DNA of 47,593 nt from Catajapyx aquilonaris (lineage: Eukaryota), in contig JYFJ02002995.1 in assembly GCA_000934665.2 (NCBI GenBank), positions 1-47,593 of the forward strand. Reading direction: 5' to 3'. Position numbers and translations under genes: made by a program. Positions 1 through 47,593 of the stretch are shown piece by piece. The notes beneath the pieces are model-generated. The model made no database searches. It saw nothing but the letters and a program-made list of their open reading frames with translations, and had not been told where the DNA came from. The first letter of the stretch is position 1, and each line of letters starts with the position of its first letter.

Positions 1-71
1 AATTGGTGGATGCGCTGAATTTACGGAGATGGTTTAATTTGCTAGGTATTGTGGCATAAGGGCATTTCCTA

Positions 72-374
72 GGGGAGACAAAGTGGCGCTGCGGAAACGT
101 ATGCTCCCATGGATGTTAAGGTCCCGGGTTCGATCCCAGCCCGGGGTTCCCTCCTTCATCCCGTGCAGAGTTGGGTCGTCTCTGGCTTCGTATTGGGTGG
201 AATCTCCTCATGAGTTCACAAAATATACTGTTTGAGAATTGCACTTGCACCTTGCTCATCCCCTCCCAGTCACCCTGCCCGTGGGCCCAGGCGCTAGGTC
301 AAAAAGGTTCCATCAAGACGAAATAAAGGTTCCCTCCCTGCGGTACGATGCAGGGAGGTAAATAGCTAAAAAAA
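72..374 (+). mobile_element. tRNA-derived SINE (about 300 bp)
   Basis: Pol III A box TGGCGCTGCGG (84-94) and B box GGTTCGATCCC (127-137). A 9-bp 3' stem-loop CCTCCCTGC/GCAGGGAGG (333-358) precedes an A-run (368-374). Imperfect flanking direct repeat GGCATTTC at 61-68 and 379-386. Confidence 0.7.
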
Positions 375-910
375 GATAGGCATTTCTATGGGAATGCGAA
401 TTGATTTATTGTTACTGATGCGTAAGTTAATTGTTGAGGCAGGAATATGCGTGTTGTGGGAGTTAGGTACATTTTCGGAAGCTGAAACATGCGGCGTTAG
501 ATTCCTTGGAAAAAGTAACCCCCGATATGCTAATTTAAGCCGGTGTAAGGGCCTTCCCCTGGATTTCTATAAGGGACAAACATCCAAACTGACAAACTTC
601 CTTATTTATAGAGATAGAGATATATAAGAAGATAGATAAAAATGCTGACAATCATAATTGTCTTGGCTTGTTGATTTACTAAGGTCATAACAGCGAAATG
701 TAAGATTTTCTACAAAAGCATAGAGGCTGTGAAAGTCCCACGCCAATCAAGCAAATATATTTTTACAAATCACCTGCACAAATGAATATGATTTGGCATA
801 TAAAAAATGTCTCGTAATAGTAATTAGAGCGGAAATTATTGCTAATAATATTTGTTGCAAACGTACGAAGACTGTCATATTTGACGAGCTACTGTGCAAA
901 CATTAATTTA

Positions 911-1064
911 CGGTGTTTGACGGCATATAAGACGCACCCCCACTTCAGCAGTTCATATTCAGGGAAAAAAAGTTCTTAAGTGTATTTTCGCACATAAGAT
1001 GCAAGCCGATTTTTTGGGCAATTTTTGGGGGGGAAAAGTGTCTCTTATATGCCGTAAAATATTG
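911..1064. mobile_element. Tc1/mariner-superfamily (Tc2/pogo-like) MITE
   Basis: Terminal inverted repeats CGGTGTTTGACGGCATATAAGACGCAC ... GTGTCTCTTATATGCCGTAAAATATTG, with TA on both sides. A related copy lies at 24646-24751. Confidence 0.7.
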
Positions 1065-1378
1065 TAATTAAAATTGCAGCGAACAGTAACTATACATATT
1101 GGGCATCATTGCCAGATAATAAAAATAACTAATGTCTCTGCCAGCGTATTTATCAATCGTGAAGTTAACAACCTGCATTTCTAGGCACTGTAAATAGAGG
1201 AAATTAACTGTGCTACAAATATTATTAGCAACCAATTGTAATTTTGAAAAGCTGATTAATGGACACTATTTTAGCTGATGACCAATCAATGTCCAATCAA
1301 ACAAGGAAGCAATTTTCCCAAGCATTTCTAACAAGGCCATAAATTTGTATGGAATAAAATCAGCATGCTCATATTCAC

Positions 1379-2338
1379 CTTGTATCTGTATGTAATTCCT
1401 TGGCTCACGTTAAGAAGCACTCCTGGTGGTAGTTGTTCCGAGATATTGTCGCCTGTTTGCATGGCAGTGCTGCAAGAAGGCAGGCTCTCTTCATGCCCAG
1501 GCACCAGAGGCGTCCAGCCTGTATCCTACGAAAGGTTAACGTAAAATATATTTTCAATAACAACACATCTTTCAAGAGCTAGTTGCCAGTGCGTCATGCT
1601 TTGTGGACTAATTCTAAATGCAGGCTGATAATGCTCGCACATGAGATTGTACCTGATGCAAAGAGACATCATGAGATCCCCAGGACGGTTGGCGAACATG
1701 ATTCTCACCCGCACTCTCTTCCTCCCAGTCCTCCTGCGAAAATAAGCATCGTAGTGTCTGGTATCACATTACACTAACGTGACGCACAACCATTTACCTC
1801 GCCATGAGGCTGTTGCTTAACAGTGGTGTCGTCAGGGATGGCCTGCTCCTCCTCCGCAGCCTGTTGCGACTCCCACTGGTCCTCAACCTCCTCTTTGACG
1901 CACCTCACCGGCACTTCTTCTTGCGGCTGTTCTACCGGCAACTCCTGACACTGCGCTTCACATGCAGGCGGCTCTGGAATTGAGCGGCACAGCGTTGATC
2001 CTACGCAGTGCAAAGAGTACATATCAATGGAACCCTTGCGCTAATGCGCTTGTGTTGCTATGAAGGGATGACCCACCGTCCCTTCCCGTGGTCGTCCCAT
2101 CAGCGGCGTCCCTCCGGCCTGTCCCTGGTGGTGGTGGCCCTTCCCCCGCCCAGAGGAGGTCCTCCATCTTCCCCAGCAGCCTCCTCTCCATCTCCTCCAT
2201 CCGGCCCTCCATCTGGCCCAGCAGCTTCCAGGACACCTGGTCCCACCTGGACACCAGCCCTTCCAGGAGGAGCCTGTTCCCCTCCACCGCGCCCAGCACC
2301 AGCCCCACACTGCCGACCATCTCCTGGCCCATCTCCAT
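1379..2338 (-). CDS. 5' part of a spliced gene for an uncharacterised protein (coiled-coil-like N terminus, acidic linker); 3' end not resolved
   Basis: Frame-consistent GT-AG exons 2338-2077, 2000-1798, 1733-1653 and 1525-1379 (MEMGQEM...MEGRMEEMERRLLGKMEDLL...VKEEVED...EDWEEESAGEN...MQTGDN...YRYK). TATA-like TATATA near 2444-2451. Confidence 0.6.
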
Positions 2339-3969
2339 CCCTCTCAATTAGTATAATGCCCTAATTAATAATTAGCCAATTAAACGTGAAACGACGGAGC
2401 GGACCGTACTGACGAACTGGCTGATTCCTTTCCAGTGGACAGGTATATATAGGCTTGGGTTGCGTCCCAAACTATAAATTCAAGGTTTGACCAAGACCAA
2501 AGAGCCGAAAGGAGTCTTATTTGACCTGGACTTTCCCAGAAGAAGAAGAAGAAGAAAAAAAGGCCGAAAGGCCGAAACCAGTAGGCCTATATGGGATTTG
2601 TGTAAGTCGTCTACATCTGATAATGTACAGTTTCAGTCGGTGTCGCTTCCCAATAAGCTATAAAAGATTTGACCATGACTTTCACATGATGCGCTATTTG
2701 ATGCTTTTTGGTAAACAAGTGCCGAAACCAAGAATCCTTTGTGTAAGGGGTCGGCACAAAATTTGGAAGCCATCTCAAGTCAGGGACATTGAAAATAGCC
2801 CTTGGGAGTTCTGGTAATAAAGGAGTGCCCATAAAAATTAGACACGGCTACTTTCTCTAATTTTGAAGGGTCCAGAGGACTATAAGGGGACCCTTTCTAC
2901 ACAAAGGATTCTGGCGCTCCACCCCAGATTTCAATGTATAATTCCATAATTTCACTTCATTTTTAACATTCAAGTGTAAATGATGATTTCGTATTTTATA
3001 GTGATGCGAATAATGACAGGGAATATTGTGTAGATATTATTACTGTCTGTGGGAAAATTTTTGCAACCTATCACATTCACAGATATCATAATTACGTCTT
3101 GTTTGACGCTAAATCACTTTATGCACATGTGTTGCTGGAACCAATATTGACCCATCACCCCCTTTAAAAAAGGAGAAAGAAAACCCCCCTCTTCCAAGGA
3201 ATCTGCTGGCCTCTCTTTTCCACCACCGACCCTTTTATTCCTTTGTAACTATTTTGTAACGGGATCCCCTCAACATGGGGTGAAAAGGGGGGGATGCTGA
3301 CCCGCCTGCTGACCTTCCAAGATTGACCCTTTTTTTATCTCGGCTAATCAGTGGGTTTTTAATGTGTGGACTTCATATCCTACAACGTGAAATAAATAAG
3401 GGGCGGCAAATATTATTTATTTTCACATCAATAAACAACTTTATATGCGAATAACTATTCAAAGGATATTTCCTACTGTCCAAATTCATAATTAATTTTT
3501 CCATCAATATGTCTTCATTGGGACAGCACTGAGGAACTGCCAAAAAGCGTCTTTGTTCTGGAGAAGAAGAGGGGGTTTTTTTTAAAGAAAAAATGTCTGG
3601 AGTTTTTTTCACTGGTTCAATGGGCAGCCGAGTGGCGGCAGCACGTGACATTCAGGGTTTGGCCTATCCTAATTTTGGACCAAAGATGGCGGACAGTGTA
3701 TGCCGCCATGTTTGGTCCTGAAATAAAGTTTGGCGGTCAAATTCAAACTGTCCTTTTCATTTATTATATTTATCATACTCACTATTTATTATATTTATTA
3801 GTCGCTAGAGCTATTAATAGCGGAGGAGCCCTGTTCTTAACACGGACTGTTCCCATGGACACCCCCTTTTGCCACGAACGGCTGTTGCCATGGCCGAATT
3901 TTGGACAAGCAAACCAACAAACCGTGCCTTTTATACTTATAGGCCTATGTCCACGATTATTTGTTGAAA

Positions 3970-4400
3970 TTATTTATATTTTATTCGTTCATTCATTTAC
4001 TGTATTTACTCGATTGATTTATTGATTTATTTACATTTCATTCATTCATTTATTTACTGTATTCATTCATTTACTTTATTTACTTCATTTATTTACATAT
4101 CATACATTTATTACTGTATTCATTCATTTATATTATTTATTGATTTATTTACATTTTATTCATTCATATATTTATATGCTGGACTCATTCGTTTATTTAT
4201 AATTTATGCAGTCAGTAATTATAATTATTATAATTATAATATGCTGATAGTATTCATTCATTTATTTATTCACTGCATTTATTTTAAATTTACATTTGAT
4301 TCATTCGTGTAGCTATTTATTTACTATTTTTATTTATGTACCCTTTATCCATTCACTTATCTATTTATTAACTGTATTTATTTTTGTAATCATTTAATTA
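3970..4400. repeat. AT-rich low-complexity tract (degenerate ATTC/ATTT repeats)
   Basis: Repeated TTCATTCATTTA / TTTATTTA units. Confidence 0.8.
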
Positions 4401-4484
4401 TTTTAACTATTCCACAAGTAAGGTCACATACTTGTTACAGTAGCCTACAATTTATTTCCAATTATCTGAGTGGTTATTGCTGTA

Positions 4485-7400
4485 CTAGTCCTGCGACCGA
4501 TGCGATGAGAGTCTTGCAGTTCGGCCGTAAATATTCCGGACGTACTCTGTGCCGAACTGGCCGTACACAAAAATGTGGTGGGATGGCCAGTCCAGGATCC
4601 GCAGACTCTGAAGACAGGATATTACGAATGTGGGTCCCCCGCACAGCAATACCTGCCGATGAATGATTGTCACTTAGTCGTACAACTAACGAAGTAAGCC
4701 GGAGTTACGTTACCTTCTTCTTGGTGTCGTTCGCGGTTGGAAGAAGCGTTTCCATCTTAGCCGAGTCCAACGTGCCTTCCAAACCGTTCCACAGCGAGTC
4801 TGGGTTGCGCAAGATGTAATTCACGCTTATCCGCTTGTCCGCTGAAATAGGCAGCTGCTAATATAATATAATTCAATATTTAATTCAATGGCAGTTACCT
4901 GCGAATTGGTCCAGCTCATGCTTCAGGAGCAGGTCTTCCTCTCTGTTTGCGCAAAATATGAAGGTGACCGAGGTTGCATCCAGCGGATTGCCGGCTATGC
5001 AGCGGACCAACTGGAGAGCGGGGGTCGCTCCAATTCCGCTGCCTATTAGGATCAGGTGACCTAATGACCTCGGGGTGTATTCGAAACCACCGCAAGGTCC
5101 ACGGAATTCAACCGCATCACCTGGAAATTCATCCCTAGTTAGATCTAGACAGTTTCCATTAACACCCTGTACTTACCAGGTGTCATGTTGGAGAAAACCT
5201 GCGACACTGTCCCTTGACCTTCAAGTCTGGTCGCAATTTCCAGTACGCCAAATTCCTCCGGATCCGATATCGGAGAAAAGTATCGCTCTTCGCTGTTACC
5301 CACACGCATCTGTAAGTTAATACGTCAACAAATTGTCACATTCGCTGGCATGTCTAGCGAGAGTACCTGCACGTACTGCCCGGGAAGGCAGCCCAAGTGA
5401 TCTGCAGATTTCGGCAATGAAAATTGAAGCCGGAATGTTTTAGGTGCGAACTCATCTTTCCTGATTAACGACAGAAATATGTACGTATGCGGATTGAGCG
5501 CCGAGTCGTGCCGAACTCCATTGCATGTGACCTAGGAAAAGAAAATTGTACGTTAACAAGTAATGTTCCACCAACTTGAGCATACCATTGGATAATATAG
5601 CGGCGGAGATGTACTGAACGGATTATCAAAATCCTCGTCGGCTGGTTCATCATTTTCAGGCGCTTGCAATTCCTGAAGTAGTTGCTTAGCCAACTTTTCC
5701 TTCGCAGATCTGTCGAGCTTCTTAACTTCTTGCAGCAAAATTGGCTGATTCGCTTTCCGATCCCTAGTTCGCAATTAAAGTCGGTTTAACAATGCCACTT
5801 TAATTAATCAGCAATTAACGTACCAGTTCTCAACAATTTCATGCCCAAACAGTCCAAGCTTTCCCAGATGCTGTTTGGCAATTTCGTTAGACGGAGACAT
5901 CAACCAACTTGCTCGTGAATCTCTCAGCAATCGCTCAATCCCTGCAAACAATTATTACAATTATTAAACGCGGCGACATATTCTGACGCTTAATTAATTA
6001 CCCAATTCCTCTTTGAAGCCTTCCCCGCCGCATATGCGCATCATGTTGTCGGTCACTTCTGCCGCAGTCTTCGCAGCCACGCATTTAACGATATGGACGT
6101 ACATGCTGTACTGTTGTCTGCAGGGTTTAAAATAATTAGATTGTACGAAGGACGCTATATTCGACAAGGAATATATTACGTCCGTTACAATGTAATTATC
6201 TTCAGCGCACACTCGTCGCAACTACACAATTACCTGCAGCTAAAATCAGGATCCCGATAATGAGTCCAATCGCATCCGTTTGTCAGTTTGTCCATATGTT
6301 GCATATGCGTAAAGAGTGTCATCCGACTAGTAATGGCCGAGGATAGACTTTCACCATATATGTCCTTTAAAAAAAAAAAAAGTCAGGATTAACGAACAAA
6401 TTTTGCGATTACGGTTTGCTCATTACCTGGATCGTCGGGTAGTCACATATTCGGAGACCGACATCGCCGTATGTTTTGGTCGTCACATGTCGTCTGGCTA
6501 GATCTAGAGCGGCCATCGCTATTCCGTTAAAATTAGCGCCTGTTAACGCACCGCCAAGGGGAAGAAGCGTTTCGGCTATAATACGGCCGCCTTCGCCTGC
6601 AAGTAAATCGAACAATAAATGTGCACACCAATTGTTGTCGGTACAACCTTCATGTCCGATCATCCGCTCCTTGTTCAATATTCCCTCGAACACAACAGGC
6701 GACGAGCAATTTCCTCGCAACCCCAAAGCCTTCCAGTCGTCAGCGTACGTTCTCACATTTTCCTGCAACCGTAGCGTGGATAATGCGGCCGGATTAACAT
6801 GCGACGGACTTACTTTAGTCACTAAGTAAAGCGTCGTCAGCGGCTGGCTGGAAACGCACGGTGTGGCCACACTCATGACGTACCAGTCCGCATGTCCGGC
6901 TGAGGTGCACCAAGAACCAAATCGGAGTAATTTGAGATGATCGTCGTCCACGTACTTAGTCTTGGAAGACAGCGGAGCCAGAAAGTGGCCTCCTAGAAAG
7001 TACGTGACATAAAAATATCCCATTGCGACCTTTTTAATGGAAAAATTACCGGTTGCAGGATCACTCAAACTGGACGTTCCCAGCAGCTTCTTCGTGCACA
7101 CGTTCCTTAAAAAGTCCTCCAGAAAAGGACTGCAACTCTTGCTGTCGTACAGCATCAGGAGCGATTGAAGTGCGACGTTGTGCATGGCTGCCAAGTTGGA
7201 AAAGATATTGAGAACGTTAATGTTGAAGTGTCGATTCGCAATACTTACTGTAGACCATTGAAGTGCTGGGGCATCCGTAACGTGCGATGGTTTCGATGAC
7301 CATTGTTGCGCACACCAGGTTTTCTCCCGTTCCGCCCAACTCCTTCGGAATCAGCAGTCCGAGCAGGCCAATCTCGGCAAGGTCATTAATACTGTCTTGC

Positions 7401-7635
7401 GGAAAGGTGCTTGTTTGGTCATAGTACGCCTGTAATTTCAACCGACGGATGTAAGCGAATGTACAAAAGCCGTAGACATAAAGCGTACCGCTCTGGGTCT
7501 GATTCTCGTACGGCAAATCTCCATCACTTCCTTTCGAAGCTCCATTTGACTCGCCGTGAGGAACCAATCTTGGTCGAACTCGTAGCCCAAACCCCAAAAG
7601 GGCTTGTTGCCCCAAGTTTTGATATCGCATGCCAT
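4485..7635 (-). CDS. Acyl-CoA dehydrogenase-fold flavoprotein fused to a C-terminal cytochrome b5 reductase/FNR-like FAD+NAD(P)H domain (15 exons, about 762 aa)
   Basis: Exons 7635-7489, 7429-7249, 7187-7050, 6992-6814, 6762-6648, 6596-6427, 6364-6234, 6117-6002, 5941-5824, 5763-5586, 5531-5367, 5309-5177, 5120-4899, 4841-4714, 4652-4485; all introns GT-AG, 2289 nt in frame. ACAD motifs: GLLGLLIPKELGG, SDPATG, LGLRG, CGGEGF, IERLLRD. Reductase motifs: LPGQY, RYFSP, GTVS, RGPCG, GSGIGATP, LLCGG. Confidence 0.88.
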
Positions 7636-8038
7636 TAATGCGAACGTACGCAAAAAAACAATTGGGGCTTAATTTGTCAACAAATAGAAGAGGACGTACT
7701 TGGTTAACTGTTGGAAGTCAGAATATATCAAATGTGTCAGCTGAGCTTATCCTTATCAAAGGGGTCAATGTACACCCGATTTATCAAGTACAAATGCAGC
7801 CGCACATATCTGCTGTCGTTTGTGTCTCTGGATTTTCAGATAACTTGCGCAATTAAAATTAAAAATCAACTCTCCCGACAACGAGCGATTTATTCGTTCC
7901 AAGTACAAATTTGGTCGGACCACAATTAATTGCGATTACAATATTTTTAAAAAAATCCCTTATCAATTCAGAAGGTCCATTTCAAAACTTCCAAACGAAA
8001 GATGGCACTTGGAGGATTTAACAACGTCTCCGAGTGGT

Positions 8039-9076
8039 TCACGCTTTCAGACTATGAATCGAGTAAATACTTTGCACCTCACCCTCGTGGTCCTGCATGT
8101 GACGCTGCAACTCGGATTCGTCAGTAAAGCCTTTCTTACACTGGATGCAAACATGAGCCGGTTCTTGCGCATGTTCCGCATGTTGCGCATGGGAAAAGGG
8201 CCTTCCGACAGTGTGAGTTCGGATGTGGCGGCCCAACTGGTACTTTTGTCTAAACGCTTTTCCGCACGCCGTACAAGGAAATGGCCTTTCTCCCGTATGG
8301 ATTCGCTTGTGGACGTCCAACCCAGACTTTCGTTTAAACCCTTTCCCACATTCGGTGCAAGAGAATGGTTTTTCTCCCCCGTGAGTCCGCATGTGGATGT
8401 CCATTCGGGACTTTAGTCTAAACCCTTTTCCGCACACAGAACAACGAAACGGAACTTCCCCATTGTGACTATCCATGTGGCTATCCAGTTGGTACTTACG
8501 CTGAAACGTCTTTCCACATTTCGAGCAAGAGTACGCATGGATTTTCATATGATCTTCCAACAGATCTTTTTGATGGAAGCCCTTATCGCACAAGTCGCAA
8601 AAAAATTGCCTAACACCATGCACCGCACTGTGCGTAATCAAATTGTATTTCTTCTTGAAGGCCTTGTTGCATATCTTGCACACATGTTGTCCTTCCGTGG
8701 CGTGAACCTTCATGTGACGCACTAACTGGCGACCAGTTTTAAACAATTTCAAGCATACCTTACAGATAAACACTTTCTGATTTATATTGTCCGCACTTGT
8801 TTGGGACTGTTGCGGTTCTTCAGGTCCTGCGAGTCCCATAGGAAGCTCCCATGCGTTCATTCCAGTCAGCGGTGCATCCTCCTGAAAGAAGCCAACGAAA
8901 TGTATAAATTGTGTGTCGCCACGATTATGTTTCAGGCATACCTGACATGAAAACTCTTCCTCGTTTGCGTAAAGGAACTCATTATAATATGAGCTGTGTT
9001 GCACATTCAGCACTACGTCATGCTCCATCGCCACAAACGGCTGCTCTCCCGTGCGGCTTCTTTGTTGCGGATCATC
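8039..9076 (-). CDS. C2H2 ZF terminal module J (linker exon 9076-8942 + ZF exon 8881-8039; 8 intact fingers)
   Basis: Phase-0 acceptor TTTTTTCAG|GATGATCCG; 60-nt intron; tandem C-x2-C-x12-H-x3-H fingers with TGERPF-type linkers; AATAAA at 7894-7889. Confidence 0.85.
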   Translation of the reverse strand, partial: DDPQQRSRTGEQPFVAMEHDVVLNVQHSSYYNEFLYANEEEFSCQVCLKHNRGDTQFIHFVGFFQEDAPLTGMNAWELPMGLAGPEEPQQSQTSADNINQKVFICKVCLKLFKTGRQLVRHMKVHATEGQHVCKICNKAFKKKYNLITHSAVHGVRQFFCDLCDKGFHQKDLLEDHMKIHAYSCSKCGKTFQRKYQLDSHMDSHNGEVPFRCSVCGKGFRLKSRMDIHMRTHGGEKPFSCTECGKGFKRKSGLDVHKRIHTGERPFPCTACGKAFRQKYQLGRHIRTHTVGRPFSHAQHAEHAQEPAHVCIQCKKGFTDESELQRHMQDHEGEVQSIYSIHSLKA

Positions 9077-9329
9077 CTGAAAAAATCATGTCATGAACTG
9101 TACACACTTATTCGCATGCAAACGTGATTGCCTAAATCATTATGAAACGCATGCTACACCGTCTTTTAAAATGAAACCTCCAACTCCCTACAACGATCAA
9201 TTTATTCGTTCCAAGTACAAATTAGTTTCGGGTCGGACCACAAATCATTGCGATTACAAAACAACATTGCCGGTACATTAGTACAAAGGAGCTCATACAG
9301 AAAGTACATAAAATTTGTGTCCGACAGGT

Positions 9330-10560
9330 TCAAGGAACGTATGAATCGAGTTTCCGCAGCCCTACACCCTCGTGGTCATTCACGTGACGGTGCAGCTCGG
9401 ATTCGTCAGTAAAGCCTTTCTTACACAGCATGCAAACATGAGCCGGTTCTTGCGCATGCACTGCCATGTGCCTGTCCAATCCCTGCTTGTACGCAAACCC
9501 TTTCCCACACACGGCGCATGAAAATGGCCTTTCTCCGGTGTGAGTTCGCATGTGGCGGTCCAACTGGTACTTTTGCGTAAACAATTTGCCACACTCGGTA
9601 CAAGAGAAAGGTCTTTCTCCCGTATGAGTTTGCATGTGACGGTCCAATTGGGACTTTCGTCTGAACAGTTTTCCGCATGAAGCGCACGAGAAAGGTTTTT
9701 CTCCCGTATGAATTCGCATGTGCAAGTCCATCTGGTACTTTCGTCTGAACCTTTTTTCGCATGCAGAGCAAGAATACGGTTTTTCTCCGGTGTGAGTTCG
9801 CATGTGGATGTCCAAGCTAAACTTTTCTATAAACCCCTTTCCGCACTCGTTGCACGGAAAGGGTTTTTCTCCCGTGTGTGTTCGCATGTGGACGTCCAAT
9901 TTTGACTTGTATCTAAACCCCCTTCCGCACATGGAACATGAAAATGGCACTTTTCCAGTGTGAGAAGCCATGTGGCTATCCAATAGGCACTTTTGCTGAA
10001 ATGTCTTTGCACATTCCTTGCAAGGGTACGCATGGCTTTTCAAATGCTTCCCCAAATGGTCCTTTCGAAAGAAGCCCCTATTGCAGACGTCGCAAAAAAA
10101 TCGGCGTGTACCGTGCAATGCACTGTGCCTAGTCAAGTGCGATTTCTCCTTGAAGGATTTGTTGCAGGTGACGCAAACGTGTGGCCTTTCCGGACCAGCT
10201 AAGCAAACCTTACGAGAAGATAATGTCTGATTTACATTAGTGCTCTCGTGATTGTCCGCACTTGTTTGCGACTGTTGCGCTTCTTCAGATAATGAGAATC
10301 CTGCGGCATCGATTCCCGTCAGTGGTTCATCCTCCTGTAAGAATCGAACATACGCTGTATTAGAACACTGGCTGTCATTCAATGCGGTTATTATGTTTAA
10401 AAACCTTCAGGCGTACCTGACATGAAAACCCTTCACGCTTTGGAATGGTGAACAGATGATTATATGAGTCGTGTTGCACATTCAACACATGGTCATGATC
10501 CATCCCGACAAATGGCTGCTGTCCCATGCTGCTTCCTTCTTGCGGATTCGTGTTCAGCAC
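9330..10560 (-). CDS. C2H2 ZF terminal module I (exons 10560-10417 and 10334-9330; 10 fingers, first finger deleted)
   Basis: Phase-0 acceptors (the first, AAG, is less certain); donor TGTCAG|GTACGC; HTGEKP linkers; AATAAA at 9206-9201. Confidence 0.85.
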
Positions 10561-10829
10561 CTTGAAATCGTTAAGAAATGGCTACTTTAATCTCAGAGCC
10601 TATGTTGGCCAGCGTTTGTTATAAAAATGCGGCTAAACAGTATCGTTTTGGCTTGCTCGCACGTCATGTGCCTAAAATACTACTTAAAATGAAACTTACA
10701 AAGAACAAGCCTTGCTGTCCACTACAACCTTCAATTTATTTGTTCAAAGTACAAAATAGTTTTGGTCCGACAACGGATCACTGTGGTTACAAAAATTGAT
10801 TTTTCATTGAAGCCTTTCTTACACAGTAT

Positions 10830-11948
10830 TCACACAAAAGCAGGATCTTTGGCATGCACTGCCATGTGCCTGTCCAATACCTGCTTGTGCGCAAACCCTT
10901 TGCAGCACACTGGGCATGAAAAGGGCCTTTCTCCCGTGTGAGTTCGCATGTGGACAACCAAGTTCGATGTTTCTGTAAACCCCATGCCACACTCAGAGCA
11001 CGAAAAGGGTTTTTCTCCCGTATGAGTTCGCATGTGCCGGTCCAAGCCATACTTGCTTCTAAACCCTTTTCCGCACTCAGTGCACGAAAAGGGTTTTTCT
11101 CCGGTGTGAGTTCGCATGTGCTTGTCCAAGTGAGACTTGCTTCTAAACCCCTTTCCGCACGCAGTGCATGAAGAGGGTTTTCCTCCCGTATGAGTTCCCA
11201 TGTGCTTGTCCAAGTCGGACTTTAGTCTAAACCCTTTTCCGCACACAGTACATGAAAACAGGGCTTCTCCCATGTGAGAAGACATGTGGCTATCCAATTG
11301 GCACTTTTGATCAAACGTCTTTTCACATACCCTGCAAGAGTATGGGTGGGTTTTCATATGCCTCCCCAACAGGTCCTTTCGAAAGAAGCCCTTATTGCAC
11401 ACTTCACAAAAAAATTTCCTTTCGCCGTGCACCTTGCTGTGCAGAGTCAAATTCTTTTTATACTTGAATGATTTGTCACAGATCATGCACTGGTGTGGTC
11501 CTTCATTTGGGTGGACCCTCATGTGAGACCTTAATTCGCAACCAGTTTCAAACAACTTCAAGCATACGTTACAAGAAAAGACTTTCTGATTTACGTTAGC
11601 GCTCTCTGGATTGTCCAAACGCTGTGCTTCTTCAGGTGCAGAGAAGCCAGAAGGCAGCTCTCCTACGGCATCGATTCCAGTTGGCGGTTCATCCTCCTGA
11701 AAGACAACACATTATATATTAGAACACATTGCTGTACGACTACGTACAGTCTTTCATTTGTGTGCAGCCGCATGACTCTTTAAGATGCGATTATATTTAA
11801 ACAACTTCAGGCGTACCTGACATGAAAACTCTTCCTGATTGTACGAGTCGTGTTGCACATTCAGCACTATTTCATGCTCCATCACTATCTCATGCTCCAT
11901 CATGACAAATAGCTGCTCTTCCATGCTGCTTCCTTCTTGCGGATCCTC
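10830..11948 (-). CDS. C2H2 ZF terminal module H (exons 11948-11817 and 11696-10830; 9 fingers, last finger lost to a TGC>TGA stop)
   Basis: Phase-0 acceptors and donor; ZF array; premature TGA where sister modules have the Cys of the terminal CILCKKGF finger; AATAAA at 10740-10735. Confidence 0.85.
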
Positions 11949-13113
11949 CTGTAATTATCAGTCATGTACTGTACACAGTCATTCGCATGCAAAAGTGAAT
12001 CCCACAAAAGTCCTTTCTTCACACCCCAATAATGAAGACTGCTATGAATTCGCATCATTCTGTATGAGTCGTTGGTATTGTCATTATTAGTTATTATAAA
12101 AATGCTTGGCTTGCACATTGCCTACATGTGGCTAAATAATAATTAAGAAATGCTCGCTACACCGTAATTAAAATGAAAGATCAACTCTGCCTACAATGAG
12201 CAATTTATTCGTTCCAAGTACAAATAGTGTTGGTCGGACCACAATTAATTGTGATTACAAAAGGATATTGCGGTGCAATGATTAATAGGCCTACCTCACA
12301 CTATTTAAAAATAAAAAAAATTGAGGTCAGAAGAAGCTCATACAGAAAGTAGACAGCAAGTGAAGAAGTCTTCAATTGTCTACATACACTAGCGTCTTGA
12401 ACTACACCAGCCATTTTAATTGCAGCGCAGCAAAATAATTAATGCTCTTTAAATGAGACAGCTGCAACTTTAAAAGAAATAATAATAATAATAATAAACA
12501 TAAAGGTTTGACCTGAGAAAATGTGATGTTGCTCATGTTTTGTACGTAAAGTGAGATTTTCTTGTACAAAAAAAAAAAAAAGTATGAAACAGATACATAT
12601 TATAATGCTTTTTAACATGATTGACAATACTTATATCCTGATGTGATTGCACATTTTTTTTCACATCATGTGTGTACATCTACAGTACAAAATAATACTT
12701 AAAAATTAGTTATTTTCCTTATCAATTCAGAATAATATATTTCAAAGACTATTCTTTTGATTTTTATAAGGTCCGACTGAAAATGCCTTTTGTTAAACCA
12801 GTGCCGTTGCAACTTGCTTAACAATGAAAATAATGACGATAACATTTGGACCTTTCAAAAAAAAAAAAAAAACATTACAGGTATCTACCAGGCATTCGGC
12901 TACATACAATATCAAAAGAAAGCAAAAAGTAAAGAAAAAAAACAACCATTGAATGTTCCAACTGCTGTGGAGGCATGTACGACAACAATGAACAAGAACA
13001 GAGGACATGAATTGCTTGACGCGGACAAGTTCTGATTACTTCGGTACATCCCTCCCAGCAAGTTAAATTAAGAGGGGAAAAAAAAAAAAAAACTTCAAAC
13101 AAAACCCAAGACA

Positions 13114-14666
13114 TCACAACGATGAATCGAGCAATACTTTCCAGAGTCCTTGCACCACACCAGCGTGGTCCTTCATGTGAAGCTGCAAATCGGACTTTTC
13201 ATTGAAACCCTTCTTACAGAGGATGCACACAAAATCCGGATCTTGCGCATGCCCTGCCATGTGCTTAGTCAATCCGTGCTTGTACACAAACCCTTTGCAG
13301 CACACCTTACATGAAAAGGGCCTTTCTCCAGTGTGAGTTCGCATGTGGATGCCCACTTGGGGCTTTCGTCTAAACCCTTTTCCGCACACGGTGCACGGAA
13401 AGGGTCTTTCTCCCGTATGAATTCGCTTGTGGACGTCCAATTGGTACTTGCGTCTAAACCCCTTGTCACACACCGTACAAGAAAAGGGTTTTTCTCCAGT
13501 GTGCGTTTGCATGTGACTGTCCAATTGGTAATTGCGTTTAAACCCTTTGCCACACACGGTGCAAGGAAAAGGTCTTTCTCCCGTATGAATAAGCATGTGG
13601 TAATCCAACCTGTCCTTTCTTCTGAACCCTTTGCCACACACGGTGCAAGAAAAAGGTTTTTCTCCGGTGTGAGTTCGCATGTGGATGTCCAAGTCCGACT
13701 TGCGTCTAAACCCCTTTCCGCATGCAGTGCAAGAAACAGGTTTTTTTCCCTTATTGTGAGTTCGCATGTGCCTGACCAAGTGGTCCTGTCGTCTAAACCC
13801 TTTTCCGCAGACAGTACAAGAAAACGGCACTTCTCCAGTGTGACTCTCCATGTGGCTATCCAATTGGCTCTTAAGCTTAAATGTCATTCCACATTCATTG
13901 CAAGAGTACGATGCATGACTTTTCAAATGCTTCCCCAAGGAGTCCTTTCGAGAGAACCCCTCATCGCAAATTTCACAAACAAATTTCCTTACCCCGTGAA
14001 CCTTGCTGTGCCTAGTCAAATTCCACTTATTCTTGAAGGACATGTTGCAGATCATGCACACATGCGGCACTTTCTTTGTGTGAACCTTCACGTGAGACCT
14101 TAATTGGCGACCAGTTTTAAACAACTTCATGCATACCTTACAAGTAAACCGTTTCTGATTTGCATTAGCGCTCTTCTGGTTGCCCGCACTTGTTTGGGAA
14201 TGTTCAGGTGCTGCAAATCCCAGAGGAAGCTCGCTTATGTCGATTCCAGTCAGCAATTCCTGGAAGACAAACAAGTGTATTAGAACACACTGCTGCACGA
14301 CTACTTAAGGCCCATACACACAGGCCGTCGACGGTTTTGGTTTTTGGTCGCGTTGACGCCGCGGACCAATCATGACCCACGTAAACAAGCTCTAAACAAT
14401 GGGTTGCGCTTGTTTACATGGGTCATGATTGGTCCGCGGCGTCAACGCAACCAAAAACCAAAACCGTCGACGGCCTGTGTGAATGGGCCTTAAGTCTTTC
14501 ATCATGAACACCTTTAGGCATACCGTACCTGACATGAAAACTCGTCCTGATTTGCATATGTGAACTCGTGATTGTAAAACGAGTTGTGTTGAACATTCAG
14601 CACATCCACAGGCGCCATCAGGACAAATGGCTGCTCTCCCATGCTGCTCCCTTCTTGTGGATCATC
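13114..14666 (-). CDS. C2H2 ZF terminal module G (exons 14666-14529 and 14259-13114; 12 fingers)
   Basis: Phase-0 acceptors and donor; ZF array; AATAAA at 12209-12204. Confidence 0.85.
14309..14489. mobile_element. Near-perfect palindromic MITE with TTAA flanks, in the intron of module G
   Basis: TTAA-GGCCCATACACAGGCCGTCGACGG...CCGTCGACGGCCTGTGTGAATGGGCC-TTAA, with arms of about 80 bp; absent from the homologous intron of module H. Superfamily (Kolobok- or Harbinger-like) not determined. Confidence 0.85.
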
Positions 14667-14845
14667 CTGAAAAAAAGCAGTCATGTACAGTACGCACTCA
14701 TTCGCATGCGAAATTGAACACCACAAGCGGTTCATCCACACCCAATAATTTAGACAGCTAAACAGAATTGTTTTGGCTTCTTCATTGCCGCTACACCGTA
14801 CTTAAAATGAAACTTCCAAGACTCAACTTTCACTACAATCTTCAA

Positions 14846-14903
14846 TTTATTCGTTCCAAGTACAAATAGTTTCGGTCCGACCACAACTGATTGCGATTAC
14901 AAA
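14846..14903 (-). promoter_or_regulatory. Conserved polyadenylation cassette (representative copy; one per ZF module)
   Basis: Minus strand TTTTGTAATC...GTGGTCGGACC...TTTGTACTTGGAACGAATAAA. AATAAA copies at plus-strand 7889, 9201, 10735, 12204, 14846, 16200, 18324, 20620, 22430 and 24280. Confidence 0.75.
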
Positions 14904-14989
14904 ATGACACTGCAAGTGCAACGTGTCGTTAAACCAATTTAAAAAAATTCATCAATGTAGAAAGATGAATTGACCGGTTATGGAACATA

Positions 14990-16021
14990 TTATGTCTTGG
15001 ACTCTGAATCGATTAATACTTTCCACAGCCCTTGCACCACACCCGCGTGGTCCTTCATGTGCTCCTGCAAATCGGACTTTTCATTGAAACCCTTCTTGCA
15101 CAGTATGCAAACAAAAGCGGGATCTCGCGCATGCCCTGCCATGTGCTTAGTCAATCCGGTCTTGTACGCAAAACCTTTGCAGCATACCTTACAAGTAAAG
15201 GGTCTTTCTCCAGAGTGAGTGCGCATGTGACGGCCCAAGTGCGATTTTTGTCCGAACCCTTTTCCGCACACAGTACAAGAAAAAGGTGCTTCCCTCTTGT
15301 GAGTTCGCACGTGCTTGTCCAAGTGGTACTTTTGTCGAAACCCTTTTCCGCACACAGTACAAGAAAAAGGTCTTTCTCCCGTGTGAGTTAGCATGTGCCT
15401 GTCCAATTTGCACTTTTCTATAAACCCCTTTCCGCATACAGTGCACGGAAACGGTTTTTTCCCCGTATGAATTCCCATGTGCATGTCCATGCGGCACTTG
15501 TGTAAAAACTCTTTTCCGCACACCGTACAAGAAAACGGCACTCCTCCATTGTGAGAAGAAAACATGTGGTTATCCAGTTGGTACTTATGCTCAAACACCT
15601 TTTCACATTCCAAGCAAAAGTACGCATGTGTCCGCAAATGACCGGCCAACTGGTCCTTTCGAAAGAATCCCTTATTGCATCCGTCACAAAAAAATTTCGT
15701 TCCGCCATGAACCTTCCTGTGCCTATTCAAATTCTGTTTATTCTTGAAGGATTTGTCGCACGTAACGCAAACGTGTGGTCTTTCCTTCGTATGAACCAGC
15801 AAGTGAGACTTCAAGTTATTATACTTTTTAAACACCTTCAAGCATACCTTACAAGTAAAGACTTTCTGATTTACATTAGTGGTATCGTGATTGTCCGCGC
15901 TTGTTCGGGCGTGTTGGGCTTCTTCAGGCAGCTCCTCGTTGTACGAGTTGTGTTGCACATTCAACACAGCATCATGCTCCAATGGCTGCTCTCCCGTGCT
16001 GCTTCCTTCTTGCGGATCCTC
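14990..16021 (-). CDS. C2H2 ZF terminal module F (single fused exon; 10 fingers)
   Basis: Phase-0 acceptor TTTTCAG|GAGGATCCG; the linker exon runs directly into the ZF exon with no intron; AATAAA at 14851-14846. Confidence 0.85.
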   Translation of the reverse strand, partial: EDPQEGSSTGEQPLEHDAVLNVQHNSYNEELPEEAQHARTSADNHDTTNVNQKVFTCKVCLKVFKKYNNLKSHLLVHTKERPHVCVTCDKSFKNKQNLNRHRKVHGGTKFFCDGCNKGFFRKDQLAGHLRTHAYFCLECEKVFEHKYQLDNHMFSSHNGGVPFSCTVCGKEFLHKCRMDMHMGIHTGKKPFPCTVCGKGFIEKCKLDRHMLTHTGERPFSCTVCGKGFRQKYHLDKHVRTHKREAPFSCTVCGKGFGQKSHLGRHMRTHSGERPFTCKVCCKGFAYKTGLTKHMAGHARDPAFVCILCKKGFNEKSDLQEHMKDHAGVVQGLWKVLIDSESKT

Positions 16022-16753
16022 CTGAAAAGAAGCAGTCATGTACTGTACGTACATATTCGCATGCAAAAGTGAACGCCACATTATAATTATTATAAAAAAA
16101 TGCTGCTAAACACTATTGTTAATTGCCTAAAATCATTAAGAAATGCGTGATACACCGTGTAATGAAACTTCCAAGACCAACTCTCCCTACAATGGTCAAT
16201 TTATTTGTTCCAAGTACAATAATAGTTTTGGTCGGACCAAATTGCGATGACAAACAAATGATTAATACCTTACACTAATCAAATAATTGTTGGGAGGTCA
16301 TACGAACGTCATACATAAAGTACATGAGATGGGGGAAGGGAAGTCTTCAATAATTGTCTACGCACTACCATTATCAAATTCGGAAGAAAATATTTTAAAA
16401 AGACTTTCCCATGGTCCAACTGACAATTTATTTGTTACAAGTGCCGTCGCAATTAGCTTAACAATAAAAGTAATTAATTGACGTGGAAGGAACATTGACC
16501 AAACGCATTTTCCAAGCAGCTGAAAAGAATATTCGGCGCTGCGTGTTATACCAAAAGTAAAGAATGGAAAAGTATAGAAAGTGCTACCACAAATATGAAC
16601 AAGATGATTCGGATTAATTCGATCCCTCGGCAGCATTTAGCGAGTCAAATTAAGGAGAGACGAAACGACAAAACAAAGAGAGAATGTGGCACTTGGAAGA
16701 CGTAACAAAAATCACGATTTGTCTCTTACTTATTAAGGAACATACGTATCCGA

Positions 16754-17969
16754 CTATGAATCGAATAGTACTTTCCACAGTCCTTGCACCTCACCCGCGT
16801 GGTATTGCATGTGCTTCTGCAAATCGCATTTTTCAGTAAATCCCTTCTTACACAGTATGCAAACAAAAGCTGGATCATGCCCTGCCATGTGCTTGTCAAG
16901 TTCGGTCTTGTCCACAAAACCTTTGCTACTCTCTCCAGTGTGAGTTCGGATGTGGCGGTCCACTTGGGGCTTGTATCTAAACGCTTTTCCGCACACGGGG
17001 CATGGAAACGGTTTTTCCCCCGTGTGAATTCGCATGTGGATGTCCAAGGCGGACTTGCCGATAAACCCTTTGCCACACACGCTGCATGGAAAAGGTTTTT
17101 CTGCCATGTGAAATCGCATGTGCTGGTTCAAGTAGGACTTTTTTCTGAACCCTTTTCCGCATACTGTACAAGAAAAGGGTGCTTCTCCCATGTGAGTTTT
17201 CATGTGCATGTTCAATCCTTGCTTGTACACAAACCCTTCGCCACACGTGGTGCAAGAAAAGCGTTTTTCTCCCGTATGAGTTTGCATGTGGATGTCCATT
17301 TGGTACTTTCGTCTAAACCCTTTTCCGCACACGGAACAAGAAAACGGCACTTCTCCAGTGTGAGAAAACATGTGCTTATCCAGTTGGGACTTATGCTTAA
17401 ACGACTTGTCACATTCTGTGCAAGAGTATGCGTGGCTTTTCAAATGAACCACCAACTGGTCCCTTCGACAGAAGCCCTTATTGCAGACGGCACAAAAAAA
17501 TTTCTTTACACCATGCAACGCCATGTGCTTAGTCACAGCTTGTTTATCCTTGAAGGATTTGTTGCAGATTATGCACTCCAGTGGTCCTTCATTTGTGTGG
17601 ACCCTCGTGTGAGACTTTAATAGGCGACCACTTTTAAACAACTTCAGGCATACCTGACAAGAAAACACTTTCTGATTTACATTAGAGGTCTCGTGATTGT
17701 CCGAACTTGTTTGGAAGTGTCGGGATTCTTCAGGTCGTGAAAATCCAGCAGGCCTGCGTCCTGCGTCGAATCCAGTCGGCAGCTCATCTCGCTGCAAGAC
17801 AACGCACGGTATATTAGAACACTGCTGCTGCCTTTTTAAGATGTGATTATGGTTAAACAACTTCAAAGCATACCTGATCGCATGAATTGGGTTTCACTTT
17901 CAGCACATCGTCACGCTCCATCATGACAAACGACTGCTCTCCCATGCTGCTTCCTTCTTGCGGATCCTC
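16754..17969 (-). CDS. C2H2 ZF terminal module E (exons 17969-17874 and 17791-16754; 10 intact fingers)
   Basis: Phase-0 acceptors and donor; penultimate finger lacks its Cys pair; AATAAA at 16205-16200. Confidence 0.85.
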
Positions 17970-17990
17970 CTGAAAAGTAGAAGTCACGTA

Positions 17991-18141
17991 CAGTGTTGGA
18001 CGTTAATTGGGGCATACTTCCAACGACATTTTCCGAAGCGGCAGAAGAAGGAATCTTGCTCGTCCGGCTCATCTTCGATTCCTTATTCTGCCGCTTCGGA
18101 AAATGTCGCCAGCAATATGACTCGATTAATGCTCAACACTG
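17991..18141. mobile_element. Palindromic MITE with TA target duplication
   Basis: TA-CAGTGTTG...CAACACTG-TA; internal perfect arms CGACATTTTCCGAAGCGGCAGAA / TTCTGCCGCTTCGGAAAATGTCG; absent from the homologous position of sister modules. Confidence 0.8.
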
Positions 18142-19204
18142 TACTTATTCACATCCAAAAGTGAATGCCACTTAGCATTGTCATTAGTTATTATTATTAA
18201 AATGCTGCTAAACAGTATTGTTCATTGCCAGCTTGTCAGGTGGCTAAATCATTTAAGAAATATTCTCGCTACACAGTACTTGAAATGAAACTTCCCAGAC
18301 CAACAATTCCCTACAATGGTCAATTTATTCGTTCCGAGTACAAAATTTAATTTTAGTCACTGTGATTACAAAATGAGATTGCCAGTGCAATGATTTGAAA
18401 AATTGCTTCAAGTCATAAGAAAAGGTCTTAAAAGTACATAGACATGAGGGGGAAGGAGTCTTCAATTGTCTACGTACACTCTTAGTCTTACTCCATCAGT
18501 CTAATCGTACAATTCTCTCTGGCATTTAAAAAAAACCTTTCAAGTTTAAACGATCAAACAGATACAAAATTATAATACTCTTTAACATGATTGGCAAAAT
18601 AACCTGATGTGATTTTTGCACAAATTCCACATCACGTGTGTATACCTAGAGCTCAAATAATACCTAAAAATATATTAGTTGCCTTTTTTTTTTTCCTTAT
18701 CAATTCGGCAGAAAATATTTTAAAGACTTATTTGTTTTGATTTTCAGAAGGTCCGACTGTGAATTTGTTACCAGTGCCGTTGCAACATCCTTAACAATGA
18801 AAATAATGACAATGTTATTTAGACCTTTAAAAAAAAAAAAGTGCGGAAATGTTTTCTCATCCAAAACAACATTTTCCAAGCAGCTGACGCGACAGCATTA
18901 GAAACAAACAAAAATAATAATAAAAAACTGATAATATTGCGCGCTACGTACAATACCAATTGTAGACACTGCCTTTTTTTTTTTAAACCAACGGTTTTTT
19001 AACAAGTTCCAACTGCTCTACCACAACAATGAACAAGACGAGTCGAAGCAGAGGACATTTAAATGCTTGACTCTAACCAGTTCTGAGCTGATTATCTCCA
19101 TAGCATTCGACATCATTTAGCAAGTTAAGGGGGGAGGGGGAAAAAAAAAGTTGAAACATAAAGAGAATACGGCACCCAAGACATCACAGATCTTTCGTAT
19201 CCGA

Positions 19205-20466
19205 CTATGAATCGAGCAATACTTTCCAGAGTCCTTGCACCACACCCGCATGGTTCTTCATGTGCTGATGCAAATCGGACTTTTCATTGAAACCTTTCTT
19301 ACAGAGTATGCACACAAAATCTGGATCTTGCGCATGCACTGCCATGTGCTGGTCCAAGTTGGACTTTTGCGAAAACCCTTTGCAGCACACCTTACAAGAA
19401 AAGGGCCTTTCTCCCGTGTGAATGCGCATGTGCTGGTCCAAGTTGGACGTTTGCGAAAACCCTTTTCCGCACACCGTACAAGAAAAGGGTTTTTCTCCCG
19501 TGTGAGTTCGCTTGTGGACGTCTAAGCCGGACTTTCGTCTAAACCCTTTTCCGCACACAGTACAAGAAAAGGGTCTTTCCCCCGTATGAATTCGCTTGTG
19601 GACGTCCAAGCCGGACTTTCGTCTAAACCCTTTTCCGCACACCGTACAAGAAAAGGGTTTTTCTCCAGTGTGAGTTCGCATGTGCTGGTCCAAGGCGGAC
19701 TTTTTCGAAAACCCTTTTACGCACGCAGTACACGGAAATGGTTTTTCTCCCTTGTGAGTTCGCATGTGCCTGACCAAGTGGTCCATTCGTGTATACCTTT
19801 TTCCACATACAGTACAAGAACGAGGCACTTCTCCAGTGTGAGAAAACATGTGGATATCCAGTTGGTACTTAAGCTTAAACGACTTTTCACATTCCTTGCA
19901 AGAGTATGATGCGTGACCTTTCAAATGCCTCCTCAAGTGGTCCCTCTGCAAGAAGACCTTATTGCACACTTCACAAATAAATTTCTTCCTTACACCATGC
20001 ACCTTGCTATGCCTAGTCAAATTAGGTTTAGACTTGAAAGATTTGTTGCAGATCATGCAAACGAATGGTCTTTCCATCGAATGAACCAGCATGTGATTCT
20101 TTAAGCTCTGATTATTTTTAAGCAACTTGAAGCATACCTCACAAGAAAAGGATTTCTGATTTACATTAGTGCTCTCGTCATTGTCCGCGCTTGTTTGTGC
20201 TTTTCCAGGTGCTGCGGGGTTAAGTCCAGTCAGCATTTCCTCCTCCTGAAAGACAACACATTGGACATTAGAACACACTGCTGCAAGACTTGGTACGTAG
20301 CCACATAACTTTTTACGATGCGATCATGTTTAAACACCTTCAAGCGTACCTGACATGAAAAGGCTTCCCGGTTGTACGAGTTGCGTTGCACATTCAGCAC
20401 CACGTCAGGCTCCATCATGACAAACGACTGCTCTCCCGTGCTGCTTCCTTCATGCGAATCCTCCTC
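19205..20466 (-). CDS. C2H2 ZF terminal module D (exons 20466-20350 and 20245-19205; 11 fingers)
   Basis: Phase-0 acceptors and donor; ZF array; AATAAA at 18329-18324. Confidence 0.85.
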
Positions 20467-21008
20467 CTGAAAAGTAGCAGTCCTGTACTGTACATACTTA
20501 TTCGCATGCAAAAAGTGAATGCCTCACAAGTCCATCATCCACACCTCAACAATGAAGATGCCTAGCTACGCATGAAACTTTCCAAGATCAAGACCCAACA
20601 TCCACTTACAATCATCCAATTTATTTTGTTCCAATTACAAATAGATTTTGGTCAGACCACAACTCATTGAGATTACAAAACGACACTGCCGCTGCAACGA
20701 TTAAACCCTTCAAGTAATTTAAAAAAATGTTTCAGGTCATCAAGTCATCCAGAAAGTACATATGACAGGGCGGAGTCTTCAATTGTCTACGTACACTCTA
20801 CTGTTGTACTACCCAGCAGCCTAATCGCAGTGCAGTGTAAGTATTAATGCTTTTTTTAAAAATTAGGCCGTCTCACTTTTTTAAAATCGCAATAATATAA
20901 ACGTTGCATGAAGTGAAATTTTCTATCGCACAACAGCATTAAATTAAGAAAAAAATAAAATTGAACGAACGTCCACTTAGAAGACATCGCAATTCTTTCG
21001 TTATCTGA

Positions 21009-22167
21009 CTATGAATCGAGCAATACTTTCCAAAGTCCTTGGACCACACCAGCGTGGTCCTTCATGTGCTGCTGCAAATCGGACTTTTCATTGAAACCTT
21101 TCTTACAGAGTATGCACACAAAAGCCGGATCTTGCGCATGCCTTGCCATGTGCTTGTCCAATCCAGCCTTTTGTACAAACCCTTTGCGGCACACCTTACA
21201 TGAAAAGGGCCTTTCTCCCGTGAGAGTTCGCATGTGGACGTCCACTCGGGACTTGTATCTAAACCCTTTCCCACACACCGTACAAGAAAAGGGTGTTTCT
21301 CCCTTATGAGTTCGCAAGTGCTGGTCCAAGTTGGACTTTTGCGAAAACCCTTTTCCGCACACCGTACAAGAAAAGGGTTTTTCTCCCATGTGAGTTTTCA
21401 TGTGCATGTTCAATGCTTGCTTGTACACAAACCCTTCGCCACACGTGGTGCAAGAAAAGGGTTTTTCTCCCGTATGAGTTCGCATGTGGATGTCCATGTG
21501 GAACTTTCGTCTAAACCCTTTTCCGCACACGGAACAAGAAAACGGCACTTCTCCAGTGTGTGATAACATGTGGTTATCCAGTACGTACTTATGCTTAAAC
21601 GACTTTTCACATTCCTTGCAAGAGTATGCATGGCTTTTCAAATGATCCGCCAACTGGTCCTTCCGAAAGAAGCCCTTATTGCAGACGTCACAAAAAAATT
21701 TCCTTACACCATGCAACGTCATGTGCCTCTTCAAATTGTGCTTAATCACGAAGGATTTCTTGCAGATTATGCACACATGTGGTCTTTTCAACGTGTGAAA
21801 CTTCATGTGGTACGTTAACTGCCCATTATTCTTAAACACCTTCAAGCATACCTGACAAGAAAACCCTTTCTGATTTACATTAGTGCTCTTGTGTTTGTCC
21901 AAACGGTGTGCTTCTTCAGGGGCTGCGAATCCAGATGGCAGCTCCCATGCGTTGATTCCAGCCAGTGCTTCATACTTCTGAAAGATAAATAGACAACACG
22001 ACGAATATTAGAACACATTGCGGATGTGATTATGTGTTCTTCAAGCATACCTGACATGAAAACTCTTCCTCGCTGAATGAGTCGGGTTGCACCTTCAGCA
22101 CCACGTCAGGCTCCATCATGAAAAACGACTGCTCTCCCGTGCTGCTTCCTTCTTGCGGATCCTCCTC
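21009..22167 (-). CDS. C2H2 ZF terminal module C (exons 22167-22051 and 21977-21009; 10 fingers, one lacking its last His)
   Basis: Phase-0 acceptors and donor; ZF array; AATAAA at 20625-20620. Confidence 0.85.
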
Positions 22168-23082
22168 CTGAAAAAAATAAAGTCGTCTACTGTACACACT
22201 TATTCGCATGCAAAGGTCCTTAATCCACACCACAATAATGAAGGCGATTTTGCACACTTCTGTACGAGTTACCTGACGTCCAACAACCTGACCACTTGTG
22301 CTTGGAACACATCCCCGGCATCACCTTGTATGATTTTCCTGCACACAATACAAGGAATTGTCTGGATGTGTTTGGGCAATCAAGTCGCACATGAAAATGA
22401 ACACTAGTTCTGCTTTCGCCTTCACTCCTTTTATTCATCCAAGGTACAAATACCCAGAAAAAAAAAAAAATGCGGCTCAAAACAAAAAATCATACGAGAA
22501 AAGACAAAATAAAAACCCCACAATGCCTACGCAATTGGAGGGGGGGAAATTATCAGCAAGAACAATACTTTTTCCTTCCAAATAATAAGTACGATATAAA
22601 ATAAAAGAGCTGTAACTGAAAAACCTATGATGATTATAAAGTCTTTGAACACATTATTACACCTTTCTTCTCTCGCATCCGAGAACTAATCGGTTTTAAT
22701 TTAACCGATGTGTGTACAGATGGGAGGTAATAATACTGTTAAATTAAATCCTCATTCTCCACACGGGAGTATTGCACCCTCTTTTTTTCCGCATATTAGT
22801 TTGAACATTAATCCTAAGCAAGTTTTCTCCAAATATATTATATCCGAATATTTATAAAAATATAATTCAACAAACAACTTTCGCATCGACTAACCCTGAG
22901 AAAAAGTGTGGAATTGACTGATCGATTCAGACTGATATGACTGAATCGAAATTTCTTTTTTGATTAGTAAGTTGCCTCTCCCTTCAAAAATTTCATCCAA
23001 AAAAATTAAACGTCATTAATCAAAAACCTAAAAAGACCGTTTTCTTTTTATTTTTAGAGGCAACGTCTCCGCATGTATCTTA

Positions 23083-23685
23083 TCAGTTGAGCAGCACTTT
23101 CCGGATGCCGTTTGCATGAACCTTCATGTGCCGCTTCAAATCAGTCGCTTCAGGAAAATCTTTCTTGCACAATATGCAAGAGAATTTTTTCTGCCCGTGA
23201 GTTAGCATGTGTTTCTTCATTGCAAGCTTCGTATGAAACACTTTACTGCACACCTCACATGAAGAGGTTAGTTCTTCACCGTGAATACGACACACATGGA
23301 CAGCCAAGTGCCACTCTTGCGCATAACCTTTTCCGCACATGCTGCATTTGAATGACTTTTTCCCTCCGAACCGCTCCTTCGAATTTTGTTTCTTTTCCGA
23401 ACAATGAGCGAGTAATTTTCCTACATGGACCTTTTTGCAATGCTGAACGAAAGTGATCCTATTCATGAAGCCTTTCTTGCAGATGTCGCACACATGACAT
23501 GTGCCTGTATGAGTACGCATATGTTTTCCTAAATGGCAATGCATGTAAAACGACCTGTCACATACGCGGCAAACAAATTCTTTCTTATTCACCTTAGTGC
23601 CAACGAATGGCTCTTCATTACGTTCTTCTTGTGCCGCATTTCCTGGCGGCGGTGGTCCAGCTTCATCTCCACTCTCTTCATCGTC
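23083..23685 (-). CDS. C2H2 ZF terminal module B (single exon; 5 fingers)
   Basis: Phase-0 acceptor TTCTCAG|GACGAT; ends in the shared CILCKK terminal finger; AATAAA cassette at 22435-22430. Confidence 0.8.
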   Translation of the reverse strand, partial: DDEESGDEAGPPPPGNAAQEERNEEPFVGTKVNKKEFVCRVCDRSFYMHCHLGKHMRTHTGTCHVCDICKKGFMNRITFVQHCKKVHVGKLLAHCSEKKQNSKERFGGKKSFKCSMCGKGYAQEWHLAVHVCRIHGEELTSSCEVCSKVFHTKLAMKKHMLTHGQKKFSCILCKKDFPEATDLKRHMKVHANGIRKVLLN

Positions 23686-24645
23686 CTGAGAAGTAAAAGA
23701 CATTTACACGCTTGTTGCAGAAAGCCCTCTACACGTAATATTAGAACCTCCGGGATGCATTAATTCTCATCGAGTGAGACGCAGCTTCCAACATCGTCAG
23801 GATACTCATTACATGCATTTTGGAGATTCACGACAAGTAAAATGCTACTTGTAAACAAGAGAAAAGAACCACCACCTGTCATGCAGTTAACAGTGTTTCA
23901 AAATGTCTGAATCGGTTACTTGGGTACGCCCAGGGTAATGCTACGTACAAAAGTGCAGCAAAACATGCCTCGCAGTGAAGAGTTGGTGATAAATTCTACA
24001 CTTAAAAATACTTACTCCGAAGTTATTAATTTTCCCTCTTACATGTTTCACATGCAACAAAAAATAGAAAAGTGCACAGAAAAATCATACGTGTTCACCT
24101 GAAGGCCCAGCAGCAACGTACTACAATTATTTGAGCCAGAGCTGTAGACATGTCCGCATGGTTTCAAATGAACTCGGTACTTTTCCAAACCCAGTTCGAT
24201 TAGTCATCCTTTATACAAACATGCCTAAAGGAAAAGGACACCCAAACAAAATGGTGTTGATTTCATTCCTTCGTTTTTTTTTATTCATCAAAAGTACAAA
24301 CGGCCATTTCAGATCAAAATAAAATAATAAAAAAACAGAAAATATTACGTGGCCCTTTTCCAAATGCAACAATATCAGATCCGAATAATGATATGACCAT
24401 AACACATATCTAACTGTGCGTATGCTACTCTTGTTCTCTGCATATGCCACATCATGACGCAAAAAAAAAAAATGAACGGCCAATATTGTTATGTTGCAGA
24501 GTCCATTCCTGGCAGATCGCTTTTTTTTCTTTTGACTAACCCTGAGAAATACAAGCACGGAATGGCCCCCTACAATTCACATTGGACTAATACGATTACG
24601 CACCGAATATATTGGAAAAAAAACAACCCTGAATAATAGCATTTG

Positions 24646-24751
24646 CCATATTTGACGGCATATAAGACGGCACCCGTATTTCAAGATTAAAAATCTTTCG
24701 CATTGCCATTTTTTGTGGGGATAATTGCGTCTTACGTGCCGTCAACTTCGG
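24646..24751. mobile_element. Second copy of the Tc2/pogo-like MITE, in the 3' UTR of module A
   Basis: CCATATTTGACGGCATATAAGACG...CGTCTTACGTGCCGTCAACTTCGG-TA; same TIR as 911-1064. Confidence 0.65.
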
Positions 24752-24804
24752 TAATTGGAAGAGCACATGGCGCATAAATGCTTGAGATACTGAGCCGTAC
24801 TTTT

Positions 24805-26148
24805 CTACATACTTTCCACCACACCCGGATGAGCCTTCATGTGCTGCTGCAAATCAGACACATCGGAAAAACTCATCTTGCATAGGACGCAAGAGAAAAC
24901 TTCGTGTAGTCGCATGTGCTTAATCAGTCTCATCCGACGAGGAAACCCTTTGCCACACAAGTTGCAAGGAAACCGGTACTTTCCGGTGTGAATTTCAAAG
25001 TGAGTCCGCAGGCTAGGCTTTTGCGTAAAACTCTTTCCGCATACATGGCATGGAAATTTCTTTTTTCCTTCACACGATCGCAATGGTTGAGTCGTGATTT
25101 TAACCCCTTTCTTGGGCACCGCTACATTTCCATGTAGTTCCATGTGCTTAATCAGTCTGGCTTTACGAGCAAACCCTTTCTTACAGATCTTGCAAGTGAA
25201 CTCGTATTCTCCGGTGTGAACTGAAAAGTGAGTATTCAGGTCACTTCTTTGTTTAAAACCTTTACCGCATCGAGTGCATGAAAATGGCCTTCCAGAAGTT
25301 TGCAATCGTCGATTAAAGTTTCCGCCTATTTTGCGCACAGCATGTCGGCCTACTGCCATGTGCTTCACAAGGTAGCACTCGCGAGTAAACCCTTTATGAC
25401 ACACCTTGCAAGAATACGCGTATTCTCCAGCGTGAAGTCGACGGTGTCTGATCATGTTACCCTTTTTAGTGAAACATTTTCCACATACATTGCATGGAAA
25501 TGAATTTCCCCCTCCACGAGTTTGCAATTGTCGACTCATGTTTTTCTTGACTCCTGTTTTCGGCACAGGACGATTCTCATGTCGGCCTACTGCCACGTGG
25601 TTCTCCAGGTAGCTCCTGCGACCTAATTTGCACATGTCCTGATGTTGGCTTGTTGCCAAGTGCTTTGCCAGGTAGGAGCTATGAGTAAACCCTCTATGAC
25701 ACGACTTGCAAGAATACCGGTATTCTCCCGTGTGAAATGAAAGGTGAATGCCCAAGTTCCACTTTGTGGTGTAACGCTTTCCGCATACATCGCATGGAAA
25801 TAGCCTTTTCCCGCCACATCGTCGACTCGCAGTTTTCTTAACCCCTTTTTTGGGCACTGCAAGAGACCATTTTCCCTTGCAGTGCAGTTTGTAATGCGTA
25901 TACAAAGATCTCTTGTGCTTGAACAAATTGTTGCAGACCATGCACGTAAAAGATGCTTCACGTTCGTGAACAAACATGTGAGCCGTTAAATAGCGTTTCG
26001 TCTGAAACGTTTTGTGGCATACGTTACAACCGAATGGTCTCCCGTTTACAGGCGTTCCCTGACAATTATCCGGGCCGGTTTGCAACTGAGGTTCTTCCTG
26101 AGGTACTGAACGTCCAGGCAGTGCGCTGGTTCCAGTGTCCAGTTCCTC
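24805..26148 (-). CDS. C2H2 ZF terminal module A (single exon; 11 fingers, mostly in pairs separated by basic linkers)
   Basis: Phase-0 acceptor CCTTTCAG|GAGGAA; the first in-frame ATG after the acceptor falls inside finger 1; AATAAA cassette at 24285-24280. Confidence 0.85.
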   Translation of the reverse strand, partial: EELDTGTSALPGRSVPQEEPQLQTGPDNCQGTPVNGRPFGCNVCHKTFQTKRYLTAHMFVHEREASFTCMVCNNLFKHKRSLYTHYKLHCKGKWSLAVPKKGVKKTASRRCGGKRLFPCDVCGKRYTTKWNLGIHLSFHTGEYRYSCKSCHRGFTHSSYLAKHLATSQHQDMCKLGRRSYLENHVAVGRHENRPVPKTGVKKNMSRQLQTRGGGNSFPCNVCGKCFTKKGNMIRHRRLHAGEYAYSCKVCHKGFTRECYLVKHMAVGRHAVRKIGGNFNRRLQTSGRPFSCTRCGKGFKQRSDLNTHFSVHTGEYEFTCKICKKGFARKARLIKHMELHGNVAVPKKGVKITTQPLRSCEGKKKFPCHVCGKSFTQKPSLRTHFEIHTGKYRFPCNLCGKGFPRRMRLIKHMRLHEVFSCVLCKMSFSDVSDLQQHMKAHPGVVESM

Positions 26149-26854
26149 CTGAAAGGTGAAAATTACACATGCACACTAAAACCAAAACTGTTTCAATTCA
26201 GTGTCAAACAAATGCAGCTTTGATCTTTGCCTCAATGTATCATTTACGAGTATAATCATGCAACTTCTCATCCCCAGAAAGTGAATTAAGCTCCGGTTCG
26301 GATACGTTGCACGGCAAATGGATTTCCTTGCTTAAAATCTGTACGTAATACATTTTACAAACCGGCCACTGTTTGCTCCTGGACTCAAAAATTCAAACCG
26401 TAATCTGCTGACGTCTAGCGTCAAACTTTCAACAACAACAAAGTGTCATGGTTCCTTTTTTCCCGCGGCAAACATGTTCACGGACTACATTCAGAACTGA
26501 TAACAATCAAAGTGAAGTGACATGGAAAATGCAAAGTCTAAGTACAACTTGCACACCAAACTGCAATGAAAATATACCATCACCTTTCTCTTTAGTACCA
26601 ACTCTTCACTTGCAAACTACTTGGTGCTCTAAATGCTACGGCTACTAGTTAAGTGCACACGGAAATGTGAGCTACACATGCAATATTCTGTAACTCCTGC
26701 GTACAAAATTGGGCAAAAATATTTGAATTTTTTAAAAAATTTTAAATGTGTGTTATATCACACAATATTCTATGAAAATGTATACGAATGTAATTATCGC
26801 AGTCCAATTTTGTTCCCCAAGCTGAAAATTAAAGTTGCGTTTCAGCGAGCTCAC

Positions 26855-29800
26855 CTCTTGTGTGAGTCCGGGAGGTTCCAACTTCTCATCCATTGGTGTG
26901 CTTGTACGGTCCGGCGGGTGTTCATGGTAAATGTCGAGTACGGGCATCTTCCCAGGTGTCACTTCAGCTTCTCCGAGTTCACCTTGTCGCACATCTGGTC
27001 TCGGGGTCGCAGCTTCACCTGATTTCTCAACTGCAGAGGATGCAGTCCTTGTTGCCTGCCGAGTTCTCCCTCGTTGAAGCTTCGCCGGTTGCTCCTGGGT
27101 TGGCTTCTCCTGGGCGGAACATCCATCAGAGCTGGTCTCATGGCCAGGCGCACATCCGCCGTTTCCATCTGTCGCAGCCACACCGCCATTCTGCTTCAGC
27201 AAGTTCAAAGCATACAATTAGTAAACCAACCTACAAAAATTTTATAAGACATTTCTCTCACCTGCTTTTCAACTTCCTCGGGGTGCTTTTCCAGCTGGTG
27301 CTGATCCAACTCTGCTTTCGCGGTGAATGCGTCATCGCAGAGTGCACACAGCCAAAGCTGTGCCAGTTTAATGACCGGTTCCATCGCCTGCTAATAGTGA
27401 AGAAGTGTTACACAATCGCATGTAACGGCAAATTTTATTGAAACTTTACCTCTGGCGGTTCGGGGCTCTCTTTGCGTCCATTCGGCTGGGATTTAACGCT
27501 CTCTTGGTCCGATTCGGATTCCACACGTAGCTTACGAGGTCGTCCTCTCCTTCCGGATCCTCTAGGACCCTTCGCCTGATTCATAGCGTCTGCTTGTTTT
27601 TCTCCTAAATCTGCGTTTGGTGTTTGAGCATCTGACTTAAATCTCTTTGGTGGGCCGTTGTCTTGAGCTTTCTTCTCGGTTGAATTCTGAGCCTGTTCTC
27701 TCTTCTTCCTGCCAGGTGGGTTCTTCTTCTGGTTCCCGACATTTGCGCGATTCGCAGGCGGAACCAGCGTGATAGTCAACTGATCCGAAACTTGTTGTTG
27801 CTGAGTCTGATCCTTCTTCTCCTTCACCATTCGAAACCGTTTCAGCTGCTCCAGAAGACTTCCTTGTGTTTCTGACAGGTCCATCCTGGTCATTTCATTA
27901 TCCTCGGCATCTTCCATCACACTTCCCGATCCATTCTGCTCATCTTCTTCATCCGATGCCATTTCGGAAGAATCCAACTGCACATCAGCAGTTGAAACTT
28001 CATCATCTCCCACGCCTTGTTGACTTAGCTCCGCAGCCTCCGTGCCCGATGTGGCTGCTCCTGATTCTTCCTCATGAGGCGACTAAAAATAGACAATTAT
28101 TATCGCAATGAGTGGAATCCCTTTTTAACTTGTAGAAATAAACGCAAATAAATCTACCAAAATCAGGTACATTGTCGCAAGATGTCTGATTCAAATAATT
28201 GTACATTATGTACATTAAACACGGTATTAATCATTGTGAGACTTAACAGATCGAAAAATGTTGACAAACTAATAAAAAACGTGGCTGTTATAGTAATTAA
28301 ATGCCGCTGAATCGCACGAGAGATAGACAGCGCACCATGCGCTTCAGCCCTGCTAAATGGCGGCCCTGGTCTACTCAATCTTAGACCTTGCCGTAAACCA
28401 TTTTCAGCCAAGTTTTATTACCTTGCACACAGAGCTGCATTTCCTTTGTTCGCCCTCCTACATCCTCTCATGTACCCCGCCTTTTTTCTTATCAACATGT
28501 AAACCAGAGAGCTGTAGCTCCGTCCCACTCCAAAGAAGCAAACAATCCATATCTTTCTTCCCTTATCTTGCCCTTGAACTGCGGACTTCCATTACCCCCG
28601 CTCATATTGCTGCCTCCTTGCATTACACAAATGGTCATGATGCTGCCTGCATCCACATCTCAACTTTGAGATGTCCAACATGTGCTTTAAAATATTTTAG
28701 AAGATTCACCAAATATTGCTAACTATTACGTACTTTTCAATTGGCAATTCCCTAACGACATAGATTGGCCAAAACCAGTACGAAGGTACTGCTATAACAT
28801 TTCTTGCAAGGAGCTGCCTCTTTGTACCCACCCAACCCGCAATAAGGTGCGTGGAATCTACGGAACTGTATCGTTAGAATATCCAGTACCGTATCGGCAG
28901 GGAGCTCACCTAACCCGCAATAGTATCGATCAGTGCGATAACCTTTGGTATACAACATGGCCGTAGCAGAGCGGAATCGGAAAATGGGATGCTGCGCATA
29001 TGATTAAAATGTCTAACTTCTGTTCTACACGGTTGTTTGAGCTCAAATTTTCCGTCACTCGGAAAAGTCAGAACTAGGTCCCTATGCACTTATGGGTCTG
29101 TCACACAGGCGTTCCGTTCGCTCGCCCCGAAAAATGTCGCTGCGATCGCTGTGCCCAAACTTGTCAGACATGCGCCGACTCGGGCGTAGGATTAACCAGG
29201 AAAAGTGAAAGGCGACCTCGCCTCGGGGGACAAGTGGGTCATGATGGCAGGGGTGGTTGGGGTGGGCAGCTGGCGGGAAAAGGTCTCGGCCAATTGGAGC
29301 CCGACGAGCCTCTTGAGGTAAACGCAGCGAGGGCCTCTTGACTCTCTGCGTCACCCCCAATATCCCCCAATTTCCATGGGCAAAGAGAGAAAAGTCCCGC
29401 CTCTGCACATGTAACGCCGCCATTTTGATGGCAGGCCACGTTTGGCCACGAGACGCGCGCAACTGGAAATTGGTCAATTACCCCACTCAATTGTTGGCTC
29501 CAAACTATCGGTTCAATCACAATATTAATCGCCGTGCAAGTCGCTCACTTGTAAATGAGGCGGCGTACATTGTCCGGAAAAATGTGTTTTCTTACTTGAC
29601 TTGGTTGGGCCAAATATTCAGCCTCGTTTTCTTTGACTGCTGCACCTTCATAGGCCTGGGAACATTCAGGCTCTTGGCTGCCCTGGGAATATTCAGGCTC
29701 TTGGTTGACCTGCGAATCTTCCTCCATGTTCCCAGCGTCCGGCTCATCGAGTGGAATGGGGTCGTCCTCCGCTAGCGGTATCTGCAGGAATGTTCCGCAT

Positions 29801-30114
29801 GCGTCGAATGCCATTAGGAGATCCTTCAGGTCCGGTACAGTCCGGAACGCCAGGGTGACTTCTCCGAGGTAGAGCAAGTGGACGAACCTCTTCAGCGTGG
29901 AGGTATCGAAGTGGGGCAGGCTGATGCACACTTCCTCCTGGCCATTGTCAAGCAGGCCCTGCATGAACGGCGAGCAGGCAGCCAGCACCAGCTTGTGCGC
30001 CTTCACGCACCCGTCCGACCCCAGCATGCGGACGTCCTTGCTGGCCTTGTCCAGCAGAAGCGGGCCGAACAGCGTCCGCACATCGAACGTCTTGTCCCGA
30101 AGCGACAGAGCCAT
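26855..30114 (-). CDS. Common 5' region of a BTB-ZF gene: BTB/POZ exon, acidic exon with AT-hook, single C2H2 exon, linker exon
   Basis: Kozak GCAACCATGG at 30114. Exons 30114-29596 (AHKLVLAACSPF...YLGEV, tramtrack-like BTB), 28082-27450 (RRGRPRK AT-hook), 27387-27262 (CALCDDAFTAKAELDQHQLEKH) and 27190-26855. All junctions are phase 0 with no stop codon; the region ends in donor GAG|GTGAGC. Confidence 0.88.
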
Positions 30115-30591
30115 GGTTGCCGCCTCCCTGAAAACCCCCTTTGTGTTAATTACTTCCCCCTAAATTTTGACTTCCTGGAACATCATCTGGTTCTAAAGCC
30201 CCCACCTTTTCTTCTCTGGAAGGCCCCCAACCAGTGATGGTGGCCACCAGGAAGGACCTTAGGCTTCTTCTTCCTCTTCAGATGCGGGCCATTTGGGGCG
30301 TGGAACGGTCGCAGCTTCGCACGGAAAGAACAATGGAATGGACCGAATGGAATATGGCAGACGCTGTGGGAGTCGGCGGGAGGGGGAGGGGGAGAGGGAA
30401 GGGCGCTGCTGTAGAGTGGGTAGAGGCGACATCTAGGCCGCATTGAAACGACAAAAAACATGCACAGTAATTAACAATCAGGCAATTAAACGCACTATCT
30501 GACATTTAGTAGCCATAATTGCTAAATTTAGTGATAAAATGTTTAAATTCGGAATTAATTTGGCGTGTTCCATCATGGGCATCAGAAGAAG

Positions 30592-30668
30592 CCAATCAGA
30601 TGGCGGATCTGGATGTAACGGACCAATCACGGTAAGCGTCATTTGTAGCGCAAGCGCAGTTTCATTGG
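30592..30668. promoter_or_regulatory. Probable promoter of the BTB-ZF gene
   Basis: CCAAT at 30592 and 30623, ATTGG at 30664, YY1-like AGATGGCGG at 30598; next to a GC-rich 5' region and a 5'-UTR acceptor at 30128. Confidence 0.45.
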
Positions 30669-31534
30669 TGTGACTGGCAGATGTAAATCATGAAGGGTGG
30701 ACCGGGAAATACAAAAAAAAAATGTACTATCTAATTATGTAATATATTTTCAACGTCTTTTTTTATACATACACTTCAACTTGAGAACCTGAGAAATTCC
30801 AGGAGATATGGCTCAATCCTATGTAATATTCTTGACGAATCATGATGTAACGATGACAGAATATGTGCGCAAAATATCACGAACCAATTGGGCAGTACAT
30901 CCCTTGATCTGTCTCATACTGGGATATACTTTGTGGCACTCGCAGTACATGAAGCTGTAAACATGTTCTGGAAATGTGCATTCATTACGCATCACTGTCT
31001 TATTTTTGTGTACAGTTTTTGCCGAAGTGAGAGGGACTACGAAATCTGAGGCTGAAAGTGAAGAGACGCTTTTGGCAAAAGTATAGTGTCCAGGAGAGCA
31101 GTCGACTGGTCAACTGCACCTCGGCCATCTTGCACGATGGACGAGTACTGGACAATGGTCTGGAGAAACTAATCACTAGCAGGATGTTTAAGCTGTCAGG
31201 ATCTGTCATTATACTGAGCTTCATACAGCAGTGCTGCCAATATATTTTTTCCACACCATGTCCCGGCTCGAATTTTTGGTGCCGAATTATCTACTTTCTG
31301 TCCTAGTTTTAGTACAGGTGCCAGCTAATATTACTTTCTTGTTCCTTTGACGATCCTTTGTGAAGAAAATATCTATGCCCTGTCCTACTTCCTAGAAAAT
31401 ATTTATGCTGAATGAGTCTCCAACAAAATCAGACAGGTAGCCTACTGTCACGGTATATGTTTTTATTGCGAATTCATCTCAATGATTCACATAAGTTTAA
31501 TCATCCTACCGAAATGCATAGTACTGTACTCATC

Positions 31535-31696
31535 ATTCACAGCCGCACAGAGATCTCAATGTTGCATGAGTCAGGTACACATAAGATTTTATAACTATGA
31601 CAAAGGCCAAATATTCGCACCGGTTACAACGTTAGTGCTCGAGATCAAATACTTATCACAGTACATCTTTAACAACAACTCACATGCAAACTATCA
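31535..31696. repeat. Direct repeat copy 1 (copy 2 at 36607-36761); upstream flank of each BTB gene copy
   Basis: Shared ATTCACAGCCG.ACAGAGATCTCA...CATGAGTCAGGTACACATAAGATTTTATAACTATG...CTTATCACAGTACATCTTTAACAACAA. Confidence 0.8.
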
Positions 31697-32153
31697 AGTA
31701 ACAGATCCCAGATGGGCTGAACTTATTATTACTCTCGGAGCAACTTTTTCCTTTATATTTTATGCATCACGATTGAATAATTGAAATTAATACCCCGTGA
31801 TAGGGTCCTCTTATGGGGAGGAATGGGAGGGTGCTCTTAAAGACCCTCTTAAAAACAAACAAACAAAAAAAAACGTTGATTCCTGTTGAGATACAGTACA
31901 CAGAATAAAAATTAAAAAAATAACCCAAGGCTGGCTTCATAGACCCCCTGCCCCCCCAAGAATAATCCTGCTTACAGCCATGGTGTAAATGTCAACGACC
32001 ATCCCGGAAGAATCCAATCGGATGCACCGTTATGGAGTCAGGTGATATTCGGTGCCCTGCACGTACTGTTTACAATTTAAATAAACCTCACCGGAGAGGG
32101 TTTCGAAAGGGAGCAATATTATAAAATATGATTTGAAAAGTAGAGGAGACAGG

Positions 32154-35100
32154 CTATGCGGTAGGCCTACTTAACTCCCACTGAGCCAAAATATTGCTTA
32201 TGGTCAAGATGTGGGCATTCAACTTGCTTCTCCTCTTGGACGTTTCGTGGCACTCTCTACAAGGAAACAATTTCTCATTTACGTCAGTTCCCTGACAATT
32301 ATCCGGGATGGTGTGCAACCTAGGTGCTTCCTGAGGTCCAGGCAGTGTGCTGGTTACAGTGTCCTGTTCCTCCTGAAAAGTGAGAATTACACATACATAT
32401 TAAAACCAAGTTCTAAGCATAAAGAAGTTAGTATATAAAAGACATTTCTCTTACCTGGTCTTGAACTTCTTCAAAGCACTTTTCCAGCTCATGTTGATAC
32501 AACTCTTCATTCGTTGCGACTAGGCAGCCGCAGTGAGTGCACAGAAGTTCCGCAAGTGGTTCCATTGCCTGCTGATAAGAAAAGGAGATGAGTTACACAA
32601 TGACTCGAACAGCTGATTTTATTGCAATTATACCTCTGGAGGTTCGGGATTCTCTTTGCGTCCATTCGGCTGCGATTCGACACTCTCTTGCACTGGTTCG
32701 TATTCTACACGTGGCTTACGAGGTCGTCCTCTCTTCACACATCCTCTAGGACTCTTCGACTGATTTCTAGCGACTGCTTCCTTTCCTCCCAAATTTGGGC
32801 TTGGAGTTTGCGCATCTGACTTAAAGCTCTTGGGTTGAGCTTTCTTTTGCTGAGGCTCATCCTTCTTCTCTCGCACCGTTTGAAACTGGTTCAGCTGCTC
32901 CAGACGACTTTCTGGTGTTTCTGAAAGGTCCACCCTAGTAATATCATCGGCGTGTTCCATCACAATTCCATGTCTAGTCAACTCGTCTTCACCATCCGCT
33001 TCCATTGCGGAAGAATTCAACTGCACCTCCACAGTTGAAACTTCATCATCGCCTACGTCTTGCCAACTTAGCTCCGATACTTCCTCCTGTGGTGACTAAA
33101 ACAAGAAATTATCGCTATGAGTGGAACCCGTTTTTAACTTGTCTGAATAAACTCATTTCAAATACAATCACGTAGAGAGATTTTGGTGAAACAAATCAGC
33201 TGCACACACACACATATATCGAAATGCTAAATATCACGTTTCAGGCATATTGCACATGGCGAGGTAAAATATTGCCAAAATATGAAAAGGACTGACAATA
33301 GAATTTATTGTCAGGGTCCAAATTCTTGTACACGAGTCAATAGCGAAATAATGCAGATTTTCAGATAAGGTCTTCCTAAAAATCTTGAAATCGTATATAT
33401 TTTTTAAAAATAAGCCTTAGCAGTAGAGTTCCCACAAAAATAATGAATGAGATCGTCCAATAAAATTTCACCTCTTGTGTGTGTCTGGCAGGTACCAACA
33501 TCTCATGCGTTGGTGTGCTTGAACTGTCTGGAGGCTGTTCCTGGTACATGTCGAGTATGAGCATCTCCGTCCCAACTGTCGCTTCTGCAGCTTGTTGCAC
33601 ATCAGGTCCCGAGGTCGCAGCTTCACCTCCAGAAGTTGGAGTCCTGGTTGACTGCCGAGATCTCCCTCGTCGAAGCTTTGCTGGTTGCTCCTGGGTGGAG
33701 GTAAACTTCTCCTGGGCAGAACATCCATTGGAGTTGATCCCATGGGAAGGTGAACTAGTGGAAGACGAGTGGGCAGATCCACCGTTTCCATCTGTCGCAG
33801 CAACGCCACCATTCTGCTTTGGCAAGTTCTATTAAGAAATAGGGAATCCTAAACTTACAGAAATTTTCGAAGACATTTCTCCCACCTGGTCTTGAACTTC
33901 TCCAGGGTGCTTTTCCAGCTCGTGTTGATCCAACTTGGCTTTCGTTGCGAATAGGTAGCCGCAGCGAGCGCACTGAAGTTCCATTGCCTGCTAATAAGTA
34001 AAGGAGAAGTGTTACACAGTGCCACTACCACCGGATTTTATTGAAACTTTACCTCTGGAGGTTCGAGATTCTCTTTGCGTCCATTCGGCTGGGATTCGAC
34101 ACTTTCTTGCTCCGGCTCAGTATCTATACGTGGCATACGAGGTCGTCCTCTCTGTGGCTTACGAGGTCGTCCTTTTCTTCGTCCACATCCTCTCTGTGGC
34201 TTACGAGGTTGTCCCTTCCTTTGTCCACATCCTCTCTTCGCCTGATTTCTAGCAACTGCTTGCTTTCCTCCCAAATCTTGCCTTGGAGTTTGCGCATCCA
34301 GCTTAAGTCTCTTGGCCGGGCTGCTGCCTTGAGCATTCTTCTCGGAAGAATCTGACTGCAGATTCTGAGCCTCTTCCCTCTTCTTCCCGGTAAGTGGCGT
34401 CTTCTTCTGGTTTCCAACATTCGCTTGATTCTCTGATGGAACCAACTGGTCCAGAACTTGCAGTTGCTGAGACTCATCCTTCTTCTCTTTCACTGTTTGA
34501 CATCGTTGCAGCACCTCAAGGAAACTGCTTTGTGTTTCTGACAAGTCCATCATGGTCATTTCATTATCCTCAGCATTTTCCATCACAATTACCGATCTAT
34601 TCTGCTCTTCTTCTTCATCCGTCGCCATTTCGGAAGAATCCAGCTGCACATAAGCAGTTGAATCTTCATCATCGCCCATGCTTCGTTGACTTGGCTCTGC
34701 AGCCTGCGTGCAGGATGTGGCTGCTCCTGATACTTCCTCATGAGGCAACTAAAATACGACAATTATTATCGCAATGAGTGCAACCCATGTTTAACTTGTT
34801 TGAATAAACTGAAATAAATCTAACACAATCATGTCCAGAGCTGCTGTAAAGCAAGGTCTGGATTAAGTCAGCTTGATTAGTTTTTCAACATTTTTTGATC
34901 CTGAGGTCTTCAATTGTTTGGGGTGAATGGCTCACATGTAAATGCGACCTTATTGGGAGGAAGTTCTTACTTGACTTGGTCGGACGGGGGAATATTCCGC
35001 TTCGATGGCAGCCTCGTTTGGTGTAGCATCTGCGTCTCCTGGACCTTCGTTGGCCTGGGAATCTTCCAGCATAATCTCCATGTACCCAGCGTCCGGCTCA

Positions 35101-35351
35101 TGGTCTGCGACAGGAATCTCCAGCAACATTCCGCATGCGTCAAATGCCATTAGGAGATCCTTCAGGTCCGGTACAGTCCGGAACGCCAGGGTGACTTCTC
35201 CGAGGTAGAGCAAGTAGACGAACCTCTTCAGCGTGGACGTATCGAAGTGGGGCAGGCTGATGCACACTTCCTCCTGGCCATTGTCAAGCAGGCCCTGCAT
35301 GAACGGCGAGCAGGCAGCCAGCACTAGCTTGTGCGCCTTCACGCGCCTTCA
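32154..35351 (-). pseudogene. 5'-truncated duplicate of the BTB-ZF common region with internally duplicated exons and a truncated module-A-like end
   Basis: Exons (about 35342)-34971, 34748-34053, 33987-33886, 33813-33472, 33095-32634, 32568-32455 and 32372-32154, all open and phase 0. The BTB lacks its first 36 or so codons and its ATG, with an in-frame TGA just upstream. May still be expressed. Confidence 0.65.
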
Positions 35352-36035
35352 CGGGGGGCGGGGGGGATTCCAGTATTTCACATGCCCCGGATGTCAGCTA
35401 GCCCAAAGGTCAGCATCCCAGAGGAATCAGACGTAATGCCAGGGGTCAAAGTTATTTGCACTCCAGACGTTCACCTAGACTAGAGTCTTCCTTTATTACT
35501 TATTTTTTAATTACTGGGTTCAGCCATGTTAAAAAGCAGGACCGACTCGAGTGCACACTTTGCATTCCAAGGCTCAGTTTGGAGTGCAGACTTCAAAGTA
35601 GCAATAACACTAATAATATTTTGGAGTGCAAATAGCACCTTTGCATCCAAATATTTCGACCCCTGCATTATTGTGAGCCCAATAATAACTAGCATTTGGG
35701 CTGCTTCCAACACCCTTTTTACTATCCTTTACTATTAATTTGAAATTGGAGGGTTTAGATTTCTTCTTCCACCTCCTCCTTTGTTGAAGTAGTAGTTATG
35801 ACTTATCACTACACTCTTCTTGAGATGCTTTCTTACAGTAGTGAATGATTCAAGGTTAAACTGGTTTCCATTCTTGTGTAGGTTCGACAACTTGTCAGTG
35901 GCAGGGTGCACAGGGGTGCGATTATGATGCAAGGTGAGCCACAGAGGGAACCTACAGTGGGAACAAGTCCCACTTACTAACACTGGGTCACCATGGGGTT
36001 TACAAAGTAAGATTCGAAGTATTGAACCCTGCTTT

Positions 36036-36435
36036 TTCTGCTGCAGCCGTTGGCCAGGTACCAGCCAACACTGGTCCAGCAGTTGTATGCACTGTAGTGG
36101 GATCTACTAATGCAGGGCAAGGCAGACTTCGGTACTGTATGTTCAAAACATAAATTATTGTCTGTTGCAGTGGATTGAGTGGCTACGCCTGAAAGGTGCA
36201 TCTGCTGGTTGAAGAACTCCAACACCTCGTACTCAATTTTTTTTTTAAAATTAGCATAGGCCTATGCCAGGCTCATTCCATTTCCATTATTTTTTCAGCA
36301 TACGTTTACCTCAGTCACTTCAGCAGAAATGTTTTGAACATACAGAATTCTGCCCTGCCCTGCACTAGTGCACTGGGGGATCCACGTGCATACAACTGCT
36401 GGACCAGTGTTGCCTGGCCAACGGCTGCAGCAGAA
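36036..36435. repeat. Imperfect inverted repeat (arms 36036-36151 and 36329-36435)
   Basis: TTCTGCTGCAGCCGTTGGCCAGG...AACACTGGTCCAGCAGTTGTATGCAC...TGTATGTTCAAAACAT present in both orientations. Confidence 0.75.
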
Positions 36436-38165
36436 CGGCTCTCAGTGGTGTCTGGATATGGATTAGGTAGCACGGGCATACATGGTGTACACAACTTAGG
36501 TACGTACACATGCAAACATACTTTCTGATGGCACCAAAAATATATATGTTCCACTCTCAATTAATACTGCCAAGGTAGCCAAAACCATAGTGTAATTTTT
36601 GTACAGATTCACAGCCGTACAGAGATCTCATTGTTTCATGAGTCAGGTACACATAAGATTTTATAACTATGTACAACAAAAGGCCAAACATATGCACATT
36701 AGTGTTTGAGAAAACACTTATCACAGTACATCTTTAACAACAAGTCACATGCAGACTATCAGGGGCTGACCTTCTTAAAATAGTTGGTTTTTTATGTGGA
36801 CACGCAAAAATCCGGTTGGGGAAGGACGCTCTCGGCAATTTACACACACAAAAATCACAACTTGAAATCAATAAGGCTCAATTCCAATAGAAAGCACAAA
36901 CAACCAGAAGAAACATTCTGTGGCATATCGCCAAGCTTCAAACAAACATGAGCCAACTGAAGTCATATCTAAAAACAGAACATAAATGAACTTTCTTTTT
37001 TTTTTTTAAATGTCAAAAGAGGATATCACTATGTCTCTGACACCCTCTTGTAATAATTCCACCCTGAAGAAGGTAGGATCAGGTGGGAATCCCAGCAGGA
37101 GGTATGCTCCTTAAGGGCAATCCAAGGATTGCCAAAATGGACACAGAGAGTTTCATAATGATTTGGAACCATTTATGAGAGTGAACTCGTGGCACCAGAA
37201 GATCCCTTCGTACCCATCAGGCATCACTTGGTCTCCGCAGCCTCGTTGCTAAGCTAATGAGCTGCAAACACAAGGTTTAAAATACTCTGTAAGATCCACG
37301 CCTCTCCAAGAAACATTTTCACTTAAATTTCAGGTGCTACAATGAAATATTATGACATCATTAGGTGTAACTGGTAAAGCAATGAAAGTGTTGTAGACTA
37401 TTTATGGGATTAAAATGATGGTATGATGCAATTTTAGTTGAGCGATAATTGTCCATGTAATAAGGCTGCGGAGACCCACATAAAGAGATCCACTGGTCCA
37501 GAGGTGTTCCCCACGAATTTTGTTGGCGTCATTATGAAACAAATCCTCTGTAAAAGGGACTGATATGAAACTAGGATTCCTCATCAACAACAAACAGGCA
37601 ACTTTCAGTCCCTTCAGGTGGAAATTATCAAAGACAAGCTCTGGGGTGATTTCAAAAGTGAACGATCTGCGTTGGAGGAGGCGATGGGGATGATCTGACT
37701 ATGAATGAAATGTAGGGTGGTTATGAAATGTACTCCTTTTTTGTGAGACCAAGGTGATGACTTCCACCAGGCACTTGCAAAAATTCGCAAAAATTATTAT
37801 CTAACACTGGAGTACCATTTTTAAAACTTAACGTTCCAGACAGCTCTGAACTGAACTTGAAATTGTACCGTTTTGTACTACGGAACTTTCACACATATCA
37901 CAGATGATTTTAAAACTCTACTAATAAGGTCTGAAATGACCTTATGAGTAACTAACTTGAGTCGACCTTAACAAGATAAATATTAGTGGCAGTGCAAGAT
38001 TAATAACGAAAGGTGCTACAGACATTTACACCACTTTAAAAAAAAAAAAAAATCCTCCTACTTTGCACTGCCAGGTATTTCAAAAGGAGAAAAAAACATC
38101 AAAGGTCTGGCAGTACTGAGCCTTTTTCCCCTTTCAATTACGGCACGTAGGTCTTCTTCTGATGA

Positions 38166-41100
38166 TCACGGTATGACACTAAGCGACCCGCTGTATGGTC
38201 CACTTCCAAACTTGGCAGTAACAGCACTCACGGCGAAATGGTACAGTTCCCCTTTTTTCAGCTGTTGAATAAAAAGAAACATGAAATTCAATTACAAAAA
38301 AAAATACCCTTAAAGTGTCAATAAAATTATTTAACATTAGGGCTCCACAAGTTCAGGATGGCACAATGCTACTGCAATTTTTCAACTCAACAAGGGAGTG
38401 GTACGAGGATGCCCAATCTATGGAATATATCAGATCATGAAAACTTTCTGGAAGTCATTATATCCCTCTGCGCCTGTCACACCCTCAGATGATTACAGAT
38501 AAATACAGAATCTCTCCTTATTGCTGCTCATACAATATGCTGTACATTCCTACTGGTACCGGTATCACACCGCAATGGAATTTTTTTAAAGCCCTGTAAA
38601 TAATATCCCAGCTGAACACCACTCACAGTCAGAGCAGGCAATTGTTCCGTAACGTACCACAACACATGAAATAATCAAACACCGTTGGGAAAAACACTTA
38701 CGTCAAAGAGCTTGACAGACTTTTCCGTTGCTCCAAGGTACCCTACGCTCATAAAATCTGATGCCTCCTCCCCTCTACGTACGAACAACTGATAATCAAT
38801 AATGTCGGGGTTCTCGGGTAGAGGCATGTCCCATGTCAATTTCACACATCCTACATGGACAGGTTAGCATTGATTAACATGAAACCACAATCACAATTTC
38901 AGTTCTTACCCGGGTCCACCCTGTGAATATCCGTCAATGTTGGAATCGGTAATAAGTATCCCGCTGTTGGAGGTTCCTGCTGGTAAATCATGCGAATTAA
39001 TACAGTTGAATTTATTTTCAACATTCTCAGGTAGTGGCAGAGCCTAGATACAAGATGTTCCGGTTTAAATGTGTCCATTGTAGTTGCCACATTTTCGGCA
39101 CTAAGCTGCTTATTTGAGAAAAAAAAAGTCACTTTGTCAGTGGTTATAGACTTAGTCATTATCAAAAGCACTGACAGCTAATATTAGGTTTCATGGACCC
39201 ATCTCCTTTTCACACATCCAATGCAAGGGTTCAGGCCTGCAAAAATATATTACTTCTGCCATTACATATATGATGCCAATTGCTCCAATAAAGGGCGGGC
39301 TCTCCAATATTACATTCATTGCCCTGGCTGCTTCACCTATCTCCCTCTCTTGATGAGTAATATTGGGGATTCGGGCAGTGCACCAGCTTGTGAATACATA
39401 CCGTTGCAGCTATGGCACCACCTGAAGGTCCTGCAACTCCACCTTCTGGCTCTTCAAATGAAGTGCTGGCCTTGTCTGGAGTCATGCTTGGCTGCAGACC
39501 TGCAGCAGCTAGTGTTTCTGCCTGTGCCATCCCTGGCCCCACCTCGATGGACCTCACAGGCTCCGACTCTGGGGTTGGTCCGTCAGCATCAGGAAGATGA
39601 CTGGTCACAACGGGACTCACCTGAGAATAAAACGAGTTTCTTCAAGCATGCTTTTATCACAAATCATTAGTTAGTCGCTGTGAAAGGAGACAATGCCTGA
39701 TTCTAATCACACAGTCATTTACAAATGTTTACCTACCTGGGGATTTGCTGCCACATCTGATGTCACAGGAAGCGAGGTTGGGCTGGCTGGCTCAGCTGCA
39801 CGGAATTGCAACTCCTGATCAGTTAAATCTAGGGGTGCACAAAACCAATGACAATAAAACTCACTGAAATATTCCCACAACTGTAAGACACGGCACCACC
39901 CAAGATGCAGTTAAATAATTGCTTACACATGAACATTTTTTGCATAAACAGAATCATGAAAAATGACAACTCACCTTGCTCAACTAGCTGCAAATCACCC
40001 CTCGACAAGGTCGGCTGCATAGGCTCCATAACACTGACAGACACCTCGGAAGGCATCGTCATACCTGTGATCGCATACATCTGTAGAAGAAAAGAAATAC
40101 ATTTCAGTAAATACCATGTCGCTCTTTGTCACTTTAAGTTCTCTAGAAAATTTCACTGACAATCGCATGAACAACTGTAATTAGCCACCATTTGAATTAC
40201 TTCATGCTGCGTATATCTGCATTGCTTCGAAAACTTGAACACTGATATCCTCTCACAATAAGTGGCAGCCACTGAACTCATTTTCTGGTTTTTTGACGTC
40301 AGTTACAACAGCAATAATGTGCAAAATTAATGCAAGCAGGAGGTTCATCCCTGGTCATCTCATTAAGCAATGAATACTACTATACTTGCCTGTTCATGAG
40401 TCAGAGCTGTTTCTTTTGCACTCTGCTGTGATAGCGCAATCTCAGTCGCATTTAGGTCCGATGAGTTGTCCCTTCCACCATCTGCAATGACAAGAGGGCC
40501 TCTGACACTTTCGGCAACGTTTAACGTAGCAATAGTCGTCGTAAAGACAAGGAATGTAAATCAGGCGACGTGCTTATATTCATGTACAATATTTGAGATA
40601 CTTGTGAAAAGATGATTTAACCTATTTTTTAAAATTATGCGGAATCTGCTGAATTCTGATTGGATCCAATCAAAAATGAAATTGTCAAAAATATGTAGGC
40701 TCATAAAATAACTGGGGGGAAAAAAACTGACCATCTCCTGCCATATTATTATGGTCCCGGGTGTGATCAACCACCTCCATTTCAGCCCCAATCTCAACAC
40801 TTGGACTGGAAAAAATCGGATCATCTCCTGCCTGATCATCATCATCTTCATCCCCAGTGAGATCAATCACCTCCATGATTTCAGCCTCATTCTCAACACT
40901 TGGACTGGCTTGTAATAGGGGAGCAGTTGCAGTGCTGCTCACGGGTGCAGTCATATCAGATTCATTTACAGCAACTGCAGGTCTTGCAGTACTGCTGGTC
41001 ACAGGTTCAGTTGCAGCATATTCATTTATGACAACTGCAGCCCTTGCTGCTGATGAAGTTGCAAACGGATGGCACTGCTGGATCAGCTCTGAAGCCCCTG

Positions 41101-42005
41101 CCACTATATAAGTCGTTCTTCCTGAACTCCTACGTTTCACAGGGAGCAAAGGTGTTCTGAGATATGTGCTCGTCAAGGATTTTGCCTGCACTCTGCGTGG
41201 ACGCATGCTGGATGCAGGTCTTGCGATGATAGGTTGGGTCATCACGTGGACGGCAGAAGCAGGAGGTGCCTCATTGGCTGTGCCAGTGTTACCGACGATG
41301 TTTCCGCGATAAAGACAAGCTGTCATGGGAACTGCCTGACTGCCTGAAGGTACTCGGGAGCTTGTCGCCACATCCTATCCAAAATATCACTCAATTAGTG
41401 CACATTGCAACAGAAGAAATACTTAGTTTCAAGACTGCATGGTAGAGGTGTGTATCTCATCAGGTATAGTACATTTTTAAGTAACCCGGGAAGATTTTTG
41501 AAAACTTGTCTTTTACAACACCCTACGATAGGATCTAATGTGGAACATACAGTATGTGAGTAGGGAGAGTGCTATTATTAGTTCCTTAATTAATGGCATT
41601 ATATTAACAAAGTTTATTGCAGCTGTTTGCAGGACCTTGTGGCAATGCTCACATTGCAGACGAAAATAGAAGGTGCTCCGGTACTCACCAGAAAACGTCC
41701 ATTTTGTACCGGTACTCGAGCCCATCTCGATGTACCGCCTGGACTGACCACCTGTGCTTTTGCCACAAACTATCCAAAAAATTTCACGCAATTAGTAGTG
41801 CACATTGCGACAGCATGTACCAAGTTTCATGGTACATTATGCATTTAATCCACTGCATTTTTAGGTAACCCAGGAAGTTTTTTGAAAGAGTTTACGGTAG
41901 AATCTATTACTAAGGGAGCGGACAATATTGCATCTTTTACCAAGATCCTTTGTAATTTATATCCCACCTCCCCCAAAAAGGGCTCTGCCCTCGAACGGGG
42001 TATCA

Positions 42006-42056
<51 letters not shown>

Positions 42057-44296
42057 AATATTTATATCCCACCAAAAATGCTGTCAGACCTTTTTTTTAG
42101 ACAGCGACTTATCCTTAGGAGAAGGCAAAATTATCAATCAAACAAACCAGCACGGCCCATGTTTAGCAAAAGGCATTAACCCACATCATACTAGTTTCGA
42201 GAAAATCGACTTTAAAGGTTTTTGTCTCTGTCTACTTCAGGTAATAAAGTGAGAAATCTGTTTGATGTCATATTACCACCATTACAACATCCCGGTCATT
42301 ACAGTGCACTTCGATTACTGATTAATGGGTCAGAGGTCAAAAAATATGACTAAATATGCAGATAATGCTCTTTGCCAAAGCACTGATTTTTTGACTTTCC
42401 CTTACCTCATATAGGTAAGAAGGCATTAACCAACATTTTGCAATGGAGATCATGTCGATTTTTGACATCCATTACGCCAAAAATTAATATGTACGTATGC
42501 TTTATTATTTTAGAAACAATTGAGCAAGAGAGTGAAATATTTTATATTATCATTGCAAATCACCATTATATAAGCACTATTATCAAATCATCGCATTGGT
42601 TTGAAACACAGTGAAACAAAATTGTAATCAATAAATTTGTGTAATTATAACTTATTAATTGAAAAAGTAGCCTTCCTTTTTTGACTATCAAAAAATTATC
42701 ATGTGATCCCACCGTAATTGAAGGTAACACCACATTGAAATCCTATAACAATAATATTTGTGGAGAAACATACTGGTATAATAATCAATCAGCCATAAAT
42801 AAACGGTATCAATATTTGTTGATCATTACTATTCCTTTATTCAAATCGAAGAAAAAAAAAAACCTAGTAAAAGTAAACAAATTAAGAGAAAGTAAAGTGA
42901 TAAAGTGGATCATTGATAGTCATGCAGTAAATCCTTTGACTGTTCGCTGACAGGAAGGGCCTGTTTCACCGAGCTCGGTATATGATAAAACCAAGGTTCT
43001 TTCGAAAAATCCCTACATATTTGCATGGATTTTCCTAAAGAAACCTGGTTTTACGTACCATATACCGAGCTCAGTGAAACGGGCCCTTAGTGGTTCCAAA
43101 AATGCCTGCGGTTTTAAGATTGCCGCTAAAAATTTGGTTCCTCGCGAGTTGCAGTTGTATTGTTCTTCCCAAAACACGTCGTGAAATAGGTAACCCTTCT
43201 GTCGGCCATTTTTCACATGGCACACTGACAGACTCTATCCTGCGTGTGCCTGGATTTCTCAGGTCGTCGTGTGGAAAATCACGTAGCTGATTGGCTCTGT
43301 GCGGATGATGGCTCATACATGCTGAACTATATTTATATGACTGCGTCGAAAAATTTTAGAGGCAGAGGGCATTAAGCCTCTCACATACTCACTGAATTAT
43401 GGTGGTCAGCATATCTTAACCAGGCAAGAGGCATTATCAGCACATATAATGCCTTCAGCCATATATTCAGCAACTCTTACACCGGGAAGAACTGATAAGT
43501 AAAAAGGCATTATGAGGTTATAATGCTTTCAGTCGCAGAATTCAATGCCACCGCGTTGCACATATTATAATTTTGCCGCCAAATCATTCAGTAATAGGCT
43601 GCAAGTGATGCCTGTTTACAAATATTATCTTACAAACGGAGCGTCGTAGAGGCTCCAGGGTCGGGCTATTTGATAGGTCTTGATGTGAGGGTTAATGCCG
43701 TGGTGTTAACTCATTTTGAGCCATGATGTGGGTTAATGCCTTTTGCCAAACATGGGCCGCATTGGAAATTTAAAATATTAATTATACCTGCAAGTGTATG
43801 CTATTAGTGGAAAACTTCATCCTCTTATTGGGGGAACCTTCTGCTGCATCGCATCCACCGCCCTTCTCATCCTCAGGGCTCCTCTTGTCGATGGCTGGCA
43901 ATGATGGCCCTCCTGCTGATGCCAATGGTGGGTCATTGGGATCAGGATCGGCCTCATGTCCCACCTTCCCATCAGCAGGCTCTTCCTGAACCGGGACACG
44001 TTCTTCATCTCCATCAGCAGACCCGCTGGCCTCTGCGCTGCCTCCGTCCCCATCAGCGCAGCTCGTCATGTCCAAATGACCGGCCTCCTGAAGGATTGCC
44101 TCCTGCTGCGGACTGTCCTCCTGATGATGACCGACGGCGCTGCTGCTTCCATCACCGTCATCTCCATCCTCCTCGCAACAACCAAGCTCCCTCTTCCTTC
44201 CACTATTCGGGAGGCTCATCATGACGCACCTGACTTTCTCACACTCTTGTATGGACGATGAGCTACCAGTAGTGCCGGATGGTGCACCTGCTGCAG
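38166..44296 (-). CDS. ATF7IP/Windei-like protein: low-complexity acidic region, SUMO-interacting motif, C-terminal fibronectin type III domain (start codon uncertain)
   Basis: Frame-consistent exons 44296-43788, 41751-41689, 41374-40732, 40481-40390 (GC donor), 40080-39975, 39828-39737, 39620-39402, 38976-38910, 38850-38702 and 38261-38166. VIDLTGDEDDDD at 40870-40835. FN3: VKLTWD...IIDYQLFV...LKKGELYHFAVSAVTAKFGSGPYS, then stop. Confidence 0.6.
42005..42057. repeat. (AAAT)n microsatellite
   Basis: About 13 units. Confidence 0.95.
42153..43759. mobile_element. Non-autonomous DNA transposon (about 1.6 kb), possibly CMC/CACTA-like
   Basis: 37-bp TIR CGGCCCATGTTT(A/G)GCAAAAGGCATTAACCCACATCAT at both ends; CA on both flanks; many internal GGCATTA repeats; no transposase ORF. 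Confidence 0.7.
42956..43087. mobile_element. Nested palindromic MITE (Harbinger-like termini)
   Basis: AGGGCCTGTTTCACCGAGCTCGGTATATG...CATATACCGAGCTCAGTGAAACGGGCCCT; target duplication not clean. Confidence 0.65.
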
Positions 44297-44447
44297 CTGA
44301 AGTAGACAAGGAAGAAGACAATAATAAGGTGCCGGTCAGACGAGGATCGCTCCCAACCGCGGTCTAGCTGCAGCCCCTTCCATTCGAATGCGATTCGAAC
44401 GTTCTTCCATCCATCCGCCCGCCCCCCTCCCCGGCGAGTGAGCAGAG

Positions 44448-44518
44448 TGCGCATGCGCAGTCCCATATTGTCTGCTCGGCCTACCAAGATGGCGGCCCCC
44501 ACAGGAGGACGCCATCTT
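44448..44518. promoter_or_regulatory. Probable promoter of the ATF7IP-like gene
   Basis: NRF1/Ewg palindrome TGCGCATGCGCA (44448-44459); YY1/Pho motifs CAAGATGGCGGC (44485-44496) and CGCCATCTT (44510-44518). Confidence 0.5.
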
Positions 44519-44956
44519 ACTCGTCCATCCGATTTGTCCTTACTTATGTTATATTGCCCGGTCACGACCACGGAGTATAACATGGAGTATAACAATCCTC
44601 ACGAGACTCTGTTGGGGCCCCCCCGAACACTTGATCCCGCTCGAAATTATTTGCCAGATGGAACCTGTCGTCATTGCAGGCAGCGGCAGATGGAAACCGT
44701 GTCTAATGTGGCCGAAAGAAGTCAGAACGGAGGCTGTCCGACAGATGGCACGGCCGCCTTGACAACTTACTCTCAATGGCATTGATATATTCGCACACAA
44801 TATTGGCGCGCGAAAGACAACTACACGACCACAATGTGACCAGACATACTATAGCCTGTACACAACAATGTCAGGTCATTTGAAAGAATCGCCGGTTACG
44901 GAATCGATGGACCTCGGGGTCGCGAAGGGTTTTCTGGGGGTGTCGCCGAGGTCTTG

Positions 44957-45022
<66 letters not shown>

Positions 45023-45080
45023 GTTATTATTATTATTATTGTTATTATTATTATTATTATTATTATTGTTATTATTATTA

Positions 45081-45127
<47 letters not shown>
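44957..45127. repeat. (TTA)n microsatellite with occasional TTG
   Basis: About 57 trinucleotide units; explains the poly-N and poly-L ORFs. Confidence 0.97.
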
Positions 45128-46671
45128 TAATTCCAGTATACCGACCCTCACTTATGTAATATTCCCAACCTCCATTTTTTTTCCTGTAGAAATGCGCAAA
45201 CAATGTCTCGGTTCAGAGATGCTATAGGGCTTCGTATAGTATAGGGCATCGAACAATTCCTTCACAGTCGTGGAATGCTGATCGAGTATCCACGGGCTTA
45301 GTATTGCGCAACAGGTAGCTGTAATAATAGGACATGGTCGTACCGATATAGGTTCGTAATTGAGAAAGAGTTTTTCTCGGGGGAAATGAGACCAAATAAC
45401 GAGCTGTGTTAGGCTCGACAAAACCTGTTGGAAGGGACTATATAGGATCAGTTGTGACATAACCGTCAAGGGTCCGACGGATTCAAGCAATAAGTGACTG
45501 ATGAGGACGAGGCAGTGAATCCTTCCATCAGGTATATGCTGGAACTCATGTCACTCCACAGATGATAAAAATTACATCTTCAATATTGAAGCCAAGTTTC
45601 ACGCAGAACTACCAATAAGCCCCGCAAGCTGCACAGCTATTCATAGAATGCAGCAGTTCAAGATATGGAAAAAGAGAAAGCCACCATGTTCAGAGTCGGC
45701 GTTTTGTTTAAAAAATATATATCTCATTTTTGAAGCTCAACTAGCAGTTAAGGCATACTTATAATTTGCATGCCTGTAAATAACGTCACATTGGTTATGA
45801 CACATTTTATCACTTTCTCATTGAATCTCGGTTATCTCCGCGAACGCCCTGAATGATCATATTGGAATATCACGCAACTGACTGGCTGCTATCAGTAAAT
45901 CTGGGTCTAAGAGGTCAAAAGGTGGGATGCCTATATACTTGACTTAACTGTTCACGCAAATAAAATAAAAATATCCAGTTAGCAGCAGTGCAAAGGTGTC
46001 ACACCTGTGGCCCACATATTTAATCAGACACCCCCCCCCCTCCCTACTATATGTACTGTTGCCATTTCCTTACTATAAAATGAGTGCAACCAGTGCTTTG
46101 TACCAACAGGTACAAAAAGGAGGGTAACCAAACTATTTCCCAAAAACTCGTACCACCTATAGACAGGGTCCAACCCAGTCCAAATGCACTTAAAGTAGCC
46201 TACTCATATTGCTTTTTTTTCTTATCGGCGTTGGTTCATTGTTATGCATAAGATGCGAATTATTTTATGTGGGTTCTGTGAGTTGTTTTATTCGTGTGTT
46301 GCCCTTATTTTCGTAATTGAATCTATCGCTTTATTGTAGGGAAATTAAAGTGACCAAAGAACGTTTTCGCTGTCCTAGGCCTTTATACTTTTGCTCGCAT
46401 CGGTACAAGTGCCAAGCTTATCGACAGAAAAAAAAGACAAGGTTGATCAAAGCGAGCTTGAGAAACTATGCGATGCGCACAATTTTTGTACAGTATCTGG
46501 TATCTTAGTGATAAAAAAAATATAGCAGGAGATATAAATGGCGGCGATCGGCTCTATCTTTCGGCTCACAACAATGCAGGTAAGGTTCTGGGACGGGTAT
46601 AATTTCGAGACCCAAGGCTCAGCATATATTTTTCTAACCCTTCCTGATTGGGCCTCCGCCAGCAGGCGAAT

Positions 46672-47219
46672 ATGAAGCTGACACTCTTGGCTCTCCTTGG
46701 ACTGGCAGCCTGCAGCTGGGCTCTCCCGGCAGCCAAAGATGGTAAACTTTCCGGAAAATCCCTTTTGCATATCCATTACCATCTCTGATGAGCCCCATCC
46801 CGCACAATTTAATTCCCGATATTTTTTTCGTTTTTTATTTTTCGACAAAAAATGCACATCAGGGAAGAAGATACTCCTGTGCTATTATGGTACCTGGGCT
46901 GTGTACCGGCCGGGAAATGGTGCCTTCGCTGTTTCAGACCTGGACCCGCACCTATGCACGCACATCACCTATGGGTTCGCAGGGTTAAACGGGGCCAACG
47001 AGATCTATTCGCTGGACCCTTACTGCGACCTGTGCGATGATTACGGAATGTGTGAGTATAGCTTACTGATGAACCCCCTCAGCGAAGACAATAAACTCAT
47101 TTAAATATTTGGTTCCAGGTGGATATGTCCATTTCACGGGCCTAAAGAAGCAAAACCCCGATCTGAAGACCATCCTGGCCATCGGAGGCTGGAACGAAGG
47201 CTCCACCAAATATTCCAAG
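46672..47219 (+). CDS. Secreted GH18 chitinase or chitinase-like protein, 5' part (continues beyond the window)
   Basis: Exons 46672-46741 (signal peptide [17 protein letters not shown]), 46863-47051 ([12 protein letters not shown]...[15 protein letters not shown]) and 47119-47219 ([14 protein letters not shown]). TATAAA at 46533. The catalytic DxDxE motif is outside the window. Confidence 0.92.
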
Positions 47220-47546
47220 GTAACGAGCAATTAGTGGTGGCGATCACACGCCTGTTTCGGAGGCAAACTGCCGCCATCATATTTCAACCCCCTTATTGCT
47301 TCACAACCACTTTTCTGCGCCATTTTATGCCTCCTCGTTTATATTGGTAACGTCATCCCCATGTACACAAAATATCGTGGCTGTGACGTATATAAATAGC
47401 GGCGTTACGTGATGGATGATTATCCTGCAAGCCGTCAAGACTCTTTCACATAGTTGCCTCTCCCACGTCCAATACGCAACATACACACACACACACGTTA
47501 TAAAGTGCTATCCTTGTGAGGGTCTGGCAAAAATAAAAATTTAAAA

Positions 47547-47589
47547 CTAACCTAACCTAACCTAACCTAACCTAACCTAACCTAACCTA
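47547..47589. repeat. Interstitial (CCTAA)n / TTAGG tract
   Basis: About 8 units inside a chitinase intron, followed by non-repeat bases. Confidence 0.9.
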
Positions 47590-47593
47590 CAAA

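Follow-up and report, generated by a model that had tools for sequence, protein, structure and literature searches.

The window, a stretch of 47,593 nucleotides from Catajapyx aquilonaris (contig JYFJ02002995.1), carries on its minus strand one copy of a gene whose 15 exons run from an ATG at 7635 to the end of a TAG stop codon at 4485 and splice into 2,289 nt encoding a protein of 762 amino acids (Table 1). All 14 introns are short (51-116 nt) and have GT..AG ends, and the 762-codon frame is intact across the 15 exons. A reading made from the letters of the window (the sequence-only reading) had proposed this frame as joining an ACAD-fold domain, a linker and an FNR/cytochrome-b5-reductase module, and the coordinates that it gave proved exact. 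Splicing was compared with contigs from a public run, X1, the kind of which is not on record and which gives no cover at 6620-7174 or below 4711. Eight of the 14 predicted introns (1, 6, 7, 9, 10, 11, 12 and 13) are skipped by these contigs at identical coordinates, with junctions that read CT..AC on the plus strand, and a loose contig end matches exon 15 over intron 14. A single contig of 483 nt spans exons 9, 10 and 11 and hence ties the ACAD and reductase halves together in one transcript, so that the check suggested earlier for the boundary between the two halves came out positive. Pfam models were run on 12 in-frame exon pieces; pieces beyond exons 2, 8, 11, 12 and 13 gave nothing relevant, and exons 3-6, read through in frame, were no more informative. 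The match on exon 8 reaches 22.6 bits versus a cut-off of 22.4, and the two FAD_binding_6 matches each lie below the cut-off when taken alone. At full length, the spliced protein (residues ~6-762) is collinear from end to end with 21 full-length database proteins of 759-789 aa, at 38.8-46.2% identity.

Table 1. Exons of the fused gene and the hexamer beyond its stop codon, with the evidence for each feature.
Feature	Position	Strand	Evidence and remarks
Exon 1 (aa 1-49)	7489..7635	-	Start ATG 7635; X1 contig 7488-7699 joined to exon 2
Exon 2 (aa 50-109), ACAD-fold N-terminal helical domain	7249..7429	-	Pfam Acyl-CoA_dh_N 1.4e-11; intron 1 joint in X1
Exon 3 (aa 110-155), ending in the SDPATGGH loop that runs into exon 4	7050..7187	-	Splice model; no X1 cover
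Exon 4 (aa 156-215), middle beta domain	6814..6992	-	SWCTSAG 6915-6895
Exon 5 (aa 216-253), WKALGLRGN loop 6735-6709	6648..6762	-	Splice model, alignment
Exon 6 (aa 254-310), helix G region	6427..6596	-	Alignment; intron 6 joint in X1
Exon 7 (aa 311-353)	6234..6364	-	Splice model; intron 6 and 7 joints in X1
Exon 8 (aa 354-392), ACAD-fold C-terminal helical domain	6002..6117	-	Pfam Acyl-CoA_dh_1 1.3e-4
Exon 9 (aa 393-431), LMSPSNEI 5903-5880	5824..5941	-	Alignments; exon 9-10 joint in X1
Exon 10 (aa 432-491), helical extension, then acidic linker	5586..5763	-	Alignment; X1 contig over exons 9-10-11
Exon 11 (aa 492-546), start of reductase FAD-binding barrel	5367..5531	-	Pfam FAD_binding_6 0.042
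Exon 12 (aa 547-590), FAD-binding barrel, ERYFSPIS 5288-5265	5177..5309	-	Pfam FAD_binding_6 0.0014; intron 11 and 12 joints in X1
Exon 13 (aa 591-664), NADH-binding domain, GSGIGATP 5043-5020	4899..5120	-	Pfam NAD_binding_1 4.5e-7; X1 joints
Exon 14 (aa 665-707)	4714..4841	-	Splice model; intron 13 joint and loose end into exon 15 in X1
Exon 15 (aa 708-762 and TAG), LCGGPT 4646-4629	4485..4652	-	Splice model, alignment
AATAAA hexamer, possible polyadenylation signal, 28 nt past the stop	4451..4456	-	Read from the sequence

The fold of the N-terminal half was analyzed on P0002, the crayfish orthologue, whose predicted model (pLDDT 85.3) presents the three-domain ACAD fold. The best Foldseek matches of the model are classical ACADs (TM 0.82-0.87), and the best 50 VIA-align matches listed are all classical ACAD-family dehydrogenases (Z 40.9-45.4); 4kto, 5lnx, 2jif and 2dvl align with Z of 44-45 and rmsd of 2.1-2.3 Å over 363-370 residues. 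Like the classical enzymes, the fused family keeps the W-x-T-x-G flavin loop, the counterpart of which in the window is SWCTSAG, and the G-G-x-G-(F/Y)...R-D motif. Unlike them, it has lost the catalytic glutamate. In HMMER alignments the P0002 stretch vmGpsnev lies under iyEgtsei of 2dvl and iyEgtnqi of 3pfd, and the MCAD-type catalytic Glu column is occupied in the window by Ser408 (5897-5895, exon 9); relatives have G or A there, and in two alignments (window protein and 20 orthologues; 4 animal and 9 bacterial members) no row has any residue but G, A or S. The helix-G column, which we take to be the IVD/LCAD-type Glu site, is Leu in the window and Tyr in P0002. The active-site details of the sequence-only reading, namely LMSPSNEI in place of the MCAD Glu motif, the lack of Glu at the presumed IVD/LCAD position, and a W-x2-LG-x-R loop (WKALGLR), are all borne out in the window.

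The lack of a dehydrogenase base on an ACAD fold is shared with the group D monooxygenases (C2-HpaH, HsaA, DszC/TdsC, DnmZ, KijD3/ORF36), which nonetheless match in sequence only weakly: phmmer searches with the ACAD half returned true ACADs at ~1e-19, versus 1e-8 for 5z8t/5gj7, 2e-8 for DnmZ and 6e-5 for TdsC, with KijD3 also within the range of 1e-8 to 6e-5. No group D oxygenase appears among the Foldseek or VIA-align matches listed, an absence that is compatible with kinship. By sequence and by fold, the ACAD half thus stands closer to true ACADs than to the group D oxygenases that have been characterised, and the Pfam model of the ACAD middle domain matches none of 24 fused proteins. The fused family further departs from classical ACADs in having an N-terminal extension and a C-terminal helix. 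Its N-terminus, with the exon 1 motif K-x-W-G...F-W-G-L-G-Y-E-F-D that is common to bacterial homologues, starts level with the bacterial proteins in the alignment, with no presequence added in front, which would argue against a role in mitochondrial beta-oxidation.

The segment between the two halves had been read as a charged linker, a description that fits part of it. The second part of exon 10 is indeed an acidic linker, marked by a D-F-x-N-P-F motif that occurs in fused forms only, but the first part is a conserved C-terminal helical extension that bacterial proteins also have, seen in the P0002 model as helices at 437-446 and 449-469. Beyond it lies the reductase module, with FAD_binding_6 and NAD_binding_1 domains, in agreement with precomputed Pfam assignments in orthologues, and with ERYFSPIS, GSGIGATP and LCGGPT; we take the corresponding patterns R-x-Y-(S/T), G-x-G-x-x-P and C-G-x-x-x-(M/F) to be motifs of the FNR/cytochrome b5 reductase family. 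The last 250 residues align over the full length with NADH-cytochrome b5 reductase (Physarum 2eix; human CYB5R3), and the P0002 reductase half reaches 2.6e-43 and a Foldseek TM of 0.91 against 2eix. The module differs from that enzyme in that it sits behind an ACAD-fold domain in a protein with neither a membrane anchor nor a cytochrome b5 partner domain, and in that a conserved tail of ~25 aa, encoded in exon 15, extends past the cytochrome b5 reductase end.

A search for the same ACAD-reductase architecture, as had been proposed, found it in crustaceans, a sea spider, an annelid, a brachiopod, a chiton and corals, with several paralogue clades among the crustaceans in the tree. The carriers include freshwater or land genera (Procambarus, Cherax, Macrobrachium, Hyalella, Armadillidium), so a simple marine-osmolyte account does not cover them all. 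In a full-text literature search, with subscription journals and bioRxiv supplements outside its view, no paper turned up that describes a fusion of an ACAD with a cytochrome b5 reductase, and none that describes a TMA or DMA monooxygenase with the ACAD fold; the enzyme family is probably uncharacterised.

What is new here is that the ACAD half also exists in bacteria as a stand-alone protein, often encoded beside a TMAO demethylase and a short flavin reductase. Fifty-three such proteins of 462-486 aa show 57-61% identity to P0002 and 39.2-45.4% to the ACAD part of the window protein. The family is marked by a collinearity that takes in the C-terminal helix, an N-terminal extension reading W-G...F-W-G-L-G and a W-(V/L)-M-x-P-(S/T)-N-E motif that lacks the Glu, all of which the window protein has, and phmmer with P0096 separates in-family representatives (at least 330 bits) from the nearest outsiders (238 bits at most). 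Bacterial members next to tdm carry names such as acyl-CoA dehydrogenase family or AidB-like protein (P0096 from Virgifigura deserti, P0074, P0079). They are collinear with the whole ACAD part including both extensions and share the motif R-D-x-K-A-G-W-V-M-G-P-S-N-E, but they stand alone at ~465 aa with a separate PF01613 reductase; their best NCBIfam match, Rv1679_FadE16, scores 204-211 bits versus a cut-off of 600. In the outgroup-rooted tree, for which seven outsider ACAD-like proteins were used, the main bacterial clade falls inside eukaryotic sequences; given long branches and basal support of only 0.27-0.83, no direction of transfer is drawn.

Gene neighbourhoods were counted over 80 bacterial loci, 46 of them with full flanks, the record titles of which include Alphaproteobacteria, Acidobacteriota, Latescibacterota, Gemmatimonadota, cyanobacteria and Zoogloea. 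The commonest neighbours are the TMAO demethylase Tdm, which adjoins the homologue in 53 of the 80 loci (37 of the 46 with full flanks), and a short HpaC/HsaB/StyB-type flavin reductase (PF01613 Flavin_Reduct; 46/80 and 29/46); neither is nearby in five of the full-flank loci. N-methylglutamate-pathway genes occur in 27 loci, a DAO-type FAD oxidoreductase in 15 and a Tmm-like FMO in one, and no CoA-ester genes were found among the conserved neighbours. The Tdm neighbour scores 1234 and 1218 bits versus an NCBIfam equivalog cut-off of 1100, and the neighbouring reductase is similar to those that serve the ACAD-fold oxygenases C2-HpaH and HsaA (8.6e-50 and 3.3e-49). Among 15 carrier genomes, canonical Tmm (NF058570) passes its cut-off in one and the usual DMA monooxygenase family, PF11927, is present in two; since these genomes are largely MAGs, both absences are weak evidence. 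Genome G001 encodes two true Tmm proteins besides the ACAD-like one, with one of the Tmm genes beside tdm in the same locus. An attempt to decide between TMA and DMA from the complementarity of Tmm and PF11927 gave no decision because both canonical enzymes are mostly absent. As a separate lead, 12 alphaproteobacterial loci have a divergent histidine-ammonia-lyase-family gene just upstream; enzymes of this family can split trimethylamine off betaines, ergothioneine among them.

Against this family background the window copy is an expressed, fast-evolving paralogue. It forms the longest branch of the tree (0.88). Across 56 fused proteins, 123 columns reach a conservation of at least 95%, and the window protein departs from 11 of these, more than any other full-length member except the misassembled P0009; the 112 columns kept include the flavin-loop, NADH and FAD motifs. 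Three invariant Trp residues (P0002 158, 275 and 359) are replaced by Leu160 (6981-6979, exon 4), Phe276 (6531-6529, exon 6) and Tyr360 (6101-6099, exon 8), an invariant His (P0002 295) by Tyr296 (6471-6469, exon 6) and a conserved Glu by Asn217 (exon 5). The Trp and His residues at these four P0002 positions are present in all 53 bacterial proteins; one guess is that they line an aromatic box in which a methylammonium group would sit. Because of the changes at invariant residues and the fast evolution, the window copy may have shifted to a related substrate, and properties of the family at large may not hold for it.

We consider it probable, with appreciable room for doubt, that the fused protein is a self-sufficient flavin monooxygenase, most likely one that N-oxygenates trimethylamine or a related amine. 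A homologue flanked by a short flavin reductase and Tdm has the layout of a two-component flavin monooxygenase, and this adjacency suggests for the bacterial proteins a dependence on an HpaC/HsaB-type reductase like that of group D enzymes, among which N-oxygenation chemistry is known. Animals have replaced the separate reductase with a fused and unrelated NADH reductase of the cytochrome-b5-reductase type, which sets their protein apart from group D; the two fused halves would likewise be coupled in function. The N-terminal 430 residues, with their ACAD fold devoid of the catalytic base, would act as the oxygenase, tethered by the helical extension and acidic linker to the FNR-type reductase. 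NADH would reduce the flavin of the reductase module, and reducing equivalents would reach the flavin of the ACAD-fold site, carried by free reduced flavin or handed from one flavin to the other. Reaction with O2 would turn the latter flavin into a C4a-hydroperoxide, from which a small substrate would receive one oxygen atom on a nucleophilic heteroatom. In the family at large that substrate is most likely trimethylamine, oxidised to TMAO, because the homologues adjoin TMAO demethylase in methylated-amine clusters from which the usual TMA monooxygenase is mostly missing. The proposed reaction is that of Tmm and FMO3, class B flavin-containing TMA monooxygenases that are single-component NADPH enzymes of unrelated fold and that are absent from 14 of the 15 genomes carrying the ACAD-like gene. 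According to the accessible text of PMC5520151, bacterial tmm normally sits with tdm.

The same machinery might nevertheless carry out another reaction: the family could oxidise DMA, the step after Tdm, and the divergent paralogue a secondary amine, a sulfide such as DMS, or a xenobiotic. This is unlikely in our estimate, yet it draws on several observations. With the PF11927 DMA-demethylase family missing from 13 of 15 carrier genomes, the DMA step could equally be the one filled, and G001 already has its two Tmm genes. The crustacean paralogue clades and the four aromatic or His residues that are changed in the window, while invariant in the bacterial proteins and kept in at least 95% of the 56 animal members, point the same way for the paralogue, as do ACAD-fold oxygenases of Acinetobacter that oxidise DMS and DMSO, according to the accessible text of PMC13352529. 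Tmm is also missing, however, from 14 of the 15 genomes, and the DAO-type oxidoreductase of 15 loci could take the DMA step. Moreover, flavin hydroperoxides react at the lone pair of nitrogen, and one acting on DMA would yield a hydroxylamine, not methylamine and formaldehyde. A drift of the window copy towards loss of function, as a transcribed but redundant paralogue, would account for its long branch and 11 departures, and is very unlikely given its intact 15-exon frame with standard splice sites, the splicing seen in X1 and the 112 conserved columns that it keeps.

The remaining alternatives dispense with oxygenation. In an NADH-driven reductase, electrons would run from NADH through the reductase flavin and the ACAD-fold flavin to an enoyl-CoA-type double bond, an N-oxide or the like, with no part for O2. 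The direction is feasible, the potential of NADH being far below that of the enoyl/acyl-CoA couple, the fold is closest to true ACADs, and the bacterial protein weakly matches, among other NCBIfam models, acryloyl-CoA reductase (4.6e-31; 108 bits versus a cut-off of 640). Even so, we regard it as improbable: the proton-transfer Glu that either direction needs is absent, CoA-ester genes are missing from the conserved bacterial neighbours, and the reductase partner in bacteria belongs to the free-flavin kind that serves oxygenases. Still more doubtful, and the least probable of all, is a working acyl-CoA dehydrogenase or oxidase that uses an unconventional base, such as the Glu five residues before the helix-G site (IIAET in the window), with the fused reductase replacing ETF as electron outlet. 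At least 90% of 20 fused proteins keep that Glu (P0002 261), as does the window protein, and ACADs are the best structural matches, but electron passage from acyl-CoA to NAD+ is thermodynamically uphill, the failure of the Pfam middle-domain model and the apparent lack of a mitochondrial presequence fit poorly, and the bacterial context is one of amine, not fatty-acid, catabolism. Of the two options put forward from the sequence, a single-chain monooxygenase and an NADH-driven reductase, the reductase and Tdm neighbours and the single transcript favour the monooxygenase.

A self-sufficient monooxygenase of this build would be a kind of flavin enzyme not described in animals, an ACAD-fold oxygenase that owes its self-sufficiency to fusion with an FNR-type reductase; in the accessible text of a 2018 review, natural oxygenase-reductase fusions are named for group E only (PMC6165268). 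As a naturally fused, NADH-driven N-oxygenase it would be of biocatalytic interest, and surveys of methylated-amine metabolism that count only tmm would miss bacteria of several phyla that carry the stand-alone form. A wider scenario, which we put forward as tentative and rather doubtful as a whole, is that many invertebrates (crustaceans, sea spiders, annelids, brachiopods, chitons and corals) make TMAO or related N-oxides with this bacterial-type fusion of ACAD-fold oxygenase and NADH reductase and not with the FMO type of vertebrates, that the gene moved between bacteria and animals in an old interdomain transfer, and that the family later expanded in crustaceans into paralogues, the window copy included, that have taken on new substrates. 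TMAO is an osmolyte and pressure protectant, the level of which rises with depth in deep-sea crustaceans, according to the accessible text of PMC5893861. If the monooxygenase reading is true, the production of TMAO in invertebrates would become testable with a named gene.

The splice table compiled from the minus strand and its three frames describes the fusion gene (7635 to 4485, minus strand) as 15 exons comprising 2,289 coding bases (762 codons), separated by 14 introns of 51–116 nt that present GT..AG boundaries in all 14 cases; the coordinates and exon count of the sequence-only reading match this model exactly. The spliced protein aligns from approximately residue 6 to 762 with 21 full-length database proteins (759–789 aa) at 38.8–46.2% identity. 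Spliced contigs from X1, a public run stored as contigs and of unrecorded kind, present joints at 8 of the 14 model introns (1, 6, 7, 9, 10, 11, 12 and 13), and a loose contig end extends into exon 15. A single 483-nt contig spans exons 9, 10 and 11 and so connects the last part of the ACAD half, by way of the linker, with the reductase half; the one-transcript check proposed in the earlier reading is thus positive. Since X1 provides no cover at 6620–7174, introns 2–5 are supported by homology alone. Introns 3, 4 and 5 (57, 51 and 51 nt) keep the frame and are stop-free, with exons 3–6 (7187–6427, minus strand) forming one 253-codon read-through frame. A gene caller working from ORFs would give an erroneous product of approximately 261 aa at 7187–6427. 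Both the reality and the expression of the fusion can be regarded as practically certain.

Directly upstream of the fusion gene, on the same strand, at least ten C2H2 zinc-finger ORFs, each 206–426 aa long, are arrayed in tandem (8039–26085). Just downstream of its stop codon, at approximately 4000–4440, the window contains AT-rich low-complexity DNA composed of AAATAAAT and GAATGAAT-like units.

Features located in the window and in bacterial loci (L numbers) harboring a stand-alone ACAD-like gene
Feature	Sequence	Position	Strand	Reported value
C2H2 zinc-finger ORF 1	window	8039-9034	minus	
C2H2 zinc-finger ORF 2	window	9330-10382	minus	
C2H2 zinc-finger ORF 3	window	10830-11618	minus	
C2H2 zinc-finger ORF 4	window	13114-14298	minus	
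C2H2 zinc-finger ORF 5	window	14990-16081	minus	
C2H2 zinc-finger ORF 6	window	16754-17866	minus	
C2H2 zinc-finger ORF 7	window	19205-20278	minus	
C2H2 zinc-finger ORF 8	window	21009-21902	minus	
C2H2 zinc-finger ORF 9	window	23083-23703	minus	
C2H2 zinc-finger ORF 10	window	24805-26085	minus	
BTB/POZ-domain ORF	window	29545-30114	minus	4.6e-9
Divergent histidine-ammonia-lyase-family gene	L003	5516-7039	minus	179 bits vs HutH-type cut-off 524
Serine-hydroxymethyltransferase-like gene	L013	9459-10820	minus	324.7 bits vs cut-off 335
PhyH-family (Fe/2-oxoglutarate dioxygenase) gene	L076	4191-5099	minus	

Exon by exon, Pfam identifies Acyl-CoA_dh_N, Acyl-CoA_dh_1, FAD_binding_6 and NAD_binding_1 on the window gene. 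Precomputed Pfam annotations place all four domains in 22 of the 24 relatives retrieved with the exon 3–6 read-through frame, and the ACAD middle-domain model in none of the 24. In P0002, the Procambarus (crayfish) orthologue, the first 420 residues match classical ACADs (~1e-19) and residues 506–747 match Physarum NADH-cytochrome b5 reductase (2.6e-43). An AlphaFold model of P0002, generated from a 20-sequence family alignment (pLDDT 85.3, pTM 0.86), superposes on 2eix in its reductase half (TM 0.91) and on classical ACADs in its ACAD half (Z 41–45, rmsd 2.1–2.6 Å over approximately 370 residues). The charged linker originally described between the halves has to be divided: part of it is a C-terminal helix common to the bacterial relatives, and the acidic stretch after this helix is the true linker.

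Within the ACAD half, HMMER aligns 'vmGpsnev' of P0002 with 'iyEgtsei' in 2dvl and with 'iyEgtnqi' in 3pfd, and the family alignment places Ser408 of the window protein (LMSPSNEI, 5903–5880) in the ACAD Glu column, both of which bear out the earlier assignment of LMSPSNEI to the MCAD Glu position. This column holds G, A or S in all 20 orthologues and in 9 bacterial members. At the helix-G column, which we take to be the IVD/LCAD Glu site, P0002 has Tyr and the window protein Leu, in agreement with the earlier observation that Glu is absent from that position. The window protein hence lacks the residue that defines catalytic ACADs. A Glu five residues before the helix-G column (IIAET in the window) is nearly invariant, and a role for this residue is conceivable.

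The fusion occurs across crustaceans (decapods, stomatopods, amphipods including the hadal Hirondellea gigas, isopods, krill, barnacles and one ostracod), and also in the sea spider Nymphon, the annelid Owenia, the brachiopod Lingula, the chiton Liolophura and four corals; database names for these proteins are all either "uncharacterized" or taken from one half. A second, very divergent fused form (P0132, 882 aa) was observed in the ostracod Notodromas monacha. Its identity is 38% with a bacterial protein and 36% with the window protein, and at the Glu site it reads WLMSPSVEV, which resembles the motif of the window protein.

A family profile search identified 53 stand-alone bacterial proteins (462–486 aa) that are 57–61% identical to P0002 and 39.2–45.4% identical to the ACAD part of the window protein, and that carry the N-terminal extension, Glu-less motif and C-terminal helix of the window family. 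A phmmer search with a bacterial member against 1.84 billion representatives returned 172 proteins at E <= 1e-30, with a gap that separates family members, none scoring below 330 bits, from the next ACAD-like proteins, none scoring above 238 bits. The nearest outsiders (P0152 and P0174, e.g. Sporosarcina; 382–413 aa) also lack the catalytic Glu (MGPTNEV, MGPASEL), which, judging from sequence, points to a putative wider Glu-less clade. In the inferred trees the main bacterial clade forms a single group (support 0.999–1.0) adjoining the coral/lophotrochozoan branch and further fused sequences; the rooting is too weak for the trees to give the direction of transfer between bacteria and animals.

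A scan of one genome per species yielded 339 relatives, from which 80 loci were retained, with record titles that include Alphaproteobacteria, Acidobacteriota, Latescibacterota, Gemmatimonadota, cyanobacteria, Zoogloea, Obscuribacterales and others. Neighbors were counted by ORF clustering of the loci and tblastn with representative neighbors, 46 of the 80 loci having full flanks.

Genes neighboring the bacterial ACAD-like gene
Neighbor	All loci	Full-flank loci
DUF1989 + GCV_T protein (Tdm)	53/80	37/46
PF01613 flavin reductase	46/80	29/46
N-methylglutamate-pathway genes	27/80 (17 for two of these genes)	22-25/46
Ammonium-type transporter	21/80	18/46
DAO-type oxidoreductase	15/80	14/46
Tmm-like FMO	1/80	1/46

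The DUF1989 + GCV_T neighbor exceeds the NCBIfam equivalog cut-off for trimethylamine N-oxide (TMAO) demethylase, Tdm (1234 and 1218 bits vs 1100), and the neighboring reductase is similar to those that partner the ACAD-fold oxygenases C2-HpaH and HsaA. L048 shows a typical gene order: mgsABC, ACAD-like, tdm, reductase, amt, gmaS. In 5 of the 46 full-flank loci, both Tdm and the reductase are missing from the vicinity. Other genes recur at lower frequency. In 12 alphaproteobacterial loci (L001, L003, L004, L005, L007, L009, L010, L012, L013, L016, L018 and L020) the histidine-ammonia-lyase-family gene immediately precedes the reductase/ACAD-like pair in divergent orientation; it may hint at a lyase that would release trimethylamine (TMA) from a betaine. 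The serine-hydroxymethyltransferase-like gene, located between the ACAD-like gene and tdm in five loci (L012, L013, L017, L018 and L020), may handle the C1 unit freed by Tdm. Of the 80 loci, 16 have a fatty-acid-desaturase-family gene close by.

Accounts of tmm, tdm and dmmDABC are given by Lidbury et al. (2017, PMC5520151), who note that many marine bacteria lack dmm. Among 15 carrier genomes, mostly MAGs, the model specific for Tmm, the usual TMA monooxygenase (NF058570), exceeded its cut-off in one and the dimethylamine (DMA) demethylase family PF11927 was present in two, so that carriers mostly leave the two canonical steps flanking Tdm unfilled. Gene content does not by itself tell whether the substrate is TMA or DMA. 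A flavin hydroperoxide oxygenates the lone pair of a nitrogen, whereas demethylation of DMA needs attack on carbon, and the chemistry thus favors conversion of TMA to TMAO. Against TMA stands one carrier genome (G001) that has two true Tmm genes, of which one adjoins tdm within the same locus. A further candidate for the demethylation step left unfilled is the PhyH-family gene, which occurs in six loci (L028, L041, L071, L075, L076 and L077), four or more of which are cyanobacterial.

The fusion described by the sequence-only reading is upheld, and its interpretation is supported, with the monooxygenase option favored. The window protein probably represents an oxygenase of the two-component type; it would work most like a group D monooxygenase made single-chain, a likeness of operation in which group membership is not demonstrated by sequence kinship. 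Passages of a 2018 review (PMC6165268) name natural oxygenase-reductase fusions for group E only, and full-text literature searches returned no paper on an ACAD-like/reductase fusion family. The full explanation, a self-sufficient flavin monooxygenase combining an ACAD-fold oxygenase with an NADH reductase and most likely N-oxygenating TMA or a related amine, is reasonably favored.

The window copy itself is unlikely to make TMAO. Among 56 fused proteins, 123 columns reach 95% conservation or more, and the window protein departs from the family at 11 of them, the highest number among all full-length members except the misassembled relative P0009. At four of the changed positions (Trp158 to Leu, Trp275 to Phe, His295 to Tyr and Trp359 to Tyr, P0002 numbering), the family residue is kept by 53 of 53 bacterial proteins as well. 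It presents the longest branch of the tree (0.88), placed loosely beside a barnacle paralogue (support 0.12), and is the only family copy in the 47,593-nt window. The copy may be drifting; it retains, however, an intact frame along with its splice sites, its cofactor motifs and its expression, and it is therefore read as neofunctionalising rather than dead.

Follow-up and report, generated by a model that had tools for sequence, protein, structure and literature searches.

In lola, fruitless, broad and tramtrack, a constant region encoding a BTB domain is followed by alternative, stop-terminated 3′ exons that encode C2H2 zinc fingers; the lola tails usually hold one or two fingers. Some tails of mod(mdg4) come from the opposite strand. 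PATZ1 and ZBTB24, two vertebrate BTB/POZ zinc-finger proteins with an AT-hook, have one fixed finger array per gene. The Tramtrack group is described as restricted to arthropods. According to PMC11426971, 17 of the 20 lola isoforms carry different C-terminal fingers, and TTK-type (Tramtrack-group) BTB domains share a conserved N-terminal FxLRWN motif; PMC13490949 and PMC11426971 describe mod(mdg4) as one BTB head with more than 30 alternative 3′ ends in a row. The proximal poly(A) site of IgM lies, as stated in the review PMC7852185, in a composite terminal exon.

Here, we analyzed a 47,593-nt stretch of DNA from Catajapyx aquilonaris (GCA_000934665.2 JYFJ02002995.1:1-47593; hereafter the window), the minus strand of which carries a BTB head followed by ten stop-terminated C2H2 modules, A to J. 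Probably, this is one gene, in which the BTB head is followed by chained composite terminal exons offering up to ten finger arrays.

The constant head and its BTB domain

The following features make up the locus and its head:

about 30400 to about 7873, minus strand: the probable gene, one unit of about 22.5 kb, head and then ten modules in a row
30400..30660, minus strand: probable promoter region, judged by two inverted CCAAT boxes (GATTGG) in the sequence, outside the RNA contig cover
29596..30114, minus strand: head coding exon 1, ATG at 30114, BTB domain and acidic tail
27450..28082, minus strand: head exon 2, 211 aa, acidic region and basic GRRGRPRK (AT-hook-like) motif
27262..27387, minus strand: head exon 3, 42 aa, one C2H2-like finger (CALCDDAFTAKAELDQHQLEKH), RNA joints at both borders
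26855..27190, minus strand: head exon 4, 112 aa, with the common donor GAG/GTGAGC at its end, RNA joints 27262>27190 and 26855>23685 (donor>acceptor)

The four exons encode a constant head of 538 aa, comprising the BTB domain, the acidic region, the basic AT-hook-like motif and a lone C2H2-like finger. The exon 1 donor (CAA/GTAAGA, last base 29596, outside the RNA contig cover) and the exon 2 acceptor (tttttag/TCG) are predicted; the exon 2 donor at 27450 was used in an RNA joint. As originally predicted, the common region ends in a phase-0 donor (CAAGAG/GTGAGC, last exon base 26855), which was used in the joint 26855>23685. Exon 2 matched no family in a Pfam scan, and the exon 3 finger matched C2H2 weakly, short of the Pfam cut-offs (E 0.0017–0.039). 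No Rfam family matched in the window. Because the next gene starts at 7635 (its first codon), J is the last module.

The BTB domain in exon 1 was recognized by Pfam (PF00651, E 4.6e-9), and its AlphaFold2 model had a pLDDT above 90 over residues 10–100. In the model, a strand (residues 2–4) and a helix (residues 12–21) ahead of the core form an N-terminal β1-α1 extension, and a Foldseek search with this model retrieved the BTB domains of KEAP1, ZBTB8A, ZBTB32, BACH1, BCL6 and Miz-1 (best E 5.6e-8). The ZBTB/POK-type features, namely the N-terminal BTB extension and C-terminal C2H2 fingers, are thus both present, and the modelled fold suggests that the domain would dimerise. The triad of BTB domain, AT-hook-like motif and C2H2 array, together with the modelled strand-helix extension, resembles that of PATZ1 and ZBTB24; HMMER and Foldseek detected no sequence relationship to vertebrate BTB/POZ zinc-finger proteins beyond the BTB fold.

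A HMMER search of 1.84 billion representatives returned 157 matches to the head at E ≤ 0.001, the top one at 34% identity; no closer relative was found among these representatives and, consequently, no orthologous locus was available for comparison. The BTB exon had no homologue when searched against longer proteins. Its best sequence matches were arthropod proteins, one of them named lola; the best named matches came from a spider, an ostracod, a cricket and Artemia. One neighbouring exon matched a brachiopod protein best (54%). Judged by sequence, the BTB domain resembles arthropod Tramtrack-group domains minus the FxLRWN motif: in alignment A1 it reads LSLRDK where its relatives read F/YxLRWN, with L and R kept, F replaced by L, and W and N lost. 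The head differs from those of the lola group in this replacement, as well as in its added AT-hook-like motif and lone finger.

Ten zinc-finger modules

A regular-expression search counted 95 C2H2 fingers (A, 11; B, 5; C, 9; D, 11; E, 10; F, 10; G, 12; H, 9; I, 10; J, 8), close to the 96 or so of the original prediction, and 89 of them fit the strict form CX2CX12HX3H. Pfam confirmed C2H2 arrays in the modules scanned, which were A, B, F and J (PF00096, E 2e-47 for A). The finger frame is open in every one of the ten (200–447 aa). The modules are as follows:

24805..26148, minus strand: module A, 447-aa open frame, 11 fingers, stop 24805–24807, AATAAA 24285
23593..23685, minus strand: B linker, 31 aa, internal exon, donor AAG/GTGAAT, RNA joints 26855>23685 and 23593>22167
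23083..23592, minus strand: B finger array, 5 fingers plus stop, continuing in frame if donor 23593 stays unused; AATAAA/ATTAAA at 23052, 22700 and 22435
22051..22167, minus strand: C small exon, 39 aa, RNA joints on both sides
21009..21977, minus strand: C composite exon, linker 21977..21852 (42 aa; donor CAG/GTATGC within finger 1), 9 fingers, stop, AATAAA 20625, RNA joints 22051>21977 and 21852>20466
20350..20466, minus strand: D small exon, 39 aa, RNA joints on both sides
19205..20245, minus strand: D composite exon, linker 20245..20138 (36 aa), 11 fingers, stop, AATAAA 18329, RNA joints 20350>20245 and 20138>17969
17874..17969, minus strand: E small exon, 32 aa, RNA joints on both sides
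16182..17791, minus strand: E composite exon, linker, 10 fingers, stop 16754, 3′ UTR to the contig end at 16182; acceptor 17791 seen as an RNA joint
14990..16021, minus strand: F composite exon, without a small intron, linker 16021..15875 (49 aa, donor AAT/GTAAAT), 10 fingers, stop, AATAAA 14851, RNA joint 15875>14666; a contig starts at 16015, six bases within the acceptor
14529..14666, minus strand: G small exon, 46 aa, RNA joints on both sides
13114..14259, minus strand: G composite exon, linker 14259..14137 (41 aa), 12 fingers, stop, AATAAA 12209, RNA joints 14529>14259 and 14137>11948
11817..11948, minus strand: H small exon, 44 aa, RNA joints on both sides
10830..11696, minus strand: H composite exon, linker, 9 fingers, AATAAA 10740, acceptor 11696 seen as an RNA joint; onward donor predicted at 11595 or 11568
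9330..10560, minus strand: module I, small exon 10560..10417 and finger exon from 10334 both predicted from sequence only, 10 fingers, AATAAA 9206
7873..9076, minus strand: module J (last), predicted small exon 9076..8942, finger exon from 8881, 8 fingers, stop 8039, AATAAA 7894–7889, inferred RNA end near 7873

Every module carries a stop of its own, with one or more AATAAA ahead of the next acceptor, and the last AATAAA lies 125–595 nt from that acceptor, in agreement with the 125–600 bp or so originally given. The ten predicted phase-0 acceptors all follow AG, and nine have a ttttcag/ctcag/tacag-type tract; six were found in RNA (see below), and the acceptor of module I at 10560 (tttcaag/GTG) is atypical. 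In six of the ten modules (C, D, E, G, H and I) the frame opened at the acceptor stops after 38–78 codons, and a small first exon ending FSCQ/GTA is followed by a short intron and a finger exon; in C, D, E, G and H the short introns (73–269 nt) were seen in RNA. Module A, as had been noticed, has no Met before finger 1. Module H stops early and lacks the conserved last finger. When module F was compared with proteins of similar length, only generic zinc-finger proteins and no annotated copy of the gene were retrieved, with local identity reaching 53% at most, and no more than 47% where at least two-thirds of the query was covered.

RNA joints link the modules in series

All RNA evidence came from X1, the sole public run listed with this DNA (share 0.32; its kind is not on record), which was present as assembled contigs; such contigs drop rare variants, their transcript ends and levels are not rigorous, and their depths cannot be ranked. 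Statements on joints rest on 15 listed joints of the 19 from these contigs, and those on contigs rest on the pieces listed, with 102 more pieces beyond the listing. Thirteen of the 15 were GT..AG joints on the minus strand at predicted exon borders: two within the head, one from the head to B, five between modules (23593>22167, 21852>20466, 20138>17969, 15875>14666 and 14137>11948) and five at the small introns of C, D, E, G and H. Donor 26855 and six of the ten acceptors (23685, 22167, 20466, 17969, 14666 and 11948) were thereby confirmed; acceptors 26148 (A), 16021 (F), 10560 (I) and 9076 (J), like the donors of E, H and I, were not among the 15 of 19 joints listed.

Within the same 15 of 19 joints, donor 26855 was joined to B (23685) only, and C, D, E, G and H were entered from the donors of the preceding modules (23593, 21852, 20138, 15875 and 14137, respectively). 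The chains seen were B>C>D>E and F>G>H, in which a donor just before or within finger 1 was spliced to the acceptor of the next module. A 1110-nt contig (depth 11.5) equals 523+126+336+93+32 nt of head exons 2, 3 and 4, the B linker and the C small exon. The five joints at depth 11.3 extend from the small exon of C as far as the E linker, and three at depth 6.09 on a 505-nt record connect the F linker, G small exon and G linker and reach 64 nt into the H small exon; joints with a common depth figure fit single contigs. All 11 internal exons with joints on both sides have lengths that are multiples of three and are in phase 0, the chance of which is about (1/3)^11. The claim that the modules and the BTB head form one unit is thus supported by the contig running from head exon 2 into C, but not the claim that 26855 is spliced to each of the ten acceptors, because B was its only partner among the 15 of 19 joints listed.

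Hub-and-spoke splicing as in lola, with 26855 joined directly to all ten acceptors and the chain a minor by-product, would be compatible with the direct joint to B, with the phase 0 of all acceptors and with the fact that contigs retain the dominant path only (15 of 19 joints being listed). Such an arrangement is nevertheless rather unlikely, considering that C, D, E, G and H were entered solely from preceding-module donors in the joints listed, that single contigs hold several linkers in series, and that the position of the donor before or within finger 1 is kept in B–I, which a pure hub would not need. It looks as though the tails are reached serially via small linker exons rather than each directly from the head, with direct joints from 26855 to distal modules possible at lower abundance.

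The same joints bear on two further explanations. Tandem zinc-finger clusters are common, automated annotation would call separate genes here, and Met codons in the small exons (e.g. SSMGEQ and FVMME) could start proteins without a BTB domain; the modules might accordingly be independent genes with their own promoters, and the chain joints functionless read-through (conjoined) transcripts. We regard this as improbable, since every module opens at a spliced acceptor rather than a first exon (six of ten in RNA), only 125–595 nt separate a poly(A) signal from the next acceptor, and 11 of 11 joint-bounded exons are in frame with the head. The chain contigs were also not obviously minor relative to the terminal-exon contigs, though their depths are not rankable. 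Alternatively, head and tails could be separate pre-mRNAs joined by trans-splicing, the way in which mod(mdg4) and lola isoforms form according to PMC11426971; contigs do not tell cis from trans, but the parts all lie in order on one strand with short spacers, and a serial chain over five modules is most simply one pre-mRNA, making trans-splicing very unlikely. In mod(mdg4) the tails are mostly FLYWCH and trans-spliced, whereas here every tail is a C2H2 array, all lie on the same strand, and a chain in cis is the simplest reading.

The contig that leaves donor 26855 joins B and skips A, among the joints listed. The bin with the A acceptor is almost without contig cover and gives no evidence either way on the use of A. 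A CA..CA joint (11030>15182) and a row that goes back (12260>7990) are unexplained; both may be joins between repeated finger sequences.

Poly(A) sites and constraint on the finger arrays

Donors 23593, 21852, 20138, 15875 and 14137 sit inside frames that continue into finger arrays and stops. For module E, a 1507-nt contig runs unspliced from 17687 to 16182, across both candidate donors (17681 and 17654) and through the fingers, and ends 18 nt behind AATAAA 16205–16200, with GU-rich sequence following. For module J, one contig piece stops at 8880, where the acceptor is predicted, and 489 more letters of the same contig lie elsewhere; the placed part of a second contig (527 letters) begins at 8399, and the contig extends 117 letters past 7990, its length putting the RNA end, by arithmetic, about 16 nt behind AATAAA 7894. 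Contig ends behind the E and J hexamers are no proof of poly(A) tails, and unspliced cover of finger arrays could be pre-mRNA. Splicing onward was seen for B, C, D, F and G and read-through for E, with both fates in no one module (15 of 19 joints listed). A poly(A) cassette, TTGGAACRAATAAAT, occurred in eight copies at no more than one mismatch, all on the minus strand (chance expectation 0.02), behind seven modules: D, E (twice), F, G, H, I and J.

The finger frames are intact and constrained, with dN/dS of 0.33–0.60 (median 0.42) at dS of 0.34–0.82 (modules C–J, 28 pairs). Between modules, DNA-contact positions were 28.4% identical (281/989) versus 73.3% for the finger framework. The arrays presumably bind DNA, and this divergence of contact residues (28% vs 73%) agrees with the repertoire of specificities that had been proposed. 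In tandem KRAB and ZAD clusters, too, duplicated poly-finger arrays have contact residues diverging faster than the framework; there, however, each gene has its own promoter and effector exon, whereas here ten arrays share one head by splicing.

These data also concern the idea that only J is a real ending and that the other arrays are decaying intronic relics, always spliced out. In the listed contigs, the chain does remove the arrays of B, C, D, F and G. Yet ten frames are open, C–J have the dN/dS and dS values above, the unspliced contig through the E array ends behind the AATAAA of E, and each array keeps its poly(A) cassette (TTGGAACRAATAAAT being found behind seven modules), so that we consider this idea hardly credible.

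A proposed series of splice-or-terminate decisions

In the model we favor, that of chained composite terminal exons, one promoter would drive the constant 538-aa head, with the ten modules following. Modules B–J would each begin with a phase-0 acceptor and one or two short exon parts encoding linker, and each would present a 5′ splice site just before finger 1 (N/VNQK) or within it (FSCQ/VC). If the donor were ignored, the frame would continue through 5–12 fingers to the stop and the RNA would be cleaved at the AATAAA behind; if it were spliced to the next acceptor, the finger array and its poly(A) site would be removed and a linker of 31–88 aa added to the protein. The isoforms would form a ladder: one BTB head, a linker growing with distance and one of up to ten finger arrays. 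With the tails as chained composite terminal exons, distal isoforms would carry the linkers of the preceding modules. Read-through forms would be mature mRNAs for every module, A and I would also be used, and the choice would be subject to regulation.

The choice at each module would depend on whether splicing or polyadenylation is faster, a kinetic competition like that of IgM μs/μm, where a terminal exon likewise contains a 5′ splice site in competition with the poly(A) site behind the exon. The μs-type feature, a 5′ splice site inside an exon also able to end the mRNA, is present here. IgM makes a single decision that changes a membrane anchor, whereas here a decision would be repeated at up to nine successive modules and change the DNA-binding domain. 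To our knowledge, repeated composite terminal exons are otherwise known only as single switches such as IgM, and none of the titles and abstracts returned by literature searches described a BTB zinc-finger gene with chained composite terminal exons.

The locus is a lola-kind gene in a new chained form, as far as one run can tell. Common exons are spliced to alternative, stop-terminated, DNA-binding 3′ exons as in lola, with terminal read-through seen for E only; direct reach from the last common donor was found for B only, among the joints listed. The tails hold 5–12 fingers instead of the one or two that are usual in lola, and they are chained via donors before or within finger 1 rather than reached from the common donor. 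More tentatively, and with some doubt, the serial decisions might represent a gene design so far undescribed, in which each step offers a different poly-zinc-finger array and passing a step adds one more acidic-hydrophobic linker copy (EDPQEGSS..FVMMEPDVVLNV..). Where an array lies in the gene would then set both its frequency and the number of linker/effector repeats between it and the BTB head, and one parameter would shift the whole repertoire: poly(A) site strength relative to splicing (e.g. through cleavage factors or the U1 level) could move it from proximal to distal.

If the model holds, about ten different long finger arrays share a single promoter and a single protein-interaction head, combining lola-style isoform diversity with vertebrate-style polydactyl arrays, and the locus provides a natural setting in which to study how splicing and polyadenylation compete at a long series of sites along the same transcript. 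Annotation pipelines would split such a locus into about ten zinc-finger genes and miss the shared head; counts of transcription factor genes, and the idea that each clustered zinc-finger gene has its own effector, could be wrong for such genomes.

A dock-and-selector type of RNA pairing was dropped as a candidate, no site being paired with many acceptors among the 25 longest of 65 inverted-repeat pairs (7800–27300). Upstream of the gene, at 32165–35348, lies a decayed partial copy of the head. Like the small first exons of six of the ten modules and a fourth, small head exon (27387..27262), this copy had escaped the original prediction.

Organization of the BTB head

A BTB-domain exon beginning at the ATG at 30114, and ten C2H2 arrays downstream of it, were located on the minus strand from open frames and Pfam searches, confirming the BTB head and ten finger modules (A to J) first seen in the sequence. 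The head reads as four coding exons, each of phase 0-0:

30114..29596, minus strand, exon 1: BTB domain and acidic tail, with a predicted donor
28082..27450, minus strand, exon 2: acidic region followed by a basic GRRGRPRK motif
27387..27262, minus strand, exon 3: single C2H2-like finger, with weak Pfam matches only
27190..26855, minus strand, exon 4: 3′ border GAG|GTGAGC

Exon 1 matched PF00651 (E 4.6e-9), and its AlphaFold2 model, confident over residues 10-100 and including an N-terminal strand and helix, grouped in Foldseek with the BTB domains of KEAP1, ZBTB8A, ZBTB32, BACH1, BCL6 and Miz-1 (best E 5.6e-8). No close relative of the BTB exon was found among 1.84 billion representatives: 157 matches had E ≤ 0.001, the top one at 34% identity, and the best matches bearing names were proteins from arthropods, including one with the name lola. 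In the alignment, LSLRDK stands where the relatives have FxLRWN, which PMC11426971 describes as the defining motif of the Tramtrack group, so the protein lacks the motif that defines that group. Two inverted CCAAT boxes (GATTGG) lie at 30590-30660 on the minus strand, ~480-540 nt upstream of the ATG. A candidate acceptor (ttttcag) is found 13 nt before the ATG, and a 5′ UTR intron is therefore possible.

Architecture of the finger modules

All ten predicted acceptors (26148, 23685, 22167, 20466, 17969, 16021, 14666, 11948, 10560 and 9076 for A to J) are present in the sequence, that of module I being atypical. As had been claimed, every module carries a stop of its own and one or more AATAAA hexamers ahead of the next acceptor, from which the last hexamer is 125-595 nt away; a regular-expression count gave 95 fingers, close to the proposed ~96. 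In six of the ten modules the frame opened by the acceptor closes after 38-78 codons, and these six consist of a small first exon ending in FSCQ|GTA, a short intron and the finger exon. Downstream of the small-exon donor the sequence continues to resemble the beginning of finger 1 (VRLKVFKH), so that the small exon appears to be what is left of an older linker and half a finger.

The motif TGCATGCGAAT occurs 34-45 nt upstream of five acceptors, with five exact matches against 0.03 expected:

9110-9120, minus strand, exact match upstream of the J acceptor
11981-11991, minus strand, exact match upstream of the H acceptor
16055-16065, minus strand, exact match upstream of the F acceptor
20500-20510, minus strand, exact match upstream of the D acceptor
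22202-22212, minus strand, exact match upstream of the C acceptor

It contains UGCAUG, the Rbfox-type motif, and may just be part of the duplicated unit. Two inverted repeats forming hairpins were also noted (14303-14495 and 17988-18144), one of 88 nt (97% complementary) within the small G intron and one of 68 nt (82% complementary) just upstream of the E acceptor. Both look like small foldback or MITE insertions, and the 88-nt repeat accounts for the greater length of the module G intron (269 nt).

Modules are joined in series in RNA-derived contigs

X1, the sole public run containing this stretch, is of a kind not on record and was available as contigs only, which were examined over 7990-27989; 15 of their 19 joints are listed here. 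Of these 15 listed joints, 13 were GT..AG on the minus strand precisely at predicted borders, and X1 was accordingly taken as RNA-derived.

Splice joints in X1 contigs (minus strand)
Within the head: exon 2 to exon 3, exon 3 to exon 4
26855 to 23685: head to B
23593 to 22167: B to C
21852 to 20466: C to D
20138 to 17969: D to E
15875 to 14666: F to G
14137 to 11948: G to H
Small introns: modules C, D, E, G and H

The original prediction had the head donor at 26855 spliced directly to each of ten alternative terminal modules. The head was indeed joined to B, but among the joints listed C, D, E, G and H were entered from the preceding module, so that the alternative-terminal-exon interpretation is partly supported. 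One contig of 1110 nt runs from within exon 2 (523 nt of it covered) through exon 3 (126), exon 4 (336) and the B linker (93) into the C small exon (32 nt of it covered). Five joints, from the C small exon to the E linker, share a depth of 11.3, and three share a depth of 6.09, on a record of 505 nt that spans the F linker, the small exon and linker of G, and the first 64 nt of the H small exon. Since one depth is given per contig, joints of equal depth lie in series on single contigs. Depths cannot rank parts of the gene and were not used to do so. Mis-threading of similar modules by the assembler is argued against by the starting bases of neighbouring small exons, identical over at most ~28, if assembly words were ~31 letters long. 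Among the 15 of 19 joints listed, none fell at the A, F, I or J acceptors or at an onward donor of E, and no module showed both read-through and onward splicing.

Finger arrays as probable composite terminal exons

In B and F the onward donor immediately precedes finger 1 (N|VNQK), and in modules C, D and G it falls within that finger (FSCQ|VC); in either position it is part of the frame that runs into the finger array. All internal exons with joints at both borders (11/11) are multiples of three, so any chain, and read-through into any array, stays in frame. In module E, an unspliced 1507-nt contig (17687 to 16182), possibly of pre-mRNA origin, covers both candidate donors and the entire array, ending 18 nt behind the AATAAA at 16205-16200 with GU-rich sequence next. 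The J contig, its end inferred from length, stops at the homologous position, ~16 nt behind the AATAAA at 7894. The cassette TTGGAACRAATAAAT recurs behind D, E (twice), F, G, H, I and J, with 8 matches against 0.02 expected. Given the in-frame onward donors, the E and J contig ends behind AATAAA and this cassette, each array is most readily interpreted as a composite terminal exon, at which a transcript would either end or splice onward.

Genes that join a BTB head to alternative 3′ ends carrying fingers are of a known kind (lola, fruitless and others); new here are arrays of 5-12 fingers, the chaining of composite terminal exons and a linker that grows. The choice at any one module follows the same logic as the IgM μs/μm switch (PMC7852185). 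Titles, abstracts and selected passages of the literature yielded no description of the chained form.

Divergence of the arrays

Finger frames are open in all ten modules. Protein identity is 57-73% among C-J and 37-48% between A or B and the other modules, and the 28 C-J pairs gave dN/dS of 0.33-0.60 (median 0.42) at dS of 0.34-0.82. Finger positions −1, 2, 3 and 6 were identical in 28.4% of comparisons, whereas the framework reached 73.3% and the sequence outside fingers 64.4%. The pattern is one of arrays that are kept while their DNA contacts diverge. Module F matched only generic ZNFs when compared with proteins. Nine of the ten tails (A-G, I and J; e.g. 13117-13230) end in the same conserved last finger, of CILCKKGFNEKSDLQQHMKDH type, followed in most by the short tail AGVVQGLWKVLLDS; in H a stop directly precedes this finger. 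A constant last finger on variable arrays may have a role other than DNA reading.

Locus boundaries and neighbouring sequences

J is the last module, because a gene fusing an acyl-CoA dehydrogenase (ACAD) to an NAD-binding oxidoreductase begins downstream at 7635. This fusion gene occupies 4491-7635 on the minus strand; residues 1-761 of a Lingula anatina protein map to it in six pieces at 30-60% identity (tblastn), and one of the neighbour-gene exons has a brachiopod protein as its best match.

A partial, decayed duplicate of the head and module A is found upstream on the same (minus) strand, at 32165-35348. Its BTB part (35348 to about 34970) is truncated at the 5′ end and lacks a start codon, and a tandem repeat of 10 nt marks the break. 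Exons 2 and 3 are each represented twice and exon 4 once, and an A-like linker leads into one finger and then a stop (32372..32165). Since GT/AG and phase 0 are kept at all its borders, its use as extra 5′ exons is possible.

A long AAT/ATT-type microsatellite at 44876-45151 shows up as open frames of poly-N, poly-I and poly-Y, and an exon at 46682-47104 on the plus strand carries a glycoside hydrolase family 18 (chitinase-like) start (PF00704, E 5.8e-7).
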